In this document: piece after piece, positions 1 through 64,000 of the stretch
Layout of the letters: the number at the start of each line of letters is the position of its first letter
How positions within the stretch are numbered: position 1 is the first letter of the stretch
Virus record (IMG/VR): IMGVR_UViG_3300044829_000002
Span: 12,916 to 76,915 of that record
Origin: a virus
Lineage: Duplodnaviria > Caudoviricetes
Strand: one strand, 5' to 3'
Length of the DNA stretch: 64,000 nt
Position numbers and translations under genes: made by a program
The notes under the pieces: generated by a model
The model's database searches: none
What the model was told of the DNA's origin: nothing
The model's input: only the letters and a program-made list of their open reading frames with translations

Positions 1-12
1 ATCCCCCCTCCC

Positions 13-267
13 TCATTCCTGCGGGCCGAACATGGCCTCGTCGTGGTCGAACGCGTCCTGATCAACCTGTCGGCGAGCGGGTGCCACGGTCACACGAGAC
101 TCACCCGGCAGAGTCAAGCGGTCACCGTTGCCGAACTGGATTACGCGCACGGCACCGGGCGAGGTAATCCACACGACGTCGAGCCCGACAAGTAGCAGAT
201 GTGCTGGCGTGCCGAAACTGGTAAGCCGCATGCCGACTGTCAGGTCGTTAACGGTGATAGTGGTCAT
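13..267 (-). CDS. hypothetical protein (84 aa)
   Basis: ATG at 267 preceded by RBS-like AAGGGAGAG; ORF MTTITVNDLTVGMRL... Confidence 0.6.
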   Translation of the reverse strand: MTTITVNDLTVGMRLTSFGTPAHLLLVGLDVVWITSPGAVRVIQFGNGDRLTLPGESRVTVAPARRQVDQDAFDHDEAMFGPQE

Positions 268-272
268 GATCT

Positions 273-749
273 TCACTCTCCCTTGGGTGCTGCGAACCGC
301 TGCGCGGCGGCGCTGCGGGCTCTGCTCCTGAATGCACGCTGTGATGCTCTGATGCACGTCTTGCAACCTCGTCTAAGCCTGCCTTTCGCACCGTTGGGTG
401 CTTGCAGTACTAGATTGTCACCGCTCAACGGGTGACCCTTGGGGCAGTGAGTAACACGCGTGCCGTGGTGGCGACCCTTGTTGGCTCGATCCCAGTTGTT
501 ATCAGCGACGGTGCCGAGGAACAGATGCTCATCACGGAAGCACGGCGGGTTGTCGCAGTGATGGAGCACGCACGGTGTCTCGGGCGGAATGGGTCCGTGC
601 AGCTCGACCCATGCGGCGCGATGCGCTTGTTGCATGGAATTGCCAACGCTGATCTGGCCGTAGCCCTTTGTTGAGCGGTGCCCATCGAAGACGATGCACT
701 CGCCCTCGGAATGAGATCGCGCGGTGAGTCTGACAATCACTGACGTCAT
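273..749 (-). CDS. HNH homing endonuclease with C-terminal Cys/His zinc-binding module
   Basis: GYGQI...AHRAAW...VLHHCDNPPC...HLFLGTVADN motif, then THCPKGH...CKTC; ATGA overlap with upstream gene. Confidence 0.85.
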   Translation of the reverse strand: MTSVIVRLTARSHSEGECIVFDGHRSTKGYGQISVGNSMQQAHRAAWVELHGPIPPETPCVLHHCDNPPCFRDEHLFLGTVADNNWDRANKGRHHGTRVTHCPKGHPLSGDNLVLQAPNGAKGRLRRGCKTCIRASQRAFRSRARSAAAQRFAAPKGE

Positions 750-1009
750 CGTGTGCGCCTGCTGAATCGTTGTGCGGCGGCTGAACGCGTCACGCCTAGC
801 GGACCGGCGATTTCTTGCCACGAGAACCCTCGCACGCCATGCTCGTCGGTGGAGCGCAATTGTGCGGCAGCTTCACGCACGCCCTCAGACGCGGCGCGGT
901 CCAGCATCTTGACAATGGACGCAAAGCCCTCAACGTCATCGCTGCCAGCAGCTTTGAGCATCGCGGCCAGTTGGCGCTCCCAGCGGCGGATCTCTTCTGG
1001 CTCAAACAT
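746..1009 (-). CDS. helix-turn-helix DNA-binding protein
   Basis: C-terminal FSWQEIAGPLGVTRSAAAQRF matches the actinobacterial SWxEIxxxLGVTRQAAxQRF HTH; RBS GAGGGAG. Confidence 0.75.
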   Translation of the reverse strand: MFEPEEIRRWERQLAAMLKAAGSDDVEGFASIVKMLDRAASEGVREAAAQLRSTDEHGVRGFSWQEIAGPLGVTRSAAAQRFSRRTR

Positions 1010-1032
1010 GGCTAGCTCCCTCGGTCGGTGCG

Positions 1033-1051
1033 TGTCGTGCTGAGTACGACA
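1033..1051. promoter_or_regulatory. palindromic operator TGTCG-N9-CGACA overlapping a minus-strand -10 (TAATGT); -35-like TGTACA 17 bp upstream
   Basis: tgtcg tgctgagta cgaca, intergenic, directly upstream of the HTH gene. Confidence 0.75.
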
Positions 1052-1065
1052 TTACAGCATGAAGG

Positions 1066-1096
1066 AGCCGGTGTACAGAGGGTCTGTACACCGGCT
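1066..1096. terminator. 14-bp stem hairpin containing the GTACAG-N5-CTGTAC palindrome
   Basis: agccggtgtacaga-ggg-tctgtacaccggct followed by a T run on +; just after the ArdC-like gene stop. Confidence 0.6.
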
Positions 1097-1110
1097 TTTG
1101 GCGGGTCGGC

Positions 1111-1509
1111 TCAGATAGCTTGGTCAGTCTGCGAGATATCGAACACCGACACCAGGCGGAAGAATTTACGACCCGGCTTGGCGTCCTCGCCGGGTGTGCC
1201 GTCCAACTCGACAGTTCCGGGGGTGCCAGCGGCGGAACCGGCCGGTGCGAGAATACGCATTCCGTGCTCGCCCTTGCGGACCTGACGGCCGACTTCCTGC
1301 CAAGCCTTGAATCCGCGAACCTCAACGGCTCCGGGCATCTGCATGGCGATCAAGGCGGCGTTGCGCTCGCTGTACTTGTCGGCCATGAGGGTGAACGTGC
1401 CGTCCTCGGGGTCCATCTCGTCCATGAATGAGTCGAGACGGTTGCGCAGTGCGAGAACTTCGGCATTCTTGTCGGTGATGCTGCGGCGGGTGCGGGTCTG
1501 TGCGGTCAT
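1111..1509 (-). CDS. ArdC N-terminal (ssDNA-binding, DUF1738-like) antirestriction protein
   Basis: YSERNAALIAMQMPGAVEVRGFKAWQEVGRQVRKGEHGMRILAP...FRLVSVFDISQT is the ArdC-N signature. Confidence 0.8.
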   Translation of the reverse strand: MTAQTRTRRSITDKNAEVLALRNRLDSFMDEMDPEDGTFTLMADKYSERNAALIAMQMPGAVEVRGFKAWQEVGRQVRKGEHGMRILAPAGSAAGTPGTVELDGTPGEDAKPGRKFFRLVSVFDISQTDQAI

Positions 1510-1536
1510 TTCTGGCTCCTAGTGCTGCTCGGCGGG

Positions 1537-1589
1537 TGTCGTGCTAGATACGACAGTACGCCGCCGACTTCTGTACAGTCAAGCTGTAC
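1537..1589 (-). promoter_or_regulatory. promoter (TTGACT-18-TACTGT) with TGTCG-N9-CGACA (1537-1555) and GTACAG-N5-CTGTAC (1573-1589)
   Basis: both palindromes and sigma-70-like elements read directly upstream of the ArdC-like gene. Confidence 0.75.
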
Positions 1590-1618
1590 GGCAGACCGAG
1601 TTTCAGACGGCGCTCGAC

Positions 1619-2989
1619 TCAGGACAAGGCGAAATTACGCGGCTTGCCCGTGCGCTTCAAGACAGGCCGATCTCCCGTGTGCATCTGCCACCGACGGCAC
1701 GTCATATCCACGTATGCCGGACTGATATCCATGCCCAGCGTGAACCTGCCCGACAGGTGCCCAGCGATCACAGTTGACCCGCTGCCGACGAACGGGTCCA
1801 GCACGAGATCGCCAGGGTCGGTGAAGCTGGCGATGAACCAGCGCGGCAACTCGACCGGGAACGTTGCCGTGTGGCCCATCGTCTCGCTAGACCCGGCCGC
1901 GATGTGCAGCACGTTGGATGGCAGCGCAATACCGGACTCGGTCTGATGCGGCCCGAGCAGTCCTGACGGCCCAGCACTGCCGCTACCGGGGGTGATCGCC
2001 TGCTCACTCGGTTTCGCATTCGCTTCCGGGTCGAACTTGATCTTGTCGGATCGGGTGAAGTGCCAGACCGATTCCCACGCGTCCTTGAACATGCTCGGGT
2101 ATCTGCCAGGCACGCCGTTCTTGGTGTCAACCCAGCAGAACTCATCCACGAACCGCCAAGCCCATTCCCTCACGTGAGCTATCACAAGATCATGCACATA
2201 CAAGTCGCGCTGGCCGTTGTCGGCGTGAGCCTTGATATTGACCAGCCACGAGCCGTCGTCGGCCAGCGCGGCGGCGACGTTGGTCTGCACAGCTTCAAAC
2301 CACGCCACGTACTCGTCAGGTGGGATCGGCTTGAACCCGCTGTCCTCGTCGTACTTGCGTTGACGGGCGTAGGGCGGGCTTGTGATCGCCAGATTCACTT
2401 TCTCGCCGTCGAGCAGCTTGCCCACGTCGTCGGCGTTGCGCGAGTCACCGCACATCACGAGATTGTCACCTAGCCGCCAGATGTCACCCGGCCGGGTAAT
2501 CACCGTGACCGACGCCGGTGGCAACTCGTCCGGGTCCAGCGGCGGTTCACCGTCGAACGGGTCGGCGTCACCGATCATCGCGGCCAGCTCGTCCTCGGTG
2601 AACCCGAGATCATCGATCTCGTAATCGTCCAGCGCGCTCAACTCGGTCACCGCCTCGTGTAGCTGCCCGGTGTCCCATTCGGCTAGCTCGGCGGTTCGAT
2701 TGTCAATGATGCCGTAAGCGCGAGCCTGATCCATCGTGCCGTCGAATATCTTGACGTCCACGTACTCGACATCTTCGGCCACGCTCGCCGCCAGCCAGCC
2801 GCTCCCGGCGATCACGATCCCGTCCGGCAGGATCACGATGTTTTTCTGCTGGCCGAACAGCCTCAGCGATGCCCTGATCGCGTCCATGTTGCGAGGGGGA
2901 TGCAAACGTACGTTGCGAGGGTCAGCCAACAGGTCAGCTACCCGTCGTGCCTCTAGCTTCATCTGGGGGCGTCGCGTCTTAGGGGGCAT
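1619..2989 (-). CDS. ParB/Srx-like N-terminal domain fused to beta-class DNA methyltransferase (likely N4-cytosine); true start may be 2962
   Basis: N-terminal PRNVRLH...IRASLRLFGQQKNIVI; catalytic TSPPY; HTATFPVELPRWFI; VLDPFVGSGST SAM motif. Confidence 0.9.
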   Translation of the reverse strand: MPPKTRRPQMKLEARRVADLLADPRNVRLHPPRNMDAIRASLRLFGQQKNIVILPDGIVIAGSGWLAASVAEDVEYVDVKIFDGTMDQARAYGIIDNRTAELAEWDTGQLHEAVTELSALDDYEIDDLGFTEDELAAMIGDADPFDGEPPLDPDELPPASVTVITRPGDIWRLGDNLVMCGDSRNADDVGKLLDGEKVNLAITSPPYARQRKYDEDSGFKPIPPDEYVAWFEAVQTNVAAALADDGSWLVNIKAHADNGQRDLYVHDLVIAHVREWAWRFVDEFCWVDTKNGVPGRYPSMFKDAWESVWHFTRSDKIKFDPEANAKPSEQAITPGSGSAGPSGLLGPHQTESGIALPSNVLHIAAGSSETMGHTATFPVELPRWFIASFTDPGDLVLDPFVGSGSTVIAGHLSGRFTLGMDISPAYVDMTCRRWQMHTGDRPVLKRTGKPRNFALS

Positions 2990-3016
2990 CCTCGCATTGA
3001 ATCACCCGAGACATGA

Positions 3017-3050
3017 CTAAGCCCCGTACCGGGGGAGATACGGGGCTTAG
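3017..3050 (-). terminator. putative intrinsic terminator (12-bp stem)
   Basis: ctaagccccgta-N10-tacggggcttag just downstream of the DUF932 gene. Confidence 0.6.
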
Positions 3051-3062
3051 CCGATCGGGGGG

Positions 3063-4070
3063 TTACTTGACGGCGAATTGCGCGAACGCGAGTTCCTTCA
3101 CGGTGCCGACGCGGTTGCGCGGCTCGGCGGAACGGGTCGCCCGGACGAGGTTCGCGTCACGCTTCGGGCCAACAGGCGTGAACCAGTCGAGGTATTCGGT
3201 GACGGCGTTGTAGCCCGCCCAGCGGGTGCCGCGAATGTTGGCCTGTGTGTCGGCGTCGGAGAACAGCTTGACCAGCTCGCCCTCGCGGCGGGCGTGAATA
3301 TTGACCGAGCGCGGCTTGGACTCGTCCTTCGGCACCGGCCAGATCAGGCGGGTTTTCTGGACGAACTGCGCCTCGCTCATCGGGGCCTGGATCATCTTCT
3401 CGGCCTCGGCCTCGAACGCACTGTCGAATTTGAACGTCAGGCCCAGCGCCCGACGGATCTCGGCGACGGCGAGCGTTGCCGACGATGTGTGCCGGACCTT
3501 GACCATCGACTTGTGATTGACGAGTGCGGCGCGCTCGGTGTTGCCGCACACGACGCGGACTGGGGTGTCGAGCAACAGCAGCGAGCCGGTGCCGTCGTGA
3601 TAGTTGAGCATCGTCAGATACCGGTTGAGCGCGTCCACGCCGCCGATCAGCATGTCCTCGCTCATCTTGGTCGTGACGAACACTGCACGCCCGCCTCGCA
3701 GCGAACCGGCTGTCTCGAACCGGCCGTTGGTTTGGCCCTTGATCGCGTCGAGGAGTTCAAGAGTCTGCTCGTTCTGGATCGGCTCCCAGACGCCGCCGAC
3801 GACGCCGAACGGCTCGCGGATCTTGGTGAACGGGTTGGAGCGGGACACGGCGTAGAACCCGTCAACGGGTGCGCCACGGTTGTCGAGCACGGGGGTGTCG
3901 TCGCGGCGTACACCCCAGCCGCCCAGGTGGCCCTCGTCTAGAACGTCGGCGGCGGTCAGGTCGCGGTCGAATGTGACACCGAGCCGATGCCAGGCCGGTT
4001 CGCGTGCGAATACGGCTGCGGATACGGTGCTGCCGTCTGCGTTCTGATGAGTCTCGATCTCGTGAGACAT
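3063..4070 (-). CDS. DUF932 family phage/plasmid protein (TIGR03299-like)
   Basis: PAWHRLG, YxPIQNE-like WEPIQNE, FETAGSLRGGRAVF, NYHDGTGS, TPVRVVCGNT, GTRWAGYNAVTEYLDW; RBS GAGAGGGAG. Confidence 0.85.
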   Translation of the reverse strand: MSHEIETHQNADGSTVSAAVFAREPAWHRLGVTFDRDLTAADVLDEGHLGGWGVRRDDTPVLDNRGAPVDGFYAVSRSNPFTKIREPFGVVGGVWEPIQNEQTLELLDAIKGQTNGRFETAGSLRGGRAVFVTTKMSEDMLIGGVDALNRYLTMLNYHDGTGSLLLLDTPVRVVCGNTERAALVNHKSMVKVRHTSSATLAVAEIRRALGLTFKFDSAFEAEAEKMIQAPMSEAQFVQKTRLIWPVPKDESKPRSVNIHARREGELVKLFSDADTQANIRGTRWAGYNAVTEYLDWFTPVGPKRDANLVRATRSAEPRNRVGTVKELAFAQFAVK

Positions 4071-4103
4071 GGTGACTCCCTCTCGGGGTGGCGTGCGACC
4101 CGG

Positions 4104-4148
4104 TGTCGCACTAGACACGACACTAGTCGCACCCTCTGACAAGAGTCA
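4104..4148 (-). promoter_or_regulatory. promoter TTGACT-18-TAGTGT, also TGTCAG-N10-TAGTGT, with operator 4104-4122
   Basis: read directly from the sequence upstream of the DUF932 gene. Confidence 0.75.
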
Positions 4149-4171
4149 ACATGCTAGCTCGCAACTACAGC

Positions 4172-4327
4172 TCACCAGTAGTGATTACGCCCGCCGATCT
4201 CGTGGCCGGTCGAGCCAGCCAGCAAGAGAACAGCACCGAGCGCGGCCAGCACGAGGCCGATGATGAACAGCAAGTGGATGCCGAACAGCAAGCCCACGAT
4301 GAGCAACACGATACCTAACACAATCAT
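4172..4327 (-). CDS. DUF6131-like small membrane protein (51 aa; not in the ORF track)
   Basis: MIVLGIVLLIVGLLFGIHLLFIIGLVLAALGAVLLLAGSTGHEIGGRNHYW; two TM segments and GGRxHYW end; RBS GAGGAG. Confidence 0.75.
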   Translation of the reverse strand: MIVLGIVLLIVGLLFGIHLLFIIGLVLAALGAVLLLAGSTGHEIGGRNHYW

Positions 4328-4590
4328 AACGTCTCCTCTAGCTGTGCCCGTATCTGTTCACTGGTCGCCGCATTCGCCTGAATCGCGGCAGCCTGCCTTT
4401 GCTGACCGTACTTGACGATCTGTTGCCGCGTCCAGAGTGGTGTGCTGCCGTAGCGGACTGTCTCGGGCGGGAACGGGACACGTGCTGTGCCGTTCCGGGT
4501 GCGTTCCCGGATTTTGTCGATCGTTTTCAGATTCACACCGAGCAGCTCAGCTACGGCAGCTCGGTCGAGTAGTTGTCGCCGCTCAGTCAT
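4324..4590 (-). CDS. AlpA/excisionase-like HTH protein
   Basis: LLDRAAVAELLGVNLKTI...FPP...YGSTPLWTRQQI. Confidence 0.7.
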   Translation of the reverse strand: MTERRQLLDRAAVAELLGVNLKTIDKIRERTRNGTARVPFPPETVRYGSTPLWTRQQIVKYGQQRQAAAIQANAATSEQIRAQLEETL

Positions 4591-4603
4591 GCACGTCCCC
4601 TTC

Positions 4604-4756
4604 CTAGTCGCCGGTCTGCTCGGCGTCGGCAGTCGCGCCGTCGGCCGGGAGACTGTAGCGGTCCCACGCCCAGCGCAGCACCCGGCCCTTGGCGTCCTGA
4701 TCCAAGTCCTCGATCGTTCTTACGATCTTGCTCATTGCTTGCAGCTCACGGTCCAC
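4604..4756 (-). CDS. hypothetical protein (50 aa; not in the ORF track)
   Basis: GTG start after RBS AAGGGAGG; VDRELQAMSKIVRTIEDLDQDAKGRVLRWAWDRY... Confidence 0.55.
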   Translation of the reverse strand: MDRELQAMSKIVRTIEDLDQDAKGRVLRWAWDRYSLPADGATADAEQTGD

Positions 4757-4770
4757 AGCAATCCTCCCTT

Positions 4771-4808
4771 AGTCGTGTCGGGCGCGACACTACCGTGTCA
4801 ACCCGACG
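4771..4808 (-). promoter_or_regulatory. promoter CGTCGG-N10-TAGTGT with operator AGTCG-N9-CGACA (4771-4789)
   Basis: read directly; intergenic. Confidence 0.6.
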
Positions 4809-4877
4809 CCGTGCATCAACACATGCAGATGCCCGCCGGGATCGACGGGCATCTGTCTCGCGCAAGTCGGGCGTCTG

Positions 4878-5297
4878 TTACGCGCTCCTCGCTCCTGAGA
4901 GATTCCGTATCGTGTTCCGCCCCGGCTGGACCGAGTCTTGGTACTTGGACGGTCGCGCAACCCGTGCAGGATTCGCCTTGGCCTTTTCCTTCACGACCGC
5001 ATTGGCAATCACCAACTCAAACTGGAACGCCCGCACCGCTTTCTTGCCCTTGCTGTCCAGCAAGTTGAGCCACCGGGCAATCCGGGGTGGCGTGACGAGT
5101 CGATAGCGTTGTCCGGCAACGCTCCATGCGATCTGCTTGGTTGTCACTCGCACACGCGACGCCTCGGTGCCGTCTGTAGCGTCAAGATCACGAGCTATCG
5201 CGTATGCGATGGGGCAGTGCCACTCGTTGTTTACCTGCGCTGCGTTGATCGCGTCGGTGTTGACCTTGATCGTGTAGTTCTCTTGCATTGCTCTCAC
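4878..5297 (-). CDS. hypothetical protein
   Basis: fills the space between neighbours; CPIAYAI motif; RBS-like GAAAGAG. Confidence 0.6.
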   Translation of the reverse strand: MRAMQENYTIKVNTDAINAAQVNNEWHCPIAYAIARDLDATDGTEASRVRVTTKQIAWSVAGQRYRLVTPPRIARWLNLLDSKGKKAVRAFQFELVIANAVVKEKAKANPARVARPSKYQDSVQPGRNTIRNLSGARSA

Positions 5298-5312
5298 TGT
5301 TCTCTTTCGGGG

Positions 5313-6119
5313 TTAGACCGCTCGCAGATGCGTAGCAGTCTTGGCGGGTTTGCTTTGGTCGAGTTCCTTTAGCCGTCGGAAGATCACGTGCGCGTCACGG
5401 GAGTATTTATCCAGCCGGTCCAGCTCACTCCATGACAGGTGCCCGAGATCACTGACACCTAGACCGTCGATGATTGGGCGCGTCTCATCCATGAGATCCC
5501 TCAGCACGTGCAGCACGTGCAGAACCTTTATCAGCTTCGGCGTAAGACACTCGCCAGTCTGTTCCTTGACCAGCCCTTTGATCACTGACGCCGTGGGCTT
5601 GCCGTCCGTCTGTTTAAGCGTCTGCTCCCACACGCCAACCATCAGATCCGGGTCAGCTTGCAGCGCGGACAACTGCCGTTTCTGCTCCCTTGTTTGCGGT
5701 GCCGGTAGATCAGGCCGCTTAGCCTCGACAATGTCCGCGACATCCTTGTGTGCGTCCTCCTCCTTAAATGCCGCCTCGAACACCTCCGGTGGGATCTCCT
5801 CCGGCGGCGTCTCATCAGCGGCAGCACCGTACGTCTCTACGTCGGACGGCTTAAGTGATGACGCTGGCTTGGCGTCCTCCAACTCGCCCCACGCTTTCAG
5901 ATGCCGCAGCACACGGGGCACAGTCTCGCCGGACTCACGAGCGAACTCGCTGGCGCTGGTCTTACCGGAAACTTTACGTTCGTTAAGTTGCGCGGCGGTT
6001 GGTCGGCCGTTGTGCGGCTTCTCCACCGAGCAGGCGACGAGCAGCGCCAGCCTCACGTCCCTGCCTTGTTTGATCAGCGCGCCGAACTCGTGCGCGTTGT
6101 CTTGCCATGTGCGGGTCAT
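5313..6119 (-). CDS. conserved actinophage protein, possibly DNA-binding
   Basis: MTRTWQDNAHEFGAL start; VWEQTLKQTDGKPTASVI helical motif; strong RBS GAGGAGGAAGG. Confidence 0.7.
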   Translation of the reverse strand: MTRTWQDNAHEFGALIKQGRDVRLALLVACSVEKPHNGRPTAAQLNERKVSGKTSASEFARESGETVPRVLRHLKAWGELEDAKPASSLKPSDVETYGAAADETPPEEIPPEVFEAAFKEEDAHKDVADIVEAKRPDLPAPQTREQKRQLSALQADPDLMVGVWEQTLKQTDGKPTASVIKGLVKEQTGECLTPKLIKVLHVLHVLRDLMDETRPIIDGLGVSDLGHLSWSELDRLDKYSRDAHVIFRRLKELDQSKPAKTATHLRAV

Positions 6120-6137
6120 ACCTTCCTCCTCGGGTGG

Positions 6138-6175
6138 TGTCGTGTCGAGTACGACGGTAACAGAACCGGCCGACT
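6138..6175 (-). promoter_or_regulatory. promoter AGTCGG-N10-TACCGT with operator TGTCG-N9-CGACG (6138-6156)
   Basis: read directly; intergenic. Confidence 0.6.
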
Positions 6176-6187
6176 AACGGAAGTGCG

Positions 6188-6655
6188 CTAACCCGTTGAT
6201 GGGCACGCAGGCACCAGTGACGACAAGTTGGACGGGCTTACCGCGTAACCGGGGAACCACGCCCAAATGATCGGCGTGTTCGGCCCGTGAGTCCGCGTCC
6301 TGACCTTGTACCAATACGAATTGCCGTTCATCGAACTACCCAAAGTCCAGCAGCGGCCCATCATCCCCGTCACGGGGTACACGCCGTAATCGTCACCCTT
6401 GGACCAGCCGTAGAACACGTAACACGGGTCCGACGTCGGCCGGAGTCGAGCTGAGACTTTGGTCGTGATGTTCGCCAGCGAGTAGTAATTCCAGTCCCGG
6501 TCGTAGGCCAGACCGCGCGTGCCGCACCCGGCCGGACTGACACGAGTCAGATCACGGCCGACGCCGTGGCCCTTGGCTGTGTAGGCCGACGCGGGCGGGC
6601 CGGTGAACAGCGTTGCCACTAGGGCCAGCGTCAGAATGATTACCAGTTTCCTCAT
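6188..6655 (-). CDS. secreted protein (Sec signal peptide)
   Basis: MRKLVIILTLALVATLFTGPPASA signal with AxA cleavage site; four Cys in the mature part. Confidence 0.7.
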   Translation of the reverse strand: MRKLVIILTLALVATLFTGPPASAYTAKGHGVGRDLTRVSPAGCGTRGLAYDRDWNYYSLANITTKVSARLRPTSDPCYVFYGWSKGDDYGVYPVTGMMGRCWTLGSSMNGNSYWYKVRTRTHGPNTPIIWAWFPGYAVSPSNLSSLVPACPSTG

Positions 6656-6672
6656 GATCGTTTCCTCTCGGG

Positions 6673-6697
6673 TGTCGGGTCGGATGCGACGCTATCA
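6673..6697 (-). promoter_or_regulatory. operator TGTCG-N9-CGACG (6673-6691) overlapping a -10-like TAGCGT
   Basis: between the stop of 6695-7123 and the RBS of the secreted protein gene. Confidence 0.55.
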
Positions 6698-7123
6698 CTC
6701 GTCTATCCCGACATCGTCAGGGATCTGCCACGCATCCCCGACGCGTTTCAGTACGTCCCCGATAGGCCGCTTGGGATGCTCAACTGGCGGCGGCGGCGCT
6801 TCACCGGCCGCAACCATGCCGCGTCGAGCTAGCAGCTCCGCTTTCCATGCCGGAAGATCATCCGGGTCCGCGTCAACCTGATCGGCCACCGTCCCGGCCG
6901 TCGTCAGTCGCGCCTCCCGAACTCGCTTGATCTCGGCGCGGATCTCAGCCGGTGAACAGAACGGCGACCGCTTGCAGATGCTCACCGCCGCCTCTGTGGC
7001 ATCCCTGAAATCGAGATCCGCCAGCAGTAGATGCCACGCGTCGGGCGTGTACTCCTCCATCTTCTGTTGCGGGCACGCCGCGTACACCAGCTCGGTCACG
7101 GTCAACGATTCCTCGGGAGTCAC
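6695..7123 (-). CDS. putative helicase loader/inhibitor (G39P-like)
   Basis: follows the replication initiator; DAWHLLLADLDFRDATEAAV...SPAEIR pattern typical of this gene position. Confidence 0.5.
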   Translation of the reverse strand: MTPEESLTVTELVYAACPQQKMEEYTPDAWHLLLADLDFRDATEAAVSICKRSPFCSPAEIRAEIKRVREARLTTAGTVADQVDADPDDLPAWKAELLARRGMVAAGEAPPPPVEHPKRPIGDVLKRVGDAWQIPDDVGIDE

Positions 7124-8007
7124 ACCAAAGCCTTTCTGTCGGAAGATGCCAGCATGTCTTGCGCGTCCCTGATCCGGGAACGGCGGCGGTTGATGATCGC
7201 GGCCTTGTCCGGCTGGCCGGGTCGGCGGGCGCGCAGTGCTTGCAAGCGCAGTTGCTCGTACTTGTCCCGCAACTTAGGCATCGATTGAATGTTGGCCCGC
7301 CAGAACTCGTCGTCCTGGCACCAGTCGATCGCTCGGTGTACTTGATCTTCGGTCCTGCCGTCGTTGTCGAGCATCAGCCGCGCCGCGTCCTGCCAGCGCT
7401 TGCCGATGGTTGGAGCCTTGGACCCGTTGCCGACGATGCGGTCCCGGAGGTGGGTGCACAGCCGGTTCACGTCCTGCCGGGTGGGAGCGACATCGGCTGA
7501 TGGTGGGTCCGGCGATTCGTCGCCGGACGTAAAGCTCTTTGTCTTTACCACCGTCTTGGTAGGAGGAACATTATGCGTATACGCGTCATGTACATTATCT
7601 GATTCCGCAGCACCATTATGCGCTTCCTGATCATGGGACAAACCTCCATCGCTTGCACCCAGGTCCACACCGGCGTCAGCCCATACGATCCGATAGCTCA
7701 GCGTGCGGTCCCACACACCGTCCTCCTGCTCGGTCAGTGCCTCGATGTGACCTAACGTCCTGAGTCGTGTGAGAATCCGCTGTATCTGCGCAACCTTAAA
7801 CCCGGTTTCGTTAGCCAACTCTTTTAGGTTGACCCGCCACCAGCCGTCGTGCACACCAGTGGCGGCGCACGGCCGATCAGGGTCCAGCCGGTAGGCAATA
7901 CGTGTCAGCACTAAAGCCCCGTTGCCGTAGCCGTCCAGGTCGCGGATCAACTGCGCTCTTACCTGCATGTAGTCGTGTGCGCCGATCGACGCTCGGTTGA
8001 TCATCAC
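7120..8007 (-). CDS. phage replication initiator protein
   Basis: N-terminal wHTH-like region; C-terminal WQDAARLMLDNDGRTEDQVHRAIDWCQDDEFWRANIQSMPKLRDKYEQL, typical of actinophage initiators. Confidence 0.75.
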   Translation of the reverse strand: MMINRASIGAHDYMQVRAQLIRDLDGYGNGALVLTRIAYRLDPDRPCAATGVHDGWWRVNLKELANETGFKVAQIQRILTRLRTLGHIEALTEQEDGVWDRTLSYRIVWADAGVDLGASDGGLSHDQEAHNGAAESDNVHDAYTHNVPPTKTVVKTKSFTSGDESPDPPSADVAPTRQDVNRLCTHLRDRIVGNGSKAPTIGKRWQDAARLMLDNDGRTEDQVHRAIDWCQDDEFWRANIQSMPKLRDKYEQLRLQALRARRPGQPDKAAIINRRRSRIRDAQDMLASSDRKALV

Positions 8008-8687
8008 GAACTCTTGTTCAGGTAGGGCTTAAACAGCGCTAACCATTGCCGTTCCAGAGTGAACGCTGCGGCCCTGTCCGCGCATTGGTGCGCTTGCCAG
8101 CGAGAGAATCGCTTACCCGAGTTTTGATGACTGCGCATTCGATCTACGAACTGTGCCGTGCTACCCACGTAGCACGGCACGTTGTCGGGGTCGTACAGCA
8201 AGTAAACGACAGGGACGCCACCTCTAGGACGCGGTGCTCCGGTCGGCAAAGGGTAGTCGCCCTGCCATGAGTCAGCGTCCTGGCCGTTGGGTACGAACAT
8301 TGCCGCGTACCGGAGCTGGTTCCCGCCAACCGGCATGTGCGCGTTCCAGCGTGTCGCGTGGCCGGTAACTGCGATGTGGCGATATTGCTCGTAGTGGTCG
8401 GCCAGATCCAAGATCCCGATCTTGCCAGCGTTAAACAGTCGGGCCAGCGCGAATAGATATTGTTCCTCGGCTTCGAGCTGTAATCCTTTGAGCTGGTCGC
8501 GCTTACGATTTAGGAACTCAATGTGTTGCAGTGACGCTGCACAGGCATCTACTGGCCCGTCATCGGCTGCGGTTGCTAGAGTGTGCACAGCTTCACCTAC
8601 CCCTACTAGGTCGGAGTTAGACGGCGGCAACCTGTCCCAAGGTTCCGCCGTCGTCTTACGTTCGGACCTAGAACGTAGCAGCCTCAC
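8004..8687 (-). CDS. GIY-YIG nuclease domain protein
   Basis: C-terminal VVYLLYD..NVPCYVGST...RMRSH...ERQWLALFKPYLN. Confidence 0.7.
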   Translation of the reverse strand: MRLLRSRSERKTTAEPWDRLPPSNSDLVGVGEAVHTLATAADDGPVDACAASLQHIEFLNRKRDQLKGLQLEAEEQYLFALARLFNAGKIGILDLADHYEQYRHIAVTGHATRWNAHMPVGGNQLRYAAMFVPNGQDADSWQGDYPLPTGAPRPRGGVPVVYLLYDPDNVPCYVGSTAQFVDRMRSHQNSGKRFSRWQAHQCADRAAAFTLERQWLALFKPYLNKSS

Positions 8688-8732
8688 ACGACGAATGCGC
8701 GTGAGGCTGCGTACGACTTTCTTAACCCGCTC

Positions 8733-8990
8733 TTAGCGGTTGAGCCAGTCCGGCCGGACTTCGGGGCAGTGATGCCGATCGTGCCCGCCGCCGTGCAATA
8801 GCTGGCCGCTGGCGAACTCGTGCGCCATGTGGCGGATCGACCGGCGCACAGCATGAGCACCCTCGATCCGGTACGTGCCACCGGGCACGATCTCGGCGTC
8901 GAGCATCGCGCCGCGTAGCTGAATGACCGGGTCGGCACAACTCGGGCACGGCACAACTGCCGGTCGCGTGAGTGTTGCGTTACGGTTCAT
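8733..8990 (-). CDS. hypothetical protein with CxxC/HxC motifs
   Basis: CPSC...HHCP; ATG at 8990. Confidence 0.5.
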   Translation of the reverse strand: MNRNATLTRPAVVPCPSCADPVIQLRGAMLDAEIVPGGTYRIEGAHAVRRSIRHMAHEFASGQLLHGGGHDRHHCPEVRPDWLNR

Positions 8991-9031
8991 GATTTCAGTG
9001 TAGAGCCAGGCACGACAGAACGTCCATTCGA

Positions 9032-9442
9032 TTAACTGCCTGGCGGGTTCAGGTGATTGTCGGCCAGCAACACCCGCGCATGTGTCACCGAGATATGCAG
9101 CATTTCCGATATGGCTGTAGGGGTAAACCCCTCGACGGTCAACTCGGCGGCAGCGATGTGCAACTCCTGGCCCGTACATGTCACCGGGTCGCCTTTCTTG
9201 CGTCGCTCTATCGCGGTCTCGTCCACGATCGCCTCGTTGGCTTCCTTCGCTGCTATTTTCTGAGCAATAATCGCCTTACGTAACATGCTTTTCGGCAGCG
9301 TCTCATGGCACCGCATGCAGAACCGGCCAGGCTGATTCGGGTAGACGATGGTGTCAAGCACGTCTTGGATGATGTGTCCGCGCAGACACTTGCCGTCGTA
9401 CCAGACGTCCACGAGCGGCACGGGATGCATTCCTATAGGCAT
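9032..9442 (-). CDS. hypothetical protein with C-terminal HTH-like region
   Basis: VDETAIERRKKG...ELTVEGFTPTAISEMLHIS; N-terminal CxxGH and CxxC. Confidence 0.55.
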   Translation of the reverse strand: MPIGMHPVPLVDVWYDGKCLRGHIIQDVLDTIVYPNQPGRFCMRCHETLPKSMLRKAIIAQKIAAKEANEAIVDETAIERRKKGDPVTCTGQELHIAAAELTVEGFTPTAISEMLHISVTHARVLLADNHLNPPGS

Positions 9443-9448
9443 GATGGA

Positions 9449-10777
9449 CTACCCGAGTTTCGACGGATCGACCTTGATCGCCGCCATGATCTCTTCAATC
9501 GTGATGAACTTTGCCTCGACCCCGCCACCGGTGATCACGTCAACGGCGTCCATAGCGTGCTCGCCGTGTTTGTCGTTGAGTTGCTTGATCAACCCGCGCC
9601 GGATCTCCGAGTCTGGCTGCACCGTGCGAGCCTTCTCTGTGACCGGCTTGACCCTGTCGTTCAGGATCTCTCGCAGCTCGCGGATATTCACCTTGCGGAT
9701 CGGGATCTCCTCGCCGCCCATGCGCTCAGTCAGCACGTCCCGCGCCTTGTCGCCGAACTTCTCCACGAACGCGATCACCAGCCCGTGCCACACGTTGCTC
9801 GTCAGTTTCATGTCCGGCCGGTCACCGCTGTACTCGACCCCCTCATCGAATTTGGCGATGAACTCCTCGAACGTGCCAGGCTCGGCCTTGGGCTTGTCGG
9901 CTGACTTGCTCGGCTCGGGTTGCACGACGTCGGCTCGGGTGTGATCGTCGTCCGGCACGCTGGTCATCGTGTATGTCTGCGGCTCAGGTGTGCCGTCCAT
10001 CTGCTCCAACGCATCCGGGTCGAGATCCGTCCGCACAGTCTCGTCGCTGGCGATGCCCATTGCCAGTTGCGGGCTTGACGTCGGCGTGAACGACCACAGT
10101 CTGCGGACGGCTGTCTTGCGGCACATCGGCAGCTCAAATTTGCGCCACGGGTTGTCCGGCCCGCCGAATTTGTAGCCCGCCGAGTTGTCCCGTGCCTCCA
10201 GCGCGTCGTCATGGCCGATCGCCACCCAGCCGACGCCGGTAGAGCTGCGCGCAATGGCGTAGTGGATGATCGGCTCGCCACGCTTGCTGCGGTCCAAGAT
10301 CGGAATGTGATGCAAGCGCTCATCCAGGCCGAATTGAACCTCATGTTCCTCGTTGGAGAAAATCGTGCGCGCCGTGATCGTGACGCCAGAGCGGGCACCC
10401 AACTCGACCATTCCCCGATAACCGATGATCCATTGAGCCTCAGTGACGCGCTTTCGCTTGGACTCGTAAGGCAAAATCCAACCTTGCCCAAGAGAGGCCA
10501 CGTTGGGCCGCAGGTCGAGTTGCGCCGCTGTCATCAGCGCGCCGAGGAATGATTCCTGCGTGCATTCGATCAGCTTAGGCACGGTGCGAATGGCCGTGAT
10601 GCCGTCCCGGATGAGTCGCTTGGCCTCATGCTCACCCGGCATCGCATCCCGAAACGCCGGGAGCATCGCCTTGACCAGTTCGACCCGTTCGTCGGTTTTG
10701 CGTTTCAGCAGTCCAACCTCTTTATTTTGCGGAGCCGACATACCCACAGCAGCTCTCGCTCGATCCGTACCCGTCAT
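9449..10777 (-). CDS. recT: RecT-family ssDNA annealing protein with long C-terminal extension
   Basis: PKLIECTQESFLGALMTAAQLDLRP..LGQGWILPY...QWIIGYRGMVELGARSG; MCRKTAVRRL; downstream of YqaJ. Confidence 0.9.
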   Translation of the reverse strand: MTGTDRARAAVGMSAPQNKEVGLLKRKTDERVELVKAMLPAFRDAMPGEHEAKRLIRDGITAIRTVPKLIECTQESFLGALMTAAQLDLRPNVASLGQGWILPYESKRKRVTEAQWIIGYRGMVELGARSGVTITARTIFSNEEHEVQFGLDERLHHIPILDRSKRGEPIIHYAIARSSTGVGWVAIGHDDALEARDNSAGYKFGGPDNPWRKFELPMCRKTAVRRLWSFTPTSSPQLAMGIASDETVRTDLDPDALEQMDGTPEPQTYTMTSVPDDDHTRADVVQPEPSKSADKPKAEPGTFEEFIAKFDEGVEYSGDRPDMKLTSNVWHGLVIAFVEKFGDKARDVLTERMGGEEIPIRKVNIRELREILNDRVKPVTEKARTVQPDSEIRRGLIKQLNDKHGEHAMDAVDVITGGGVEAKFITIEEIMAAIKVDPSKLG

Positions 10778-11235
10778 TGTCTAGCCTCTCTCCGGTTGGC
10801 CTCGGTGATACTTTTGCACTTGCGACACTGCCTACGCGCTCGCCAGAGATAGACATTCTGCGGGTCGCCGAATGAATGTCCACGGATGCATTCGGCTTTA
10901 AGTGCGGGTCCGCTCCCTCGTCCTTTAGCGCGCATATCGGCGAGGTTGTCAGTCTGTGTATCTGCAAGCAGATGGTCATCAGCCCAGCAGTCAGGCACGT
11001 CGCAGCGGTGCATGATCACTGGCGTGCCTGATGGGATGGGGCCATGCCGTTCGATCCACGCGACGCGATGCACAAGTTCAGAGCAGTGATCATGATCCGT
11101 GCTGATCCTTCCGTAACCACGCTTATCGTGTTTGCCGGTAAAGATGAGACATGGCGTTTCGAGCGGGCCTGGCTCACCAAAAGATCTGTCGTAGAGCCGG
11201 TCAAGAATTAGGCGCGGCTTAACACCCCGCTTCAT
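10774..11235 (-). CDS. HNH homing endonuclease
   Basis: GYGRI...VHRVAW...IMHRCDVPDCW..DHL...TQTDN; CIRGH...CRKC. Confidence 0.85.
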   Translation of the reverse strand: MKRGVKPRLILDRLYDRSFGEPGPLETPCLIFTGKHDKRGYGRISTDHDHCSELVHRVAWIERHGPIPSGTPVIMHRCDVPDCWADDHLLADTQTDNLADMRAKGRGSGPALKAECIRGHSFGDPQNVYLWRARRQCRKCKSITEANRREARQ

Positions 11236-12305
11236 GAGTCCATGCCCTTCAAGTTCCAGCTACGCCGGTAGCGCAGGCCGGTCGGGAGTAAACCCGCATT
11301 GTCGGCCACCATCTTTTCCACGTCGATCTCGGTGACGTATCGCTCGACTCGATACCGCTCGGCCAGCTCGGCGTTGGCCTTGACCCAGCCCTTGTTCGTA
11401 CCGTCTATCACTCGTGATGCCCGCCACGTTGCGGCCAGCGTCCGGTCGGGCCATAACAGCTCCGTGCTTTCGCCGACCTGTGCTTGCAAATTGGCTTCGT
11501 CGTCAGCCAGTCGGGCTTTGAGTAGGTCGAGCACGCGCTTGCGGTTACGGATACGGTGCATCAGGTCGGCTTGCGAGCCGGTCAGCATGTGCTCTCGGCC
11601 TCGTTCGGGTTGCCCGTATTGCTGTTTGATGCCCTCGGCCGCTCGTCGGGTCGCGGTCGGCGGCACGTCCATGATCACATGCCGTCCCCAGAACTTGGCC
11701 GCAATCAACGCCATGTTGATCATGAGTTCCTCGTCGCGTTGCATCACGCGGTGAATGCTGCGATGCCGCGAGCCGTCCACCACGAAATGCACGTGATCCC
11801 GGCCTGTCGCGAATAGCTGCCATTGACCTTGGAACTGGAACGGCACCGGGATCTCCGGCGCGGTCAGATCGTCGCCCCACTCACGGTCATCGATCTGAGT
11901 CTTGGCCTCGATGATGCACCGGCCAGCGGGACACACGGACAGCCGGTCCAGGGTTGCCCCGGCGCGCTTGTACCGCTTGGATTGGATCAACCCGGCGCGG
12001 CGGATCTTGATCGGGAAGTCTGCGTAGCGGTTGAGCCAGTGCTGAATCGCCGCGTCCTCGTAGTCGAGCCCGTACGCCTGCTGGTCGTTGGTGTAGTCGA
12101 TGGAGCGGCCCGTCTTGTCGAGCCACACCGTGTACGCGTCGCCGTAGGTGGACACGCCCAGCAACGCGGCCATGTCGCTCGCGCACATCATGTTCTGTCG
12201 CAGATCCAGCCATGTGCCTCGGTGCTCGGTAACTGAGGATGCCGGAAGGATCTGGCGACCGTGTGGCAGTTGCCAGGGATGGTCGGGTAGTTGCGGTGCG
12301 CTCAT
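11232..12305 (-). CDS. YqaJ-like (lambda-exonuclease/RecE-type) recombination nuclease
   Basis: WLDLRQNMMCASDMAALLGVSTY...VWLDKTG; ATLDRL..IIEAKT; QGQWQLFATG; RBS GAGAGG. Confidence 0.9.
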   Translation of the reverse strand: MSAPQLPDHPWQLPHGRQILPASSVTEHRGTWLDLRQNMMCASDMAALLGVSTYGDAYTVWLDKTGRSIDYTNDQQAYGLDYEDAAIQHWLNRYADFPIKIRRAGLIQSKRYKRAGATLDRLSVCPAGRCIIEAKTQIDDREWGDDLTAPEIPVPFQFQGQWQLFATGRDHVHFVVDGSRHRSIHRVMQRDEELMINMALIAAKFWGRHVIMDVPPTATRRAAEGIKQQYGQPERGREHMLTGSQADLMHRIRNRKRVLDLLKARLADDEANLQAQVGESTELLWPDRTLAATWRASRVIDGTNKGWVKANAELAERYRVERYVTEIDVEKMVADNAGLLPTGLRYRRSWNLKGMDS

Positions 12306-12364
12306 CGCGGGGCCTCTCTTGTCGGGGTGACTGAACGATTGCACGGGGGTGTGACAGTTCTCAT

Positions 12365-12383
12365 TGTCGCATCCAGTGCGACA
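12365..12383. promoter_or_regulatory. palindromic operator TGTCG-N9-CGACA
   Basis: tgtcg catccagtg cgaca about 60 bp upstream of the YqaJ start. Confidence 0.7.
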
Positions 12384-12490
12384 CGAGCGCAATTCGTTGT
12401 TAGGGCAGTCCGTTAGTATCCGTAGCAGCCGGTCGTGCGGGTCCGGCTTCCCGTCCGCTCCGGGTGCTCCGGGTGTCCAGGGTGGACGGT

Positions 12491-12538
12491 GTGATCCCGC
12501 CGACTGGTCCGGTGCGCGGAGTCAGTCGGCGGGATCAC
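12491..12538 (-). terminator. 16-bp perfect stem hairpin at the end of the structural operon
   Basis: gtgatcccgccgactg-N16-cagtcggcgggatcac, 60 bp downstream of the GT4 stop. Confidence 0.7.
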
Positions 12539-12597
12539 TGCCGTTCGGGGAAGCCCTCAGATCAATTCTGCGGCGCTCGACTCTGTTGCCGCGCTAG

Positions 12598-13818
12598 TCA
12601 CACGCGAGTGCTGGCGTTGCTCAGGGAGCCACTGAGTTGGCCGTCGCCATGTCGATCCTCGCGTGATCCATTGCCGAGTTCAGCAGCCGCAGCGCATTTG
12701 CGAGTGCCCTGCGCTATCTGATAGGCGTCATTCCATGCCTCCCAATAAACGTCCGCGTGATCTCGCAGGCGCAATTGCTCGGCAACGTCGCGGCCAGCAG
12801 CGGACAACTCGGCCCGCAGCCCCGCATCACGGACAAGTCGCGTCAGTTGTTCGTGCCATTGCTTGGCGCTGCCAGCCAGCAACCCAGCGCCCATGTCGTG
12901 CAGCCGTTTGTATTCAGCACGCGGGGACGCGACCCAAGGCACGCCGCACGCTGACATTTCGAGTGGCTTTAAATGAGACTTACGTGCGTTAAAGGTCGTA
13001 TCGGCCAACGGAGCGATGCCGACTCCGATGGTGGCAACAGCGTCCGGCCAGCGCAGCAGCGACACCTTCCCGGCCGCTGGCGGATCGGCAGTCAGGCCGA
13101 ACGCCTTGCCGACACCGATCGCGTCCTCACCGAACCCGAGAAACGACGCGCTCCTGTTCTCAGCCAGCACGCGGCGCAGCGCCGAGCCGACAATCTCCGG
13201 GTCATGCGGATGTGAATGCAGCACGGCAGGCCAGCCGATCATGGTCGAGTCGCGCCGCTCGTGACCGTAGTAATGATCGGCCAGATAGTTGGGCAGCACA
13301 CGCCCCGGCTTGCCGTCGCGTGCGTAGCGATGCAACAACCCCGATGTCGAGACTGTGACCAGCGTGGCATCCCGGCATGCCCGCAACAGGTTCTCCCATG
13401 TGTGCGGCACCGGCTGAATCGCATTCAGCCGTTCCACCATCGCCGCTAGCTGTGGCCCGCGATAGCCCTGACGCAGCAGCGACTCTCGATGCATGTCCGG
13501 GTGAACCAGCAGCCACGCCGCATTGTCCGGGTCGATTGAGGACAGATCGTCATCCACATCAACCACGCAGGCCACGCCGCGTTCAGCCAGCAGCGCGGGC
13601 ACTTGGCACAGCAGCCGATGCGTCGGCCGTTGCAGCACGATCACGTCGGTGCCGTCGGGCACGGTCACGTCCGTGACGACATCACCGGTTACTTCGATGG
13701 TGAGTTTGCCGTCGGCGATAACGACGTCATGACCTTGTGCCGCTAATGTCTGTCCAGGCCATATCAGCCTGTGATGTCCACACCCGTACGAATCGGCCGG
13801 ATACAGCACTACGCGCAC
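12598..13818 (-). CDS. glycosyltransferase, GT-B fold (GT4-like)
   Basis: GCGHHRLIWP, VIVLQRP, VVDVDDD, GIAPLADTTFNARKSHLKPLEMSACGVPWVASP. Confidence 0.85.
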   Translation of the reverse strand: MRVVLYPADSYGCGHHRLIWPGQTLAAQGHDVVIADGKLTIEVTGDVVTDVTVPDGTDVIVLQRPTHRLLCQVPALLAERGVACVVDVDDDLSSIDPDNAAWLLVHPDMHRESLLRQGYRGPQLAAMVERLNAIQPVPHTWENLLRACRDATLVTVSTSGLLHRYARDGKPGRVLPNYLADHYYGHERRDSTMIGWPAVLHSHPHDPEIVGSALRRVLAENRSASFLGFGEDAIGVGKAFGLTADPPAAGKVSLLRWPDAVATIGVGIAPLADTTFNARKSHLKPLEMSACGVPWVASPRAEYKRLHDMGAGLLAGSAKQWHEQLTRLVRDAGLRAELSAAGRDVAEQLRLRDHADVYWEAWNDAYQIAQGTRKCAAAAELGNGSREDRHGDGQLSGSLSNASTRV

Positions 13819-13979
13819 TATGACACCTTGGCTGGCGGCGTCGGCTTCCCGGCAGGCTTAACATCCGCTTTCACCGTCTCAGGCTTAGCCTCGGCCGTCT
13901 TGTGCTCGTGCGCCTCCAGAGCCTTGACCCGCTTCTCCAACGCGGCCAGCCGGTCGAGTGCGATTTCCAGATGAGACAT
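13818..13979 (-). CDS. small coiled-coil/Lys-Pro-rich protein (53 aa)
   Basis: MSHLEIALDRLAALEKRVKALEAHEH...; stop abuts the GT4 start; RBS GAAGGGA. Confidence 0.55.
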   Translation of the reverse strand: MSHLEIALDRLAALEKRVKALEAHEHKTAEAKPETVKADVKPAGKPTPPAKVS

Positions 13980-13994
13980 GATCCATTCCCTTCG

Positions 13995-14669
13995 CTAAAC
14001 AGCAGCTACATGCACCATTGAATATTCGTTCGTAGCGACCACTGTATTGACCGCCCCTCCCGATGACTGCTGACCGGCCACCGAGATCACGTCAGCCGCA
14101 GCGCACAACACCGGAATCATCGGACACAGCACATCAGCGGGACCGCTGCCGCCAACACCGTTGAACCCGGCCGTCACCTTGCTGCCGTTGATCCCGACAC
14201 CGTTTTTCAGCAGGATCGCACTGTGCTGGCCCGCTGTCGCCGGTAGACAGAACAGGCCGGTTATGTTGTACACCCCGGCGACGGGTATGACGATGCCTGC
14301 CGTGGTCACCGTCATCCCTTGGCTCACGTCAGCCGTACCGGACCATGTGATGTTGGTGAACGAGCCAGCTCCCGCGTTCGGGATCGACTGCGTGGTGGTT
14401 TGCCGCATCATGGCGTAGAAGGTTGCGCGGGCACCTATCCATGTGGCGTCCACAGTGTCGCTGCCGAGCACGTAATGATCAGGACCGACAGACAGCAGTG
14501 TGACCGTGTCACCGATGACAGGAATGTATGAACTCAGGTACGGCAAATCCACATCGGTGGACGTGTCGCCGCCGATCTGCACCGTCACCGCTGGAGGCGA
14601 GCCAGCAACCAGCGCTGTGACCACAGCTCGACGGCGGTCAGCGTTCAGCGGGCGACTCTCGCTCGACAT
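13995..14669 (-). CDS. minor tail protein (OB-like N-terminus, C1q/TNF-like C-terminus)
   Basis: PYLSSYIPVIGDTV N-terminus; IPVAGVYNIT...LCAAADVISV C-terminus; last in the tail operon. Confidence 0.6.
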   Translation of the reverse strand: MSSESRPLNADRRRAVVTALVAGSPPAVTVQIGGDTSTDVDLPYLSSYIPVIGDTVTLLSVGPDHYVLGSDTVDATWIGARATFYAMMRQTTTQSIPNAGAGSFTNITWSGTADVSQGMTVTTAGIVIPVAGVYNITGLFCLPATAGQHSAILLKNGVGINGSKVTAGFNGVGGSGPADVLCPMIPVLCAAADVISVAGQQSSGGAVNTVVATNEYSMVHVAAV

Positions 14670-15802
14670 GTGATCACCTGCGCTCCGTCACTAGCTCGCA
14701 TCCCTAGCGGGAAGGAGTCGGCTATCAGGTTCCAATCGATGCCCTGATCGGGGTCGGTCACCCGGATCACATCCCCAGATTCAAGCGCATAGTTCGGGAT
14801 CACCGGCACGGTGAGAATGTCGGGGATGCCGAGCTGCCGTCTCAGGGAAGTTCTGGCAGCGAGCACACACTGAGTGTTGCTCGTCATCAGCGGCGAGGAC
14901 TCGAACGCCACCCGCACACCGACACGGGCAGCGTAGGTCAACGACTCAGGGTTGTCATCCTGCGCGTAGCCACGGAACGGCGCGGACGGCGACATGGCCG
15001 ACTCACATGTGAACACCACCGCGTTGATATAGGAACCCGCGTCCAGGGAACGGGTCGGCCGCATCATCGTTGACGCCTCACCGGGCGCGTAGATCATCAC
15101 AGGGTCGTCGTCGGTGCTCGACTCGGCTTGCCCGACGAACGTCCCCATCGGATCGACATACAGTTGCCAGCCTGCGGCCAGCGCCAGGTTGTGCGCTGCA
15201 TCCTGCACCGAGTCCTGCTCCGCGTAAAGCTGCGTGTGCGGCAACAGCAGATCGGTGTCGGGAATATTCACGGACACGTGCCCGACAGGGACACCTGAGT
15301 TGATGAACCGCAGCAAAGCCGTGTTGTACGGAGTACCGGTCAGCACCTTCGTGGCGATCGGGAATCGGTCAAGGAACCACATCCGGTCATAACCCGAGAT
15401 CGACAGTTGCGGGTAAGTCCCCTCCACCTTCGTCACAACCAGAGTTGCCAGCGGCACGTACTCATATTCAGGCTGGCCCACTTGCTGATTCACGTCCCAA
15501 TATTTCAGGCCGATCCACGGCCTGATCTCGGTGTCCATGTATGCGAACAGGTCGCCGACCTCATCCGGGAACAGTTGGCCGGACACGTCAAGGAAGTTGA
15601 TCGTTCCCGAACGGCGCACCGACGTCCGGTCCACCTGAATCGACCCGCCGAGAGTCGAAACGACCGCGCCCGAATCGGGGTCCGTGATCGACGTGCCGTC
15701 AATGGTGGCGACCACTTGCCCGCCTTGCAGAATCTCGACGTAAGCCAACTGTGTGTGAGGCTTAGCCACCGACTCCAAATAGCGATCCGAAACTCCCCAC
15801 AT
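14645..15802 (-). CDS. minor tail protein (DUF5047-like hub)
   Basis: VRRSGTINF...LSISGYDRM...GWQLYVDPMG...NAVV...LESGDVIRV; follows the large minor tail gene. Confidence 0.7.
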   Translation of the reverse strand: MWGVSDRYLESVAKPHTQLAYVEILQGGQVVATIDGTSITDPDSGAVVSTLGGSIQVDRTSVRRSGTINFLDVSGQLFPDEVGDLFAYMDTEIRPWIGLKYWDVNQQVGQPEYEYVPLATLVVTKVEGTYPQLSISGYDRMWFLDRFPIATKVLTGTPYNTALLRFINSGVPVGHVSVNIPDTDLLLPHTQLYAEQDSVQDAAHNLALAAGWQLYVDPMGTFVGQAESSTDDDPVMIYAPGEASTMMRPTRSLDAGSYINAVVFTCESAMSPSAPFRGYAQDDNPESLTYAARVGVRVAFESSPLMTSNTQCVLAARTSLRRQLGIPDILTVPVIPNYALESGDVIRVTDPDQGIDWNLIADSFPLGMRASDGAQVITCRARVAR

Positions 15803-18471
15803 CAGGATGCCTGGCATTCGATATAGCTGAGCGTGTGCGTGTCGAACCGCATGTAGGGCTGAGTGCCGTCCGCGTCGCAGAACGTGAAATCGGTCATGTC
15901 CTCGGTGTACTGCCGGTCAGTCAGCATCACGTAGGACCGCCCACCCTGCGCCCATTGCAGGATCAGGATGTCGCCGGACGCAACCAGCGCATCCAGCCGC
16001 GCCAGTTGCGCCTCGTTGCTTGTGATGACAATGAGTTGCCCGTCCTCGCCGCCGACCCAGTCACGGATCTTCACCGGCCCGCCGTCCCTGCCGAGCGGGT
16101 GATAAACCTGCGCGTCCTCGACGCGAGCGAACGATGCCTGCCTGCGCCGGTTCACAGCCACATGCAACATGGGGTCAACCGCTGAACGCAGCATCGTCCG
16201 CGCCGGTGCAGGCAGCAGCATCGTCACGTACTGCGACGGTGCCGACCCCATGTTGTTGGCGTTGAAAATCCAGCCGTTCGTGGCCCGGTACAGCACCGGC
16301 CGTGCTGGCGGGCAGTCGAAGTCGGCAAAGTCGGCCTGCTCGCCGTTGCCGTACCCGAGCGGCAGAGTTGATGTCGCAGCCGCCTGCGAGAACCGGACCT
16401 GGCTCCACACCAGCGGCCCGCCCATCGCCGCCTTGCCGTCCACCGGCACCGTGCCCAGGCCCCAGCCAATCCGAGTCACGTACACATCAGCGGTGGCTGA
16501 TGACCCGTCATTCGGGACAACACCGCGAGCTGCCGACACACCGGCCGGACATGTGGCTGAGATCGACACCCGTTGCGGTGTTGTGGTGAGTGTGACCTGA
16601 ACGCCTGTCGATGTCGAGTTCACAGAGCCGTTGGCGTCATTCAGCCATTCGATCTTTGGCGTGCACGTGAACGTCCCCGATTGGACCCACGCCCAGAACG
16701 AGAAAATGTGGGCCTGACCAACTACCACCGGGAAATTCCAGTCAGTCTCCGGCACCGCATTAGACGTGCCGAGTCGTAGCGGGTTGTTTGCTGCCGCACG
16801 CGGCGTCCAATGCAGCAAGCCGCCAGGCGTGTCACCCGCAGCGGAGATCGCCTTGTTCATCCACAGCCATTCGCAGCCGTCCGTGGCAGTCGTCCAGCTA
16901 AACCCGGAGGCAGCCGACCGTAATTGCGTACCCGCCGACGCCACTTGCGGATGCGCCCAGTTATCAGCCGGACCCCTCGCGGTGGCAACACGCTCGCCGC
17001 GTTCCAGCACGAACGCTGTCGGGTCAGCAGTCAGCCCACCAAAAGTCCACACGGTGGACGAGCCCGCGTGGATGCTGACCTTGTCGATGCGGTGTATTTC
17101 CGCCGCGCCGCCCGTGGCGATCACCTTCGCAACCGGTATGGCCTGCACCGCGTTGCCCGGTGCGACAAGCGTGGCTGACGCCTGCGTGTAGACACCGGCC
17201 GATGCGCTGTCCGTGATGTTGGAACCGAATACGGTCGAGATCGTGCCGCCTGATGAGTTGATCCAGCGGATGCCGATCGCGCACGAGCGTGCCGACACTG
17301 CCGCATGGAAGGAGCACAGCGCGGTGTACGTGTCGCCGCCGCTCACTCTCGGCATGCCGAAAGTCGCGTCCACCGCACCCTTGGCCTGCATATCGCCCGA
17401 TGCCGACGAGGACATCTGCAACGACTTGGTGCCGTCAGCCGCATCCGTCGAAGACGACGTCGGCGCGCCCATATTCACGTCAGCCGTCCACCCGCCGATA
17501 CCGCCCTCGAACGAGGAATTGTCATACGTCAACTGGTTGACCGGAGAAAACACGTTCACCAGTGCTCGGCACTGCTGATCATCAGTCAGCGCGGCAGCCG
17601 TCACGGCCGGGGTGTACGGCGGCACCAACACATAAACAACTGTGAACGCGGACGACACTCCCCACGCCGAATACCAGTAGGCACCCTCCGGGCCATTCCA
17701 GTTCTTCCCGACCTTCACGTACGCCTTATAGGTGGTGCCGTTCTGCAAATCCGATGTCAACGCCCAACTAGCCTGCGCGCCCAGATGCGCGGCCGAATCG
17801 TAGACCGGAGTGTTCACGTCCGGGCTGAATCCTGGGATGCTGTAAACCGCTGAGCTGAACACCTTCACTTGCCACGCGGTCTGCAACTCTCCGTCAGTGT
17901 CGCTGTAAACCCATGACACAGTCGGTCGGGAGTTGTTGGAGAAGTTGGTGACCGTCGGCGCGGCGAGCGTCGGCTGGTTACGGACATCAACATCGATGTA
18001 CTGCTCGTAGTTGCGGTAGAACGCGGCCCCGCCTGCGTTGTCCGCGAAGAACTGTGTGTAGCTGTCGAGCGCGTTGACTTCCGCCTCGGTCCATGCCCGC
18101 CCGCCAGGTGCCCGGTTCGATGTCGGCCCGAAAAAGGTGACGATCGTTGTTGAGCACAGCGACAGCGACAGTTTGGCAACAGGTGACCCGCCCAACTCGC
18201 TGTACAGAGCTGTGTACCCGTTGTGGCAGTGAGTGCTCCCCGTGCCTCGCGCTGCGCGCAGCCTCAACCGACACGTCTTCACCCGCTGCGTGGCTGTGAG
18301 TCCTGGCGACATGTTCGTAAACGACATCTTGAGGTACGCGTTGATCGCGGTGCCGATGACGTAGCTGGCATCAGAGTCATCCGATGTGGCGATCACAGCA
18401 GATGCGGCGCCGACAGCGGAGATCGATGCAATGGCAAGTTGCCCGAACGGTCTTAGCGTCTGAACAGGCAT
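15802..18471 (-). CDS. large minor tail protein with FN3-like and carbohydrate-binding-like modules
   Basis: RPTVSWVYSDTDG..QTAWQVKVF (FN3-like); NSSFEGGIGGW (CBM4-like); Dit-like C-terminus; directly after the tape measure gene. Confidence 0.75.
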   Translation of the reverse strand: MPVQTLRPFGQLAIASISAVGAASAVIATSDDSDASYVIGTAINAYLKMSFTNMSPGLTATQRVKTCRLRLRAARGTGSTHCHNGYTALYSELGGSPVAKLSLSLCSTTIVTFFGPTSNRAPGGRAWTEAEVNALDSYTQFFADNAGGAAFYRNYEQYIDVDVRNQPTLAAPTVTNFSNNSRPTVSWVYSDTDGELQTAWQVKVFSSAVYSIPGFSPDVNTPVYDSAAHLGAQASWALTSDLQNGTTYKAYVKVGKNWNGPEGAYWYSAWGVSSAFTVVYVLVPPYTPAVTAAALTDDQQCRALVNVFSPVNQLTYDNSSFEGGIGGWTADVNMGAPTSSSTDAADGTKSLQMSSSASGDMQAKGAVDATFGMPRVSGGDTYTALCSFHAAVSARSCAIGIRWINSSGGTISTVFGSNITDSASAGVYTQASATLVAPGNAVQAIPVAKVIATGGAAEIHRIDKVSIHAGSSTVWTFGGLTADPTAFVLERGERVATARGPADNWAHPQVASAGTQLRSAASGFSWTTATDGCEWLWMNKAISAAGDTPGGLLHWTPRAAANNPLRLGTSNAVPETDWNFPVVVGQAHIFSFWAWVQSGTFTCTPKIEWLNDANGSVNSTSTGVQVTLTTTPQRVSISATCPAGVSAARGVVPNDGSSATADVYVTRIGWGLGTVPVDGKAAMGGPLVWSQVRFSQAAATSTLPLGYGNGEQADFADFDCPPARPVLYRATNGWIFNANNMGSAPSQYVTMLLPAPARTMLRSAVDPMLHVAVNRRRQASFARVEDAQVYHPLGRDGGPVKIRDWVGGEDGQLIVITSNEAQLARLDALVASGDILILQWAQGGRSYVMLTDRQYTEDMTDFTFCDADGTQPYMRFDTHTLSYIECQAS

Positions 18472-21400
18472 TTAACGCCTCGGTCCTTTGATCGCATTCA
18501 CGTTCTGCTTCGCGCTCACCAGTCGCGCCAGTCCGTCGGTGTCAATCTGAATACCCATACCGGCTAGCGAGCGAGAGAACGACCTGACCAGCGACTCCTC
18601 CGTGATCACACTGCCACTGCCTGCCGAGCGCGGAGTGCTGCGTATCTGCTCCGCTGGCCCCGCTGGGATGATCATTTCGCCCTTGTGAACATATGCCATT
18701 TCCGTCTTCGGGATCGACCAAGCGCCTGTCTTGTAGCCCGACACTGGCGGATCGATTGCAAAGATCGAGCCGTACCGGGACCTGATATACCGAATACCTG
18801 CGGCGATGTTGGCTATCGGGTCGTTGATGTTCAGGCTCGTGCCCGGCAAGTGATAGGCGGCAAAGGTTGAGGGAATCGTCTGCATCAGACCTTGTGACGG
18901 GTGACCGGCCGCAGCGTTCGAGTCGGTGAGGTTGATCGCGTTCGGGTTACCCCCGGACTCGTAAGAGATCCGGCGCAACAATGGAGCGAACCAAGTACCT
19001 GGAGTGCCGGTCAGTTGAAGCGCCGCCTGCACCCACTGGCCGAGCGACCCGCTCGCCTTAACGAGCATCGAAGAAATATCCGGCCCGCCGATAGACAGAG
19101 CCCCGCCTGCCTGCTTAGCCCACCGGCCGAGGAACGCGGTCGCGCCACCGGCCTTGTTGACGATGCCCTTCAAGATCCCGGACATGATGTGTTTACCGGC
19201 GTCGATAGCCCACGACGGAGGCGACTTGATGCCGAGCGCACCGAGGATTTTCTTCGGCAGCGACCCGAACCAATTCTTGATGTTGTTCCACACAGACTTG
19301 ATGCCATCCCACAAGTGATTCATGATCGCCGCGCCACGAGCTTCCAGGAACCCCATGCCGCCAGCGATCAGCCCCGCGATACCTCGGCCTAAGCGACCGA
19401 ACCACTGGCCGATGCCGCGCCACGTCGCGGTGATGCCGTTCCACAGCGCGTTGAGCAACCGCTGACCAGCGTTGGTCAGATACACCGCGCCTGCCGTGAT
19501 GAGGCTGCCGATAGCTCGACCGAGATTCCCGAACCATTGACCGACTCCGCGCCAGATTGCTGTTATGCCGTTCCATAAACCTTGGATCAAGCGCTGTCCG
19601 GCGTTGAGCAGCCATGACGCGGCGGCGGCGAAGAACCCGATGATTTTCCCGCCCATAGACGAGAGGAAGTTCAGCACAGCCTGCGAGGCGTTGATGATGG
19701 CATTTTTGATTGTGTTCCAATGGCTGATGATGAACAGCACCAGTAAAGCGATCGGCCCCATGATCACCGCAACTATCAGCCTCCAGTGATCCTTGACGAA
19801 TGACCACACAGCGGTGAATATTTTCTTCGTCCAAGCCAGGATCGTGTTCCACTTCCAGATAATTAAGGCGACCAAGGCTATGACTCCGGCGATGACCCAA
19901 GCCACCGGACCCATAGCTATCACCCATGCCAGAGCGATACGCGCCGCCTGAATCAATGACTGAGTGCCCAACACGATCCATGCGCCGACCTGTACAGCAA
20001 CCGACGCTATAGCCCCGGCGGCGGCTGTGACCCAGCCAGCGGCGATGACAGCCGCTCCAGCCACAGCTCGCGCCGCCGATGCTGCCCAACCGGCGATCAT
20101 CGCGGCGAACGCTGCCGCCTGCGAAACGACCGTGTCGCCAGCGGCGGCACGCAACATGAACCAACCGATAACCTGCCGCCCTGCCGACACGAGTGCCGCC
20201 GCGCCGGTGCTGATCCAGCCGCCGATGATCACCGCGAACGCAATAGCGGATGCAGCCGCCGCCCGGTACGCACCACCCTGCGCGATCAGCCACGCGACTG
20301 ACGAGCGGACCGCATTCACCATCGCCTCCGTGCCGTACAGCACCCAGAGAGCGATAGATTCCCCGAGACTGATAGCTGTGGTCACACCGAGGCTCACAAT
20401 CGCAGGCAAGAGAACAGCGGTGATCACTCCGGCGAAAATGGCGAACGTCGTGCGGTGAGAATCAAAGAAATTGATGATCCCAGTAAGAGCGTCGGCGTAG
20501 ATCCGTATGGCGTTGACCGTGATCAGCAGCGCTGCGCCGATGATCTGCGCAGCGACCTGAAATACCTTGCTGATCGTGGGCCAGTTGGTTTGCAGCCAAT
20601 GAAAGATCGGTATAAGGATCTTGTTCCACCATGTGCTGAGGTAGTCACCGATAGCCTGGATCGCCGGGACGACATTCGCTTTCAACCGATCGAACACGCC
20701 CTTCATTGCGTCCAGATTGCCGGGTGTCAGCAGGCTCTTGCGAACGAACGCGAACGCGTCACCAACCGCATGCCCGAACGTACCCAGAGCAGGGATCACG
20801 TCACGGAGAATGATGTCAGCCGCGTCGGACAGCACCGGTAAAAGCTTCGTGCCGACCGCGATACCGGCCGTGATCACGACCTGTTTCAGTTGGCTCATCT
20901 TCTGGTTGAAGGTGGTCTGTTTGATCTCCCAGTCCTTGACGTTGCCGCCCGCTTCCGCTTGAGCGGATGAGATTGCTTTCACACTGGACTGGAACGTTTT
21001 CATGTTCTCGCCAGTCAAGTGCAGCGCCACTTGCAGCCCGGTCTGCCCGCCGGTCATTTTCGCCAACGCCGCCACGTATGTCAGCGCCGACGGCGAACCC
21101 GATTTCAGTAGATCGGAGAACCCGTGAGCACGGCTGTAGGACACCAGCCATTGCCGCGCCAGGTTGGCCTGCTCGAACGTCATCGAGCCGATGGACTTGC
21201 GATATTCATGGATCGAAAGCGTGCCGTCAGTGAGGCCCTTGGCTAGCTTCTGGACAGGCGCGGGCAGATTCTTGAACATTTCGTTTGCTTTACCGGCAGC
21301 GATAGTTGACGTATTCATCGCGTTAGTGATCGTCAAACCAGCCGGACCCATATGGTCAGTGATCGCCTTGGTGATCATCTGTAACGTGCCGGTCAAGCCG

Positions 21401-22266
21401 CGCTGACCTAAATGCTGAGCCACGTCTGTAGATGACAGGCCGAACGCTGCCATAGCTTTCGTTTCCTGCGCCGTCGGGTTAGCCAGTGACAGGATCGCGT
21501 GGTTCAGGTTTTGTGTCGCCTGCTGTGCGCTGATGCCCTGCGCTGTCATGGTGGCAATAGCGGCTGTCGTCTGCGCAAATGAGATCCCTATAGCCGCAGC
21601 GTTGGGCAGCACTGAGTGCAGGGATGAGGCCAGGTCGTCCATCGTCATCTTGCCCCGGCCGACGGCGGCAACCAGTTGGCTCATGACCGTTGCAGGCGGG
21701 CCAGCCTTGCTACCGAGATCGACCAGCGCGGTTGTCAACGCGTTGGCTACCACTCCTGTATCGGCCATGTCCACCTTGGCACCCTGCGCCGCCGCCTTCA
21801 TGACGTCGAGCGCTTTCTGTCCGTGGAACCCGGCAGACTCGATCATGTACATGCCGCTAGCAAGTTGCGTGGTTGACGTGCCGGTGTCGCGTGCCAGTTT
21901 CAGAACGCCGTCGCTGACCATTTTCAGTGATCCGGCTTGCTCACCGGCAGCCGTTACCAGCCGTGTCATCTGCGTCTGGAATGTCCCGGCCAGCTTGACA
22001 ACCTCGACACCGACACCGGTAAAGATCGCGGCAGGGATAAGAGACTTGCCGATCAGCGCGGTTTTGAACTTCGAGACGAACCCTTCACCACCGCGTCTGC
22101 CTGACGCTGCCGCACCGGCCGCTGCGCCGGTACCTAACTGCTCGCCGCCTGCCCGTGCGGCTGGCACTGCGCCGCGAAACCCGGCTGTGACACCCGCACG
22201 TGTCGCCGCAGAGAATGCCCGGAAGTCGGGCAAAATTTCGACATACGCGCGGTCAATAATTGTCAC
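18472..22266 (-). CDS. tape measure protein with C-terminal SLT lytic transglycosylase domain
   Basis: 1264 aa, Ala/Gly-rich, TP901-like core; ISYESGGNPNAINLTDSNA..GHPSQGLMQTIPSTF...DPIANIAAGIRYI. Confidence 0.95.
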   Translation of the reverse strand: MTIIDRAYVEILPDFRAFSAATRAGVTAGFRGAVPAARAGGEQLGTGAAAGAAASGRRGGEGFVSKFKTALIGKSLIPAAIFTGVGVEVVKLAGTFQTQMTRLVTAAGEQAGSLKMVSDGVLKLARDTGTSTTQLASGMYMIESAGFHGQKALDVMKAAAQGAKVDMADTGVVANALTTALVDLGSKAGPPATVMSQLVAAVGRGKMTMDDLASSLHSVLPNAAAIGISFAQTTAAIATMTAQGISAQQATQNLNHAILSLANPTAQETKAMAAFGLSSTDVAQHLGQRGLTGTLQMITKAITDHMGPAGLTITNAMNTSTIAAGKANEMFKNLPAPVQKLAKGLTDGTLSIHEYRKSIGSMTFEQANLARQWLVSYSRAHGFSDLLKSGSPSALTYVAALAKMTGGQTGLQVALHLTGENMKTFQSSVKAISSAQAEAGGNVKDWEIKQTTFNQKMSQLKQVVITAGIAVGTKLLPVLSDAADIILRDVIPALGTFGHAVGDAFAFVRKSLLTPGNLDAMKGVFDRLKANVVPAIQAIGDYLSTWWNKILIPIFHWLQTNWPTISKVFQVAAQIIGAALLITVNAIRIYADALTGIINFFDSHRTTFAIFAGVITAVLLPAIVSLGVTTAISLGESIALWVLYGTEAMVNAVRSSVAWLIAQGGAYRAAAASAIAFAVIIGGWISTGAAALVSAGRQVIGWFMLRAAAGDTVVSQAAAFAAMIAGWAASAARAVAGAAVIAAGWVTAAAGAIASVAVQVGAWIVLGTQSLIQAARIALAWVIAMGPVAWVIAGVIALVALIIWKWNTILAWTKKIFTAVWSFVKDHWRLIVAVIMGPIALLVLFIISHWNTIKNAIINASQAVLNFLSSMGGKIIGFFAAAASWLLNAGQRLIQGLWNGITAIWRGVGQWFGNLGRAIGSLITAGAVYLTNAGQRLLNALWNGITATWRGIGQWFGRLGRGIAGLIAGGMGFLEARGAAIMNHLWDGIKSVWNNIKNWFGSLPKKILGALGIKSPPSWAIDAGKHIMSGILKGIVNKAGGATAFLGRWAKQAGGALSIGGPDISSMLVKASGSLGQWVQAALQLTGTPGTWFAPLLRRISYESGGNPNAINLTDSNAAAGHPSQGLMQTIPSTFAAYHLPGTSLNINDPIANIAAGIRYIRSRYGSIFAIDPPVSGYKTGAWSIPKTEMAYVHKGEMIIPAGPAEQIRSTPRSAGSGSVITEESLVRSFSRSLAGMGIQIDTDGLARLVSAKQNVNAIKGPRR

Positions 22267-22269
22267 GGG

Positions 22270-22671
22270 CTAACCACCCCCATTCGGCATGGACGGATCA
22301 ACGCCCACCGCTCGAAGAAAGGCTTGACTAGCGTCCTCATCGCCCAGCCACCATGCCGGAGCATCGGACGGAATCTCCGCGCTGCGCCGCTTGGCTCGGA
22401 CACCGCCGAGGGTCCACTCAGAGACGTTCAGGTCGGCATCGAGTTGCTGTCGGTTCTGCATGGCCTCCTCCTGACTCTCCGCTTCTGGCTGCCGCTGCAA
22501 GAGCTGGTAGTAGAGGTAGTTCAGGAAGCGGTCGGCACTGATTCGGCGGAGGTCAACTCCTCGACCACTGCATTCGCCGTCGAGTTCTGCCCAGATTCCT
22601 GGCTGTCGGCACCATCCAAGGAGTTGGACGGTGCTTCGGTAGGGCGCAAACCGTATTGTTCCATGATCCAC
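22270..22671 (-). CDS. tail assembly chaperone, T part (probably reached by -1 frameshift)
   Basis: -1 frame relative to 22521-22973, overlapping by 150 nt; GVDLRRISADRFLNYLY motif; precedes the tape measure gene. Confidence 0.65.
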   Translation of the reverse strand: MDHGTIRFAPYRSTVQLLGWCRQPGIWAELDGECSGRGVDLRRISADRFLNYLYYQLLQRQPEAESQEEAMQNRQQLDADLNVSEWTLGGVRAKRRSAEIPSDAPAWWLGDEDASQAFLRAVGVDPSMPNGGG

Positions 22672-22973
22672 GGCATGAGCTTCTGCACCTGGTTGAGCGA
22701 GATCGGCGCTTCCTTGCTGGTCATCCGGGCCTGGAATGTGGCTGCCGATTCGTCCACTAGCACGAGGTTGAACAGGTCCACGAACATCTGTTTCATTTCG
22801 GGGCCGAGAGTGGTCGAGTCGATGGAGTCAGCGAGGCTGGCGAAGTCAAGCAGGGTGAGCACGGGGATATCAGGGACGCAATCGAACACATCAGGATGGA
22901 TGCGGAATGCGATGCGGCGTTGCGGTTCCGTGAAGTCCATGATCTGGTCAGTGGCTTCGATGGTGGTTGTCAT
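22521..22973 (-). CDS. tail assembly chaperone, G part
   Basis: ends YGLRPTEAPSNSLDG..SGQNST, the usual actinophage chaperone tail. Confidence 0.75.
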   Translation of the reverse strand: MTTTIEATDQIMDFTEPQRRIAFRIHPDVFDCVPDIPVLTLLDFASLADSIDSTTLGPEMKQMFVDLFNLVLVDESAATFQARMTSKEAPISLNQVQKLMPWIMEQYGLRPTEAPSNSLDGADSQESGQNSTANAVVEELTSAESVPTAS

Positions 22974-23079
22974 GCCGCCAAGCATTCCGCACTCAGCGCT
23001 GTCTGTTATCGCGTTGTTATAAAGCGATTCTCGTGCGGCTGAGCCTGTCTGTACCGTCAGCCGAATGCATGAGTAGTCG

Positions 23080-23131
23080 CGTCGCACTGACTACGACACG
23101 GGAGCACGGTAGCTGTACAGCCAGACTGTAC
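23080..23131 (-). promoter_or_regulatory. CGTCG-N9-CGACA (23080-23098) plus GTACAG-N5-CTGTAC (23115-23131)
   Basis: both palindromes lie in the ~200 bp gap upstream of the tail chaperone. Confidence 0.65.
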
Positions 23132-23176
23132 GAGAGACGCTCTGAGCGATTCGGATCGATACAGAGTGAAGCTCGA

Positions 23177-23626
23177 TTACCCAAACATCGCTGGTAGCGC
23201 GTCGCGCAGAAACGGCGTACCCCTCATGCCACGCGTCGAGCGCACAAAAACAGTCTTCCGATTTTTGCGTGCGATCAGCGGACCGCCAGGAGCGCTCACG
23301 CGTGGCGTGAACACGAGCACCCGTGCATTCTTGGGATAGATGCGTGCATGGCGCGGACCGTACAAGCCTGTTCCATCGTGGACCCACATGGCGTACTTCA
23401 CATCGGTGCCGACCTCGCACACCAGGCCGCGCTCCGTGATCACCAGTGCCGCGTGAATCGAAGACCGCAGCCGCCCGTGATCAACGGGGCATTTCAACTT
23501 CGCCGCCGCCTCAACCTTGAGACCTCGCCGCAGCAAATCACGAGCCACCCCACCGCGCGGGTCACGCAGCATCCGCGCCACCGCCGCCACGTCTAGCTGA
23601 TGTCGGATGCGAGGTACCGGACTCAT
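23177..23626 (-). CDS. HK97 gp10-like tail completion/neck protein
   Basis: AKLKCPVDHGRLRSSI...VGTDVKYAMWVHDGT...GTPFLRDAL. Confidence 0.8.
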   Translation of the reverse strand: MSPVPRIRHQLDVAAVARMLRDPRGGVARDLLRRGLKVEAAAKLKCPVDHGRLRSSIHAALVITERGLVCEVGTDVKYAMWVHDGTGLYGPRHARIYPKNARVLVFTPRVSAPGGPLIARKNRKTVFVRSTRGMRGTPFLRDALPAMFG

Positions 23627-24144
23627 CGCTGCATCGCCACCGTGAAGTTGACCTGAGTGCCGACGCATGCACCTTCGGGGCCGACAGGAACCATCTGGTT
23701 CACGATGTACTCCACGATCTGATCCGCCAGCACCAGTTCGGCCAGTTTGCAGCACGTGGCCGTCAACACCAACCATGCGTCACCCATGATCTGCTGAGCC
23801 GACGTGTCCAGTGCTGTCACGCTCGGCCCTTTACCTTGTGCGTCAACCGTCGGCGCGCACCGGATCAACTGGACAGTGAACTCCGATGCGAGAAACGCGC
23901 CCTGGCAGCTCGACTGTGGCGCGGTGGACTGAGTCGGGAAATCATCGGTGTAGTAGGTGCGCGCCAATGAGACCACCAACAGGCCGCACTGCTCGCAGCC
24001 GTCCCACGCGATAGCGCCAGGCACAACCCCGGACCGTCCGTTCCTCGCATCCCACACGCCCGCTGCCGCGAGATCCGACACGATCCGGGCCAGCACTGCC
24101 GACGCCACCGTGTAGGACGCGCCAGCGCCAGTCAGAAGCGTCAT
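23623..24144 (-). CDS. tail terminator-like protein (cluster-B-like)
   Basis: IAWDGC..CGLL; VQLIRCAP; GPEGACVG; position in the neck module. Confidence 0.55.
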   Translation of the reverse strand: MTLLTGAGASYTVASAVLARIVSDLAAAGVWDARNGRSGVVPGAIAWDGCEQCGLLVVSLARTYYTDDFPTQSTAPQSSCQGAFLASEFTVQLIRCAPTVDAQGKGPSVTALDTSAQQIMGDAWLVLTATCCKLAELVLADQIVEYIVNQMVPVGPEGACVGTQVNFTVAMQR

Positions 24145-25187
24145 GACGTCGGCTTGAGTAGCTGCGCGACGGTATCGAACATGCCAGCGATGGTGTTTGT
24201 AATGGATTCCGAACTGGTCAACACCGTGAACATGTCATTGTTGTCGCTCGTCTTGGTGACGCTGTCTGTCCATTTGATGCCCGATAGAGCGATGTCACCC
24301 ATCCAATAGGTGACGCTGCCGACCGCTGCCCCGCTGTGTCCGAATCTGACCTGAGAGATAGGTGCTCGAGTGTTGATGCCGGTCGCCGACACCGAGTTAT
24401 CGACCACTTCCCTGTCTACGCCGTCAGGTGCGTTGTACTGCCGGACGTGCACGCCGCCAGCGACGGAATCGCCTACGCATTTCACTTCCAACTCGAAGAA
24501 TGCGTTCAGCGGGATCGTGCCCACGCTCGTGCTTTGCGTGGCGCTGGCACTGTCGCGCACAACGATGTGACCCGTCGTGTCGATGCCGACCGACCCGCAC
24601 ACCGCACCGGCGCTGTCGAGGAACTGGACAACGTGCACCAATGTGCCAGGGTTGGCCGTGAAATACAGATACGTTCGCAGGTACACCGGGCTGACCGCGC
24701 CGGAAGTGAAAGCCTTATCCCACTGTGCGTACGCCTGCCCCGGTGTCGCGCCGAGCAGCACCTTGTAAGCATGCTGACCCGGCCCGCCGTCGTCATTCGG
24801 CGGAATGTGAGTCGAGTCGAATGTGAGCGTGCATGTGGCTGACATGAAGGTCGCATCCCACGGGTCACCGCTGGAGCCGAACCCCGCCGCGAGCGTGGTA
24901 GGCCCCGAGTTCGCATGGGTCGCAATGTTCCCGTCCACGCCCAGCCATGCGTCGTTAAACAGTATCGGCCGAGAAATCACCGCCCACGCGAACGCGTCAA
25001 CCGCAAACCTGGGATTCTGCAAGATCGCCTCAGCTAAGGCGATGCGGCTTTCCTGTACGCCCGTACCTGTCACTGCGGGCGCACTAAAGGAAGCTAATGC
25101 CTGACTAACAGACGCGGCCTGTATTTGCTCGCGGAATTCCTCCTGGCCTACCGCCTGCTGATATTGCTCTGCAAGTGTCAGGATCAT
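24141..25187 (-). CDS. structural protein with internal concanavalin-A/LamG-like domain
   Basis: beta-rich central region (VYLRTYLYF...FFELEVK...QVRFG..YWMGDIAL) flanked by helical ends. Confidence 0.55.
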   Translation of the reverse strand: MILTLAEQYQQAVGQEEFREQIQAASVSQALASFSAPAVTGTGVQESRIALAEAILQNPRFAVDAFAWAVISRPILFNDAWLGVDGNIATHANSGPTTLAAGFGSSGDPWDATFMSATCTLTFDSTHIPPNDDGGPGQHAYKVLLGATPGQAYAQWDKAFTSGAVSPVYLRTYLYFTANPGTLVHVVQFLDSAGAVCGSVGIDTTGHIVVRDSASATQSTSVGTIPLNAFFELEVKCVGDSVAGGVHVRQYNAPDGVDREVVDNSVSATGINTRAPISQVRFGHSGAAVGSVTYWMGDIALSGIKWTDSVTKTSDNNDMFTVLTSSESITNTIAGMFDTVAQLLKPTS

Positions 25188-25996
25188 CAGGTACCCACCC
25201 GCCTAGCTAGATGTCCGTCCACCGAGTATGCCTTGGCGCGACTCGTCAACCCGTTGGGGTTGTAGGCGTGCAGGAACAGATCGCACATGCGCAGACCGAG
25301 CCTGCCTTTCTCGATGACGGCAGTCAGGTCAGGCAGTGTGATCGACACGCCTTGTCGTGCGAGGCTGGTCACGTTCGGCGGCAGTGAGCAGTCATCGCCG
25401 TGCATCGCCCGGATAAATTCGCAAGCAAGCTCCCCGATCGCACCGGCAGCGGACGCAGGCACGTCTTCTCCGTACAGCGCGGTCACGCTGAACGTGCCAG
25501 GCTGCGTGTCATCCAGCAAGAGATTCTGGCAGTACGGGAAAGGTGCACCGGACAGGCGTACCAGTTTGCGGTTGTCGTCCACTCGATAGGAGGAACCCGT
25601 GACGACTATCCCGTCCATCTTGACTTCGGTCACCGAGTTAACCGGCGCTGGCAGCATGACCTCGGACAGCGACGAGCATGAGCATGAGTCGCCGCACGAG
25701 GCGCATCCGGCACCGATGGTGCCCCAGCCGTACCAGCCGCCGCCGCCGGAGATCAGCGACCCCCAGCCGACACCAGGCATGGCGTCCCACACGTTGCCAG
25801 GGAACGACGTCGGTCGGCATGTGCGGCGACACGGCCGCAGCTTGACGGAGTTGGTGCCGAATCTCTGGCCGGACATGCTCCACAGAATCTCGGTTGCCGC
25901 CATGACGGCCCAGCCTGTGACCACGGGAGACTCGGACATCACGTCACAGGTCCACCGCACATTCCAGGGTGCGACCGGACCGAATGTTGCGCTCAT
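25187..25996 (-). CDS. head-to-tail adaptor (cluster-B-like)
   Basis: ATEILWSMSGQRFG..VKLRPC; Cys-rich; ELACEF...CSLP.NVTSLARQGVS. Confidence 0.75.
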   Translation of the reverse strand: MSATFGPVAPWNVRWTCDVMSESPVVTGWAVMAATEILWSMSGQRFGTNSVKLRPCRRTCRPTSFPGNVWDAMPGVGWGSLISGGGGWYGWGTIGAGCASCGDSCSCSSLSEVMLPAPVNSVTEVKMDGIVVTGSSYRVDDNRKLVRLSGAPFPYCQNLLLDDTQPGTFSVTALYGEDVPASAAGAIGELACEFIRAMHGDDCSLPPNVTSLARQGVSITLPDLTAVIEKGRLGLRMCDLFLHAYNPNGLTSRAKAYSVDGHLARRVGT

Positions 25997-26007
25997 GATT
26001 CAGCTCC

Positions 26008-26358
26008 TCAGATCGCGGGCACGAGGCCCACGGCAGCTCGGACCGAGAATAGAACCAGCCAACTCGCGAATCTTTGGACTGTGTTGCCAGCCCAAAACTC
26101 GGCCAGATAGTTGCCCGGAGTCGGGAACTCAGTGCCGGTCCATGTGTAGCCGACCATTCCGGTTGGCCCGTCGATGAGCGTGGCGTTGAACGTCGTAGGT
26201 GCGCCGTCGCGTTCGCGGACGATGAATTTGACGGTGTAGCCGGTGAGGGTCAGCGCGGCACCGTTGCTGTCCTGGTATTGATACAAGAGGGGCATCGGCC
26301 GTTCCCCGGTTACGAACGGACCGATGTTCTGATTCGGTTCAGTAATCTGAATCGTCAT
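26008..26358 (-). CDS. BppU-N-like Ig-fold structural protein
   Basis: LTLTGYTVKF...DGPTGMVGYTW...TPGNYLAEFW. Confidence 0.6.
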   Translation of the reverse strand: MTIQITEPNQNIGPFVTGERPMPLLYQYQDSNGAALTLTGYTVKFIVRERDGAPTTFNATLIDGPTGMVGYTWTGTEFPTPGNYLAEFWAGNTVQRFASWLVLFSVRAAVGLVPAI

Positions 26359-27935
26359 GTGCCGTCCTCCTCTCCGCTGATCATGCCACTACGACGCCCG
26401 GATATGATGCCGCTCGGCTCGCTCCCCGCACCTTGCAACACAGGCTCTCTGCCGTGTATCCGTATCCGCTGCGGCAGCAACAGCAGGTAGTTGTTGACAC
26501 CTGGTGTCGGGATGGTGACAAGCACCGGGATGCGGACAGCGCCGACAGTCGAGCCTGCACCGGCAGTCGGGGTTGGGATGGTGACGATCACCGCGACGAC
26601 AACTGCCGACACGTTCACACCGGCACCCACGGCCGGAGTCGGGATGCTGGTCGTGATCGGCGTGACGCTCTTGCTGACGTTCGCGCCGCCGCCGACAGTC
26701 GGCGCCGGGATGGTGACGATCGAGACGACGCTGGCTGGTCGAGTTGGCACGCTCACTGTCGGCGCCGCAATGGTGGTCGAGATCGCCACCACTGCCGCGT
26801 TGACGTTCGCGTTGCCGGACGTACTGACATTCGGTGTCGGGATGGTGGTTGCGACAGGAACGGCGACGGCCTGCACACCGGCTCCGGTCGCCACCGGCGG
26901 CGTCGGGATGGTTGTCGATATCGGGACAACTGTCGAGCTTGCGTTCGCGGCACTGCTGATCACCGGCGTCGAGATGGTGACCGCGCTGGCAACGACGGTG
27001 GCTGTGGCGGTCGCATTCGATATGGCGGTCACGCTCGGCGTCGGAATCGCCGTCGTGACAGCTACGGCAGTTGCGTTGATGTTGGCGTTACCGGCAGTGC
27101 TGACCGACGGCGTGGGGATCGTGACGACGATCGGCACAACGGTCGCGGCGACCGTGACTCCGATCGATACTGCCGGAGTCGGGATGCTGGCCGAGTTGGC
27201 GACCACAGCAGCGGTGATGCTCGCGTCGCTGCTGATCGTCGGCGTCGGCACGGCGACAGCTACAGCGACCTTGCCGGGCGTTGCGGTCGCGTTCGACGTG
27301 ACGCTGACTGCCGGAGTCGGGATCGCTGTGGCAACAGCGACCACGCTGGCGCTGACGTTCGCGTTGCCTGCGGTACTGACCGAGGGTGTCGGGATGGTCA
27401 CCGGCACTGTGACGACGCTGACGGTTACCGTGCTGCCGACGCTGATTTGAGGAGCTGGGATTTGCGTCGAGCATGCGACGACGGTGGCGCTGATTGCCGC
27501 GCTGGATGTGACGGTCGGTGTCGGGATCGTCGTAACGATGGGGACAACTGTCGCTGCTACGGTCTCGCTAGTTGCGACTGCTGGAGTCGGGATGGTTGTA
27601 ACGACGGGAACGACCGTTGCCGTGGCGGTCGCGTTCGAGGCCGCGCTGATCGTCGGAGTCGGGATCGTAGTTGGTACGGCGACGACGGTTGCGGCTGCGT
27701 TCGCGGCGCTGGTCACGATAGGTGTCGGGACGGTAACCGTGACAGCGACTACCGTGGCTGGGACCGTGGCGTTGCTGGTGACGCTGACTGCTGGTGTCGG
27801 GACCGTGACGGCTGTCGCCACAACAGCGGCGCTGGCTGTGGCGTCAGACTGTGTGGTGACTGGCGAGATTATGCGGGTCGGCTGACGGTCCTGATCAGCC
27901 TGTCGAGGCGTGCCGTAACGGATGAGCCTAGCCAT
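26355..27935 (-). CDS. Thr/Val/Ala/Pro-rich repeat protein (20 x ~23 aa, core TIPTP)
   Basis: 20 copies of (T/A/S)(I/V)PTP-like core counted in the translation; GREP C-terminal motif. Confidence 0.85.
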   Translation of the reverse strand: MARLIRYGTPRQADQDRQPTRIISPVTTQSDATASAAVVATAVTVPTPAVSVTSNATVPATVVAVTVTVPTPIVTSAANAAATVVAVPTTIPTPTISAASNATATATVVPVVTTIPTPAVATSETVAATVVPIVTTIPTPTVTSSAAISATVVACSTQIPAPQISVGSTVTVSVVTVPVTIPTPSVSTAGNANVSASVVAVATAIPTPAVSVTSNATATPGKVAVAVAVPTPTISSDASITAAVVANSASIPTPAVSIGVTVAATVVPIVVTIPTPSVSTAGNANINATAVAVTTAIPTPSVTAISNATATATVVASAVTISTPVISSAANASSTVVPISTTIPTPPVATGAGVQAVAVPVATTIPTPNVSTSGNANVNAAVVAISTTIAAPTVSVPTRPASVVSIVTIPAPTVGGGANVSKSVTPITTSIPTPAVGAGVNVSAVVVAVIVTIPTPTAGAGSTVGAVRIPVLVTIPTPGVNNYLLLLPQRIRIHGREPVLQGAGSEPSGIISGRRSGMISGEEDGT

Positions 27936-27971
27936 TAGACGTCTCCTCCGCTCCTATACCGGCAGTCCGCT

Positions 27972-28409
27972 TTATTCCTTCCACACGAAATACGTCTGTA
28001 CAGCCTGACCTGTGCCGTTTTCTACCAGTATCCCGATCCCGTTCGAAGCGACAGCAGGGACGGACAATCCGTCACCTGGGAATGTCCACACGACTCCTGA
28101 TCCGATTGCAGCACCGAGCACCGTCCGATACCCGAGATCGCTGGTCGTAGGTGCCGTGCTGGAATACGTGTTCTTCAACAAGGCGAGTGAAGCCACGTCC
28201 TCCTGCTCCAGCGCGGCTGAGGTTAAAGTGGACCCCGGAGTGCCAGCCGTAGTCAGCCTGCACAGCTTCAACGCGACCGCCGTGGCTGTGGTATTGAAAA
28301 TCCCAATCTCGACAATCTTGGGTCTCACTGTGGTCCCGCCGACAAGCGCGCAAAGCGGCAACGTAGTACTGCCAGCAGTGGTCAAGCCTCCTGCTACATA
28401 TCTCGACAT
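27972..28409 (-). CDS. structural protein, unknown function
   Basis: beta-rich 145 aa ORF in the structural operon; RBS GGAGAGG. Confidence 0.65.
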   Translation of the reverse strand: MSRYVAGGLTTAGSTTLPLCALVGGTTVRPKIVEIGIFNTTATAVALKLCRLTTAGTPGSTLTSAALEQEDVASLALLKNTYSSTAPTTSDLGYRTVLGAAIGSGVVWTFPGDGLSVPAVASNGIGILVENGTGQAVQTYFVWKE

Positions 28410-28419
28410 GATGCCTCTC

Positions 28420-29097
28420 CTAGTATCGGTACGGTGCCATTATCAATTCTGGCAGTTGCGCAGCAACCGCTGCACTCTCTACCTCGACACCCAGCAGACG
28501 CGGCTGCTGCCCGGTAGGCGCGGTCAGGCCGCACGTTTGAGATCCGGCACTAGCAGCATTCTGATACGCGTAGTAGGCGACATAGCTCGCGGTGGACTTG
28601 TCATGTATCCCGGTCTCCGTCGCGCTCGAACGGTAAGCACGCGAGCCTGGTGCGATCGCGTTGAAGTCACAATCAAGCCAACTGACAGTGCTGTTCGCGG
28701 CCTGCGTCGTTATGGTGCCGCTCGGAGCTGAACCGCCAGCAGCGTTCATCGTGGCCGGGGTGCCTAACTGCGCCCCGGTGTACGCCTCGGTGATGGAGGA
28801 GTGCCACCCGTTGCTGCCGGACCACGCGACCGTAACGGACATCGAGCCTGGCGAGCCGGACACGACGCACCACCACAGCCCAGCCCAGCCCTCACCGACC
28901 ACTGCCGATGTGATTCCGGTAAAGGTTTGCCCGCCACCAGTTGGAGTGCCGCCAATAGTGGCAATCTTCTCTGACGCGGCCTTGACGATAATGATGTCCC
29001 CGTTGGCCGGGGTGAACGCAGGCGAAACAGTGGAGACGGTGCTAGAAGCAGCCGACCCTTGCACAGCCGGGGAGTTGTAAGGCGTCGGCCCTGGCAT
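28420..29097 (-). CDS. structural protein, beta-sandwich-like
   Basis: TPANGDIIIVKAASE... small-residue-rich ORF. Confidence 0.65.
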   Translation of the reverse strand: MPGPTPYNSPAVQGSAASSTVSTVSPAFTPANGDIIIVKAASEKIATIGGTPTGGGQTFTGITSAVVGEGWAGLWWCVVSGSPGSMSVTVAWSGSNGWHSSITEAYTGAQLGTPATMNAAGGSAPSGTITTQAANSTVSWLDCDFNAIAPGSRAYRSSATETGIHDKSTASYVAYYAYQNAASAGSQTCGLTAPTGQQPRLLGVEVESAAVAAQLPELIMAPYRY

Positions 29098-29117
29098 TAG
29101 CTGTCACCTTCACCCTC

Positions 29118-30302
29118 CTACGGACTCGGAACGGTGCTGCCGTCCGGGTGCTTGTTACCCGTCCAGGCCGTGATCGTGCCCGGAGCTGCCGAATAGGCAT
29201 CCCCGTACACCGCACCGGCGAACACGTTGTCTGTGACCGATACGGCTGAGCATTCGTTGCGGAAGGTGTACGCGCCGCCCTGCAAGTAGTTGTTCTTGAC
29301 GATCTCGCCAGTCTGCAACGTGCAAGGAATAACCTGCCAGAATACTGCCGCCGTCACGGTGCCCGACGTTGCCACTACAACCCGGTTGCTGTCATAGGTG
29401 ATGTTGTTGCCGCCCTGGCTGAACAGCCCGTCACCGTGGCACGTGGACGAACCGCACTGAGCACCGTCGGTCGCGTAAATCTCGCTGTGCTGAATCAGGG
29501 AGCCACCGGCCGGGTCGAGGCCCTGCGGGAAGCCAGAGAAATTGGAGCGATTGACCAGCATGGGTCGAGTCGAGTTCGTCGTCACCGCGCCGATGTCGCT
29601 GCCGCCGTTGTATGTAGTGCCTGAGCGCAACGTGGAATCGGTAACGCTCAGCGTGGCCCCGGCCGTGCCGTTGGCGCACTGCGCGTACACGTCATGCCAG
29701 GTGCTCGACGGTGCCCATTCGATGATCGACTGAGTGACGTTGAGATTGCCGCAGCCCGTCCAGTAGATGCCGCCCTTGACCCATGCGTGGTCGAGACTCA
29801 GATTCGCCTGATCGCATCGCAAGTATTTGTAGGTGGCGTTCCAGCTCGTGCACCCGGCCGGGATGACGCCGTTGGCCTGGGAGTACACGGTCAGCGCAGA
29901 CGTGGCACCGAGATAACCGGTGGTTCCAGCGTCCGGGTAGGTGCTCGGTGGGGGCGGTGGGGGCGTGGTCGTGGTCGGTGCCGTCGTGGTCGGGGTCGCG
30001 GTCACCGTCACCGTGTTAGTTACGGTGTTGGTCACGGTCGCTGTAGCCGTCGTGGTCACGGTTTCTGTGGTTGTCGGCCCGGTCACGGTCGTTGTCGGGC
30101 CTGGCGCGGTGGTCGTGGCCTGAGCCAGCGTGCACGTGATCGTCTCAGTGAGCGCCACGGTGTCGCTGTTGCGCGTGCACGTGTCCGATGATGTGGCCGC
30201 ACCGGATCGTGTCGCGTTGAACGCGATTAGCCCTACAACGAGCAGAGCCGTTGCGATCAATACCGCCAGACGCTTTCTGCTCCAAATACGTAACGAAATC
30301 AT
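29118..30302 (-). CDS. secreted/anchored right-handed beta-helix (pectate-lyase-like) protein
   Basis: hydrophobic N-terminal signal, Thr-rich linker, PPPPPP-PDAGTTG, then IQHSEI..CHGDGLFSQGGNNITYDSN..VKNNYLQGGAYT. Confidence 0.75.
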   Translation of the reverse strand: MISLRIWSRKRLAVLIATALLVVGLIAFNATRSGAATSSDTCTRNSDTVALTETITCTLAQATTTAPGPTTTVTGPTTTETVTTTATATVTNTVTNTVTVTATPTTTAPTTTTPPPPPPSTYPDAGTTGYLGATSALTVYSQANGVIPAGCTSWNATYKYLRCDQANLSLDHAWVKGGIYWTGCGNLNVTQSIIEWAPSSTWHDVYAQCANGTAGATLSVTDSTLRSGTTYNGGSDIGAVTTNSTRPMLVNRSNFSGFPQGLDPAGGSLIQHSEIYATDGAQCGSSTCHGDGLFSQGGNNITYDSNRVVVATSGTVTAAVFWQVIPCTLQTGEIVKNNYLQGGAYTFRNECSAVSVTDNVFAGAVYGDAYSAAPGTITAWTGNKHPDGSTVPSP

Positions 30303-30320
30303 AATGCGACAGTCCCTAAC

Positions 30321-30848
30321 TTATGGTGTGATGTCCATTGCAAATACGCCGAGCGCATCCCATGTGATTGCGAATGTCCCAGCAACGGTCGAAAAATCCG
30401 CCCCGAACGTGACGGCTACCAACATCGCGTCAACCTGCGGAGCGGGCGCGGTCAGCGAGTCGGCATACATGATGCATCCGCGTGCGTTGGTAAGCGTCGT
30501 CGTAGCCACAGACACGTCCGTCATGTCATACATGATGGAACCGGCAGGGGACTCTGAGAACGTCGGCGCAACCGATGTGGCACCCGCTGCGGCGGCAGAG
30601 AACAGCACCCCACCGGCAGCCCAGCCGGTGCCGGAAACCTCGGACGTGTTGGCCCAGATCGGGGACGCGGCCGAGAAGTTGATCGGCGCGGTGCCGTCCG
30701 TCAACGCGTTGGAGTGCAGTGCAATCTTGTTCGTCAGCGACTTGAACGGACCTGTACCAGCCGTCGCTGCCGTGCCGCCAGTGAGCGCAACAAGGGTCAG
30801 CAAGTCAGTAATCGTCGTGATGTACAACCCGCTCTTAGTCCACGCCAT
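30321..30848 (-). CDS. conserved virion-associated protein
   Basis: KIALH..SEVSGTGWAAGG..ARGCIMY..FGADFSTVAGTFAITW pattern common in phage structural regions. Confidence 0.65.
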   Translation of the reverse strand: MAWTKSGLYITTITDLLTLVALTGGTAATAGTGPFKSLTNKIALHSNALTDGTAPINFSAASPIWANTSEVSGTGWAAGGVLFSAAAAGATSVAPTFSESPAGSIMYDMTDVSVATTTLTNARGCIMYADSLTAPAPQVDAMLVAVTFGADFSTVAGTFAITWDALGVFAMDITP

Positions 30849-30850
30849 GA

Positions 30851-31087
30851 CTACATCCTCACTAGCTTCATCTTGATTGCCTGCGGTGTGACATTGACGT
30901 CTTGCCGTTGACTGACACCCGCACCCTGCGCACCGTGCTCAGTGACCGTGCCCTCATCGGTCGTAACCGACTTGAACGGCAGACCCGACTCCTCGTGTGC
31001 CCGCCCTTCGGCAGACACGCGAGGCTTCGACCGGTGGCTGATGACACCGATCGAAAGCATCCGGTCCCTGAATTCGTTACTCATCAC
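30851..31087 (-). CDS. hypothetical protein
   Basis: fills the gap after the major tail gene; RBS AAGGGA. Confidence 0.6.
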   Translation of the reverse strand: MMSNEFRDRMLSIGVISHRSKPRVSAEGRAHEESGLPFKSVTTDEGTVTEHGAQGAGVSQRQDVNVTPQAIKMKLVRM

Positions 31088-31094
31088 ACGTCCC

Positions 31095-31775
31095 TTATGT
31101 CAGCAGAGTGAATCCGACAGAGGCAGCCGGTGGCGCGTTGGTGGTCAGGTTCCACAGCCAGTGATCCGCCGTGGTAGAGACACCGCCAGCGCCGACAGGC
31201 AGCCAGCTTGTGCCCGAACCGGGGCCGTCACTCCACTGAGCCGATGCCGCCGACGTCTCGCACATGAACTGCAACACCGACTTGGCGTTCTCCACCGTGT
31301 AGCCGTTCACGCGAGCATTCAGGCAGTGCGGCCACGCGTTGTAGATGTACTGCTGTAGGCCACCCGCCGAGCACGCGCCGGAACCGGCGACGCGCTGCCA
31401 CACTTCCATCGAGAAATGAGACGTCGTCACGCCCTCCATCAACGCGAAGCCGGTGCCGGACACGGGAGCCGTCGTGGTCAACTCACGCGCCGACAGCACA
31501 AGCGGAGTCATGTCCGGGTCCACCGAGCACAGGTCCACCGTGAGCTGCATCCTCTTGAAGATCGGCGCGTCTTTCTGGTTGACGCACAGCAGCCCGTCGG
31601 CCGTGCGCTCGAAGAACTCGGTGCCGTCCTCGTATTGCGGGGACTGGTCAACTTTCGTGAACGAGTTGGTTACGATCACACGACCAGACGCGCCGGTGAT
31701 CGGGATACCACACGCGTCCACCTGGACGATGCGGATAACGGTGCCCTTGATCGGGACTCCGGCGGTTGATGCCAT
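31095..31775 (-). CDS. major tail protein (cluster-B-like)
   Basis: IRIVQVDACG...YEDGTEFFERTADGLLC...LCSVDP...FSMEVW. Confidence 0.8.
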   Translation of the reverse strand: MASTAGVPIKGTVIRIVQVDACGIPITGASGRVIVTNSFTKVDQSPQYEDGTEFFERTADGLLCVNQKDAPIFKRMQLTVDLCSVDPDMTPLVLSARELTTTAPVSGTGFALMEGVTTSHFSMEVWQRVAGSGACSAGGLQQYIYNAWPHCLNARVNGYTVENAKSVLQFMCETSAASAQWSDGPGSGTSWLPVGAGGVSTTADHWLWNLTTNAPPAASVGFTLLT

Positions 31776-31790
31776 GACACAACTCCCTTT

Positions 31791-32726
31791 TTACGTTGCC
31801 TTCGGCACGCCGAGTCCGACAGACCCAGCGAAATGGCAGCAGTCCCAACCGAGCAAGTACCGCCGCTCGGCGATCATTTTGATGGTGTTCTTCTGTTTGT
31901 CCATAGCCTGCGCACCGCTGGCCCGGACCTTAACCGCACCGCGATAGCACATGATGTTCCCGGTGGCGTAAATCCAGCACTGGTCAGGTGTCCGCACTGC
32001 TCCGGCCGGGGACGTGCCTGGATACCCGGCACCAACCGAGACCTTGTTGCCGTTGGCGGTATACATCCGCGCGCCCTTGGTCTTGATCAGGCCGTACGCG
32101 TCGAAGGACGGCAACGCCACTTGCGGGATGTGGATCACGCCAACGCCGTTGTAGCAGTCGGCCAGCGCGCCTTCCAGCGCCCCGAGCACTTCCGATGTGC
32201 TGGAGAACAGGTTCGGCGAACCTCCAGCGGCACCGGTTACGACCACTGCCGCCGTTTGCAGCAGGATCGAGTTCTGCGCCGTGCCGCCCGTTACCGGCGC
32301 GTCAAGAATCTGCGCGTTCGCTGCCAAGTGGGGGAACACTATCGGCTGACCACCGGCGACACCTGTCCAGAAGGAACGCTCAACCTGCCATGTTTCGCTC
32401 GACGCGAACGCGGCACGAGCCTGCATGTCCGCTTCCTCGTTGCCGACCGCCGAGCAGTCGAATTCCACGAACACCGAGAATGCGGTAGCTCCGCGTGGTG
32501 CGAGGCTGACCGTGTTCTGGAACGCTGGCGGCGACGGTGCATTACCGGTGCCGGTGACCGCTAGACATTCGTCATACGTCGAGCTCGGAGTGGCACAGTT
32601 CGGCTGGTAGGTGATGCCGTTCTGCCAATGCTGATCGTTGGCGACCGGGAAATCGACAACGCTCAGCAAGCCGTACGGGAGGGGTGTGTACAGCGGCGGG
32701 TCAACAATCTGCCTTCCACCTGACAT
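31791..32726 (-). CDS. second capsid protein (cluster-B-type pentamer protein)
   Basis: PYGLLSVV..HWQNG..C; LEGALADCY.GVGVIH; directly follows the major capsid gene. Confidence 0.7.
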   Translation of the reverse strand: MSGGRQIVDPPLYTPLPYGLLSVVDFPVANDQHWQNGITYQPNCATPSSTYDECLAVTGTGNAPSPPAFQNTVSLAPRGATAFSVFVEFDCSAVGNEEADMQARAAFASSETWQVERSFWTGVAGGQPIVFPHLAANAQILDAPVTGGTAQNSILLQTAAVVVTGAAGGSPNLFSSTSEVLGALEGALADCYNGVGVIHIPQVALPSFDAYGLIKTKGARMYTANGNKVSVGAGYPGTSPAGAVRTPDQCWIYATGNIMCYRGAVKVRASGAQAMDKQKNTIKMIAERRYLLGWDCCHFAGSVGLGVPKAT

Positions 32727-32779
32727 CGCCGCTCACCCCCTCCGCACATCTGTCTGCCCGTGCCCTGATCACGTCAGGA

Positions 32780-34576
32780 TTAGATGTTCGCGCCGAGAGC
32801 AACGGCACCAGACGCGGCACCGTTCACGGTGAAGCTGATCGTGTAGCGACGGGATTCGTGTCCGACCTTGGCGACCAGGTGGCACTCCTCGGCCCATGCG
32901 GCGGTGAAGTCGTTCTCCGCATTCAGCACCGAGTCGCGGACCACACCGAGATCCAGAGTGAGCCCGTTGCCCTTGATGAACGTGCCTGCCGCGTAGACCA
33001 GGAAGTCGGCCTGCGTCGGCCATAGGGTCATGTTCGCGGACGGGAAGCCGAACAGGCCGCTAGTGCGAACCTGCCAGTCGTTGACCCACTGGACACGCAA
33101 GTTGCGGTCAGCGAACCAGCCGTTGATCTGCGCCTGAGTGACGGACAACATTTCGACGTTGGTGCGCCACGCCAGATCAGCGGTGATCACGTCGGCCACC
33201 CAGAACGGAGCGATGACTTCCAGCACGTCGGCGTCGCACATGGCGAACTTGGCCCGGTAGTCCGTCGCGGCGAGATCCAGACCGGAAAGGATCTGGTTGT
33301 ACGCCGGTCGTGTCGCGCCGCCGCCGGTGATCGCAATGGCGGCAGTGGACAGGGTGACCATCTGGCCGATGATGCGCGCGTTCTGCGCGTGCGACCACGC
33401 GGAGTTCAGCAACCGCAGCGTGTTCGCGGTCGCCTCCGGGTACGCGTCGTCGGTCAAGTTACCGGCCGTCATGGTGATGCCGTAGCACTCCAACCGGGCC
33501 TCGTTGAAGCCTGGGCACGGGACGCGCATCGTGGGCTTGTTCGGGCTACCCGTCACGGTGGCGATGTCGTCAGTCTCAGTCCACACCCACGGCATGGACG
33601 CGGAGCTGAACGTGGTGCCGAACCCTGCAAGATTCTGGTTGGCCGACGCGCCAACCTGATACACCGCGTCAGCCAGCGACGGGGACGTGGGGAACCTGAT
33701 GCCGCCGCGGGTCACACCGAATGTCGGAAGGTCCACTAGGCCGTCCTGGCATGCGATGTTGAAGAAGTCGTATCGAATCTGGGACGGGGCACACCAGCCA
33801 CCACCGGCAACGAGCGCTTCCTGGTTGGCTTTGGTGGTCAGATGCCGGAACAGCTCCTCGATCTGCGCCGGGGGAGTTCGATCGTCCACGGTGTGTTCGT
33901 ATTCGTTGCGGATCTGAGCTACCAGAACCTCTCGGCCGGTGCCGTCACGGGTGGCCGGGATCGACCGGGCGGTTTTCTGGAACGCGCCCACAACGTCGGA
34001 CAGGCTGGTCATTTCCTGGTTGCGTGCCACGCCGGGAATGTCAACGCCTGCCGTGACCGCCAGCCGGTTCGCTGATGCGGTGACCGCTGGCGGAGCTACC
34101 CGCTGCGCTGCGGACAGCGACGCGGTTGCCCGCTCGGTGACCTGTGCGAGATCCCCGCCGAGCCGGGAACGGCCCTTGTCGCCCATGACGGCGAACAGCG
34201 CGGCAGTCGCACCACGCGTGGCAGCGGCGGCAATGGCCTCGACGTCCACTCCGGTCTGAGTCTGCGCAGCCTCAGCAACCTCAGCCTGTGTCGGGCCGTG
34301 CACGCGGGCCTCCAGGTGAGCCTGCTGATCTACCAGGCTGGCCTGCGCACGAGTGGCAGCTTCCTGCGCCCTCGCATTACGGCCCGCGATGTCGGCCCGG
34401 ATCGAGTCGATGTTGTCCGTGAGTTGCATCTGGTACTGCACCGTGGCTGGAGTCACTTCCTCGATGCCGCGCACGCGGTCGAATTCGGTCACTGCCGTGG
34501 TCTCCAGCGTCGCGATGTCCGCATCAGACAGGAGGGTGAGATCGGCTGGCAGTTCAAAAGGCGTTACATCTGTCAT
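32780..34576 (-). CDS. major capsid (hexamer) protein with N-terminal scaffold-like region
   Basis: FELPADLTLLSDADI N-terminus and ALVAGGGWCAPSQIRYD hallmark of cluster-B-like capsids; RBS GGGGAG. Confidence 0.85.
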   Translation of the reverse strand: MTDVTPFELPADLTLLSDADIATLETTAVTEFDRVRGIEEVTPATVQYQMQLTDNIDSIRADIAGRNARAQEAATRAQASLVDQQAHLEARVHGPTQAEVAEAAQTQTGVDVEAIAAAATRGATAALFAVMGDKGRSRLGGDLAQVTERATASLSAAQRVAPPAVTASANRLAVTAGVDIPGVARNQEMTSLSDVVGAFQKTARSIPATRDGTGREVLVAQIRNEYEHTVDDRTPPAQIEELFRHLTTKANQEALVAGGGWCAPSQIRYDFFNIACQDGLVDLPTFGVTRGGIRFPTSPSLADAVYQVGASANQNLAGFGTTFSSASMPWVWTETDDIATVTGSPNKPTMRVPCPGFNEARLECYGITMTAGNLTDDAYPEATANTLRLLNSAWSHAQNARIIGQMVTLSTAAIAITGGGATRPAYNQILSGLDLAATDYRAKFAMCDADVLEVIAPFWVADVITADLAWRTNVEMLSVTQAQINGWFADRNLRVQWVNDWQVRTSGLFGFPSANMTLWPTQADFLVYAAGTFIKGNGLTLDLGVVRDSVLNAENDFTAAWAEECHLVAKVGHESRRYTISFTVNGAASGAVALGANI

Positions 34577-34797
34577 GGTCGTTACTCCCCTAGGAACGTA
34601 GCCGTGAGGCGGCATTGAAGGGAATGTAACAATCATGGACGGCAACTGACCACTACTTTGACGGCAAGTTTTGGGCAACTCTCGCCAGGTGTCGCAGTCC
34701 GTTCTACAGGCTCGGCACATAGCAAAGCCCCGCGCGAACGTGGCCTGATCGATTGCTCGACGTTCCAGGGATGGCGCGGGGCTGTGCGTGTCAGAGT

Positions 34798-34893
34798 TTA
34801 GCGGCTGGTCCCGACGGGCTCGGGTGCAGGAGCAGGCGGCGGCTCTGCTGGAGCGGCAGGCTGCTGAATTACCGGCTTGTTACAATTGCACAT
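34798..34893 (-). CDS. small Cys/Pro-rich peptide (31 aa; not in the ORF track)
   Basis: MCNCNKPVIQQPAAPAEPPPAPAPEPVGTSR; RBS AAGGA; MxNC/CGC peptides commonly sit between protease and capsid genes in this phage type. Confidence 0.5.
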   Translation of the reverse strand: MCNCNKPVIQQPAAPAEPPPAPAPEPVGTSR

Positions 34894-34899
34894 AATGTC

Positions 34900-36642
34900 C
34901 TAATCCTTTCCGTGAACCCTAGCGGCCAACTGGCTGGACAGCAACCGCAAGGCCCTCTGGTCGAGTTCAGCGTCGGTCGGCTGCGAGGTATGAACCGACA
35001 CCAAACCGGACGCGATCATAGCTTCGATTTTACCGGACGCAGAAACATACGTCCGAACGCGAGGCACCTGGAACCCTGACACGTTGACCGTCAGCATGCC
35101 AACAAGCCGGAGTTGCCCGCCGATCATCCGCCAGTCCGGCGACACCTGTCCAGAGGCCCGCAACGCCTGCACCCGTGCGGCCTGAGCCGACGGCCGGATA
35201 GCACCGGCAACCCAGATCCCGGCTTTGCAGTTCCCGGTGACGATGTCAGCAACTACTGCCTCGGTATTGTCGTAATGCTCGGCTGCGCGCTGCCACGATC
35301 CGATCGTCAGTGACGCGTGCCCGATCCCGGCCGTGATCTGCCCGACCGCCACACTCGTCCCGTCATCGCACGACTGACTGCCGGTCAAGTAGTAGGAGTG
35401 GAAGTCTTCACGCGGTGGCAGAATGCACTCTCCCTGATATCCCAGGTGACAGACACCCCATTCGGTTGCCAGGCCGTAGACCTGACCGGAATCAGTGACC
35501 GTGATCGGCGTGGGCACCTTGATCTCAGGATCATTGAACCAGTCCCTCTTCGGCCGATACGTGTCGTGCCAGGCATGGGCGACAAGCGCATGCTGCGGCT
35601 CAAACGGTGGCTGCTTCTGTCCGGCCGCTTCCAGGTGTGCAGCCAGATGGTTGTAGACCGCTTCCTTCTCATGCTCAGGGATGCGCGAGCCATGCACGGC
35701 GTTGATCACTGCCGTGCATGCCGAAATGTTTGCCGGTCCCGGCACGCCGGTGTCGCTGATCTCGTGATGCAAGAATCGGCATTCATCCCGCTTGACGTAA
35801 TCGTTCGCGTCGTCGGTGTCCACGAACGCATACGCGGCACGTGCCGCCGCTGGACTCGTGTTGGCCGCGAGTCGCGCTTCCTGAGCCGCCCCGTCCCATG
35901 CCTCGCTGGACAACTCGGACTCATGGACCGACACGGCAGCTCGGACGATCAGTGCGGCTGCGGCTACGACCGTCCCCCCGTCCGCACCATCGATCGTGTG
36001 CAGGGTCGCCTCGACGTAGGCAGGGATGTCGCACAGTGTCGCGGCCCGCATCCGTGCCGAGTGAAAGATGATCTTTTTGGGGGATGCGAACAGCAGCGAG
36101 ATAATGTCGCCGTCGTCCTCGGATTCGTTGTCCTCGTCGTCCCACACGTACTCGACATCAGCGTCCGTGATGTCATCAGCGTTGATCGAGACTCCGTTGA
36201 GCATCTGATCGCCCATCCGCCGCTGCGCCTCGGCGGCGTCGGCGTGAGTGTCGAACCGGCCCTCGCCGTAGATCAGCGCACCGTCGCGCCACACCCGATC
36301 GATCCGGCCGACCGCGACGGTCACGTCGTGGTCGCCGCCATGACTGGATTCTTTCTGCCATTGCAACGGCATCGTCACTGTGGCGGTGTCAACCCAACTC
36401 AGCGAGTCGGTGGCGAACTCCCGGCCGTCTCCGGTGGGGGTGCCTTCGACCACGAGCACGCCACGCCATTGAGTGGTGGCGCTGTCGGCTGTGAACGTCT
36501 CCGCGTCTCCGCTCATGCCGGACATCATGGGAGCGAACGTCTCCACCGTCTCAGTCTCGCTCGCGTTGTCTTTGAGTCGCTTGTCCTTTTTGGTGCCCTC
36601 GTTGGGCTTCCCTCCAAGCACCGCGCTGTCCGTGGTGGTCAT
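34900..36642 (-). CDS. capsid maturation protease-like protein (cluster-B-like)
   Basis: WRGVLVVEGTPTGDGREF...VAVGRIDRVWRDG; second domain GLATEWGVCHLG...AVGQIT...WVAG. Confidence 0.75.
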   Translation of the reverse strand: MTTTDSAVLGGKPNEGTKKDKRLKDNASETETVETFAPMMSGMSGDAETFTADSATTQWRGVLVVEGTPTGDGREFATDSLSWVDTATVTMPLQWQKESSHGGDHDVTVAVGRIDRVWRDGALIYGEGRFDTHADAAEAQRRMGDQMLNGVSINADDITDADVEYVWDDEDNESEDDGDIISLLFASPKKIIFHSARMRAATLCDIPAYVEATLHTIDGADGGTVVAAAALIVRAAVSVHESELSSEAWDGAAQEARLAANTSPAAARAAYAFVDTDDANDYVKRDECRFLHHEISDTGVPGPANISACTAVINAVHGSRIPEHEKEAVYNHLAAHLEAAGQKQPPFEPQHALVAHAWHDTYRPKRDWFNDPEIKVPTPITVTDSGQVYGLATEWGVCHLGYQGECILPPREDFHSYYLTGSQSCDDGTSVAVGQITAGIGHASLTIGSWQRAAEHYDNTEAVVADIVTGNCKAGIWVAGAIRPSAQAARVQALRASGQVSPDWRMIGGQLRLVGMLTVNVSGFQVPRVRTYVSASGKIEAMIASGLVSVHTSQPTDAELDQRALRLLSSQLAARVHGKD

Positions 36643-38075
36643 GTCGTCTCCTCATCAGATGGGCTCAAAATATCAGGCGCAAGCGAAATATCGGTGGCCT
36701 GATCACCGAACGCGACCCGTACACGGTCGAACATGATTGGCCCGACTCGTTTCAACGCCTCCGACAACAGGTCTAGGTCGGTCGAATATGCCAAGCAGCA
36801 ATGAGGCGACCAAGGCTCATGCTGCAAGGGAAGCGCCTCGAACATGTCGGCAGAATCGATCACGTGACGGGCCTCATCGAACGCATCGGTCAGGTACCCG
36901 GTCGGGCCGTCCCCGACATTAAGCACCAGCGCCGGGGTGTCGCTGATCGGATTCCAGATCGCCACACCGAACCCGCTGGCCTCGATCACACCGTAGCCGC
37001 TGAACAGAGACTCGGCGTTAGCGACGACCGACTGCCTCGCCGTGTCATCCCAGGTTGCCGCATCACCGAGGAACAGCAGCGTCAGATGCAACTCGTCGCG
37101 GGGCTCGCCGCCGTCGAGCGCCAGCCGGTCAAGATCGATATCAGCCGGGATGAGTGCGATCATCGCCCCAGTGTGTGCGGGTACGGCTGCAATCAGCGCG
37201 GCCGACGCCGTCTCGCCCTCTGAGTCAATGGCGGCATCGCCGACTTGATCGTCAGGGATATCGAACTGTAGCGTACAGCGACAATTAATCGTATTTGCGG
37301 GCGAACCACCCGCATCGTGCGGTCTGGACATGGCTTCACCGCCGACCTCGAAGTTGTCATTCAGATCCACCGTCTGACCGCTGGCTTCCAGATGCCACGG
37401 CCGAGTCCGTGGACCCCCAGTGGACAGCCATGTCTTAGTCGCCGGAACATTGAGCGCCTGCATCTGACTCAACGCTCCCGCGTTTGCCGCTCCGTTGACT
37501 TCCGTCCTGGCGATAACCTCAGCTCGCGGCATGGACAGGCCTGTGGCCGAGTTGATCGCCCGCGCCATATCGGCAATGCCGGACCCGGCCTGCAACTCGT
37601 CCAGCAGAGCGCCGCGTGCATGCTCCCAGATTTCGTTGCCGATGTTGACCAGCCGGTTGCGGGCTTCCTGTAAATACTGCTCGACGGCCGGGTTGGTCAC
37701 GCGTGGAATATCGAACGCAACGCCAGCCAGACCAGGCGGCATGCCAGGGTCGGTCAGGCCAGTGTCGAGCGGGTCACTGAGAGGGTCAGCGAGAGGATCG
37801 ACTGACGCGATCAGTCCCGGATTCAACGCCCTGACGATCGGCACGGCGACGTCATTGACACCCTGCCAGTAGGCGTGAGCCACAACCGGCAACAGTCGCG
37901 CATCGACACGCTTATCCCACACTGTGCGGATCGAGCCGAGATCATCAACGCTCACGCTCCGGCTCAATCCGCTTGTCACGCTGCGGAGTGTTCCTCGGAT
38001 CTCGGCGGTGACCCGCACGGTGATGTCGTCGCCTAGCTGATCGAGCGCGGACAGGCTTGGGCCGTTGACGCGCAT
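36639..38075 (-). CDS. MuF-like minor head protein fused to a 2H phosphoesterase (2'-5' RNA ligase-like)
   Basis: RAEVIARTEV..KTWL..RTRPWH..NCRC (MuF), then TGAMIALIP..GGEPRDELHLTLLFLG...PWSPHCCLAY (two Hx(T) motifs). Confidence 0.85.
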   Translation of the reverse strand: MRVNGPSLSALDQLGDDITVRVTAEIRGTLRSVTSGLSRSVSVDDLGSIRTVWDKRVDARLLPVVAHAYWQGVNDVAVPIVRALNPGLIASVDPLADPLSDPLDTGLTDPGMPPGLAGVAFDIPRVTNPAVEQYLQEARNRLVNIGNEIWEHARGALLDELQAGSGIADMARAINSATGLSMPRAEVIARTEVNGAANAGALSQMQALNVPATKTWLSTGGPRTRPWHLEASGQTVDLNDNFEVGGEAMSRPHDAGGSPANTINCRCTLQFDIPDDQVGDAAIDSEGETASAALIAAVPAHTGAMIALIPADIDLDRLALDGGEPRDELHLTLLFLGDAATWDDTARQSVVANAESLFSGYGVIEASGFGVAIWNPISDTPALVLNVGDGPTGYLTDAFDEARHVIDSADMFEALPLQHEPWSPHCCLAYSTDLDLLSEALKRVGPIMFDRVRVAFGDQATDISLAPDILSPSDEETT

Positions 38076-38078
38076 GGC

Positions 38079-39893
38079 TCACCGCACGACCGGACTCAGC
38101 GTCGGCAGCATGTTCACTACCGCCGCGTCGGTCATGCGCGTACCGATGCGGGGTGAGCCGTCCGGTGCGAGATAGCACTGGTAGGCACCGGGGCTGCCGG
38201 GTCGAGCTTTGATGAAGTCACCCCAGGTGCCGGTGTTCACCGGGCATTGGAACAGGTGAGCCTGGCATTCAGCCGGGTGCAGCAGCTCGTACCCGCCGTT
38301 GCTCAACGGGGAGATACGGATTGCGTGCGGCAGTCGTGCCTGCTTCAAGAGTTGGACGGTGTGTGCTTCGCTGCCTGGTCCAGGCTTGCCGTCAGGTGGC
38401 GGGACAGGCTGTTCGGGTGGCGTATTGGTCGGTGACGGCTCCGGCTCTGCACCTGAAACGGCCGGTGCGTCCGTCGGGATCGTTCGCGTAGTGCCGATCG
38501 GTACCTCGACGTAGACGCCGGTCAGTTCCTTCAACGCGGCGAACGCGGTGGCCGGGTCTGTGGAGAGTTTCAGCAGGATCATCCTGATCAGCTCGTCGTT
38601 GGACGGCTTGTCATCCTCATCGAACCCGATCTCGCGCCGCAACGCTTCACCGGATATTTCGCCCAGGCCGTAGGCGGTGACCGCCTTGTCGGAACGGTCG
38701 GGGCGGATGGTGATTTCGCTCGCGTCGTACCAGACGACGATGTCCTCGATGCTTTCTCCGGCCGCGAGGAGACGCGGATGGAGGTAGCCCTCGGTCAACG
38801 CCTGGCAGATCAGTTCCGTGTCGGGTGCCAGGTATCGCTTGAATGATGTTTCCTCGATCAGCCAGCCGGACCAATGGTTGATGTCGGCCATGCCGAGCAG
38901 TGATTCCGGGGGGACGTCCAAGTCCATTGCTAGCCGCTTGTCGGCAGCCTCCCGCTTCTCGATGATCTTCTGATCGAGTTTCATCGTGAAATCGATGTGT
39001 TGCACCTTGTCCACGTATTCCGCCGCGATGCGGATCGGCATGGGCACCACGGCCGACGCTGAGCCGGGGGTGCTGATCGCTTCCGCCGCGATCTCGATCC
39101 ATTCGGCGACGAACGGGTCGGCCGCGTCCTGGAATTCTTCTCGCACAGGGAAGGTGACTTCGTTCGGCAGTACGAGCAGGCCCGCCGATGCGATGCGGGA
39201 AAGATACTGGCTGACGATGTGCCGGTTCGCCAGCTCAAGCTCGCGCATGGTGGATCGTGCGGCGCGTGCTGAGGAGTCGGCGATGTGGAAGAACCGCTTG
39301 TGGGGTCGCCACACCCGGACCACGAGGGATTCAGCGGACAGGGACCGCCAGCGGATGGTGTTGCCCGCCGACCGCTCATCCACTACCTGATACGGCGACA
39401 CCGCATTCTCAGCCGTTCCGTAGCGACTGGCGGCGGTCGGCCGATACCGGACCTCGTCGGTGGAGCGGGCGGTCCACACGTTCCGCCCGTCGGCCAGGGT
39501 CTCTCCGATGATGAATCCTTCACCGGGGACCGAGAGATACACGGCGAGGTTGGACATGATGCCGGATTGGGCACCGGCTGATAGTTCGGAGATCAGGTCA
39601 GCGGCGGGGCCGACGTCGAGAATGGTCGGCTCGTCTTGACCGGCGTCCTTTTTCGCGGCACGGAGCCGAACGCGGGACAGCATGTCCGCTTTCCACATGA
39701 CGGCGTTGCGGAACATGCCGAGCGAATCCCAGTAGCCCCACGCTTCCCGCTGCCATTCCTGCTCATCGGGTAGCAGTTTGGAACGGTATGGGTCGGTGGC
39801 TGATTGCTGGCTGACGATGGTCGCGGCAGCTACTAGTCCGGCAGACGACTGTTTCGGTGTGGGCGCGAGCCAGGACAGCAGCCTTAGTGCCAT
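38079..39893 (-). CDS. portal protein
   Basis: EWQREAWGYWD..VRVWRPH..ADSSARA..RLAMDLDVPPESLLGMADINHWSGW; position. Confidence 0.85.
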   Translation of the reverse strand: MALRLLSWLAPTPKQSSAGLVAAATIVSQQSATDPYRSKLLPDEQEWQREAWGYWDSLGMFRNAVMWKADMLSRVRLRAAKKDAGQDEPTILDVGPAADLISELSAGAQSGIMSNLAVYLSVPGEGFIIGETLADGRNVWTARSTDEVRYRPTAASRYGTAENAVSPYQVVDERSAGNTIRWRSLSAESLVVRVWRPHKRFFHIADSSARAARSTMRELELANRHIVSQYLSRIASAGLLVLPNEVTFPVREEFQDAADPFVAEWIEIAAEAISTPGSASAVVPMPIRIAAEYVDKVQHIDFTMKLDQKIIEKREAADKRLAMDLDVPPESLLGMADINHWSGWLIEETSFKRYLAPDTELICQALTEGYLHPRLLAAGESIEDIVVWYDASEITIRPDRSDKAVTAYGLGEISGEALRREIGFDEDDKPSNDELIRMILLKLSTDPATAFAALKELTGVYVEVPIGTTRTIPTDAPAVSGAEPEPSPTNTPPEQPVPPPDGKPGPGSEAHTVQLLKQARLPHAIRISPLSNGGYELLHPAECQAHLFQCPVNTGTWGDFIKARPGSPGAYQCYLAPDGSPRIGTRMTDAAVVNMLPTLSPVVR

Positions 39894-39970
39894 TGCCGCG
39901 CCTCCCAAACGTTACGGTTTGTAGCGCAGCATATCTACCGGGAGTCGATTTTGCCGCGTCGTCTTCGCGG

Positions 39971-40555
39971 CTAGATCCAACGCCGGGGTAATCCCTGAGT
40001 GCCGCCGCCTCGGTCCCAGTGCCAGTTATAGGTCACTTCTGGCAAGTGAACGATCTTGGCATTCTGCGCCACGCAGTCCATCGTGAATCGCTCGTCTTCC
40101 CCGCCGACGATCGGCCACTCCTCATCAGGTGGCGTGAACCGTACCGCCTGCGCCAGCTCGGTTCTCACCATCACCCCGGACATGCTGCCGGTGATGTGGG
40201 GCTCGGCGTTGTCGAACGGCTTGCCGAAATACGGCAGTGGGTCCGGGCCGCGAATGTAGGTCAGGTCATACCAGCCGTATACGTAGTCCGCGTCGGTGTC
40301 CTCGGCGCAGGCTAGTAGTCGTTCGATGTGCTGCGGCTTGTGCTCGTCGTCGTCGTCCAAGAACGCAACCCACGTGGTACGCACACCGGCCAGCGCCCGA
40401 TTGCGGGTGTCCCATGCACCGATGTGAAACAGATCCACAGCGACAGACACACCGTCAACCCGGTGGGTCTGCTCCCACACCGAATCGAGCGCCCGCCACA
40501 GCAAGTCTCGACGCGGCGGGATGGTTGGAATAGCGACCGTCACGTCGCGTTTCAT
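39971..40555 (-). CDS. glycosyltransferase family 2
   Basis: VAIPTIPPRRDLL..ALDSV..TRNRAL..WVAFLDDDDE..GGED. Confidence 0.85.
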   Translation of the reverse strand: MKRDVTVAIPTIPPRRDLLWRALDSVWEQTHRVDGVSVAVDLFHIGAWDTRNRALAGVRTTWVAFLDDDDEHKPQHIERLLACAEDTDADYVYGWYDLTYIRGPDPLPYFGKPFDNAEPHITGSMSGVMVRTELAQAVRFTPPDEEWPIVGGEDERFTMDCVAQNAKIVHLPEVTYNWHWDRGGGTQGLPRRWI

Positions 40556-40860
40556 CAGCCGAGGCGGTCCACGAGTACAGCGGCGGCTCCCCACACGGCC
40601 AGCCAGATCAACACCGGCAGCGGTAGGCCCCGGATCAGCCAGGTACCACCCACCAACCCGAGGGAGATCCAGCCGGAGGAGCACCAGTGACAGGACACCA
40701 ACTCACCGATAGCCCAGTGATTGCCGTTGGGCCGGTCCGGTCGCAGCCCCACGATCTTGTCCCGTGTCCACTGGACGGGCGGGAAATCGTCCTTGACTGT
40801 CAGCCGCGTTAAGCGAGCTGACCCAACCGATAATACAATCAGTAGTAGCCAGAGTGTCAT
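40555..40860 (-). CDS. DUF1360-like membrane protein
   Basis: ARLTRLTVKDD...GELVSCHWCSSGW. Confidence 0.7.
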   Translation of the reverse strand: MTLWLLLIVLSVGSARLTRLTVKDDFPPVQWTRDKIVGLRPDRPNGNHWAIGELVSCHWCSSGWISLGLVGGTWLIRGLPLPVLIWLAVWGAAAVLVDRLG

Positions 40861-41399
40861 TCTCCCACCACTCTCAATATCCCCAACTCGTGCGGACATA
40901 CGCCGCCATTGATATGCCGCCCGAAATTACAGTTAGCGCACAACACCCGGAATCCTGCCGGGTAGCCGCGTTTACGTAGCCAGCCAGCGAGACGCACGCC
41001 ATTAGTTTCGCGTCGATGAGCCGCGCCGTTGCTCTCAATGTGATCTAGTTGCAGAAACGCTCGCTCAGTCTCGCCGCAGCAACAGCAGAACCCGCCATAC
41101 GCGTCAATGGCTGCCTGCTGATCCGCTCTCGCCCACGATGCGTTCTGCTCTCGACGTCGTTCACGATTGAGTTCTCGGAGTTCTCGTTCCCGAGGTTTGT
41201 ACGCCTCGTTATATGCCTTGACGTGCTCCCGATGCTTAGCTCCCCAAACCCTATGCCGCTCTCGGTACAACTCTCGGTGAGCTTGGCGGTACGCTCTCAT
41301 GCACGTTTTACATTGACTGCACAGGCCGTCTTTCTTACCCTTGCTGCGCCAGAACTCATCGTCGGGCTTGCTTACCTTGCAACCCGTACAACGCCTCAT
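40857..41399 (-). CDS. HNH endonuclease with N-terminal zinc finger
   Basis: CTGCKVSKP..F..DGLCSQCKTC; CCCCGE..LQLDHI..VLCANCN. Confidence 0.8.
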   Translation of the reverse strand: MRRCTGCKVSKPDDEFWRSKGKKDGLCSQCKTCMRAYRQAHRELYRERHRVWGAKHREHVKAYNEAYKPRERELRELNRERRREQNASWARADQQAAIDAYGGFCCCCGETERAFLQLDHIESNGAAHRRETNGVRLAGWLRKRGYPAGFRVLCANCNFGRHINGGVCPHELGILRVVGE

Positions 41400-41635
41400 G
41401 CCCGCTCCGGCCAGTGCCAGGTGCCGCCGGGTGAATCCTCCGGCATCGAATGGCCGATGTGCTGATTGAGGAAGATGCCTTGCGGGTTCATCACGGCCAG
41501 CCCTACTCGGTGCTCGTCGTCGTCGGCGTCCACTTCGGTCACGATCGCGGCGCGGCATTGCTGCGTGTACTCGCCGCCCGGTGTGCCGTAGCTGACGTAG
41601 TGAACGATGCGGCCCACGGTCGGTTGCTCAGTCAT
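41396..41635 (-). CDS. conserved phage protein
   Basis: PTVGRIVHYVSYGTPGGEY..CRAAIVTEV...GTWHWPER. Confidence 0.75.
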   Translation of the reverse strand: MTEQPTVGRIVHYVSYGTPGGEYTQQCRAAIVTEVDADDDEHRVGLAVMNPQGIFLNQHIGHSMPEDSPGGTWHWPERA

Positions 41636-41937
41636 GGCGCGACCTCCGGCGCGGCGTGCTCGCCAGGCTCGTCAGGCGGCACCCCCAGTAGCGGCGTGCT
41701 CGAATGAGTGTGTGGTGCGATGTAGCCAGCGACAGCGGCGCCGAGTGCGGAAATGACCAGCAACACCAGACCGGCCACAGGAGTAGGCACCGCAGCGACC
41801 GCGTCGGCAACATCAGCAGCGTCACCCGACGCGCCCCACACGGACACGCCAAGCAGCCACAGACCGAACGTGCCGAGCACGGCACCAGCACCAGACCCGG
41901 CCGTGGCAGCAACGACCTTCGTCTCGATCGCGCTCAT
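41632..41937 (-). CDS. holin-like membrane protein
   Basis: two TM segments ending AGYIAPHT; follows the endolysin. Confidence 0.6.
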   Translation of the reverse strand: MSAIETKVVAATAGSGAGAVLGTFGLWLLGVSVWGASGDAADVADAVAAVPTPVAGLVLLVISALGAAVAGYIAPHTHSSTPLLGVPPDEPGEHAAPEVAP

Positions 41938-42944
41938 GCTGGCCCCACAGGGTCAAGAGTGACGTTGCCAGTGTATTTCTGTGCGGGCAGTGCGGCAGCA
42001 ATGGCGGTGACAAGCGCTGCCAGTTGCGCATCTGAGAGGGAGAGGTTTACAACGGGAGGGTCTGCCTTGATCGCAGCCACGATCTCAGCCGTCGTCGGAA
42101 AGTCCAATGCGTTGACGGCAGCTACCGTGTCAGTACCAGCCTTGGTCGCTGCCTTTGTCGCGTTGTTCCCGGCAGCCGTAGCCGAGTTGCCTGCATTCAC
42201 CGCGTTCTGCGCGATAGTGCGCAACGGCGGATCACTGGTCACCACGGCGTATCGGATATCCGATACCCACTGTCTCGTATCTTGCAGGAATTGATGTTCC
42301 TCGGGTGTCATGTCGTCTCCTGTCGAGCTGTTGGCATAAGGGGAATCGGCGGGCCAGTGAGCATGCAACGCGCTCACGTCGGTGATCACGTTGCGATCTG
42401 TCGAGTATCCGGGAATGTAGTTGCCGACTTGCTGCCAGATGCAGATGTCGGGTGAACTGGCCGACCAGCCGGGGAAAGCCGTCGATGCGGACAGCCAGCA
42501 CTTCTGATCGATGATCCGATTGGCCCGCAGGTACTTGGCGAGATCTCCTTGCCCGTAGAACGAGATCAGATAGCGGCCCGCGTTGATGTCCTGAATGCCC
42601 CGGAACGCGTCAGCCACCGCGCCGTAACTCGACGTGGGCACGTTGACGTCCACGCTGAACGGGAACCAGATGGTGCCGTCGGCCGGGAACTCGCAGCGGA
42701 TCGCGCCCTCAATACCGATCCGCGCCGCAGCTTGTCCAGCCGAACGGTTGGAGACTAGTTCCCACAGGCCGCGCTCGTAATTGGGCCAGGCACCCAGCCC
42801 AGCGGCGCGCAGCGCGTTGACATGCGATGCCGATTGGGCATATTGACCGGAGACGTAGACGTTGGAAGCGATGATGCCAGCAGCTTTGAGCACGCTCGGT
42901 GGCGGCGGGAACGCGTGATCAGATGCGAACAGAGGACCAGCCAT
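41934..42944 (-). CDS. endolysin, DUF1906/GH25-like glycoside hydrolase
   Basis: N-terminal TIM-barrel-like domain (NYE..IWFPFSVD..SFYG..WQQ..DRN), linker, helical C-terminus; lysis cassette context. Confidence 0.75.
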   Translation of the reverse strand: MAGPLFASDHAFPPPPSVLKAAGIIASNVYVSGQYAQSASHVNALRAAGLGAWPNYERGLWELVSNRSAGQAAARIGIEGAIRCEFPADGTIWFPFSVDVNVPTSSYGAVADAFRGIQDINAGRYLISFYGQGDLAKYLRANRIIDQKCWLSASTAFPGWSASSPDICIWQQVGNYIPGYSTDRNVITDVSALHAHWPADSPYANSSTGDDMTPEEHQFLQDTRQWVSDIRYAVVTSDPPLRTIAQNAVNAGNSATAAGNNATKAATKAGTDTVAAVNALDFPTTAEIVAAIKADPPVVNLSLSDAQLAALVTAIAAALPAQKYTGNVTLDPVGPA

Positions 42945-42953
42945 GCCTGAACC

Positions 42954-43295
42954 TTATCGTCTAGCTATTTCATCACCGACGTACTGATGACTGACTGTGC
43001 CGCGTCTGCGAAACACGGCGGCAGCGAACAGCCACAGCCGCCACCATAGACAGATCACGACGAACCCGAACGCGAGCAGCCGCAGCCATTGAAACGTCAC
43101 CGAGCGGGGATTAACGAAGTGGCTCAAGGTTGACAGGTCGAGCACGAGCGCAATGGAGATCATGTACATCATCAAGTGCTTGCCGATCGCGGTCCTCCGC
43201 CACGGCACGCGCGTGTATGCCAACGGCGCCAGGTTGGCTGGGACACAAGCCACGTACAGCATCCATGTCCCTATCGTGATCAACGTCGGGTTCAT
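42954..43295 (-). CDS. membrane protein (lysis cassette)
   Basis: three TM segments, PWRRTAIGKHLM motif. Confidence 0.7.
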   Translation of the reverse strand: MNPTLITIGTWMLYVACVPANLAPLAYTRVPWRRTAIGKHLMMYMISIALVLDLSTLSHFVNPRSVTFQWLRLLAFGFVVICLWWRLWLFAAAVFRRRGTVSHQYVGDEIARR

Positions 43296-43501
43296 TCCTG
43301 ACCGTCTCTCCCGCTGAGAACCTGGACCAGATCCTCAGCGATGTAGTTACGTTCGATTCGTCGCGTGAGTTTCTGAACAAGTGCTTTGACCTCAGACGCT
43401 TCATTGTGTGTTTGGGCCAGAAGTTTCTTCGCCTCATTGTGTGTTTCGGTGTGCTTGGCTTGCTGTTGACGTCCGCGTCGCCAGTTCAGCACCCTAATCA
43501 C
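43292..43501 (-). CDS. hypothetical protein (lysis cassette)
   Basis: helical; RRIERNYIAE motif; overlapping start/stop. Confidence 0.6.
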   Translation of the reverse strand: MIRVLNWRRGRQQQAKHTETHNEAKKLLAQTHNEASEVKALVQKLTRRIERNYIAEDLVQVLSGRDGQE

Positions 43502-43790
43502 CGCCTAACTCGCTCCTGCCGTGCTTGGCCCGTACCGCCTGGTCAACAGCCTCGAACGTCTTCTGTGCAGCCAGCGCGGTCGGCAGGATAACCTGCTGGA
43601 ACTGTGAGCGGTTCTCTAGGGCGAGGCTACGCCACAGGTCACGGTCAGCTTTAACTTCCTCGTAAGTGCTGCGCTGCACCCAATCTCGCAGTACGGAGCG
43701 AGGCCACCACCGTCCGGTGAAGATCATCAGTACGGCGATTGTGACCAGGCCGCCGGCTCCGATGGGTGCGGCCAGGCTCCACTGAATCAT
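43494..43790 (-). CDS. membrane protein (lysis cassette)
   Basis: N-terminal TM, then coiled coil RDLWRSLA. Confidence 0.65.
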   Translation of the reverse strand: MIQWSLAAPIGAGGLVTIAVLMIFTGRWWPRSVLRDWVQRSTYEEVKADRDLWRSLALENRSQFQQVILPTALAAQKTFEAVDQAVRAKHGRSELGGD

Positions 43791-44419
43791 CAGCGAGTAG
43801 CGATCAGGATGGTCACACCGACCGACACCATCAGGATCACGGTGCCGATGATTGACAAGAGCTGCGCCGTGTCCAGCCGCCGCGCGTTGGTGTTGTCCAC
43901 GCCACCGGCCCGGTATTGCTCGATCGTGGTCAGTCGATCCTTCAAGTCAGCGATCTGCGCGGCCAGCGCGTCGGTCGTTGACTTGAACAACTCGGCCAGT
44001 TTGTTGATCGTTTCGCCGGTGGCGACCTCGGATTTATTGATCGCCAGCGTGTTGGACTTGTTCTGCTCGGAGCTGGCTTCCTTCTGCGCGGCAAATGCCG
44101 CGTCTACAGCAACCTTGTTGTCTCGCGCCTCCCGTTCCTGGCGGGTGTCGCGCTCAGCGAATTGGGTGCCGACGGAATGGAACTTCTCATCCGACAGCTC
44201 CCGCAGATGGGTGATCTCTTTCTGAATGTCGGTCGGAGTCCGGTTCACGGTCTCATTCAGCAGTCGAGTGGCAGTGTCGATGCCACGCAGCCGTTCGCGG
44301 ATCACGTCGAGCTGGCCGTCCACGTAATCCCGTTCTGCCTGCACCGACCGGATCAGTTGCTCGGTCGTGAGCACGGTCGGATCTGGTACTGGGGGTCTTT
44401 CAACACTGGTCATGATCAC
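43790..44419 (-). CDS. coiled-coil protein with C-terminal TM segment
   Basis: PVPDPTVLTTEQL..KVAVDAAFAAQKEA..; terminal hydrophobic helix. Confidence 0.7.
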   Translation of the reverse strand: MIMTSVERPPVPDPTVLTTEQLIRSVQAERDYVDGQLDVIRERLRGIDTATRLLNETVNRTPTDIQKEITHLRELSDEKFHSVGTQFAERDTRQEREARDNKVAVDAAFAAQKEASSEQNKSNTLAINKSEVATGETINKLAELFKSTTDALAAQIADLKDRLTTIEQYRAGGVDNTNARRLDTAQLLSIIGTVILMVSVGVTILIATR

Positions 44420-44463
44420 CCTCCCCTTAATTCACAGGAAGCGTATATGACCGCAAGCGAATT

Positions 44464-45024
44464 CTAGGCGGCGAGCCAATCCTGATTGACGATGTATGAC
44501 GTCCAGTCCGACGGCTTGACCCGGCGACCGTCAGCCAGCGACGGCGACGGCTGATGCAACGCCCGATAGAGGAACGCGAACAGCGACGAGCACACCACAT
44601 GACCCGGCACCCCGGCTCCGTGCCAGTTGGACGCGAACAGCGACGGCAGGCCGAGCGCGTCCATCCCGTCGGCGGCGATGCCGACCCAGTCGTATTTGGT
44701 GCCGATCGTCTGCACCATGTTGTGCGCTAGCGCGTCCGACACCGGGTCGGTGAGCGGCTGATAGATGTTGGACATCATCAGTTTGGAGTTGAAATATCGG
44801 CGCATGTCCACCCAGCCGACGCCGCCTGGTCTGCCCTCAATGCCCCACGGGACACCGTCGGTCCAGTGATGGAACCCGGCGACGTGATTGCCGAGATTGG
44901 GCTTGTCTCGCAGACAGGCACCCCAGCGGATCATGCGGCCTGAGAACCCGGCCGAGCGGACGACGAACACGTGCCCTGGTTTGAGCTGTTCATACATCGG
45001 CAGTAGGTCCACCATCGCAGCCAC
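44464..45024 (-). CDS. permuted papain-like NlpC/P60 (YiiX/YebB-like) enzyme
   Basis: LKPGHVFVVR..NHVAG..IEG..IGTKYDW..VVCSSL..PSDW (His before Cys). Confidence 0.75.
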   Translation of the reverse strand: MAAMVDLLPMYEQLKPGHVFVVRSAGFSGRMIRWGACLRDKPNLGNHVAGFHHWTDGVPWGIEGRPGGVGWVDMRRYFNSKLMMSNIYQPLTDPVSDALAHNMVQTIGTKYDWVGIAADGMDALGLPSLFASNWHGAGVPGHVVCSSLFAFLYRALHQPSPSLADGRRVKPSDWTSYIVNQDWLAA

Positions 45025-45026
45025 TC

Positions 45027-45461
45027 CTATCGCCAGATTTTGTGCCGCACAATCAGACTGACATGACTTTGATCAATGCCGAACGCGTCCGCGATGACAT
45101 ATTGCGTCTCTGCGCCTGTCGCATAGCGGCGTCGGATCTCGTCAACTTGCTCGCGTGTGAGTTTTGCATATCCGTTGCTCTCGCCGGGGAAACTATTGCG
45201 GGCATCCCGACCACGGGCGTGGCGGTCAGCGACATTCTCTTGCTGCGTTCCCTCGTACAGATGTCCCGGCGCAGTGGAGATACACACCGGATTGTCGCAG
45301 TGATGATTGGCTTGATAGCCAGGACGCGGCAGTCGGCCCAGGTGGTCGATCAAGGCCACCTGATGAGCGAACGTGAATTGCCTGCCGAACCGCCACGCCT
45401 TCTGCCGGGCATATCCGTCACAGTTACGAGTGCCAGGGGCTTCGATGCATGCCGATGTCAT
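45027..45461 (-). CDS. HNH homing endonuclease with C-terminal HTH
   Basis: AHQVA..ANHHCDNPVCI..HLYEGTQQENVAD; GESNGYAKLTREQVDEIR..IADAFGIDQSHVSLI. Confidence 0.85.
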   Translation of the reverse strand: MTSACIEAPGTRNCDGYARQKAWRFGRQFTFAHQVALIDHLGRLPRPGYQANHHCDNPVCISTAPGHLYEGTQQENVADRHARGRDARNSFPGESNGYAKLTREQVDEIRRRYATGAETQYVIADAFGIDQSHVSLIVRHKIWR

Positions 45462-46081
45462 TACCAGTTCTCCGGCTGGCCGCTCGTGTTGCGGTCATGA
45501 TGTCTCCAGTACCAAGACTGCTCCGGTAGATGCACAATCCGGGCACCCGCTGCAACACAGCCTAATTCAAACCGCCAGTCCTCACCTCCGGCGATATCAC
45601 CCTCAGCCGGTGGCGTGAATCCAACAGCCTGCGCCAGCTCGGTCCGGCACAGCACCGTCATGGTGGTGTGGTGCGGGTTGGACGGGTCGAACACCTTGCC
45701 GAAATGGCCCAGCACATCCCACGATCGGGACGTGTCCCAGTAGGAGAACACGTAGTCGGCCACCATCTTGTGGGCGCAACCCAGCAGCCGTTCCAAGTGC
45801 TGCGGGTAGAACTCGTCATCGTCATCCAGGAAGGCCACCCACGGGGTGATCACCGGATCGAGTGCCCGTTGCCGGGTCGCCCAGGCCCCGTCATGGTCAC
45901 GGTCAACAGCTATCGAGATCGCGGCCGGTAGATGCGACTGCCGCAACGCACTGGACACAGCCAGAGGGAGCAGAGTGTCGGCTCGCGGCGGGATGGTAGG
46001 GATCACCACCGTCACCGCATCGTCGTCCATAGTGCCGATCCTCAGCAATTGAGCGCTGGCTTCCGCCGCGAGGCTTGTCAT
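45461..46081 (-). CDS. glycosyltransferase family 2
   Basis: VVIPTIPPR..GAWATRQRAL..WVAFLDDDDEF..GGEDW. Confidence 0.85.
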   Translation of the reverse strand: MTSLAAEASAQLLRIGTMDDDAVTVVIPTIPPRADTLLPLAVSSALRQSHLPAAISIAVDRDHDGAWATRQRALDPVITPWVAFLDDDDEFYPQHLERLLGCAHKMVADYVFSYWDTSRSWDVLGHFGKVFDPSNPHHTTMTVLCRTELAQAVGFTPPAEGDIAGGEDWRFELGCVAAGARIVHLPEQSWYWRHHDRNTSGQPENW

Positions 46082-46335
46082 GAGTACAGCGCTCCGCGCG
46101 CCTTGGACACGGCCCGCTGCAACTCTTCCGCCTCGTCCGGGTAGCGGTAAGGCACGCCGTGGAACACGAGGTTGATCGTGCCGATACGTACACCGTTCTC
46201 CTCGGATACGCCTGCGACATATTCGGCGACCCATGACAGGTCCATCGGCCCAAGTGGCGGCAGTGGCCTGATCGGTGGCGGGACGAAATATTCAGGCATT
46301 GCCTGCTCCGAACGCAACATAGTCATGGTCCCCAT
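46078..46335 (-). CDS. hypothetical protein
   Basis: overlapping ORF between the dehydrogenase and GT2 genes. Confidence 0.5.
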   Translation of the reverse strand: MGTMTMLRSEQAMPEYFVPPPIRPLPPLGPMDLSWVAEYVAGVSEENGVRIGTINLVFHGVPYRYPDEAEELQRAVSKARGALYS

Positions 46336-47488
46336 CAGCGAGGTACGGGTGGCAGCGCCACAGATCGATCACGCGGGCACCCGGTTTCAACGTGCCCCGG
46401 AGATCCAGGCCGACCAGCGGCAGCGCGAGCACGACGATGTCAGCCTCAGCCTCATGAGCCTCGACCAAATTACCTCGCGCCAGCTCGTACGCGAGCCGGT
46501 CGCCGAACGAGTCGATCCTGTACCCGGTGCCCGTCTTGTAGGAGCGGCCCAGCACGGCGAACGTCTTACCGGCCAGCTCGGTGAACGTCAACCCGCCGAG
46601 CGCCAAATGCCGGACCCAGGCCAGATGCTCCTCGTTCATCGCGTGAGTGACCGCGCCGAGCGAACCACCGGCAGCAGCGTAGGCATGCCCGTCACGCGGC
46701 AGACACGGCCCGCCGAACCCGGCACCAGGAGTCATGGCCTTGTGACCGATCAAGGACTGAGCCGTCAACGCGGCTACCACGTCGTCGGCGTTGGCACCGC
46801 GCTCATGACACATACGCCCGATCTGATTGGCGAAATTGATCTTCAACGTGGCGAACACATTAGTTGCCAGCTTGGCGATCTCAGCCGACTCATAGGACAT
46901 GATCATCGGCCGCGACTTCGGAGCCACCTTGCGCAGAATCGCCGACACCACGTTCGCCGCGATCGGATTCTCATCCCCGATGATCTGCACTTCCGCCGCC
47001 CGCAAATCCTGGATCACACTGCCCAATGCGATCAAGGTAGGGCAGTAGATCAAGACCTGTTTCAACGAACGGGCCAACGGCAGCAGCGTGTCCCGGCACG
47101 CACCCGGCGAGACCGTGGACACCACACCCACGATGCACCGCTCCACCGTCCGACTAGGACCGAGATCCTTCATGGCCTGCTCGACATAGTCAGTGACGAA
47201 CTTCCCCTCCAGCGACGGTGTCGGCACGACGATGAACACCACGTCGGCGTGCTCCAGCATGTCCCGAGGCCGCGTCAACAGCAACGCATCAGGCAGGAAA
47301 GAATCCGCATACGGCTCCTGGAGACGCGTCCGGCCCACCTTCACTTCCTCTCGCACTGCCGGGTCGCTGTCCCATGCCAACACGTCCGCATCAGATGCGG
47401 CCAGAGTGAGCGCGAACGGCAGACCAAGTTTTCCGAGCCCGAGAACTCCGACGATGGGCCTACTCAACAGCTTGTCTCCTATCTTCAT
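46292..47488 (-). CDS. UDP-glucose/GDP-mannose 6-dehydrogenase family protein
   Basis: GLGKLGLP Rossmann; VVPTPS; STVSPG; AEIAKLATN; GFGGPCLPRD (catalytic Cys); GRSYK. Confidence 0.9.
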   Translation of the reverse strand: MKIGDKLLSRPIVGVLGLGKLGLPFALTLAASDADVLAWDSDPAVREEVKVGRTRLQEPYADSFLPDALLLTRPRDMLEHADVVFIVVPTPSLEGKFVTDYVEQAMKDLGPSRTVERCIVGVVSTVSPGACRDTLLPLARSLKQVLIYCPTLIALGSVIQDLRAAEVQIIGDENPIAANVVSAILRKVAPKSRPMIMSYESAEIAKLATNVFATLKINFANQIGRMCHERGANADDVVAALTAQSLIGHKAMTPGAGFGGPCLPRDGHAYAAAGGSLGAVTHAMNEEHLAWVRHLALGGLTFTELAGKTFAVLGRSYKTGTGYRIDSFGDRLAYELARGNLVEAHEAEADIVVLALPLVGLDLRGTLKPGARVIDLWRCHPYLADGDHDYVAFGAGNA

Positions 47489-47697
47489 CGCGGGTATCTC
47501 AAGGGGTACCCGTAGATCAAAGGCACGTCATAAGACATCGGCAGCGGCTTGCCTATTGGACTCTCCCACAACTTCATGATCTCAATGCCCAGTGTCGTCT
47601 CGGTACACCAGTGAGGCCCGCAGCAAATCGACACAGGACATTCGTCCAGAACACAAAACGGCTCAGTTGGATCAAGCGCCATGAATCGCTCAGTCAT
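47485..47697 (-). CDS. hypothetical Cys-containing protein
   Basis: overlapping start/stop codons with neighbours. Confidence 0.45.
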   Translation of the reverse strand: MTERFMALDPTEPFCVLDECPVSICCGPHWCTETTLGIEIMKLWESPIGKPLPMSYDVPLIYGYPLRYPR

Positions 47698-48157
47698 GAC
47701 GGCGTAGATGCTCTCTCTTGAAACGCTGGCGTTCATTCTTACATGTCCGGCATGACCGCCAGCCGCGCTTGTCAACGCTAGTGTTTCTCTCATCGAATTG
47801 ATGTCCACGCAGACAGTGTGTTCTACGTTCATTCCCGTTCGTTCGATGACGCCCCTTAGTCAGGCAGTCGTGCATATTGTCAGTTTGCGTGCCGAGCCAT
47901 AGATGATCATCGGCCCAGCACGGCGGGTTGTCACAGCGGTGTAGGACGTGGGGAGTCTCAGGCGGGATTGGGCCATGCCGTTCGATCCACGCGAGGCGGT
48001 GGACAAGATAAGTCTTGCCCTTGATTCTGACTTGCCCATAGCCGTCCTGGGTCGTTGTACATCTGTCCCATACGAGGCACGGCGTGTCGAGCGGGCCACT
48101 CTGCTCGTGAGACGTCAGCAGCAGTCGGTCAGCCGAGTTCGTGGAGTCGGTCTGCAC
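47690..48157 (-). CDS. HNH homing endonuclease
   Basis: GYGQV..VHRLAW..VLHRCDNPPCWADDHLWLGTQTDN; THCLRGH..CRTC. Confidence 0.85.
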   Translation of the reverse strand: MQTDSTNSADRLLLTSHEQSGPLDTPCLVWDRCTTTQDGYGQVRIKGKTYLVHRLAWIERHGPIPPETPHVLHRCDNPPCWADDHLWLGTQTDNMHDCLTKGRHRTNGNERRTHCLRGHQFDERNTSVDKRGWRSCRTCKNERQRFKREHLRRHD

Positions 48158-48800
48158 CGCGACCTCCCGTGTTTCCTTTGGCCCCGGATTCAGCGGGCCT
48201 TATCGAGTACCGCCAAGTCTTGATGCCGCAAGCATGATAGAACCTCGCCCCTGCATCCAACATGCGGATCAGCGCCAGGTAGTCTTCGCATTCGCCGCTG
48301 AACGGCACGCGCATGCTGTACGGCTGAGGGAACCCGCCAGCCTTCCGAATCGTCGCCGTCCTCACCAGATACGTGACAGGCACGAAATTGCCGACCCTGC
48401 GCAGCCATAGCGCTTGTTTCGGCCCGAACGGAATATTGATCGGCTCAGCCACCAACTTGCCGTTGTCGTCACAGCAGGCCAGCGGGTCACGCCCACCGAT
48501 GATCTCCGGGTAACTGAACACCATGTCCGCGCCTGTCCGGTTCGCTGCCTTGACGAGCACTCGCAGATGGTTCGGCTTGAATTCGTCGTCGTCGTCAAGA
48601 AAGGCAACCCAATCCGTCGTTACTCGCTCCAAGGCTTTGTTGCGCGTGGTCGCCGCACCCTCCCGCTCCGTGTCGAGTTGGACGACGATGTCGCCGGGTG
48701 GCGCCTGCTGATTGCGGACCGAGTCCAGCGCTAATTCGAGCAAGGTCTCCCGGCCGGGAATCGTCGGAATCAGCACGGTCACATCGGATGCGCGGATCAT
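48129..48800 (-). CDS. glycosyltransferase family 2
   Basis: VLIPTIPGRETLL..GAATTRNKAL..WVAFLDDDDEF..ECEDY. Confidence 0.85.
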   Translation of the reverse strand: MIRASDVTVLIPTIPGRETLLELALDSVRNQQAPPGDIVVQLDTEREGAATTRNKALERVTTDWVAFLDDDDEFKPNHLRVLVKAANRTGADMVFSYPEIIGGRDPLACCDDNGKLVAEPINIPFGPKQALWLRRVGNFVPVTYLVRTATIRKAGGFPQPYSMRVPFSGECEDYLALIRMLDAGARFYHACGIKTWRYSIRPAESGAKGNTGGRGADRLHELG

Positions 48801-48988
48801 CGAACGGTTCGGTCAATCAATACGTACGGGGCAACCTCATTGGACTGCCCCGGCAGCTCCCGCAGCACCATGCCGTGCGACTGCGCCAGTTCGCTCAACT
48901 CGCCCAGGTCCACTTCATCCACGATGCCGGACCACGGCAGCCCCTGGCTCACTCGGTTGGTTATCAGTTTCCGCTCTTGATCGTTCAC
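48797..48988 (-). CDS. hypothetical protein
   Basis: GTG start, RBS GAGGAGG. Confidence 0.55.
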   Translation of the reverse strand: MNDQERKLITNRVSQGLPWSGIVDEVDLGELSELAQSHGMVLRELPGQSNEVAPYVLIDRTVR

Positions 48989-49329
48989 GTGTCCTCCTCG
49001 GAGTCGAGCCGTTGCCATTCCCAGTCGGCGAACGGCGCGTGTAGCCGGTAGCGGCCGGGTGTCATCCCTGCGCCGTAGTAGCCAGCGTGTTTGCCAGCAG
49101 CGCAATCGAGTAGCGCGTTATCAATGCGCTCCCGCAGCGGGTGTTTCACGGAGTAGCCGTCACCAGCGATAGTGACAAGGTGCTCCGTCTCAGGCTCGTT
49201 CAAAATCTTCTGTGCGGCGTCCGGGTCGGGGCAGGCCGGGTCACTACACATGATCTTGATGCCGTGCGCGGTGTAAAGCGTCTCGCCGCAGCCGAGCGGA
49301 CAGTATCCGGCAATTTTCATGCCACTCAC
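48985..49329 (-). CDS. DUF6085-like actinophage protein
   Basis: GYCPLGCGETL..C..PACPDP..HLV..HPLRER. Confidence 0.65.
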   Translation of the reverse strand: MSGMKIAGYCPLGCGETLYTAHGIKIMCSDPACPDPDAAQKILNEPETEHLVTIAGDGYSVKHPLRERIDNALLDCAAGKHAGYYGAGMTPGRYRLHAPFADWEWQRLDSEEDT

Positions 49330-49538
49330 TCGATTCGATAATCAGCAGTACCGGCCCAGGCGGTCACTGTGCCGGTTACGGTGCGATAGGCAGCGGTCAT
49401 GTGGACTGATAGGCGGCGGCAATGATATTCACCGAACCATTGCCGTGCCTGTCTGTCGGCGTCTGCTAATGCAGAGACTCGGTCGGACCCAACGCATTGC
49501 ACGGTCAGATACTCCAGTGAATCAATTATCAGTGTCAT
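49326..49538 (-). CDS. hypothetical protein
   Basis: overlap pattern with neighbours. Confidence 0.45.
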   Translation of the reverse strand: MTLIIDSLEYLTVQCVGSDRVSALADADRQARQWFGEYHCRRLSVHMTAAYRTVTGTVTAWAGTADYRIE

Positions 49539-49758
49539 CCTCGATCTCCGCTCGTGCGTTCAGCCACGGTGTGCCCTGTGCCCGGAGTTGCCGCAACCAC
49601 GCGAACAGCGCGCCGGAATGATCTTCCAGTGCCTCGTCGCGTATCCACGCCAGCGTCATCAGACATGTTTCGCAGACGAACTCGGTGCGAAACTCGATCG
49701 CATTGTGTACCAGCACCGCCGAGTGCGACCACGGCGCGCACGTCTCACCCTTGACCAT
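49522..49758 (-). CDS. hypothetical protein
   Basis: CxxC motif; overlap pattern. Confidence 0.45.
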   Translation of the reverse strand: MVKGETCAPWSHSAVLVHNAIEFRTEFVCETCLMTLAWIRDEALEDHSGALFAWLRQLRAQGTPWLNARAEIEDDTDN

Positions 49759-49948
49759 GAGCGGACTGAGTCAGGTCGCTCAGCTCGGCCACCCGAAATC
49801 GCACGGTGGTCCGGTGCTTGACCGGGTCGTAGTCGGCCTCGACGGCGACGGCGAACGCCTGATAGTTCAGCGGTCCCATCACCGCACCGATCACGGTTTC
49901 TCGGACGTCGCCCCGGTACTTGGCGTTTCCAGGCAGTAACGCTGTCAT
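49745..49948 (-). CDS. hypothetical protein
   Basis: RBS AAGGAG; own promoter/operator upstream. Confidence 0.6.
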   Translation of the reverse strand: MTALLPGNAKYRGDVRETVIGAVMGPLNYQAFAVAVEADYDPVKHRTTVRFRVAELSDLTQSAHGQG

Positions 49949-49966
49949 GCGGGCTATCTCCCTTGC

Positions 49967-49990
49967 GGTCGTGTGCGGTACGACACTACC
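49967..49990 (-). promoter_or_regulatory. operator GGTCG-N9-CGACA (49967-49985) overlapping -10 TAGTGT
   Basis: abuts the stop of the SAM methyltransferase gene. Confidence 0.6.
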
Positions 49991-50759
49991 GCTTCATGCG
50001 TAACGTTGCTGCTAAGTAGCGGCGATTCGGCGTCAGATACGTCACCGACTCCACATCGAACCACTCACCGAATCGCTCAACCAGCCGAGCCTCGTCATAC
50101 CAATCCGCCCACATGCCAACCTCATCGAACGCACGCAGGAACGTCTCACGCATCGGATCATCCGTCACATCATGCGGCGGCTCCGTACCGGTGTACAGCC
50201 GCCACCCTTCATCGGAATACACCATCAGGCGAACCTCACCCAGCGATTGGAGCAGCCCCGCGAATCGTTGCATCGTAGGGATCGGCTGGCGGATATGGTG
50301 CAGCACTCCGGCGCAATGCACCACGTCCACATCCTTGGGCAAGCGGCTGCTGTAGCTCTCAGGCATGACGGTGCTTCCGGCCGGTTCGTAGCCGTACAGC
50401 CGCAGCACCCGCTCAGCTAGTCGCACGTTGGACTCAACGATGTCGGCCAGCCAAACCTCATTGCCAGCCTTGGCGTATTGCAGCGCCTCGACGCCGATCC
50501 CGCAGCCATAGTCGAGTACGTGGGCGTCACGGGTGACATCGAGCTTCAACGCGGACCGCCACAATCCTTCGTGATTGCGCCACCCGGTGTAGCGGGTGAC
50601 CTCCAGCGTGTCGATCACATTCCGCAGCGCGACATCGTCCAGTTGCAGCAACTCCGCCGACGACACGTAGCCAACATCATCTACTGGGATTCTGACCCAT
50701 TCACGCACGGCGACATGGTCGGTCAGAATCAATGACTTCTCTGGGTCCATCCGGTACAT
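49986..50759 (-). CDS. class I SAM-dependent methyltransferase
   Basis: VLDYGCGIG; LADI; DVVHCAGVLHHI. Confidence 0.85.
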   Translation of the reverse strand: MYRMDPEKSLILTDHVAVREWVRIPVDDVGYVSSAELLQLDDVALRNVIDTLEVTRYTGWRNHEGLWRSALKLDVTRDAHVLDYGCGIGVEALQYAKAGNEVWLADIVESNVRLAERVLRLYGYEPAGSTVMPESYSSRLPKDVDVVHCAGVLHHIRQPIPTMQRFAGLLQSLGEVRLMVYSDEGWRLYTGTEPPHDVTDDPMRETFLRAFDEVGMWADWYDEARLVERFGEWFDVESVTYLTPNRRYLAATLRMKR

Positions 50760-50761
50760 GA

Positions 50762-52018
50762 TCAGGTCTCCCTGGCGGGCTTGCCGCCCTTGCCGATGAT
50801 CTCTAGATGGGGGAGCGGGAAGATCAGTTTGCCGCCTGAGTTCAGATAGCGTTTCTCCCGCTCGATGATTTGCGACCGAAACCACCACGGCCCAATTAAC
50901 ATATAGGCCGGTTTACGGTCACGCGCCTCAGCCTCGCTGATGATCGGCACGCCGACCGCCGAGAACATCTTGCCCACCTTGTCAGGGTTGCGCTCCACCG
51001 CGAACCGGCAGTCAAGCTCATCTACCTGTGCGGCCTGCCAGATCACGGCACCACGCGTGGATGCGGCGTACAGGTAGCACTCTTGATTCCGACGGTTGAT
51101 GCGGTCTAGCAGCGCACGCAGCTTGGATAACTCGGCATATGCGCGTCGCCCGAACTCTTGATAAGTGTGAGGCTCGTTCAGCTTGGCGACCCGTTCCAGC
51201 TTCAATTGCGCATCCACGCTGCTGTTCGGGTGGAACCATGCGTCCTTGCTGGCGACCACAGTGCGGAACGAGCCGCCGTTGATGTCTGACGTCTGCACAT
51301 CCAGCACTTGCATGCCGTGTCGGTCCAGCAGGTTCACCAGCGCGGCCAGCGACCAGTAGGTGATGTGCTCGTGGCAGATGTTGTCCAGCGAGTTGGCTTC
51401 CAGCATCGCCTTGACATAGTTCTGCTGAATGACCCAGATCCCGTTCGGTGCCAACACCTTGGCGACTTGAGTAACGAACTCGCCCGGATCGTCCACGTCG
51501 TAGAACATGCTGATCGATGTGACGACATCAAACCGGGTGTCAGTCACGGCCGGGATCACGTCCCGCTCGTAGGTCATCACAGCCTGCTCGGAGAAATAGT
51601 CCGAGATCACGCGGTCGGCGTGCTTCAAAGCCAGCTCGCCGAACTTCTCCACCGGATCGATGCCGACACGATAGATGCGCTGCGGCACGAACGAAAGCAA
51701 CGTGCCGTCATTGGACGCGATGTCAAGCCAGTTGGTCGCGTTCGGCTTCCAGGACAATGCCTGAATCACCGCCGATTCCAGATCCTTGACGATGCCCTCG
51801 TTCACACCGCTATAGAACCCGTAGTCATCCCGGTACAGCAGCTCGCGTGGTGCCGTCTCGCTCAACTGCACCAGATGACAATGCATGCATATCTGTAGGC
51901 ACAGCGGAAACTTCGGTGGCTTGGAGTCGTCATCCCGGAATGCTGAGAGGTACTGATCTCCCAGATCCAACAGGTCGATGAGCATATCTGACCCGCAAGC
52001 CCTGCACACAGTTCCCAT
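50762..52018 (-). CDS. NDP-hexose C-methyltransferase (zinc-finger N-terminus)
   Basis: CRACGS..LDLGDQ..C..CHLVQL; LDIASNDGTLL; NSLDNICHEHITYWS; YAASTRG..; IFPLP. Confidence 0.9.
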   Translation of the reverse strand: MGTVCRACGSDMLIDLLDLGDQYLSAFRDDDSKPPKFPLCLQICMHCHLVQLSETAPRELLYRDDYGFYSGVNEGIVKDLESAVIQALSWKPNATNWLDIASNDGTLLSFVPQRIYRVGIDPVEKFGELALKHADRVISDYFSEQAVMTYERDVIPAVTDTRFDVVTSISMFYDVDDPGEFVTQVAKVLAPNGIWVIQQNYVKAMLEANSLDNICHEHITYWSLAALVNLLDRHGMQVLDVQTSDINGGSFRTVVASKDAWFHPNSSVDAQLKLERVAKLNEPHTYQEFGRRAYAELSKLRALLDRINRRNQECYLYAASTRGAVIWQAAQVDELDCRFAVERNPDKVGKMFSAVGVPIISEAEARDRKPAYMLIGPWWFRSQIIEREKRYLNSGGKLIFPLPHLEIIGKGGKPARET

Positions 52019-52899
52019 CAGTGCCGCCAGTAGTCGAGTAGGCCGGTGAGCATCGTGTCGAGATCAATTTCCGGCTCCCAGCCGGTGGCATCGTGCAGTT
52101 TCTTGGTTGATGCGGTGAAGTTGTTACCCGGTGCCTTCCTGTGAAGGTGCTCGTCCAGCTTGGTCGGCACCGTCACTCCCGCCAATTCGATCATGCGGTT
52201 GACGTAGGCCTGCATCGTCCACGTCCGGCCGCGTGCCACGTTGTAGATTCCCGGCTCCAAGTCGATCGCCAGCCGGTAGGCACGCACCACGTCCCGCACG
52301 TCACTGAAATCGCGGTAGGCGTCCAGGTTGCCGTGCGTGAACACCGGCTCCCGGCCTGCCGCGACATCGGCGATGCGGCGGGCGAACGCGGGCAACGCGT
52401 ACGTGGATGACTGGGCCGCGCCGGTGTGATTGAACGCCCGCGTGATCACCACGTGCATGCCGTACTGCCACGAGTAGGCCAGCCCGAACGCGGTGGCACC
52501 GGCCTTGGACGCGCCGTAGGGTGTCGTCGGCCGGGTCGGCGAATCTTCCGTGATCAGTGCGTGGCTGTAGCCGTACTCCTCCGACGTGCCAGCCAGCAGC
52601 ACCCGCGCATGACTGCCCAACTGGCGTACAGCTTCCAGCACGTTGACCGTGCCGAGCACGTTGACGTCCACCGTCCGCAGCGGGTCGGACACCGACTCGG
52701 CCACGTACGCCTGCGCCGCCAGGTGAAACAAGAGATCAGGCTGGTACAGATCGACCGCCGCCCGCACGTCTTCATACGAGCGAATGTCCCGCCCGTCGGT
52801 CAGGTCGAACCCGTGGCAGTGAACACCCTCAGCGGTCAGCAAGGCGACGAGCTGCCGACCGGCGAACCCTGCGTGCCCGGTTATGAGCGCCGTGGTCAT
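52018..52899 (-). CDS. extended SDR NDP-sugar reductase/dehydratase (Rmd/Gmd-like)
   Basis: ITGHAGFAG; HLAAQAYV; GTSEEYG; PYGASK; RAFNHTG; GNLDAYRDFSDVRDVVRAY; TGWEP. Confidence 0.9.
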   Translation of the reverse strand: MTTALITGHAGFAGRQLVALLTAEGVHCHGFDLTDGRDIRSYEDVRAAVDLYQPDLLFHLAAQAYVAESVSDPLRTVDVNVLGTVNVLEAVRQLGSHARVLLAGTSEEYGYSHALITEDSPTRPTTPYGASKAGATAFGLAYSWQYGMHVVITRAFNHTGAAQSSTYALPAFARRIADVAAGREPVFTHGNLDAYRDFSDVRDVVRAYRLAIDLEPGIYNVARGRTWTMQAYVNRMIELAGVTVPTKLDEHLHRKAPGNNFTASTKKLHDATGWEPEIDLDTMLTGLLDYWRH

Positions 52900-53210
52900 A
52901 TCTGTAGGTATTCCAGCCAGTCGTCCACGCGTTGCGCGTGGGCTTTCACGATGTCGGCCAGGCTGTAGATCTCGTTCACAATGTCGGAGTCGTTAGACAC
53001 AGGGATCATCTGACCGGCATCGGCAATACCTGATGGGAGTGGCTGCTTGATAGTGGCGAGTGCTGGACGGAGTCGGCCTGCCAGTGTCTCCAATTGCGAC
53101 CCGTGCTGTTCGATCACCACGGCGAGATCTCGCAGCGCAGTCTCCAACCGACCACCGTGAGCAGTTGTGAGACTTGGGTCGTGCTTGATCGTTTCCTGTG
53201 CTTCCCTCAT
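52896..53210 (-). CDS. hypothetical coiled-coil protein
   Basis: RBS AAAGGA; helical. Confidence 0.55.
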   Translation of the reverse strand: MREAQETIKHDPSLTTAHGGRLETALRDLAVVIEQHGSQLETLAGRLRPALATIKQPLPSGIADAGQMIPVSNDSDIVNEIYSLADIVKAHAQRVDDWLEYLQI

Positions 53211-53230
53211 GATGCAATTCCTTTCCTAGA

Positions 53231-53464
53231 TCAGATCCATGCAGGCAGTGACCCGATGGTGTCCATAAGATCGCTCAGGAACTTCTCGGCCTGAGCCTGA
53301 GTCATGTTCACGCCGTCCTCCCACCACAAAGTCGTGATCGGCGTACCAGCCTGATCACGGCCCAACACCACGTAGTAGCCGGGATTGTTCACATCGGCCG
53401 CGACGTCCATGCTGTACACCAGATCGAGATTGACCCACGCCTGACTCTTATCCTTGATCCACAT
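53231..53464 (-). CDS. hypothetical protein
   Basis: ATG at 53464 after GGAAGG. Confidence 0.55.
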   Translation of the reverse strand: MWIKDKSQAWVNLDLVYSMDVAADVNNPGYYVVLGRDQAGTPITTLWWEDGVNMTQAQAEKFLSDLMDTIGSLPAWI

Positions 53465-54125
53465 TTCGCGTCGCCTTCCACTCGTTGATTTGCCGGACGC
53501 TGCGGGCGAGCCCGTTTTGGACAGGTGCGCTTTCCCACTGACTCGGGGAGCTTTGCCTGATGCGGCCTTCCCTGTACGTGTCGTCATCGTTGCAGCCTGT
53601 CATGTCAAACCGATCATGCCGAACCTGCACGTCCGGCAGGTATTGGATCGTGCCGGTCAGTCGGCCTACTTCCTGCCAATACGTGTCGCAGTGCTGCGTG
53701 TAGGGACTCATGCCGCCGACAACCTCAATGGCCTCGCGGCGGATCACGGGGAAGGTGCACAGCATGGGTGAGTGCCCTTCGCTGTACAGATCCGCGACCA
53801 AGATGTTGGCCGGTAAAGCCTCGATCACAGCGTCCCATCCAGGGGTGAGCATCACGGCATCGTCATTCCAGAGCATGATCCAATCACCAGATGCCCGCGC
53901 GGCTAGCGCGTTGAAATATTCATTCAGTCGCGCATAGCCGTAACGCTCAGGGGCCACCCACACGGAATCGAAAGGCTCACGCACACACCGCGACGGCACT
54001 TCATCGTCAGGGTCCAGCGCTAGCAGTATCTCAAGATCCCCTACATCGCTGGTCGCAATCAGAGACGCTAGCGACCGTTCCAGCAACTCAGGCCGCTTTC
54101 GCGTCGGCACCAGTACCGAGATCAC
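53448..54125 (-). CDS. glycosyltransferase family 2
   Basis: ISVLVPTRKRPELL..ALDPDD..MLWNDDA..HCDTYW. Confidence 0.85.
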   Translation of the reverse strand: MISVLVPTRKRPELLERSLASLIATSDVGDLEILLALDPDDEVPSRCVREPFDSVWVAPERYGYARLNEYFNALAARASGDWIMLWNDDAVMLTPGWDAVIEALPANILVADLYSEGHSPMLCTFPVIRREAIEVVGGMSPYTQHCDTYWQEVGRLTGTIQYLPDVQVRHDRFDMTGCNDDDTYREGRIRQSSPSQWESAPVQNGLARSVRQINEWKATRNVDQG

Positions 54126-54316
54126 GACGCCGCCTTTATTGCGTGTGCCCGTCGTGTATTCCGCTGCTGCTCACTAGCTGTTGCCCAGCGAACGTTACCT
54201 GGCTCGTAGTTACCGTCGTTATTGATCCGGTCGAGCGCGGGTGTCGGCGGTATCCTCGTTAAACTCAACACAACCCAGCGGTCAAATCGGTCGCCGGGTT
54301 CAACCACAAGCGGCAT
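54122..54316 (-). pseudogene. internally deleted HNH homing endonuclease remnant (64 aa)
   Basis: N-terminal GDRFDRWVVL joined almost directly to C-terminal LDRINNDGNYEPGNVRWATASEQQRN. Confidence 0.65.
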
Positions 54317-55025
54317 TGATTGCCTCCTGTAATCGTGCTGCATCCTTGACCCGTTGGGGTGCCAGATCTCGGTAGAGTTGGTCAACATTGTCTTGCACGT
54401 GTCGAGCCAGCCGATCTTGATGAGTCTGATCCCACTCACCTTTACCTGCAATCGGGTGCATGTGTTCGATGTACACCTCAGGCAGATACACCCGACGCTG
54501 AATCATATCTGCCATAGTGCTTAAGTAAGTGTCGTTGTAATCTGACGAGAAATATGGCGGCATGAAGTAGCCCAGCGCATTAACCCATTGCCGACTGTAG
54601 AACCCGAGCGTTGCCATACCTGCGTTCATGATGCCGTCCCGGCCGTGCACGCAGGCGATGCCGTCAGGGAAGCGGCGGAACCCTTCCCGGATCTCCATGT
54701 CCCAGCGCATGGATCGGAAGATCACATCATCGTTTCCGTGCCAAAGTATCTGGCCGGTGGCGAGTTTGTAACACTCGTTCCACGTCTGAGACAACAGGAT
54801 GCGCGGACCCAGCGCTGCGCGATAGTTGTCAGGCAGATCGTCGGCGCGAGCCGGACGCATCATTGTGTCGTCATCCTCGTCCACGTAGATAATCAGTTCC
54901 AGCAGCTCCGGGTGTACAGCGGTGCCGCGAGCTGAGTCCCACATGAGTTTGAGCTGGCCCGGTCGGCCGCGGGACGGCACTAGCAGGCTGATCTTCCAGT
55001 GCCAGTCGTCCCATTCAGGATTCAC
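54300..55025 (-). CDS. glycosyltransferase family 2
   Basis: ISLLVPSRGRP..YVDEDDD..GNDDVIF..YFSSDYNDT..IEHMHP. Confidence 0.85.
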   Translation of the reverse strand: MNPEWDDWHWKISLLVPSRGRPGQLKLMWDSARGTAVHPELLELIIYVDEDDDTMMRPARADDLPDNYRAALGPRILLSQTWNECYKLATGQILWHGNDDVIFRSMRWDMEIREGFRRFPDGIACVHGRDGIMNAGMATLGFYSRQWVNALGYFMPPYFSSDYNDTYLSTMADMIQRRVYLPEVYIEHMHPIAGKGEWDQTHQDRLARHVQDNVDQLYRDLAPQRVKDAARLQEAINAACG

Positions 55026-55168
55026 TTGATCGTCCTCGTCAATGTCCGGCGTACGCCGTGCTGTATGGCATCGTGCTCCAACGCTCGGCGGCAGCGCGGG
55101 CACCGGGCATCATGGCCGTTCTTTACCCGGCCGATGTCCTCGTGACACTCCGGGCATGCAAGCCTCAT
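55022..55168 (-). CDS. small zinc-ribbon protein
   Basis: MRLACPEC...CPRC. Confidence 0.55.
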   Translation of the reverse strand: MRLACPECHEDIGRVKNGHDARCPRCRRALEHDAIQHGVRRTLTRTIK

Positions 55169-55410
55169 TGCATGCTCCCCGGCAGGATCAGGCCGGTCTT
55201 GGCCCGTGTGCTGGCACCGGAGATCAACTGTGCTAGCTGCGGCGCGTCCTCGCCGTTCAGGAACGTGACGAACTTCCCGGTGCATGTGGTGATAGTGATC
55301 ATCACCCACGCGGACCCGTCCGGGCCTGCCACGGGGTCCACCCGCCAGTTGGTCTGGGTCGGCTGCACCGGTATCTCATTCGACGGCACAGCGCCGTTAG
55401 GTGCGGTCAC
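55165..55410 (-). CDS. hypothetical protein
   Basis: overlap pattern with neighbours. Confidence 0.55.
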   Translation of the reverse strand: MTAPNGAVPSNEIPVQPTQTNWRVDPVAGPDGSAWVMITITTCTGKFVTFLNGEDAPQLAQLISGASTRAKTGLILPGSMQ

Positions 55411-55574
55411 TGGCGGTCGCTCATGGTCGGCACGCTGATGAACGACGCGGCCCAGAAAGCCAGCCCGAGATACAGGTAGCTCAGCGGGTGATCGTTGACG
55501 GTTGGTGCGTCAACCGCGAATGCGGCGAGCAGGAAGCTGATGACAGCGGCTAGGAGTAGCACGAATCGGAGCAT
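55407..55574 (-). CDS. small membrane protein (55 aa; not in the ORF track)
   Basis: MLRFVLLLAAVISFLLAAF...YLGLAFWAASFI; RBS AAAGGA. Confidence 0.6.
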   Translation of the reverse strand: MLRFVLLLAAVISFLLAAFAVDAPTVNDHPLSYLYLGLAFWAASFISVPTMSDRQ

Positions 55575-55603
55575 GATCGGTTCCTTTCAGAGAGAGAGGG
55601 GGC

Positions 55604-55879
55604 TTACGGTCTTAATGGTCGCGGTGTTACTCGGCGGTATATCACCAGAGTCTCGGGGGTGCAGTCGGCGAACACCACCGTCCCGTCCTCAGTGCGAGCC
55701 ACAACCCAGTCGGCACCCATCGCCTCCACCCGCTTGGGTGAGTAGGAATCTCTGCCGAACCATCCGCCGCAATAGGCGTCCGGCTCGTCGCCTTGATGTG
55801 CTTGGCCGAGCCAGTCACCGACCCGCAGCGGCGGCTGGATCTGCGCGTTCACTTGGACCGTGGCAATTGCTTCACCCAT
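55604..55879 (-). CDS. hypothetical protein
   Basis: GGWFGRDSY..KRVEAMGADWVVAR motif; RBS. Confidence 0.65.
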   Translation of the reverse strand: MGEAIATVQVNAQIQPPLRVGDWLGQAHQGDEPDAYCGGWFGRDSYSPKRVEAMGADWVVARTEDGTVVFADCTPETLVIYRRVTPRPLRP

Positions 55880-55892
55880 GATCAGTTGCCTT

Positions 55893-56672
55893 TCATGACA
55901 CGGTGCGGATCAGCCAGAAATCGTCGGACAGGTCAGGGTTGGTCAGGTACGCGAGCGGCATCCAGTAATACCCGTTCTCACCCCAGTGCGGACCCCACGA
56001 GTTGCGGACCCGGATGAGCGGCTGACCGCCGAGCATGACATAGCCGACGGCGACAACAGCGTGCCCGCCTAGCAGCCGTTCACCGGCACCGGGCAGCGGC
56101 ACCAGCCCGCCAGCTTGCATCGGGAAGGACTCGTACACGCTGAACCCGAATATCACCGGGTGGCCGTCGGCAATGGCTCGCCTGATCCCCGAACGGCGAA
56201 CCTTGGCGTAGGAGTTGGCCTTGGTTTCACCGGCGAGCGCGTAGGCGTGACTGTTCGGCTTGATAGCGAATGAGCCGATGTCGTACGGCCAGGCGTGTTC
56301 GGGCGGCGCGCCGATCTTGTGCATGACCTTGATGCCGTCCCGAATGTAGGCCCCGGCATCCTCTCCGATGCTGTGCTCCATCCACCGCTCGTAGTAGTAG
56401 ATGAACAGTCGGGAGGGTGTGAAGTCCGGTTCCGGCTGGCGGTTCAGGTCGAACTCGACCACTGCGGCGATCGCGTTGGCGGTACAGCTTCCGAGCGCGC
56501 CTTGGTCGTAGCACTCCGGCATGGCCGGGTCGAGATCAAGTCGGGTCTCCGGTGGCAGCTTGCGTCGGCTGGCCTTGTAGGGCACGTCACGGATATCGGG
56601 GAGATCGGGTCGCCAGCCGAACCGCTCACCGCTCGGTCCCTGCTCGGGTCGAATCCGCAGATCGGATGCCAT
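55893..56672 (-). CDS. papain-family (C1) cysteine protease
   Basis: DQGALGSCTANA (Gln, Cys); SRLFIYY; GGHAVVAVGY (His); VRNSWG..WGENGY (Asn). Confidence 0.9.
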   Translation of the reverse strand: MASDLRIRPEQGPSGERFGWRPDLPDIRDVPYKASRRKLPPETRLDLDPAMPECYDQGALGSCTANAIAAVVEFDLNRQPEPDFTPSRLFIYYYERWMEHSIGEDAGAYIRDGIKVMHKIGAPPEHAWPYDIGSFAIKPNSHAYALAGETKANSYAKVRRSGIRRAIADGHPVIFGFSVYESFPMQAGGLVPLPGAGERLLGGHAVVAVGYVMLGGQPLIRVRNSWGPHWGENGYYWMPLAYLTNPDLSDDFWLIRTVS

Positions 56673-56746
56673 GCGCGCACGATATCCCGACAGGTATGAC
56701 TAACTCACTCACGATCACTCTCGGGGGGTCGATCTGGCAGCCGAGC

Positions 56747-56798
56747 GTACAGCGTTGCTGTACAGCAGATGAGTTACCGTGTCGCATCCAGTACGACA
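56747..56798 (+). promoter_or_regulatory. GTACAG-N5-CTGTAC (56747-56763) plus TGTCG-N9-CGACA (56780-56798), mirror orientation
   Basis: intergenic, between terminase and protease genes. Confidence 0.65.
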
Positions 56799-56807
56799 AG
56801 TGACCCG

Positions 56808-58238
56808 TCAGCCCCGCCAGCCGGTCAGCGAGCGACCAGCCACGCTCTTGCCGGGTAGCCTGCCCATCGTGTTCGCCACCGTCGAAACCAGCTTCTCGTG
56901 CCAAGCGGGCCAGACCATCGCATCCATCCGGTCAGGCGAATCGGCGTCCGACGAGTCCTCCCATGTACACAACTCGTCCTCCAACTCCTCATGCGTCCCG
57001 ACATGGGGATAGCGGCCCCGAGCTGCCATAGACGACACAGGGAAGGCACGTGCCCGCTTGTTGCCGATCGCACGGGCCAGCGCCGGTTCGATCGGGATCA
57101 ACAGACCCGCCGCGTTAGCCGCGCCGACGATGACCGACTTAGGCATGTCCCGGCCATAGTCGGACTCGAATACGATGCCGTCGGCGTCCCAGTCCATCGC
57201 CGCATCGATGACTTGCTTGCCCCACCCGGCCGGGTCTTTACGGCACGTGTAGTCGGCCAGCACGAATCCCCGGTGAAGTGGTGTCTTGTACAGCGGCTCA
57301 CCCTCGAATGTCGGTCCGTCATCCCAGCCGCGCTTGGAGAACCCGATCACTACAATCCCCTGTTTACCAGCACCACCCGACGGGTCCACGCCCACGATGC
57401 GACGCTGCAACAGATCCAGCGGGAACGCATTGACGTCGATGCGGTACTTGGCTATCTGCGCTCGCTGCCACAGCGCGTGCGCGGTCTGCTCGACAATGCG
57501 GCCTTCCAGCTCTTGCTCACCTAGCGCGGTGCCGCCGTACATGCCCGTGACCGTTTCCAAGAATTCCGCCGACAGATGCGGATTGTCGGAGGTTCGAGCA
57601 TGCGTACGGACGACACCGGCGAGTTGGCCTTTGTCGATTTTCTTGATCAGCTCACGTGGACGCGGTGTCGTGGTGGCGATCCAGTGCGCGTTCGGTGTCT
57701 CACGCAAACCCATGATCATCATTGACCAGGCGTAGTCGAGCCAGCGCCACGCGGCCAACTCCTCGGCCCACACGAGGCACGTGTTACCGCCAGACCGCAG
57801 CGAGTCGCACGCCTCCTCCGTGTTGGTGCCGTACATCTTGGCCTGCGACCCGTTGGGCCATTTGACGAGCGTGCCTTCGCGGCCGGTGATGATCCGCGCC
57901 GACGAGTCGTAGCGCCTGATGCCGGTAGCGCCCTCGACGCACGACGTCACTGCATCGGATTGGGTCGGCGCGATAATGCCCATCAAGTGCGGGTGCGGGC
58001 CGGTCAGGCATGGCGGGCCTTTGACATGCGCAATCATGTGATTGGCCCCGGCAGCAGTCTTGCCGATGCCTCGCCCGCCGAACAGCGCCCAGCCGCGCCA
58101 GCGGCCTGGCGGTGCGATCTGATGCGGCTCAGGCTTCCACACATTGATCTTGATATCAGAGTCGAGCCTGCGCGACATGGCCCGCACGAACGCGTTACGA
58201 TCCTCCGGTTCAAGATCACCTAGCGCGTCGAGTGTCAT
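56808..58238 (-). CDS. terL: terminase large subunit
   Basis: GGRGIGKT Walker A; VWAEE Walker B; ATTTP motif; VGVDPSG and SPDRMDA nuclease motifs. Confidence 0.95.
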   Translation of the reverse strand: MTLDALGDLEPEDRNAFVRAMSRRLDSDIKINVWKPEPHQIAPPGRWRGWALFGGRGIGKTAAGANHMIAHVKGPPCLTGPHPHLMGIIAPTQSDAVTSCVEGATGIRRYDSSARIITGREGTLVKWPNGSQAKMYGTNTEEACDSLRSGGNTCLVWAEELAAWRWLDYAWSMMIMGLRETPNAHWIATTTPRPRELIKKIDKGQLAGVVRTHARTSDNPHLSAEFLETVTGMYGGTALGEQELEGRIVEQTAHALWQRAQIAKYRIDVNAFPLDLLQRRIVGVDPSGGAGKQGIVVIGFSKRGWDDGPTFEGEPLYKTPLHRGFVLADYTCRKDPAGWGKQVIDAAMDWDADGIVFESDYGRDMPKSVIVGAANAAGLLIPIEPALARAIGNKRARAFPVSSMAARGRYPHVGTHEELEDELCTWEDSSDADSPDRMDAMVWPAWHEKLVSTVANTMGRLPGKSVAGRSLTGWRG

Positions 58239-58255
58239 GGCCTGTGAACTCCTAG

Positions 58256-58813
58256 TTAGATGTCACAGACTATCTCCGGCGTGTGAATCAACTGGCACCA
58301 CGAAACTCGCCAGTCATCGAGGAACATGCGCTGTCCGGCGGCGAGAGTGAGTTGGCCGTACCGCACCATGCTCGACACCTTGGCCTCTAGCTGGTCCTTG
58401 TGATTGTGCGTGTACGCGGTCTGGCGCAGTCCGTCGGCCGGTTCGGGCCAGATGTTGGCCGCGTCGTTGCCGCCGCACAGACTGAACGGCACTCGGTGGT
58501 CGAACTCGACGTGAGTCAGCCCGGACGGGCCGAACCAGCCGTAGGCGGCAGTCACCTGGCTACGGGTCGCAGCGGTGACGCCTCGCTCGCTGGCCGGACG
58601 GGGAATGTGGCAATTCACAACCGAGCCAGGTGTCCGATGTTGATCAGGTACCGGCCAGACAGAGGCGCGTCCAGTCGGTGTCGTACTAGGTACGACTAGG
58701 GTAGGGGTTGGCCCCGCTGAGTGCGTCACTGGCGGGTTTTCATGACGTCCCGCTGTGCTCGTACAGGCAGACAGGGTGAGGATTGTTAGCAGTGCGATCA
58801 GCGCTCGTCTCAT
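58256..58813 (-). CDS. lipoprotein with HNH-like nuclease domain
   Basis: MRRALIALLTILTLSAC lipobox; TPG..EFDHRVPFSLCGGND..NIWPE..NHKDQLE. Confidence 0.75.
   Translation of the reverse strand: MRRALIALLTILTLSACTSTAGRHENPPVTHSAGPTPTLVVPSTTPTGRASVWPVPDQHRTPGSVVNCHIPRPASERGVTAATRSQVTAAYGWFGPSGLTHVEFDHRVPFSLCGGNDAANIWPEPADGLRQTAYTHNHKDQLEAKVSSMVRYGQLTLAAGQRMFLDDWRVSWCQLIHTPEIVCDI
58679..58697. promoter_or_regulatory. intragenic operator-like TGTCG-N9-CGACT
   Basis: tgtcg tactaggta cgact, encoded with rare codons GTA CCT AGT. Confidence 0.4.
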
Positions 58814-58845
58814 CTGCACAGTGTCGCATCTGAACGCGGACAAGC

Positions 58846-58881
58846 GAACAGCCCCGGCACGTCATTGGGCCGGAGCTGTTC
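58846..58881 (-). terminator. putative terminator hairpin
   Basis: gaacagccccggc-N10-gccggagctgttc (one mismatch) after the gene ending at 58914. Confidence 0.5.
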
Positions 58882-58913
58882 TGTGCCACCGTAACCTCGG
58901 GTGCGCTGCCAGA

Positions 58914-59432
58914 TTACTCGTCCTTGCCGAACGCGGAATCCCTGGCGCGTTTCAAGTCGCGGATCAGCTTGTTGACGCTCGCCCGATCCGGGAGCGTGGC
59001 ATACAACCCGCGAGCGCCGCGCCAGGGATTCGGGTCGCAATTGACCAATCCCAGTAGGTCTTGAACCTCATTCAGCTCCGGCATGATCGTGCCGATTGAC
59101 ACGTGTGCGTCTCGCATCCATTGCACGTCAACGTCGTAGCCGTCGCCGCGCGTTATTTCATGAGCCATGCTGTTTCCCTCCTCAGGTTTGCCCGACTCCC
59201 CGTCGGTGCGCGGCAAGTCTAACCGCTCCGCGAAACGGACCGGCACCGTCCGGCCGTGCGCGATCCACGCATTCGGTTTGGCGTGCGATCCGGCGCACCA
59301 CGGCTCAGGCATGTACCGACTACCCCGAGCGCCGGAGGCTGTATGCCCACGCATCGTGCCATCAGCTTTCAGCGTCAGAAGCCTGTTACAGCCGCTACAT
59401 CGGCCGTATGTCCGATGATGGTCAGCAGTCAA
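58914..59432 (-). CDS. two-part hypothetical protein (internal RBS/ATG at 59168)
   Basis: N-terminal CSGC..GH..C zinc-like part; C-terminal LYATLPDRASVNKLIRDLKRARDSAFGKDE. Confidence 0.6.
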   Translation of the reverse strand: MTADHHRTYGRCSGCNRLLTLKADGTMRGHTASGARGSRYMPEPWCAGSHAKPNAWIAHGRTVPVRFAERLDLPRTDGESGKPEEGNSMAHEITRGDGYDVDVQWMRDAHVSIGTIMPELNEVQDLLGLVNCDPNPWRGARGLYATLPDRASVNKLIRDLKRARDSAFGKDE

Positions 59433-59433
59433 T

Positions 59434-59631
59434 CTAGATCGGTCCGGCCTTCTCAGCGTTCACTATCGTTGGGCACTTGCCGTCCTCGCGCTCCACTGGC
59501 CCGCACACGGCGCATCCCATCACCAACACGTCCGGCTCATCGTCACGCGCCAACTCCAACGTCTCCGGGTTCACGGTCACAACCCAGTGCAGTCGGCCGC
59601 GCTCGTCTCGTACCGTCGTCCAGGTCATCAC
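59434..59631 (-). CDS. hypothetical protein
   Basis: CAVC..CP motif; overlap pattern. Confidence 0.55.
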   Translation of the reverse strand: MMTWTTVRDERGRLHWVVTVNPETLELARDDEPDVLVMGCAVCGPVEREDGKCPTIVNAEKAGPI

Positions 59632-60338
59632 TCGACTACCTCGCCGTCGATCATCATCAGCTCGTCGCGGCCACCGGCGCGTGTCTCAGTCTCCGCTAGA
59701 TGCGCCTTGCACGCGGCCAGCGCTTTCTCTCGCGCCTCCGGGGTGAGATCCAGTGCGTCCAGACCGGCAGCGAGCGTGCCCGTGGCAAGCTGCGCCAGCG
59801 CCTCCCAGTGTTCGATGATCTCAATCTGGGACCGCTTGGGCGCGTCGAGTCCTTGCAGCTCGGCCTCTCGTTTGAGGTAGTTGAGCAGGGTGCCTGCTGC
59901 CTGAATCTTGGCTCCGACGGCGTGCTGGCCTCTGAGCACGAGCCGGAGCTGCCGCTTGACGTCGTCTATCTCCTGCTGTTGCAGCGCCTTGTATTCCTTG
60001 ACCGGCACAGCCAGGATCGAGTGGATGCCGATCTTGAAATCGGTGTGCGCCGATTTCTTGTCGTACTTCGGCCCAGCCAGGCCCTCCCGGACCATCGTGG
60101 CGGCGATCTCCTCGAACGTGGCGTTGCGGCGGCGCAGATCCACCACGGCGGCACGACGTCGAGCGAGATCCACCACGGCGGGCCGTGTCTGCTGGTTCGC
60201 GCCGCGTAGGCCGCGTGTGGACTGGCGTTGCTTGGGCGTCTTGGCCGGTGGCCGGTTCGGTTTCGCATCGGCGGGCGGTGTCATGTCGGCCACGCGCTCT
60301 TTCTGCGCCGCCCGGTCCTTGGTGTAGGACGTGGTCAT
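59628..60338 (-). CDS. terS: terminase small subunit (HTH)
   Basis: VVDLRRRNATFEEIA HTH; LKREAELQGLDAP motif typical of actinophage TerS; upstream of TerL. Confidence 0.7.
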   Translation of the reverse strand: MTTSYTKDRAAQKERVADMTPPADAKPNRPPAKTPKQRQSTRGLRGANQQTRPAVVDLARRRAAVVDLRRRNATFEEIAATMVREGLAGPKYDKKSAHTDFKIGIHSILAVPVKEYKALQQQEIDDVKRQLRLVLRGQHAVGAKIQAAGTLLNYLKREAELQGLDAPKRSQIEIIEHWEALAQLATGTLAAGLDALDLTPEAREKALAACKAHLAETETRAGGRDELMMIDGEVVE

Positions 60339-60538
60339 GAGAAACCCCGATCAGATGTCAGCCATGCGATCACGCCTGTGACCGGCAGGCCGTCCGGCGA
60401 GAATTCGGGACTGCGGCGTGCGATCGCGCATCGAACCTCGTCGCCGCCCTCGGCAGTGATCTCCTGCATCCACACGTCAAGGTCGCCGTGCTCGCTGTGA
60501 ATCCGAATCAGCTCGCCTATGAGCGCCACGATCTTCAT
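60335..60538 (-). CDS. hypothetical protein
   Basis: overlap pattern; EHGDLDV motif. Confidence 0.55.
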   Translation of the reverse strand: MKIVALIGELIRIHSEHGDLDVWMQEITAEGGDEVRCAIARRSPEFSPDGLPVTGVIAWLTSDRGFS

Positions 60539-60903
60539 GACTCGCCTCGCTTAGCCTTGAACGGCACGACATTCTCAGGCAACTCCAACGGCAGCGGCGC
60601 AGCCTCGTACCGTGGCTGCCGCTTGGCGACTGTCTTGGCATTGGCTTCGGTGACCAGCTTGGTTTTCGGCTTGGGCTTGGACGGGCACGTGGCGAAATGC
60701 GGCATGTACACCGCCTCACCGGGTAAAGCGGGCCGCTCGGGTGTGATCACCGTTGCGCACGGAATATCGTTCTCGTTCCAATGGACAGCCACGTTGCCCG
60801 ACGGATTCCGGGCGTAGTCCAGCGGCATGCCCTTGCCGTTGACGGTGACCGCCCACAGAATCTTGGCCTTGCAACCGTAGCAGCGGCCCGGTCCTTGCGG
60901 CAT
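60535..60903 (-). CDS. conserved actinophage zinc-binding protein
   Basis: CYGCKAKILW..GKGMPLD..HFATCP. Confidence 0.7.
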   Translation of the reverse strand: MPQGPGRCYGCKAKILWAVTVNGKGMPLDYARNPSGNVAVHWNENDIPCATVITPERPALPGEAVYMPHFATCPSKPKPKTKLVTEANAKTVAKRQPRYEAAPLPLELPENVVPFKAKRGES

Positions 60904-61319
60904 CAGACTCGACCTCCCAGCGCTGAGTCAACGATCGTAACCGAATCGGGCAACTCTGCTGTGACCGTCGGCTGGCGTCGAGATCGGTTCACCCGAATTG
61001 GCCGAGTCTCGGGGGTCGGTGCCAGGATCGCCTCCGGCCGGGACCGATGGTGCTGCCCGTTGTCCACACCGGCCCACACGCCTTTGGCCTTGTCCCCGAG
61101 TTGGAGCCGTCGCTGATTGCAGTCGGCCAGCGCGGGACATTGCGTCTTGCACACCAGTGCCGCGTTACGCCGGACACCGATCAGCGCGTCCTCGTCCCAC
61201 GCATGCGGCTGGCTCATGCACGGCACCCACTCATACACGATCCCGTCGGCGTCCCGGAGCGGCTGGAACTCTCCGATGATCCTCATTGCGTAGGACGGCA
61301 GCACCTTGGTCCTCACCAT
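60903..61319 (-). CDS. whiB: WhiB-family Fe-S transcription factor
   Basis: four Cys (PC...C.TQCP..DC) and GVWAG turn. Confidence 0.75.
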   Translation of the reverse strand: MVRTKVLPSYAMRIIGEFQPLRDADGIVYEWVPCMSQPHAWDEDALIGVRRNAALVCKTQCPALADCNQRRLQLGDKAKGVWAGVDNGQHHRSRPEAILAPTPETRPIRVNRSRRQPTVTAELPDSVTIVDSALGGRV

Positions 61320-61322
61320 CGC

Positions 61323-61697
61323 TTAACTCGACGTTCTACCGGCAAGTATGAGCAGATCAGCGGTGATTGCGCCAGAGGCCCAGTCCTCGGGTCGCCACAG
61401 TCGGCCCAGCGAACCGAGCGCGGCGAGCCAATGGAGTTGGTCGATTGACGGATCGTCCTTGACCGTTTTCAGCTCAGCGAACAGTGCCCGCCCGCCGAAT
61501 GCCATAGCGAGATCCGGGAACCCGACCTTGCCTTCAATGGGGGTGCGCCATGTCTCTTTGCCTCGGACCGTCACCCGTGCTGGCCGGAAGTGGCATACGC
61601 AAGTGATGTGGAACTTGGCGCACGCGTCGAATACGTTGGCTTGCAGCTCGGCGTGGCTCATGCGGGTCACCCAGCCGGGAAGACGCGTGGCGCTCAT
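61323..61697 (-). CDS. VRR-NUC / PD-(D/E)xK nuclease
   Basis: GFPDL..FAELKT..Q..WL..L..LWRPEDW. Confidence 0.8.
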   Translation of the reverse strand: MSATRLPGWVTRMSHAELQANVFDACAKFHITCVCHFRPARVTVRGKETWRTPIEGKVGFPDLAMAFGGRALFAELKTVKDDPSIDQLHWLAALGSLGRLWRPEDWASGAITADLLILAGRTSS

Positions 61698-61936
61698 CGG
61701 GTTACCCGAGGCGCACTGTCGCCGCATACTTTGTCGTAGTGCTCCTGCATCAGTGCAACAGCCGCCGTCTTTGTCGCGGCCCTGACCTGGCCGGTGTCGC
61801 ACCAGGAGCACGTCAGCACCCATCCGTGAAACTCCGTGTACGCCTCTCCCGTTTCTTGAACCGAGTCAGCGTGCTCCTCGGCGGCAATGCGTGCCGCTCG
61901 ATCATCCAGTGATTCCGATGCTGCCGACCAGATCAT
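61694..61936 (-). CDS. hypothetical protein
   Basis: CSWC...H..C motif; overlap pattern. Confidence 0.55.
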   Translation of the reverse strand: MIWSAASESLDDRAARIAAEEHADSVQETGEAYTEFHGWVLTCSWCDTGQVRAATKTAAVALMQEHYDKVCGDSAPRVTR

Positions 61937-62136
61937 TCGCTGCTGCCTTTCTCGGTCTCCTCGGTAACCCCAACAGAGGCGGAAGCGAGCAGCGCGTGAA
62001 CATGCGCAGTCGCGATCAACAGTTGCCGCGTCTGGATGTCGTGCAGCCATGGGGCGTCCACGTCGGCACCGACCCTGCACCACGCGTTTTTGATCAGGCC
62101 CTCAGCCCGCTCCCGGTGGTACTCCGCTGTGCTCAT
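61933..62136 (-). CDS. hypothetical protein
   Basis: YHRERAE...ATAHVHALLA; overlap pattern. Confidence 0.6.
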   Translation of the reverse strand: MSTAEYHRERAEGLIKNAWCRVGADVDAPWLHDIQTRQLLIATAHVHALLASASVGVTEETEKGSSE

Positions 62137-62342
62137 TTCGCTGCCTCAATCCATACCGGTGTGAACAGGCAGGTCGTGCGGCGCACCAGCCAGGGCCAGC
62201 GGTTCCGCACCGCCAGCACCGTCGCTAATCCCGCCGCGTGGTGTTTGACCCGCAGTACCAGCCACCGCCCCGAGTGGTCACCCCACGACAGGCGGTCCCC
62301 GCGCCTGATGTCCGCAGCCGTGCGCCAATCGAACGCCGTCAT
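62133..62342 (-). CDS. hypothetical protein
   Basis: TAADIRRGD small beta-barrel-like start. Confidence 0.5.
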   Translation of the reverse strand: MTAFDWRTAADIRRGDRLSWGDHSGRWLVLRVKHHAAGLATVLAVRNRWPWLVRRTTCLFTPVWIEAAK

Positions 62343-62479
62343 CAGTCGCCCCTCGTGATCCACAGCCCGAGCAGAATCGACCCGAACACGAGCAGGCCAA
62401 TCGTGATCATGATCAAGCCGATTACCGTCTCTCTCCTACTATGACGTAGCAGCCATGCCTCAATATCATCGTCGGTCAC
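62342..62479 (-). CDS. small membrane protein
   Basis: GTG start; VIGLIMITIGLLVFGSILLGLWI TM segment. Confidence 0.55.
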   Translation of the reverse strand: MTDDDIEAWLLRHSRRETVIGLIMITIGLLVFGSILLGLWITRGD

Positions 62480-62670
62480 AGCGGTGTGACCTCCACCCAC
62501 GTTGTGCCCGACGATGAGCCGGACATGCCGATCAGCAGCGCGTCTTTCATCGCAGGATAGTGAGCGGGGCAGCCGAACCAGTGAGCGCCGCCGATGGATT
62601 GATGCAGCTTCACCACGGGCGGCACGGTGCATCCCCGGTAGGTGCAGCGCGGCTTGGGTTCATCAGGCAT
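62476..62670 (-). CDS. hypothetical protein (CxxxxC...CxxH)
   Basis: RBS AAAGGGA; overlap pattern. Confidence 0.55.
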   Translation of the reverse strand: MPDEPKPRCTYRGCTVPPVVKLHQSIGGAHWFGCPAHYPAMKDALLIGMSGSSSGTTWVEVTPL

Positions 62671-62974
62671 CCTGGTTCCCTTTGCGCTGCATTGTCTCCG
62701 CGAGTTCCTGCAACACCCGCCCCACGTTCGGCCCGCGCCACATGTAGACGGTGCCGTGCTCGTCCGGCAGCGCCTTGGTGGCGAACAGCACCGAGGCAGC
62801 AGTCATCGCCGGGTGATGTCGGCGCGGACATGCGGGATTGAAACAGTGACAATCCGGGGTGTCCCAGATCGGTTCGACGGTCAACGCATTGGTGGACCCC
62901 AGGTTCGGCAACTCGATCTCGAACGACTGATCGTTGTCGGTGGTGAACATCAGCTTGGCACTCGTGATCTTCAA
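62663..62974 (-). CDS. hypothetical protein
   Basis: TTG start overlapping the upstream TGA, RBS AAGGGAG. Confidence 0.5.
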   Translation of the reverse strand: MKITSAKLMFTTDNDQSFEIELPNLGSTNALTVEPIWDTPDCHCFNPACPRRHHPAMTAASVLFATKALPDEHGTVYMWRGPNVGRVLQELAETMQRKGNQDA

Positions 62975-63279
62975 CTCGTAACTCCCTTGACATCGTTCAT
63001 CAGAAACCGGCACCCGTAGTGGAACCGGCCCTTGCGCGCCCACGCCTTGCAGCCGACACCGAGTGCGGTGCACTGATCGCAGATCGCAGCTCCCAGCCCG
63101 ATCCACACGGTTGAGTGCAACTTGCCGGACGGAATGGACTGCTCATGGCCCGACTCGTCGTGCCGGTCATGACGGCCCAACGGGTAGCCACATGCGGGAC
63201 ACGTCAACCAGAACAGGCCGTCATCATCGGTCAGCATGATCGCGTGATGCCGTGCCCGGTACCGGCTGAACAGTCTCAT
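62971..63279 (-). CDS. hypothetical Cys-rich protein
   Basis: CPAC, CDQC; ATGA overlap. Confidence 0.5.
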   Translation of the reverse strand: MRLFSRYRARHHAIMLTDDDGLFWLTCPACGYPLGRHDRHDESGHEQSIPSGKLHSTVWIGLGAAICDQCTALGVGCKAWARKGRFHYGCRFLMNDVKGVTS

Positions 63280-63677
63280 GCCCGTCGGTACTCCCGCAGC
63301 ACATGAGCGATAGTGAGCACCAAGGCATTACCGACGTGAGGCTGATTCAGATCGGGGTAGCTGTTGATCAGATGCTCGATACGCGAGATTGCCTCACGTG
63401 CTGAGTCTGTCTCTAGTTTGATGTCGCGTGCTCGCGCCGCGCATCGGTCGGACAGGTCGGCAAGCGAGTAGCCCGTCAGGGAGAAATCGGTATCAACGAT
63501 GATGTCCTCGATCACCGAGACAACCTCGTACAGCAGCACAGCGGTTTTCTCGTCCTGCTCGTCCACGTGACCGGCGATCGGCCCCATGTTGATCGGCGGC
63601 AGATTGCCACGGTCAACAGGCTTGAACCGCAGATCGAACGGTGCGCTAGGGAATGTCCGGCGTCGCTTCGGTCGCAT
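63276..63677 (-). CDS. hypothetical helical protein
   Basis: RBS GGAGG; overlap pattern. Confidence 0.55.
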   Translation of the reverse strand: MRPKRRRTFPSAPFDLRFKPVDRGNLPPINMGPIAGHVDEQDEKTAVLLYEVVSVIEDIIVDTDFSLTGYSLADLSDRCAARARDIKLETDSAREAISRIEHLINSYPDLNQPHVGNALVLTIAHVLREYRRA

Positions 63678-63930
63678 CAGTGGCCTCCGTGGTCGTACTC
63701 GGTGCGACGGTATCAGACGGCTCGAACGTCACCGACATCTGGTCAGCGCCGTCACTGTTGATCATGTGGACGGCAGCCATGTCGTCGCCGCCGCATAGTG
63801 GCCCGTCCACGCCGTTATACGCCGTGTGGTGAGAAACGAACCCATCCTCGGTCACTTCGCGCATCTGTCCGCAGCCGGGGCACATCGTTGATGCCCGCAT
63901 GTACTCGTCGGCCAGCGCTGCGGCGCTCAC
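63646..63930 (-). CDS. hypothetical protein (CPGC...H..C)
   Basis: GTG start estimate; start is uncertain near the window edge. Confidence 0.45.
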   Translation of the reverse strand: MSAAALADEYMRASTMCPGCGQMREVTEDGFVSHHTAYNGVDGPLCGGDDMAAVHMINSDGADQMSVTFEPSDTVAPSTTTEATDATEATPDIP

Positions 63931-64000
63931 CGACTCATCGGCGTCATGCACCGACGAGCTGGCTGGCCTGCCGCAACTCCTCACGCCGCAGATGTGATGC

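Follow-up and report, generated by a model that had tools for sequence, protein, structure and literature searches.

The window analysed here is a stretch of 64,000 nucleotides (positions 12,916 to 76,915 of the IMG/VR record IMGVR_UViG_3300044829_000002) from a complete soil phage of 76.9 kb. In the early region of this phage, a small gene for a helix-turn-helix (HTH) protein is followed by an HNH endonuclease gene and an orphan gene (Table 1), and all genes within positions 1-3000 lie on the minus strand. The phage encodes three HNH_3 genes and one ORF with a GIY-YIG domain, as well as RecT and an adjacent exonuclease-like gene. We considered a packaging (terminase-associated) role for the HNH and set it aside, since the gene belongs to the early region, which also contains the methylase, ArdC-N and RecT genes, and not to the virion genes.

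Table 1. Features of the HTH-HNH locus, listed in the direction of transcription (positions in the window).
Feature	Position	Strand	Remarks
Intergenic region upstream of the HTH gene	1010-1110	-	operator-like palindromes, repeated before the ArdC-N gene
HTH gene	746-1009	-	ORF, 87 aa; ends ...GVT-RSAAAQRF-SRRTR-stop
HTH copy of RSAAAQRF	764-787	-	HTH residues 75-82, predicted recognition helix; codons CGT TCA GCC GCC GCA CAA CGA TTC
End of the HTH gene (SRRTR and stop)	746-763	-	TGA overlaps the HNH ATG as ATGA
HNH_3 endonuclease gene	273-749	-	158 aa from ATG; ends ...RA-RSAAAQRF-AAPKGE-stop
HNH part homologous to other HNH_3 proteins	315-749	-	residues 1-145; includes the basic helix IRASQRAFRSRAR after CxxC
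HNH copy of RSAAAQRF	294-317	-	HNH residues 145-152; codons CGC AGC GCC GCC GCG CAG CGG TTC
Last six HNH codons (AAPKGE) and stop	273-293	-	contains AAGGGAGAG, likely ribosome-binding site of the next gene
C-terminal end of the HNH protein			...RSAAAQRFAAPKGE
Downstream orphan gene	13-267	-	84 aa; ATG at 267, 5 nt past the HNH stop

The region upstream of the HTH gene probably marks the start of an HTH-HNH-orphan transcription unit. Positions 1025-1055 are repeated directly at 1529-1559 (81%), and a perfect 14-bp hairpin lies at 1066-1096; no consensus promoter or terminator was found inside positions 1-1000. A Logan contig of the probable source run, which is not independent of the source data, contains the whole stretch with zero differences. 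Among the sequencing runs, the stretch was found only in this probable source run, and no HNH-less variant was seen among its contigs, which does not argue against such variants.

The HTH protein was modelled by AF2 (pLDDT 95) as a long helical hairpin followed by the helix-turn-helix, with helices at residues 4-24, 26-52, 64-71 and 75-82 and the residues G-V-T separating the last two. Pfam returned sub-threshold matches only (Sigma70_r4_2, HTH_AsnC and Myb, at residues 61-84), and Foldseek searches with the model gave weak rows to sigma region 4 (E>1). The protein belongs to a family without a Pfam model, for which a profile search recovered 208 proteins at E<=1e-3, of which 73 reached E<=1e-10. 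The family begins with the pattern MFEPxEIRRWERQL and later shows LGVTR.A..QRF, and the HTH of the window is a full-length match to the profile. The segment LGVTRSAAAQRF is conserved in the family and is identical in P0002, a relative with 61% identity. Judged by this family alignment, the HTH copy of RSAAAQRF is native to its family. After QRF, family members carry G/A/S/R and then mostly basic residues, and short basic tails like SRRTR are usual. Neither the region nor the HTH had a match in INPHARED phages at the DNA or protein level, and no loci related to the HTH, to its alignment or to the protein at 13-267 were found in IMG/VR or GTDB genomes. For the genes next to HTH relatives at six loci (L001, L003, L007, L011, L014 and L015), the window phage contains no homologs.

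The HNH protein scores 38.9 bits with Pfam PF13392 (HNH_3; cut-off 24.8, E 6.6e-10) over residues 41-85. The 19 columns that are invariant in an alignment of 24 sequences are all kept in it, including H63, C65, D66, C70, N84, H106, C129 and C132. It has 3152 relatives at E<=1e-10, the nearest of which is 51% identical; in INPHARED, its relatives are distant only (at most 37% identity over its length) and the tblastn matches span residues 1-132. The AF2 model is confident (pLDDT 92.9) and may have a beta-beta-alpha-metal fold; in Foldseek, I-PpoI and I-HmuI were matched weakly (E 0.03-0.09, TM about 0.3). As in other I-HmuI-like HNH_3 (PF13392) proteins, an N-terminal beta unit and the HNH core are followed by a zinc-ribbon-like CxxC motif and then a basic helix, and family tails follow C-x2-C-x-R-x5-[FYW]-[RHK]-x-[RK]. 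Unlike its paralogs in the same genome, the window HNH has a C-terminal helix that is 10-13 residues longer: the tail past the last CxxC comprises 26 aa, compared with 16 and 13 aa in the two paralogs. In BLASTP against an in-genome paralog, the alignment of the HNH extends no further than R145, with which the motif begins, and the HNH copy of RSAAAQRF sits in a 13-14 residue extension past the part that aligns with relatives. In the AF2 model the tail motif is a confident, seamless continuation of the helix 130-153. Tail lengths vary widely in the HNH_3 family, where the 10-80 residues past CxxC are basic and Ala/Arg-rich.

An earlier reading made from the sequence only (hereafter the sequence-only reading) had claimed that RSAAAQRF stands at both gene ends with five of the eight codons differing silently. 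The translations of 764-787 and 294-317 both give this peptide, and the codon comparison agrees with the claim: the two copies are identical in 17 of 24 bases, and all seven base differences are silent. We found no similarity flanking the eight residues on either side. The same reading was right that the HNH tail carries the ribosome-binding site of the next gene, AAGGGAGAG being inside the last HNH codons, and that the HNH copy uses genome-typical GC3 codons. Every one of its eight codons, a small number, ends in G or C and its CAI is 0.93, while the HTH copy has a CAI of 0.52 (the genome reference, from 14-codon windows, is 0.68 +/- 0.12). In the HNH gene, the CAI steps from 0.33-0.57 in the 40 codons before the motif to 0.93 in the motif, a weak signal from a small sample. 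A codon-usage break was also sought inside the HTH gene as a mark of a left crossover; the CAI profile there is flat and therefore no left crossover can be called. A search of all six frames of the genome with the HTH-family HMM matched only the HTH gene itself and nothing in the HNH tail or in positions 1-800, so no other frame hides a longer HTH remnant. As another source of the tail we considered an internal duplication of the QRAF helix of the HNH and rejected it, since the two units have only A, Q, R and F in common and their DNA is dissimilar.

Shuffling of all ~128 proteins of the phage yielded 0.10 protein pairs per genome with any common 8-mer and 0.015 adjacent pairs, and in the real genome all other pairs sharing an 8-mer are paralogous or repeat-protein pairs. 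For the HTH-HNH pair the expectation is 4e-6 with global composition and 1e-4 to 4e-4 with local composition, the latter being generous because the local composition includes the match itself. The eight-residue match thus exceeds what one window would readily yield by chance. It is, however, within chance for a scan of very many windows, in which a coincidence of 1e-4 to 1e-5 will occur somewhere.

The match could be a coincidence, in which the variable Arg/Ala-rich C-terminal helix of an ordinary free-standing HNH happens to spell the recognition helix of its neighbour. We consider this a serious contender, with a probability somewhat short of even. HNH_3 tails are basic and Ala/Arg-rich with a recurrent R-x-[FYW]-R, and the helix of the window HNH after CxxC, SQRAFRSR, has the Ala/Arg-rich pattern x-R-x-[FYW]-R and resembles the AQRFSRR of the HTH without homology, so convergence in such helices is demonstrably possible. 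The local-composition expectation and the genome-wide 8-mer chance of 0.1 also fit a coincidence, as do the single continuous helix in the AF2 model, the dissimilar flanks, the lack of an HMM signal in the tail and the lack of an AAPKGE ending among the HTH relatives. Moreover, tight packing (ATGA overlaps, ribosome-binding site of the next gene in the last codons) was also found at the other HNH_3 genes of the phage, for example HNH3, and is therefore not special to the site of the window HNH; HNH3 is equally tightly packed and bears no echo. When the second and third HNH_3 genes were compared with the ends of their neighbours, no echo was seen and the longest common word was four residues. 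On the other side, the match is exact over eight residues, whereas the closest among 119 HNH relatives reaches five of eight. It has the same boundaries as the HTH recognition helix and begins where HNH homology ends, the extra length of the HNH tail equals the echoed segment, and AAP[K/R] recurs in a member of the HTH family.

The reading we prefer, and to which we give about an even chance of being correct, is that the last 14 codons of the HNH gene (RSAAAQRF-AAPKGE-stop) are a relic of the 3' end of another HTH allele, fused in frame by recombination. Several lines of evidence point to such a relic. An exact match of eight residues has the low expectation given above, and HNH relatives approach it at five of eight positions at best. 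The match is exactly the HTH recognition helix, ending where HTH-family conservation ends, and it begins at the end of HNH homology, in a tail that exceeds those of the two other HNH_3 genes by 10-13 aa. All seven differences are silent, which is how true HTH alleles differ when P0002 is compared with the window HTH. Over the 24 bases, P0002 differs from the window HTH at six positions and from the HNH-tail copy at four (20/24 identical), and it uses an AGY serine codon, as does the HNH-tail copy. The AAPK that follows resembles the AAPR-P end of P0206, a distant member of the HTH family that ends in QRFAAPRP and stop; the chance that a 3-mer AAP equals some HTH-family tail start is 0.035-0.07, and that of the 4-mer with K=R is 0.003-0.005. 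The CAI step at the motif adds weakly to this.

The 3' end of the HTH gene is also a mosaic junction. In a partly syntenic, HNH-less phage contig (L016), genes for DUF932, a ParB-N protein and a small protein precede the HTH gene, and all similarity to the window phage is lost right after it; the genes beyond the HTH are unrelated as well. Such a junction, in a phage that encodes RecT and an exonuclease-like gene, argues for the relic. We infer homology between the tail and an HTH end, and recombination as the origin of the tail. An HTH-HNH segment and a genome or segment carrying another HTH allele (HTH') and the orphan gene may have recombined out of register, and a crossover would have joined the leftover 3' end of HTH' in frame to the HNH. 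This could have proceeded by endonuclease-driven repair or by ordinary illegitimate or RecT-assisted exchange. The putative relic would now provide the HNH with its stop codon and the next gene with its ribosome-binding site, and would lengthen the HNH C-terminal helix by about three turns. Against a relic it has to be said that the case is built on eight residues, with no flank similarity, no HMM signal and no HTH ending in AAPKGE, and that convergence in such helices, the variable length of HNH_3 tails, the seamless AF2 helix and the ordinary packing of the genes all speak for caution.

The sequence-only reading went further and proposed that the ancestral HTH ended in AAPKGE. The relatives without the HNH lean against this claim, since they end in QRF, G/S/R and basic residues: QRF-RQR, QRF-GRTV..., QRF-GRATS (in L016), QRF-NRTI... 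and QRF-GKK..., like the present SRRTR. None of the relatives has an HTH-family gene ending in AAPKGE, and only P0206 has the ending QRFAAPRP. A scan for the pattern AAQRFxxPKGE, which covered 241 million metagenome records as well as the IMG/VR and GTDB genomes, gave six matches. No match is the end of an HTH-family gene, and two of them (L018 and L020) lie in one and the same unrelated long ORF. The orphan protein encoded at 13-267 has no Pfam match and no homolog in IMG/VR or among 5.8 billion proteins, and none of the relatives has retained its gene. The comparison with HNH-less relatives is, however, a weaker test than the earlier reading assumed, because the incoming end in its model is also family-typical. 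Its model thus stands in part: the HNH copy does lie beyond HNH homology and the HTH copy is native, while the ancestral AAPKGE end found no support in the comparison with relatives.

That model is one of homing, a special case of the relic, and we regard it as improbable. A stop-less HNH cassette with a recoded, cleavage-immune HTH end would have entered the HTH 3' end, and the displaced end would have become the HNH tail and kept the ribosome-binding site of the next gene. The anatomy resembles that of fungal mitochondrial gene hybrids, with duplicated ends, silent divergence and an in-phase insert lacking a stop. The model would also fit with the retention of all invariant family residues in the HNH, with its sporadic presence (it is absent after the HTH in the syntenic L016) and with the codons, which are atypical in the HTH copy and typical in the HNH-tail copy. 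However, in about ten contexts of the HTH family, a thin sampling, no HNH was found downstream. Identity to the nearest HNH relatives does not exceed 51%, and no HTH of this family stands beside the relatives P0005 and P0008 (two contexts, likewise thin). HNH-less relatives end like the present HTH and not in AAPKGE, and the 24 bp are a candidate cleavage site only. Moreover, a single out-of-register crossover gives the same structure without homing.

A last explanation is functional: the HNH may use a copy of the HTH recognition helix to bind, for example, the same DNA or partner, with selection keeping the peptide identical. The confidently modelled helix and the exclusively silent differences between the copies agree with this, and some HNH_3 relatives do bear real C-terminal HTH modules, for example in the tails of P0008 and P0029. 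We nevertheless consider such mimicry very unlikely, as the helix stands alone and, lacking the preceding helix and turn, does not make an HTH, none of the relatives has such a tail, and divergence restricted to silent sites is equally expected from a recent fusion of diverged alleles.

Compared with known systems, the locus resembles the free-standing, intron-less homing genes of T4, SegB and MobE, in that a stand-alone gene, of HNH or GIY-YIG type, lies between phage genes and is absent at that place in a related genome, and in that the phage carries several such endonuclease genes. Genes of the SegB and MobE type spread by co-conversion of flanking markers. This spread is not known to involve a duplicated gene end fused to the endonuclease.

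Mobile ORFs (mORFs) carrying a foreign C-terminal end of a host gene were described in fungal mitochondria, in atp6 of Allomyces macrogynus and in atp6, atp9, cox2 and nad3 of Glomus sp. (PMC3630166). The duplicated ends of Glomus atp6 have 63.5% nucleotide and 91% amino-acid identity, and the insert lacks a stop and keeps the reading phase of the native end; for the Allomyces mORF, mobility was shown biochemically (PMC3630166). As in these cases, an endonuclease ORF stands at the host gene's 3' end in the phage locus, and the putative C-terminal segments before and after it diverge mostly silently. In the fungi, however, the duplicated segments comprise tens to more than 100 codons, and the native end in element-free relatives has about 91-100% nucleotide identity (PMC3630166), while the phage match is eight codons long and no element-free relative with the predicted end was found. 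The fungal elements are also LAGLIDADG or GIY-YIG endonucleases of mitochondria, whereas here it is an HNH_3 protein in a dsDNA phage.

An out-of-frame HNH is hidden in ShiLan, an insertion element in the DNA methylase genes of actinobacteriophages that is actively homing (PMC11855218). In both cases the reading frame of a host gene would hold, or be fused to, an HNH of the actinophage type, as neither an intron nor an intein, and ShiLan is evidence that such phages do have unorthodox HNH arrangements. Unlike the window HNH, ShiLan lies inside its host gene and is read through in its host's frame, the HNH lying in a different one. The window HNH has an ORF of its own downstream of the host stop, and a host-gene allele may be the source of its final 14 codons only.

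If the echo is a coincidence, the gene is one of the three HNH genes of the phage and an ordinary free-standing one, and the lesson would be that short echoes in Arg/Ala-rich helices need comparative support. If the tail is the displaced end of an HTH gene, the locus would be an example from a bacterial virus of something so far described for fungal mitochondria. It would then show the formation of a phage mosaic joint at the resolution of a single junction, and how the translation of a selfish nuclease gene comes to be coupled to that of both its neighbours. It would also offer a defined 24-bp candidate target for self-immunity by synonymous recoding.

The octapeptide RSAAAQRF (the echo) occurs twice, as the sequence-only reading had claimed. 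The small HTH gene ends ...GVT-RSAAAQRF-SRRTR*, the adjoining HNH_3 gene (HNH1) ends ...RA-RSAAAQRF-AAPKGE*, and both DNA stretches translate to the same eight residues. The silent recoding was found as described: 7/24 bases differ between the copies, spread over 5 codons, and every change is silent, serine TCA vs AGC among them. The HNH1 start and the HTH stop overlap in an ATGA. The next gene's likely ribosome-binding site does lie in the HNH gene, with AAGGGAGAG within the final HNH1 codons and the ATG 5 nt past the HNH1 stop. We observed a CAI of 0.93 over the eight echoed HNH1 codons vs 0.33-0.57 over the 40 HNH1 codons before them; for the HTH copy it was 0.52. No similarity was found outside the eight residues, and the HTH-family profile gave no signal in any frame.

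The virus record is complete (76,915 bp, direct terminal repeats; the window is its bases 12916-76915). The GC content of the window is 62% and the phage probably originates from a soil metagenome. In a second contig from the likely source run, the only public run matching the phage, the echo stretch is identical. The echo is located in an early-type region transcribed from the minus strand, a few kilobases from RecT and an adjoining exonuclease-like gene. The orphan gene had no Pfam match and no homolog among 5.8 billion proteins or in IMG/VR. An operator-like module is present twice; it is a 31-nt direct repeat (81% identical) holding the palindrome TGTCGTGCT.AGTACGACA, followed by TGTACA...TGTACA, and a perfect 14-bp hairpin was also observed.

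Features of the window discussed in the text
Feature	Coordinates	Strand	Remarks
84-aa orphan gene	13-267	-	downstream of HNH1
HNH_3 gene (HNH1)	273-749	-	early-type region
Echo, HNH1 copy	294-317
Small HTH gene	746-1009	-	early-type region
Echo, HTH copy	764-787
Operator-like module	1025-1096		5' of HTH gene
Hairpin	1066-1096
Stand-alone ArdC-N	1111-1509	-	early-type region
Operator-like module	1529-1589		5' of ArdC-N gene
ParB-N/N6_N4 methylase	1619-2989	-	early-type region
DUF932 gene	3063-4142	-	early-type region
GIY-YIG ORF	8004-8687	-	227 aa
RecT	9449-10777	-
HNH3	10774-11235	-	153 aa, PF13392 at 31.8 bits
Exonuclease-like gene	11232-12392	-	386 aa
HNH2	47690-48157	-	155 aa, HNH_3 paralog in glycosyltransferase cluster
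GT2 gene	48129-48800

The HTH family has no Pfam model. A profile built from three sequences found 208 proteins at E<=1e-3 (73 of them at E<=1e-10), with the conserved C-terminal block LGVTR-x-A-x-x-QRF. The nearest relative, P0002, is 61% identical and carries the exact LGVTRSAAAQRF. The AF2 model of the HTH protein (pLDDT 95) has a helix at 64-71, a G-V-T turn and a helix at 75-82, so RSAAAQRF is the entire predicted recognition helix. Since the peptide is conserved in the family and fills this predicted helix, the HTH copy is native to the family. Across the family (>200 proteins) the N-terminus MFEPxEIRRWERQL is conserved, followed by a long helical hairpin and the C-terminal HTH. The tails are very variable, and Cys-rich and zinc-ribbon-like in some (P0167, P0195). 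P0002 is found on two contigs (L001, L002); the small element around it gives weak matches to Rep_1 and Zot, which suggests a rolling-circle or filamentous-phage-like replicon and, in turn, that the HTH family moves among very different mobile elements.

HNH1 matches PF13392 with 38.9 bits (cut-off 24.8) and keeps all invariant residues of the family, although its closest relative is only 51% identical. HNH_3 proteins have a basic helix after the second CxxC (x-R-x5-[FYW]-[RHK]-x-[RK]; IRASQRAFRSRAR in HNH1), beyond which the tail length is highly variable. Homology of phage HNH proteins to HNH1 runs out at about residue 132. BLASTP with HNH2 (42% identical protein, 73% DNA identity over a 113-nt core) stops at R145, where the echo begins. 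There are 26 residues after the last CxxC vs 16 and 13 in the other two HNH_3 genes of the phage; this surplus roughly equals the 13-14 residues that carry the echo. One limit of the echo coincides with the point where HNH homology ends, the other with the end of HTH-family conservation. In the AF2 model, HNH1 residues 130-153 form a single confident helix, which fits every reading.

HNH3 is positioned between the exonuclease-like gene and RecT and thus splits the recombination gene pair of the phage. At each end it overlaps the neighbouring gene in an ATGA, and its final codons include the RecT ribosome-binding site. When compared with its neighbours' ends it showed no echo, thus the equally tight wiring of HNH1 is no sign of anything special. 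The overlap of HNH2 is 29 nt with the GT2 gene end and 143 nt with the next ORF in its longest form; no echo or relic of its neighbours' ends was found. The GIY-YIG ORF (catalytic-domain match 24.6 bits, cut-off 22.6) is possibly the fourth homing-type nuclease gene of the phage.

We give about an even chance to the final 14 HNH1 codons being a remnant of a different HTH allele's end, fused in frame. True HTH alleles differ in just this manner, with the peptide unchanged and many silent substitutions: over the 24 echo bases P0002 has 6 differences from the window's HTH gene. It is closer to the HNH1 copy, which it equals at 20/24 bases, with an AGY serine codon in both. The AAPK after the HNH1 echo resembles the end of the family member P0206, QRF-AAPRP*, and QRFAAP is identical at 15/18 bases. 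The chance that AAP matches the tail start of some HTH-family member is 0.035-0.07, and for four residues (K=R) it is 0.003-0.005.

The strong rival, quite conceivable if somewhat improbable, is coincidence, in which the variable Arg/Ala-rich HNH1 helix happens to spell the echo. HNH1's own helix SQRAFRSR resembles the HTH's AQRFSRR without homology, and therefore convergence is possible in such helices. In whole-proteome shuffles, an 8-mer was common to 0.10 protein pairs per genome and 0.015 adjacent pairs per genome, while all other real 8-mer sharing in the phage genome comes from paralogs or repeat proteins. For the HTH-HNH1 pair the expected match is 4e-6 with global composition and 1e-4 to 4e-4 with local composition, a deliberately generous model. 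The best match of the echo motif among the tails of 119 HNH relatives is 5/8 positions. For a single window, then, the echo is unusual; such a coincidence would occasionally be met when scanning very many windows.

The sequence-only reading predicted that in HNH-less relatives the HTH has an RSAAAQRFxxPKGE end and adjoins the orphan gene, and stated that SRRTR-like ends would refute it. The relatives lean against its model: P0002 ends QRF-RQR* (a convergent Rep_1-like gene is next), P0003 QRF-GRTVQGHCTDPTD*, P0125 QRF-NRTI..., P0127 QRF-GKK... and P0128 QRF-GRATS*. In 148 family members the aromatic anchor is followed by G (72), A (24), S (14) or R (12), with basic residues usually next, therefore SRRTR is family-typical and AAPKGE is not. 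This test is weaker than it appears because the model's incoming end would also come from an HTH homolog and be equally family-typical. Scanning 241 million metagenome records, IMG/VR and GTDB genomes with a degenerate DNA pattern for AAQRFxxPKGE turned up no HTH gene. No HNH was seen downstream of HTH-family genes in ~10 contexts, nor an HTH of this family beside the HNH relatives P0005 and P0008. The 23-kb Logan contig L016 (region 1-2773), which carries P0128, has a gene order partly common to the early region. Its DUF932 gene is 60% identical; next come a ParB-N protein (58% identity across its first 79 residues, with no relation to the window's methylase in the rest), a gene of 49 aa and the HTH (53%). 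All similarity is gone right at the HTH stop, and this shows that the HTH 3' end is a place where phages of this group have recombined.

Hints for a relic are the echo limits, the silent allele-like divergence, the AAPR of P0206, the CAI jump and the L016 joint. Hints against it are the lack of similarity past eight residues, the SQRAFRSR likeness, and HNH3 and HNH2 without echo. The interpretation of the sequence-only reading is thus supported in part, since a relic origin of the HNH1 tail is plausible. The simplest route would be a single out-of-register exchange between an HTH-HNH genome and an HTH'-orphan-gene genome, at a site of demonstrated recombination in such phages. Homing would not be required; repair initiated by the endonuclease may have been the cause. 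In its present place the relic would supply the HNH1 stop codon and the downstream gene's ribosome-binding site.

The full model of the sequence-only reading, a special case of the relic in which a site-specific cassette homed and brought a recoded cleavage-immune end, is unlikely. Its whole backing is the anatomy; homing and immunity find no comparative backing. We know of no duplicated gene ends in the intron-less homing of T4 SegB/MobE-type endonucleases. SegB and MobE are described as free-standing phage endonucleases with intron-less homing (PMC2330249, PMC2790892), and the ShiLan element illustrates that actinophage HNH genes can be placed unconventionally within a host reading frame (PMC11855218). 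The fungal mitochondrial parallel is on record for Glomus sp. and Allomyces macrogynus: a C-terminal piece of atp6, atp9, cox2 or nad3 from a foreign source forms part of the endonuclease mORF, and the native piece lies downstream of the mORF (PMC3630166). However, in those fungi the pieces present in two copies are long, and the native one has its match in relatives that lack the element (PMC3630166); neither is true of the phage echo. If the relic reading is false, HNH1 would be an ordinary HNH; if it is true, this would be an mORF-like duplication of a gene end, here in a phage.

Follow-up and report, generated by a model that had tools for sequence, protein, structure and literature searches.

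How actinobacteriophages programme their transcription is poorly understood, and most of their repeated motifs, such as the repeat of the Cluster O mycobacteriophages, are without an assigned function. The question raised by the present locus is what a palindrome does that recurs at many promoters of one uncultured phage. The genome of this phage is complete (76,915 bp), and the stretch analysed here, called the window, comprises its bases 12916-76915 (64,000 nucleotides). Positions refer to the window unless they are given as genome positions. The phage is apparently a phage of actinobacteria with a lytic lifestyle. Homing endonuclease genes are abundant in its genome, a WhiB-like protein is encoded, and no depletion of GTAC, a possible restriction signature, was seen. 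An earlier note on this DNA had described the core TGTCG-N9-CGACA as the operator of a dimeric repressor that overlaps the -10 element and start point of many promoters.

The palindrome (P1) is strongly over-represented. Five exact copies of the core were counted in the window against 0.28 expected, a number matched by 0 of 100 shuffles of the window, and the positions reported for them (1033, 1537, 4104, 12365 and 56780) were all confirmed. The complete 76.9-kb genome holds eight exact copies, the three additional ones lying in the remaining 12.9 kb (genome 2640, 4531 and 12642). The one-mismatch class contains noise, since it gave 15 matches against 5.2 expected. All copies previously named in this class (4771, 6138, 6673, 23080, 34690, 49967 and 58679) are present; the intergenic copy at 34690 is weak (10.3 bits) and probably no real site, and two low-scoring one-mismatch matches are genic (36900 and 42156). 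A symmetric weight matrix recovered 16 sites at or above 18.3 bits, with the next match, a genic one, at 15.4 bits; only 0.03 sites were expected, as first-order Markov genomes yielded 0.03 matches at or above 18 bits and 0.44 at or above 15 bits. Leave-one-out scores of the 16 sites were all at least 16.8 bits. Two sites with two mismatches were added by the matrix (genome 11341 and window 63691). The consensus is TGTCGYRY-N3-RYRCGACA, a 19-bp palindrome with 8-bp half-sites around a 3-bp centre, and both pentamers are invariant across 14 logo sites. Judged from the sequence, this two-fold symmetry with invariant pentamers would be the signature of a dimer. The copies in the window are listed below, where class I denotes overlap with a -10 hexamer and class II its absence.

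1033..1051, minus strand: P1, class I (TAATGT), exact, best score (27.8 bits); the ATG of an 87-aa HTH protein gene follows 23 nt downstream
1537..1555, minus strand: P1, class I (TACTGT), exact, with a TTGACT -35 box 18 bp upstream; precedes an ArdC-N-like gene (1111-1509)
4104..4122, minus strand: P1, class I (TAGTGT), exact, with a TTGACT -35 box and TGTCAG at -26; precedes a DUF932 gene (3063-4070)
4771..4789, minus strand: P1, class I (TAGTGT), one mismatch, CGTCGG at -26; followed by a 50-aa gene, an 88-aa MerR/Xis-type HTH gene and a DUF6131 gene
6138..6156, minus strand: P1, class I (TACCGT), one mismatch, AGTCGG at -26; precedes a 268-aa DUF6192-like gene (5313-6119)
6673..6691, minus strand: P1, class I (TAGCGT), one mismatch; precedes the gene of a secreted 155-aa protein (6188-6655)
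8999..9017, minus strand: doubtful weak copy, intergenic, 13.2 bits
12365..12383, minus strand: P1, class II, exact, with perfect 7+7 symmetry; the YqaJ exonuclease/RecT operon follows 59 nt downstream
23080..23098, minus strand: P1, class II, one mismatch, within the tail-gene region, with a second palindrome (P2) as its partner at 23115
49967..49985, minus strand: P1, class I (TAGTGT), one mismatch; precedes a 67-aa gene (49745-49948) in the glycan-gene region
56780..56798, minus strand: P1, class II, exact, directly after the stop codon of the large terminase gene and followed by a papain-like peptidase gene; paired with P2 at 56747
58679..58697, minus strand: P1, 24.4 bits, one mismatch, with TACCCT in front of it; probably located within the PT-rich linker of a lipoprotein/HNH-like ORF
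63691..63709, minus strand: P1, newly found, class I (TACCGT), with two outer mismatches; the ATG of gene 63276-63677 follows 13 nt downstream

The placement of P1 is as selective as its sequence. Fourteen of the 16 sites are intergenic, where intergenic DNA makes up 6.8-9.2% of the genome, and the enrichment between genes claimed earlier is thereby borne out. The two others are 63691, which overlaps the final codons of the gene upstream, and 58679 in the linker mentioned above. The earlier picture of a regulon spread over early, recombination, tail and glycan genes was right in that the sites are enriched, and too even in that 12 of the 16 lie within the 25-kb non-structural arm; seven gaps of this arm carry no P1 site. 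At nine of the 16 sites, a putative minus-strand -10 hexamer, TAnnGT, ends with the first three bases of P1, always in the identical register. These comprise the seven sites for which such an overlap had been reported (1033, 1537, 4104, 4771, 6138, 6673 and 49967) together with genome 12642 and window 63691. The dinucleotide TA stands exactly at -3/-2 from P1 in 9/16 sites and on the mirror side in 0/16 (binomial P ~6e-12), where the assignment as -10 rests on the loose consensus TAnnnT and the start points of the phage are predicted ones. At another three sites, a TAnnnT hexamer lies 0-2 bp farther upstream. A ribosome binding site and a start codon follow 9-33 nt downstream at the 11 class I sites. 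Boxes of the type TTGACT or TAGACG lie 17-18 bp upstream at four sites, and many sites are without a good -35 box. A scan for E. coli-type promoters gave uninformative output. No -10 overlap exists at the tail site 23080 and the post-terminase site 56780. Class II consists of four sites, perfect palindromes among them.

From the motif, its statistics, placement and asymmetry and from the gene content, all of which are observed directly, we infer protein binding and the sign and timing of regulation. P1 is probably the operator of a dimeric, sequence-specific regulator that shuts off the promoters of non-structural genes, likely as a timed early/middle shut-off during lytic growth. At about 11 of these promoters, the operator would be built into the core promoter, such that the -10 hexamer (TAnTGT) ends in the first three bases of the operator, whose far end reaches about +10. 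A bound dimer would block RNA polymerase at the -10 element and the start point, and these operons would therefore be switched off together. The geometry claimed in the earlier note, with two-fold symmetry and -10/+1 placement, thus fits a dimeric operator, and the proposed repression and autoregulation stay plausible readings of the sequence.

The same register could be explained by positive control, with P1 being part of a phage-specific core promoter at which a phage factor recruits or re-programmes the host RNA polymerase, as at middle-gene promoters. The fusion of P1 to the -10 element in fixed register and the absence of a good -35 box at many sites are in keeping with an activator; the phage WhiB-like protein could act on SigA, and activator-dependent promoters seem to exist here, given the PafBC-type -26 element at three of them. 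We nevertheless regard activation as unlikely. Equally invariant, symmetric halves are unlike the asymmetric contacts of polymerase or sigma factor, four sites, perfect ones included, are without any -10 element, and activators rarely bind from -10 to +10.

A palindrome ahead of a start codon could also act as RNA, namely as a 5'-UTR stem-loop affecting mRNA stability, processing or translation. Read-through from upstream promoters would place all sites in transcripts in sense orientation, and class II hairpins are the better ones (-6.9 to -13.7 kcal/mol). The class I hairpins are mostly weak, with -3.2 to -5.8 kcal/mol at 8/11 and stems mostly of 4-6 bp, and the predicted start about 7 nt after the -10 element falls in the middle of the palindrome, which halves the stem. 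Sequence rather than pairing is conserved: Y5 and R13 pair in 9/16 sites, exactly the expectation for independence, changes at the outer pair break pairing in 6/8, and mismatches are uncompensated, without covariation. An Rfam search of the sites returned no match, and no T-run follows the P1 sites as would be expected of an intrinsic terminator. An RNA element is thus highly improbable.

An equally poor prospect is a non-transcriptional DNA site, either a recombination or module boundary or the site of a nucleoid, partition or replication protein. P1 does mark the starts of gene cassettes, the genome carries many homing endonuclease genes, and in Cluster O, insertions and deletions were seen between the repeats, for which the authors doubted a role in transcription (PMC4351075). 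Neither the exact -10 register nor the upstream-only TA asymmetry, however, is explained by a boundary or by partition.

A second palindrome, P2 (GTACAG-N5-CTGTAC), accompanies some of the P1 sites at a nearly constant distance between centres.

1073..1089, no strand assigned: P2, GTACAG-N5-CTGTAC, centre 39 bp from that of P1 at 1033
1573..1589, no strand assigned: P2, surrounding the -35 box TTGACT, centre 35 bp from that of P1 at 1537
23115..23131, no strand assigned: P2, centre 34 bp from that of P1 at 23080
56747..56763, no strand assigned: P2, centre 34 bp from that of P1 at 56780

The four class II sites, three of them paired with P2 at 34 bp, may serve as roadblocks or, together with a second factor, as composite sites.

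Elements resembling those of PafBC lie at -26 upstream of three P1 promoters (4104, 4771 and 6138), and they raise the possibility that P1 itself is read by a host factor, a WYL-/PafBC-like protein or another GTC-reading dimer, by which early genes would be coupled to a host signal. PafB reads the triplet GTC, which is part of TGTCG, and PafBC-dependent promoters follow the pattern tGTCgg(N10)tA(N3)T (PMC8635444), so that a GTC element combined with a TAnnnT -10 is common to both systems; on the side of the phage, the binder is represented by candidate proteins only. The PafBC box, in contrast, lies near -26, 10 nt upstream of the -10 element, and serves an activator, whereas P1 is palindromic and spans about -9 to +10 in a phage without WYL. 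Known WYL boxes sit upstream of the -10 element, with the opposite arm order and a shorter spacing. The strict 19-bp pattern occurred in 16/401 actinomycete genomes and its reversed control in 12, in a sample that may not include the true host, compared with seven copies in the 77 kb of the phage. A host regulator is therefore hardly a likely reader of P1. No WYL gene was found in the complete phage genome, which rules out a phage-encoded WYL regulator as the binder. P1 is not known to match LexA, CRP or other actinobacterial boxes, and these readings were rejected.

Searches of the complete genome in six frames gave zero matches to integrase, resolvase and HTH_3 (Cro/CI-type HTH), which extends to the whole genome the earlier remark that no CI gene is in the window. 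An immunity (lysogeny) repressor system was rejected for want of Phage_integrase, Resolvase and HTH_3 matches. A lysogeny repressor is unlikely because integrase, Cro/CI-type HTH and WYL genes are all absent, and a temporal regulator of the lytic cycle is more likely. As the genome lacks lysogeny genes, the most likely role of P1 would be timed shut-off of, or negative feedback on, early and middle transcription during lytic growth.

Control of phage genes from dispersed operators is a known kind of regulation, of which the present palindrome set would be a new instance. Among the closest arrangements is the 17-bp repeat TGTTCGG-N3-CCGAACA of Corndog and its Cluster O relatives, for which a transcriptional role was considered unlikely by its authors (PMC4351075). 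Both are multi-copy palindromes with 7-8-bp arms, a 3-bp centre and a putative dimeric binder, concentrated in the short intergenic gaps of the non-structural arm of an actinophage without integrase, and both genomes have sugar-transferase genes among the head-assembly genes and a displaced terminase gene. The arm sequences differ, and the Cluster O repeat has more than 30 copies, about one third of them genic and most far from promoters, against 16 copies of P1 that are nearly all intergenic and mostly fused to a -10 element. The repressor gp33 of mycobacteriophage BPs binds the 12-bp operator CGACATATGTCG (PMC4557955), which contains the pentamers CGACA and TGTCG and occurs in several small intergenic copies, one over an early lytic promoter. 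In BPs, however, the arms are in reverse order with 2 bp instead of 9 between them, the phage is temperate with integration-dependent immunity, and a gp33-like (HTH_3) gene is absent here. Cluster A stoperators (PMC9283540, PMC6550527) likewise serve one phage regulator that controls promoters and downstream transcription from many dispersed sites; they are asymmetric (13-14 bp), monomer-bound, oriented with transcription and found in temperate phages, whereas the 19 bp of P1 have two-fold symmetry and the genome carrying them is apparently lytic.

Most likely, the phage itself encodes the binder, and three proteins come into consideration.

746..1009, minus strand: 87-aa protein with a helical hairpin and HTH, RelI/Rv2664-like; leading candidate
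4324..4590, minus strand: 88-aa MerR/Xis-type HTH protein (phrog_597, E 1.5e-8); alternative candidate
9032..9421, minus strand: 129-aa protein without a family match; as read from the sequence, it has a Cys/His cluster at the N terminus and a sigma-r4-like HTH at the C terminus; alternative candidate

As to the identity of the binder, we infer the 87-aa protein to be the leading candidate. The suggestion that 746-1009 encodes an HTH protein proved well founded: it is homologous to the dimeric RelI, and its gene lies behind the best-scoring site. It would be autoregulated, as this site sits on its own promoter. In M. tuberculosis, RelI (Rv2664) is the antitoxin that pairs with RelS, and it is a dimeric putative HTH protein (PDB 9sdc; PMC13284704). 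A three-sequence profile of the 87-aa protein matched RelI with E 1.5e-5, and the homology covers the second long helix, through which RelI dimerizes (PMC13284704), and the C-terminal HTH. An AF2 model predicts a helical hairpin plus HTH (pLDDT 95.7), an earlier model from three sequences having been poor (pLDDT 53); Foldseek found no significant match of the model in the PDB. RelI differs in acting as an antitoxin with RelS. The neighbours of the 87-aa gene are the ArdC-N-like gene and an HNH ORF, and no adjacent RelE/BrnT-like (RelS-like) toxin gene was found, so the locus does not have the form of a RelS-RelI pair; DNA binding is putative for RelI too. Several other HTH proteins of the phage are equally placed as candidates.

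A more detailed design is conceivable but rather doubtful: one RelI-like HTH dimer would silence at least 11 early operons at once through an operator merged with the -10 element, P2 would lie 34-35 bp away at some sites, and the PafBC-type -26 element would make three promoters both damage-activated and phage-repressed. If true, such a layered design of early promoters, and DNA binding by the RelI family, would be undescribed so far. The case is unusually clean, with P1 in a fixed -10 register at most early promoters, few candidate binders and P2 at a constant spacing, and it might provide a compact repressor/operator pair with which to control genes in actinobacteria, as well as a first DNA-binding function for the small HTH proteins of the RelI/Rv2664 type.

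In searches for relatives, comparison with GenBank phages (megablast, blastn and tblastn) revealed nothing closer than a portal protein at 32% identity, metagenome scans gave no relatives or only DUF932 relatives at 28%, and genome scans gave none or one DUF932 relative at 39%, in Saccharopolyspora. Scanning IMG/VR for the motif gave 43 single chance matches and no contig with several copies, the sole apparent double match lying within coding sequence. For the 87-aa protein, two homologues share 61-66% identity, and its family comprises 208 clusters with proteins of 80-125 aa. IMG/VR scans with RecT, the 87-aa homologue and the family alignment detected none or one relative at 39%, and the gene of this relative is preceded by a different palindrome.

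A recheck of P1, the 19-bp palindrome TGTCG-N9-CGACA, found all positions in the earlier note to be correct. The window contains five exact copies where 0.28 are expected, and this count was not reached in any of 100 shuffles. Three more exact copies lie outside the window at genome 2640, 4531 and 12642 (genome coordinates count from the genome start; the prefix w marks window coordinates). The one-mismatch level gave 15 matches against 5.2 expected; therefore, noise is present in this class. When the sites are aligned in the coding (minus-strand) orientation, their consensus is TA-n-TGTCG-Y-A-Y-Y-n-R-R-Y-R-CGACA-C, and P1 consists of two 8-bp half-sites, TGTCGYRY, separated by 3 bp. With a symmetric weight matrix, 16 sites scored 18.3 bits or more; below a gap, the next match was genic, at 15.4 bits. 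Leave-one-out scores of the sites were all at least 16.8 bits, and simulated genomes contained 0.03 matches of at least 18 bits. Two sites, genome 11341 and w63691, each with two outer mismatches, were first found by the matrix. The one-mismatch copy reported at window position 34690 is present there, and the matrix makes it doubtful as a real site; the w8999 copy is likewise doubtful. Copies at 36900 and 42156 were rejected as chance matches.

The sites were assigned to two classes according to overlap with a -10-like hexamer, and one further site (w58679) fitted neither cleanly.

P1 sites by class
Genome 2640, 4531 and 12642; w1033, 1537, 4104, 4771, 6138, 6673, 49967 and 63691: class I (n = 11), -10 overlap or abutment
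Genome 11341; w12365, 23080 and 56780: class II (n = 4), no -10 overlap

Every class I site has a -10-like hexamer overlapping or abutting its upstream arm, and a Shine-Dalgarno sequence and start codon follow 9-33 nt past the motif. At nine of these sites TA stands exactly 3 and 2 bp ahead of P1, so the last three bases of the TAn(T/C)GT hexamer are common to the palindrome. TA occupies the mirror-image position in 0/16 sites; for its occurrence in 9/16, the binomial P is ~6e-12, taking the genomic TA frequency as 2%. At four P1 sites, a -35-like TTGACT or TAGACG was located 17-18 bp upstream. In actinobacterial SigA promoters, the -10 element is usually 6-7 nt from the start point; with this spacing, the predicted +1 would fall at P1 positions 9-11, which are purines for the most part. 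That would place the operator at about -9 to +10, with only its right arm transcribed. The motif, its statistics, register and asymmetry are direct observations, as is the gene content, and the P1 set is real, well defined and almost certainly regulatory.

The mostly intergenic placement described previously was borne out, with 14/16 sites in intergenic DNA that makes up 6.8-9.2% of the genome. One site shares bases with the final codons of the gene upstream. The high-scoring w58679 site lies within the Pro/Thr-rich linker of an ORF and is probably inside coding sequence; its upstream arm adjoins TACCCT, as does that of the genome 4531 site, and no RBS with a start codon follows the motif. In this ORF (w58256-58813, minus strand), the linker connects a lipoprotein signal peptide (lipobox LSAC) with an HNH-like domain. 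The non-structural arm (~25 kb) holds 12/16 P1 sites, and P1 occupies 12 of the 19 intergenic gaps listed for it.

Class II palindromes are longer, with arms of 7-9 bp, and three of the four are accompanied by a second palindrome, P2 (GTACAG-N5-CTGTAC). P2 occurs five times, always between genes: four copies are exact and one has a single mismatch.

P2 copies (L001, the 12.9 kb of genome outside the window)
w1073-1089: P2
w1573-1589: P2
w23115-23131: P2
w56747-56763: P2
L001:11308-11324: P2

From centre to centre, P2 and its nearest P1 are 34, 34, 34, 35 and 39 bp apart, with P2 lying to either side, and this near-constant spacing suggests a composite P1-P2 element.

Inverted repeats at the start of transcripts might instead act as RNA hairpins. 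Class I hairpins fold ~1-3 standard deviations below shuffles; they mostly have 4-6-bp stems and 7-9-nt loops, with energies of -3.2 to -5.8 kcal/mol at 8/11 sites. The sole variable 'pair' (Y5, R13) is pairable in 9/16 sites, exactly the expectation under independence, and the outermost pair varies at eight sites, of which six break pairing, one gives a wobble and one is compensated. Rfam had no match in the genome, and no T-run follows the P1 sites. The weak hairpins, the lack of covariation and these two negative results point to recognition of P1 as a DNA sequence rather than as RNA pairing.

The phage genome is a single 76,915-bp contig with direct terminal repeats, an estimated completeness of 100% (IMG/VR record) and a GC content of ~62%. 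Codon-usage gene calling placed 128/133 genes on the minus strand. In the order of transcription, small genes are followed by the large terminase, ~15 kb of sugar-metabolism genes, the portal, the head and tail block including the tape measure, the non-structural arm and again small genes, ~40 of which lie in L001. The non-structural arm encodes a YqaJ exonuclease, RecT, a GIY-YIG protein, an O/DnaD-like replication initiator, DUF932, a ParB-fused DNA methylase and an ArdC-N-like protein.

Landmark genes
w56808-58238: large terminase
w38079-39893: portal

Within w38079-58238, ~17 kb of glycosyltransferase and sugar-modifying genes lies between these two genes. The portal is 32% identical to those of the nearest GenBank phages, which infect Gordonia, and no relative was found among GenBank phages at the nucleotide level.

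Control of lysogeny was considered as the role of P1. A Pfam search in all six frames of the complete genome gave no tyrosine integrase, serine recombinase, Cro/CI-type HTH_3 domain or WYL domain, which makes lysogeny control unlikely; the phage appears obligately lytic, and regulation of the lytic programme fits better. A phage-encoded WYL regulator as the reader of P1 was discarded on the same search. The complete genome contains no tRNA.

The 77-kb phage carries seven copies of the strict pattern TGTCGYRY-N3-RYRCGACA. This pattern was present in 16 of 401 sampled Actinomycetes genomes (17 sites), a sample that may not include the true host, against 12/401 for a reversed-pattern control; therefore, P1 is not a common actinobacterial regulon. 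Scanning IMG/VR with one exact P1 variant gave 43 single matches and no multi-copy contig; one apparent double match was inside coding sequence and was rejected.

The leading candidate binder is the 87-aa HTH protein encoded at w746-1009 (minus strand), directly behind the best-scoring P1 site, which is itself paired with P2. Only two homologues, one from JGI and one from Logan, exceed 60% identity (61-66%), and a profile search widened the family to 208 clusters (proteins of 80-125 aa), commonest in Actinomycetota. The C-terminal half of the 87-aa protein is similar to RelI/Rv2664 of M. tuberculosis (PDB 9sdc; E 1.5e-5), a putative HTH protein that dimerises via its long second helix and is the antitoxin of RelS (PMC13284704). 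No toxin-like gene lies beside the 87-aa gene. The AlphaFold2 model (68-sequence alignment; pLDDT 95.7) comprises a helical hairpin (residues 4-24 and 26-52) and then a two-helix HTH (64-71 and 75-82), to which Foldseek returned weak HTH matches only, e.g. sigma region 4 and TetR N-terminal domains. That this protein binds P1 is a tentative assignment, and we consider it rather doubtful. In the case of its sole IMG/VR relative (39% identity, contig L056), a different 30-bp palindrome, TCCTGCAGG...CCTGCAGGA (L056:2763-2792), is located one gene upstream and precedes an RBS and ATG; it may be a cognate operator with another specificity.

Among the other candidates, the 88-aa protein of w4324-4590 is of the MerR/Xis HTH type (phrog_597); it is a less natural binder because a protein of that type in D29 binds direct repeats, not palindromes (PMC12266134). 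The 129-aa protein of w9032-9421 has no family match, and its translation contains a cluster of Cys and His residues and, at the C-terminus, an HTH-like segment; the 268-aa protein of w5313-6119 is DUF6192-like. A WhiB-like protein is encoded at w60903-61304; proteins of this kind are not expected to read a palindrome.

Phage regulators whose palindromic operators are dispersed over the genome are already known, and the P1 set fits among them; further examples of dispersed operators are the C1 operators of bacteriophage P1 and the conserved inverted repeats of phiC31. Of the known systems, the nearest is the repeat TGTTCGG-N3-CCGAACA of Cluster O mycobacteriophages, which shares the arm-and-spacer geometry, the lack of an integrase, the concentration in the non-structural arm and the absence of a known binder, whereas its >30 copies are often genic and mostly off promoters (PMC4351075). 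Cluster O phages also resemble this genome in the displaced terminase and the sugar-transferase genes beside the portal, and their authors doubted a transcriptional role for the 17-bp repeat (PMC4351075). The BPs gp33 operator CGACATATGTCG has pentamers in common with P1, but in opposite order and 2 bp apart, and BPs is temperate (PMC4557955). Cluster A stoperators differ in being asymmetric and monomer-bound (PMC9283540). PafBC promoters, tGTCgg(N10)tA(N3)T, share the GTC core of P1, but there the element is at -26 (PMC8635444). Three P1 promoters (w4104, w4771 and w6138) carry [T/C/A]GTC[A/G]G followed, after exactly 10 nt, by the TAnnGT hexamer.

PafBC-type elements with their -10 hexamers
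w4120-4141, minus strand: element and -10
w4787-4808, minus strand: element and -10
w6154-6175, minus strand: element and -10

Given this N10 match to the PafBC consensus, these three promoters may be activated by a host DNA-damage regulator.

An operator-repressor reading of P1 is reasonably probable. We infer the binding of P1, the sign and timing of regulation and the identity of the binder along the following lines. A dimer on P1 would occlude the -10/+1 region of ~11 SigA-type promoters, thereby switching off early and middle operons together; if the 87-aa protein were the binder, it would limit its own synthesis. Class II sites and P1-P2 pairs could serve as roadblocks, or a second factor could use them as composite sites. 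The P1 sequence is new, and the -10 hexamer is neatly merged with it; the family of the candidate binder (RelI/Rv2664-like) comprises small actinobacterial and phage proteins without a demonstrated DNA-binding role.

HNH- and AP2-HNH-like ORFs are unusually numerous and, with one GIY-YIG endonuclease ORF, are interspersed among conserved genes.

HNH, AP2-HNH and GIY-YIG ORFs
w273-821, w8004-8630, w10774-11235 and w47777-48157: in the window
L001:4761-5402, 6279-6782 and 9542-9898: in L001

In the repeat-rich segment w26355-27935, the place of a 'mucin-like' gene with a tentative strand assignment, the codon-usage score favours two plus-strand ORFs (26512-27450 and 27484-27885) over a 526-aa minus-strand ORF, and the GC skew flips to +0.10.

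Follow-up and report, generated by a model that had tools for sequence, protein, structure and literature searches.

The DNA analysed here, called the window, is a stretch of 64,000 nucleotides from the 77-kb genome of an uncultured soil actinophage, which appears to be lytic. Positions are those of the window unless given as genome positions. In the group to which this phage belongs, the function of nearly all small genes is unknown. All genes lie on the minus strand, and those that bear on the present analysis are the following.

746-1009, minus strand, gene of P0121, 87 aa, with weak matches to a C-terminal sigma-70-region-4 / HTH_23-like helix-turn-helix
1111-1509, minus strand, ArdC-N-like gene (anti-restriction)
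1619-2989, minus strand, ParB-DNA methylase gene
23177-23776, minus strand, HK97-gp10-like tail-completion gene
55893-56672, minus strand, papain-like peptidase gene
56808-58238, minus strand, large terminase gene
273-821 and 10774-11235, HNH genes
8004-8687, GIY-YIG gene
60903-61319, WhiB-like protein, a candidate binder
genome 9279-9557, zinc-finger protein, a candidate binder

Two palindromes, the only recurrent ones in a palindrome census of the genome, are dispersed among these genes. The first, M1 (TGTCGYRC-N3-GYRCGACA), has about 16 copies, which precede start codons by 8-33 nt. The second, M2, is the 17-bp sequence GTACAG-N5-CTGTAC, with a 6-5-6 arm/spacer geometry. Four M2 sites, A to D, fall within the window.

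1573-1589, minus strand, M2 copy A, coding strand GTACAGCTTGACTGTAC, between the ParB-DNA methylase gene and the ArdC-N-like gene
1537-1555, minus strand, M1 partner of A, TGTCGTATCTAGCACGACA, 17 bp from M2 and 27 nt upstream of the ATG at 1509
1553-1582, minus strand, putative promoter at A, read from the sequence: -35 TTGACT at 1582-1577, 18-nt spacer, -10 TACTGT at 1558-1553
1073-1089, minus strand, M2 copy B, GTACAGACCCTCTGTAC, between the ArdC-N-like gene and the 87-aa HTH gene, within a hairpin at 1066-1096
1033-1051, minus strand, M1 partner of B, TGTCGTACTCAGCACGACA, 21 bp from M2
1077-1072 and 1054-1049, minus strand, putative promoter elements at B: -35 TGTACA, which is the M2 right arm, and -10-like TAATGT
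23115-23131, minus strand, M2 copy C, GTACAGTCTGGCTGTAC followed by AG, between the HK97-gp10-like gene and the ORFs before the tape measure gene
23080-23098, minus strand, M1-like partner of C, TGTCGTAGTCAGTGCGACG, 16 bp from M2, overlapping a candidate GTG start at 23087
56747-56763, minus strand, M2 copy D, coding strand GTACAGCAACGCTGTAC, in the 135-bp gap between the large terminase and papain-like peptidase genes; flipped
56780-56798, minus strand, M1 partner of D, TGTCGTACTGGATGCGACA, 16 bp from M2, beginning 9 nt after the terminase stop codon

The four exact M2 copies listed in an earlier note on this DNA were all recovered by a scan of the window, and no copy occurred in 100 dinucleotide-preserving shuffles. 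In the full genome of 76,915 bp the exact count stays at four (about zero expected). Allowing one mismatch adds a single copy, GTAAAG-N5-CTGTAC (0.05 expected), which is located just beyond the window at genome 11308-11324 and is referred to as module E. Copies with two or three mismatches occur at chance frequency and are not paired with M1. All five copies, A to E, are intergenic (P of about 1e-5); the unpaired intragenic copies about which the earlier note was concerned are absent from the whole genome at zero to one mismatch.

The second line of evidence for the significance of M2 is its strict association with M1. Each of the five copies is located 16-21 bp from an M1-like site, the partner in module E lying 16 bp away at genome 11341-11359; for five copies to fall within such reach of about 16 M1-like sites by chance, P is about 2e-9. 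M1 often stands alone and M2 never does; M2 accompanies five of the roughly 16 M1 sites. The pairing claimed earlier is therefore upheld, as are the gaps of 21, 17, 16 and 16 bp at B, A, C and D. The partner, described as TGTCG-N9-CGACA throughout, has this form at three of the four sites; at 23080-23098 it departs from it by one mismatch in the outer arms (CGTCG..CGACA on the plus strand). Together, the shuffles, the mismatch scan and the probabilities of pairing and intergenic placement rule out a chance origin of M2.

The third line of evidence is the distribution of conservation within the modules. The arms of the exact copies are identical, while the 5-bp centres of the five copies are all different. 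The modules have no homology in their flanks (pairwise local alignments score 38 or less), and recent duplication is therefore rejected. This invariance of the arms, next to variable centres and flanks, indicates selection on the arms, the pattern that a dimer contacting two half-sites would produce. M2 shows the following generic features of an operator for a dimeric regulator: dyad symmetry, conserved arms, a non-conserved centre and occurrence at several loci.

Each module is an oriented unit, [GTACAG-N5-CTGTAC(AG)]-N16/17/21-[M1]. The AG by which M2 is usually extended, giving CTGTACAG, is invariably on the M1 side, also in modules D and E, where it is flipped together with M1; the unit is thus defined on the DNA relative to M1 rather than to transcription. 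Since all genes are on the minus strand, three units (A, B and C) run along transcription and two (D and E) are flipped. M2 was previously said to lie on the promoter-upstream side of its partner. On the coding strand this is true of the copies at 1573, 1073 and 23115, which are upstream of M1, and it fails at 56747, where the flipped module places M2 downstream. Centre-to-centre distances between M2 and M1 are 34, 35 and 39 bp, a variation which indicates that strict helical phasing between the two is not kept.

A plausible -35 element lies inside M2 at both sites for which such an overlap had been proposed. At site A, TTGACT-18-TACTGT can be read from the sequence, with TTGACT inside the spacer and right arm of M2; at site B the corresponding reading is TGTACA-17-TAATGT. 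At both sites the last three letters of the -10-like TAnTGT are also the first 3 nt of M1. Of 16 M1 sites, 8 have such a TA-fused -10-like hexamer (TAnnGT; P of about 3e-10), and the M1 site at 4104-4122, which has no M2, shows the same arrangement as site A (TTGACT-18-TAGTGT). Modules C, D and E have neither a TANNNT fused to M1 nor a recognisable promoter. It should be noted that a strict sigma-70 consensus scan found no promoter at the four exact-copy sites A to D, and that inspection by eye found no convincing antisense -35/-10 pair at the flipped D and E. The two-factor promoter switch envisaged in the earlier note is thus supported in part, by the non-random coupling of M2 to M1 and by the plausible -35 overlap at A and B; at C, D and E a promoter switch is not supported. 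Its proposed control over the 3' end of the terminase gene is not supported: an antisense promoter would be needed, and no credible one was found.

A dimer binding M2 would most likely be phage-encoded. P0121, the product of the first gene downstream of module B, is an unproven candidate suggested by its sequence. Its AlphaFold model is of low confidence (mean pLDDT 53); two homologues, P0123 and P0124, with 61-64% identity to P0121, were found in 5.8 billion proteins, and none in IMG/VR or in five distant relatives. The WhiB-like and zinc-finger proteins listed above are further candidates. Pfam identified no canonical repressor in the genome, and there was no integrase or CI-like repressor among the proteins screened.

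Relatives of this phage are distant. Megablast against GenBank phages gave no match, and the terminase of the best-matching named phage shows 37.5% identity. In IMG/VR and metagenomes, terminase relatives reach at most 53%, and none of these relatives at or below 53% carries M1 or M2. The closest terminases found (P0001-P0005) are 55-64% identical, and the closest relatives of the ParB-methylase reach 39%. Neither the 20-kb loci of terminase relatives nor three whole relatives contained a clear analogue among G+C-rich chance palindromes. The composite M2-N(12-26)-M1 had no match in IMG/VR, JGI metagenome contigs or 596 Gb of prokaryote genomes; for M2 with its AG extension, the IMG/VR matches listed were scattered single chance matches.

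M2 is, in our opinion, most likely a binding site for a second regulatory protein. It appears somewhat probable that it would be a double-stranded DNA operator of a dimeric protein, acting only with M1 as an oriented composite site with 34-39 bp between the centres. At modules A and B, which bracket the ArdC-N-like gene, M1 would cover the -10/+1 and M2 the -35 of sigmaA-type promoters, and some of the promoters under M1 control would then come under a further layer of regulation through occupancy of M2. The favoured sign is repression through a blocked -35. At modules C, D and E, two of them flipped, the same protein-DNA complex may act independently of orientation, as a roadblock or insulator between transcription units or as a looping anchor.

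An alternative, which we regard as possible but unlikely, is that M1 and M2 constitute one site for a single factor or a hetero-oligomer, M2 being an auxiliary affinity element and the whole one switch rather than two. This would explain why every M2 has an M1 partner while M1 is often found alone, why the gap varies so little (16 bp in three of the five modules) and why the module behaves as one flippable oriented unit; a precedent exists in the SAS/ESAS repeats of Cluster K, where a second repeat accompanies a subset of the first (PMC3203893). However, the half-sites differ, M2 presenting ACA-N7-TGT (everted) and M1 TGT-N13-ACA, and the spacing departs to 17 bp at A and 21 bp at B.

Rather more doubtful is the proposal that M2 acts as an RNA hairpin, which terminates, pauses or processes read-through transcripts, with M1 as the promoter or operator of the next unit (terminator-promoter punctuation). 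At modules A to D, M2 is located 21-45 nt past the stop codon of the preceding gene, a position consistent with such a role. Copy B also forms the core of a 13-14 bp stem that is very stable (-25.4 kcal/mol, z = -8.6), has CUCCUUCAU after it and could act as a terminator; moreover, a palindrome folds alike in either orientation, and the flipped D and E are therefore compatible with it. Nevertheless, the stems at A, C and D are weak (6-7 bp, -8 to -10 kcal/mol) and no better than those of shuffles. A T-run is present at none of the sites A to D, the stable stem at B included, and a terminator scan of these sites returned no terminator-like site. M2 at these sites thus does not show the stable G+C-rich stem with a T/U run after it that marks an intrinsic (rho-independent) terminator. 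Neither the window nor the other 13 kb of the genome matched an Rfam 15 family at the gathering score. A structural hairpin need not keep its arm sequence across sites, and invariant stems with variable loops are the reverse of typical RNA-protein recognition. Finally, the AG extension follows M1 and not the direction of transcription, and at D and E M2 comes after M1 rather than before it. Since conservation is confined to the arms and three of the four hairpins are weak, M2 is better explained as the DNA target of a dimeric protein than as a terminator.

A more elaborate form of the operator reading seems to us quite unlikely as a whole: the M2-M1 pair would be an orientation-independent module with two roles, switching promoters at the anti-restriction cassette and acting as a roadblock or an anchor for looping where the packaging, tail and accessory blocks of this one-strand genome adjoin, with P0121 reading the -35-like TGTACA and thereby partitioning transcription units in place of intrinsic terminators. 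That the modules are DNA landmarks unrelated to transcription, such as recombination or exchange boundaries or targets of HNH or GIY-YIG endonucleases, is highly improbable: they do sit at functional-block borders (methylase / ArdC-N / HTH-HNH, tail-completion / tape-measure block, terminase / peptidase) in a phage with genes for both endonuclease types, but they lack flanking homology or duplicated cassette ends, their short central spacers (5 and 3 bp) do not resemble the cores used by tyrosine recombinases, the proteins screened included no recombinase, and M1 is linked with -10-like hexamers and with start codons lying 8-33 nt further on, which suggests a role in gene expression.

If M2 is indeed an operator that acts with M1, this phage would have a two-layer control code, with a first layer made up of about 16 M1 sites near promoters and a second in which M2 marks five of them. 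Because two of the five M2 modules bracket the ArdC-N-like gene, the second layer could time counter-defence apart from other M1-controlled genes. The five modules, of about 55 bp each, would make a compact and testable probe set for regulators of this phage group.

M2 may be compared with several known systems. The operators of lambda, P22 and 434 are 17-bp dyads overlapping the -35 and -10/+1 of promoters; each of these temperate phages uses one repressor family and tandem operators of the same type, in one or two control regions. M2 resembles these operators in being a 17-bp dyad with conserved arms and a non-conserved centre, and in overlapping predicted promoter hexamers at two modules. 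Here, in contrast, two different palindromes are paired and dispersed over an apparently lytic, one-strand genome. The LexA SOS box is CTGT-N8-ACAG in its E. coli (gamma-proteobacterial) type and TCGAAC-N4-GTTCGA in actinobacteria. M2 shares with it the CTGT/ACAG tetranucleotides and dyad symmetry, but the M2 arms are everted (ACAG-N5-CTGT) and match neither box; M2 is therefore not a LexA site.

Closer parallels are found in actinobacteriophages. Cluster O mycobacteriophages carry a single 17-bp palindrome, TGTTCGG-N3-CCGAACA, in 34 or more copies (Cresawn et al. 2015; PMC4351075). Like M2, it is a dispersed, mostly intergenic or gene 5'-end dyad of 17 bp with invariant arms and a variable centre, presumably bound by a protein. 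M2 differs in its four to five copies, its sequence, its 6-5-6 geometry and its obligatory partner palindrome, and the palindrome census of the present genome returned M1 and M2 only, not the Cluster O motif. In Cluster K mycobacteriophages, the SAS repeat, an asymmetric 13-mer (GGGATAGGAGCCC) with 11-19 copies, precedes some of the genes at 3-8 bp from their start codons and includes the ribosome-binding region; its orientation is nearly always the same, and a role in translation is presumed. About half of these repeats have a second inverted repeat, found nowhere else, beside them, the ESAS, made up of imperfect 17-bp inverted repeats with a 4-13 bp spacer upstream of SAS (Pope et al. 2011; PMC3203893). 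The resemblance to M1 and M2 lies in the two-tier arrangement, in which a second element stands beside a subset of the primary repeats. M1 and M2, unlike SAS and ESAS, are short perfect palindromes found in both orientations, M1 being tied to -10-like hexamers as SAS is to the ribosome-binding site; the SAS sequence is absent from the present DNA, M1 and M2 have no sequence similarity to SAS or ESAS, and only the two-tier logic is common. M2 is thus a real element that most likely serves in phage control, but it is of a rather ordinary type and changes no general concept: both dispersed operator-like palindromes and two-tier repeats are already known in actinobacteriophages.

M2, the palindrome GTACAG-N5-CTGTAC, is a real and statistically secure feature of this phage genome. 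As the earlier note had reported, exact copies lie at 1073, 1573, 23115 and 56747; the whole-genome scan contains no other, and 100 dinucleotide-preserving shuffles yielded 0. Allowing one mismatch adds a single copy, at genome positions 11308-11324, 1.6 kb beyond the window (0.05 expected), and copies with 2-3 mismatches are about as frequent as chance predicts (20 and 1 seen, 24 and 2.5 expected). A palindrome census of the whole genome (6-nt arms in at least 3 copies, or 5-nt arms in at least 5) yields M2 and its commoner partner M1, and nothing else. M1 was first noted as TGTCG-N9-CGACA, which has eight exact copies genome-wide, and is better written TGTCGYRC-N3-GYRCGACA; about 16 sites lie within two mismatches of this longer consensus.

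The claim that M2 is always paired with M1 is borne out, since an M1-like site adjoins all five copies, the one-mismatch copy included (P ~2e-9 that chance alone would bring all five within reach of the 16 M1 sites). All five are also non-coding, in a genome that is only ~10% non-coding (P ~1e-5). Unpaired intragenic copies were looked for, and the full dyad was found only in the following M2-M1 modules.

Modules (position of M2; edge-to-edge gap; centre-to-centre distance)
A: 1573; 17 bp; 35 bp
B: 1073; 21 bp; 39 bp
C: 23115; 16 bp; 34 bp
D: 56747; 16 bp; 34 bp
E: whole-genome numbering (L165), module 11308-11359, M2 as GTAAAG-N5-CTGTAC on the + strand, next to CGTCGTGCTGAGTGCGACG and flipped like D; 16 bp; 34 bp

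The single hexamers are common within genes (GTACAG 33 copies, CTGTAC 20), plausibly because the CTG-TAC codon pair is favoured on the coding strand. Genome-wide, TGTACA and GTACAG are over-represented about two-fold, which is probably the same codon-pair effect.

The 76,915-bp IMG/VR record carries 127-bp direct terminal repeats, has a G+C content of ~62% and encodes ~120 genes, essentially all on the minus strand as judged from third-position G+C and ORF length. Upstream and downstream are therefore defined relative to that strand.

Principal genes, in gene order
first: small genes of unknown function, including a WhiB-like gene, 60903-61319, minus
56808-58238, minus: large terminase
55893-56672, minus: papain-like peptidase
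38079-39908, minus: portal
after the portal: connector and tail genes
18472-22266, minus: tape measure
after the tape measure: glycosyltransferase, then a RecE/YqaJ-RecT pair
7120-8007, minus: O-like/DnaD-like replication protein
next, before the methylase: DUF932 gene
1619-2989, minus: ParB-DNA methylase
1111-1509, minus: ArdC-N-like protein
746-1009, minus: P0121, an 87-aa HTH protein
after P0121: HNH gene
outside the window: another 12.9 kb of small genes

Several free-standing nuclease genes lie in the non-structural arm: two HNH_3 (273-821 and 10774-11235), one GIY-YIG (8004-8687) and one weak HNH (genome 9542-9898). The best named relatives of the terminase belong to phages of Streptomyces, Gordonia, Microbacterium and Arthrobacter, and most of its metagenomic relatives are from soil-type samples. 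A soil actinobacterium is the likely host. The WhiB-like transcription factor gene, among the first in the genome (PHROG E = 2e-5; Pfam just under the cut-off), supports an actinobacterial host.

With M2 set to the left, modules A, C, D and E read GTACAG-N5-CTGTAC-AG-N14/15-M1, and module B reads ...CTGTAC-AC-N19-M1. With the added AG the M1-proximal half becomes CTGTACAG, a palindrome of 8 bp, and the module acquires a polarity; the sole degenerate base of E sits in the M1-distal arm. Relative to transcription, M2 is upstream of M1 in A, B and C, with D and E flipped. The five M2 centres all differ, and pairwise local alignments over +/-90 bp give no score above that of the motifs alone. Recent duplication of the modules is thus ruled out, and arm sequence is what is kept. 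Genome-wide, CTGTACAG occurs 8 times vs ~1 expected, four times in modules and four inside genes (18200, 19990, 27996, 53782). Module E lies in non-coding DNA, in a 313-bp gap on the upstream side of an ASCH-domain gene (genome 10813-11268), and the same gap holds a decayed M1-like stretch, TGCATTCAGCACGCC (genome ~11416-11434).

TA directly precedes M1 at 8 of 16 sites (TA frequency 0.02; P ~3e-10) and, together with M1's first three bases, gives TAnTGT or TAnCGT, matching the actinobacterial -10 pattern TANNNT. At most sites the end of M1 lies 8-33 nt ahead of a start codon, with a Shine-Dalgarno sequence between them. This TA-fused -10 and the short distance to the start would thus centre M1 near +1 of short-leader promoters. 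In module A, TTGACT (1582-1577), shared between the centre and the right arm of M2, lies 18 nt ahead of TACTGT (1558-1553); TTGACT-18-TAGTGT recurs, without M2, at the M1 site 4104-4122. In module B, the right arm of M2 itself, TGTACA (1077-1072), lies 17 nt ahead of TAATGT (1054-1049). Direct reading of these predicted hexamers makes the proposed overlap of M2 with -35 reasonable at both sites; a stricter E. coli-type promoter scan lists none at A or B. No TA-fused -10 is present in modules C, D or E, nor was a convincing promoter seen there in either orientation. In D, M1 begins 9 nt past the terminase stop, with M2 after it; the gene that comes next, for the papain-like peptidase, starts 75 nt on without a Shine-Dalgarno sequence, and its TATCGT-N6-ATG (56672-56690, minus) would fit leaderless-type actinobacterial geometry. 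The promoter-upstream position that the earlier note gave M2 fails at D, which is flipped. Of the five modules, two agree with the suggested two-factor switch, with its factors at -35 and at -10/+1; the three promoter-less modules, two of them flipped, are left unexplained by it.

In our opinion the best reading, slightly more probable than not, is that M2 is a second operator working only in combination with M1. There are two main rivals. That M1 and M2 form a composite site of one complex is improbable. Less probable still is an RNA hairpin or terminator. The module B palindrome does extend into a 13-14 bp stem (-25.4 kcal/mol, z = -8.6), and may additionally serve as terminator of a single-gene ArdC-N unit; the M2 hairpins of A, C and D have 6-7 bp and -7.9 to -9.7 kcal/mol, not better than shuffled sequence. 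A T-run is absent at all sites, the terminator scan scores none at the four window loci, and an Rfam search gave no match. Invariant stems, free loops and a polarity that tracks M1 rather than transcription point to a double-stranded DNA site read by a symmetric protein. Modules A and B flank the ArdC-N-like gene, with their M2 copies exactly 500 bp apart (1073-1589), and this gene resembles a self-contained promoter-gene-terminator cassette.

Screening ~70 small or non-structural proteins with Pfam and PHROGs turned up neither a CI/Cro-type repressor nor an integrase. Candidate DNA binders are P0121 (87 aa, C-terminal helix-turn-helix ...SWQEIAGPLGVTRSAAAQRFSRR), the WhiB-like protein (60903-61319, minus), a phage zinc-finger protein (genome 9279-9557) and the HTH_36/O-like replication protein (7120-8007). 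The P0121 gene is the first downstream of module B, where an autoregulated regulator would usually be encoded; P0121 is on that account a lead, rather than evidence, as to what binds M2. Among Atlas structures its neighbours are clusters of the sigma-70 family and of region 4, its Pfam matches are sub-threshold, and its AlphaFold model is too poor to use. Among 5.8 billion clustered proteins P0121 has two homologues only (61-64% identity), in which the first 18 residues, MFEPxEIRRWERQLxAML, are almost invariant.

The paired pattern has no occurrence in IMG/VR, in metagenome contigs or in 185,579 prokaryote genomes. Both palindromes are absent from the nearest relatives scanned (terminase identity at most 53%), and 20-kb loci and three whole relatives hold no clear analogue; closer relatives are known at the protein level (terminases 55-64% and the two P0121 homologues 61-64% identical). 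One distant relative, G005 (the record of L029), carries AGGACA-N7-TGTCCT three times within 1 kb (~66189-67150), and another, L163, carries AGTGTTC-N5-GAACACT three to four times (2221-5914); these may be lineage-specific operators. What is new in this single uncultured genome is the sequence and arrangement of the pair, the kind of element being already known. Cluster K mycobacteriophages, with their two-tier SAS/ESAS repeats (PMC3203893), and Cluster O, with its dispersed 17-bp palindrome (PMC4351075), offer the closest precedents.
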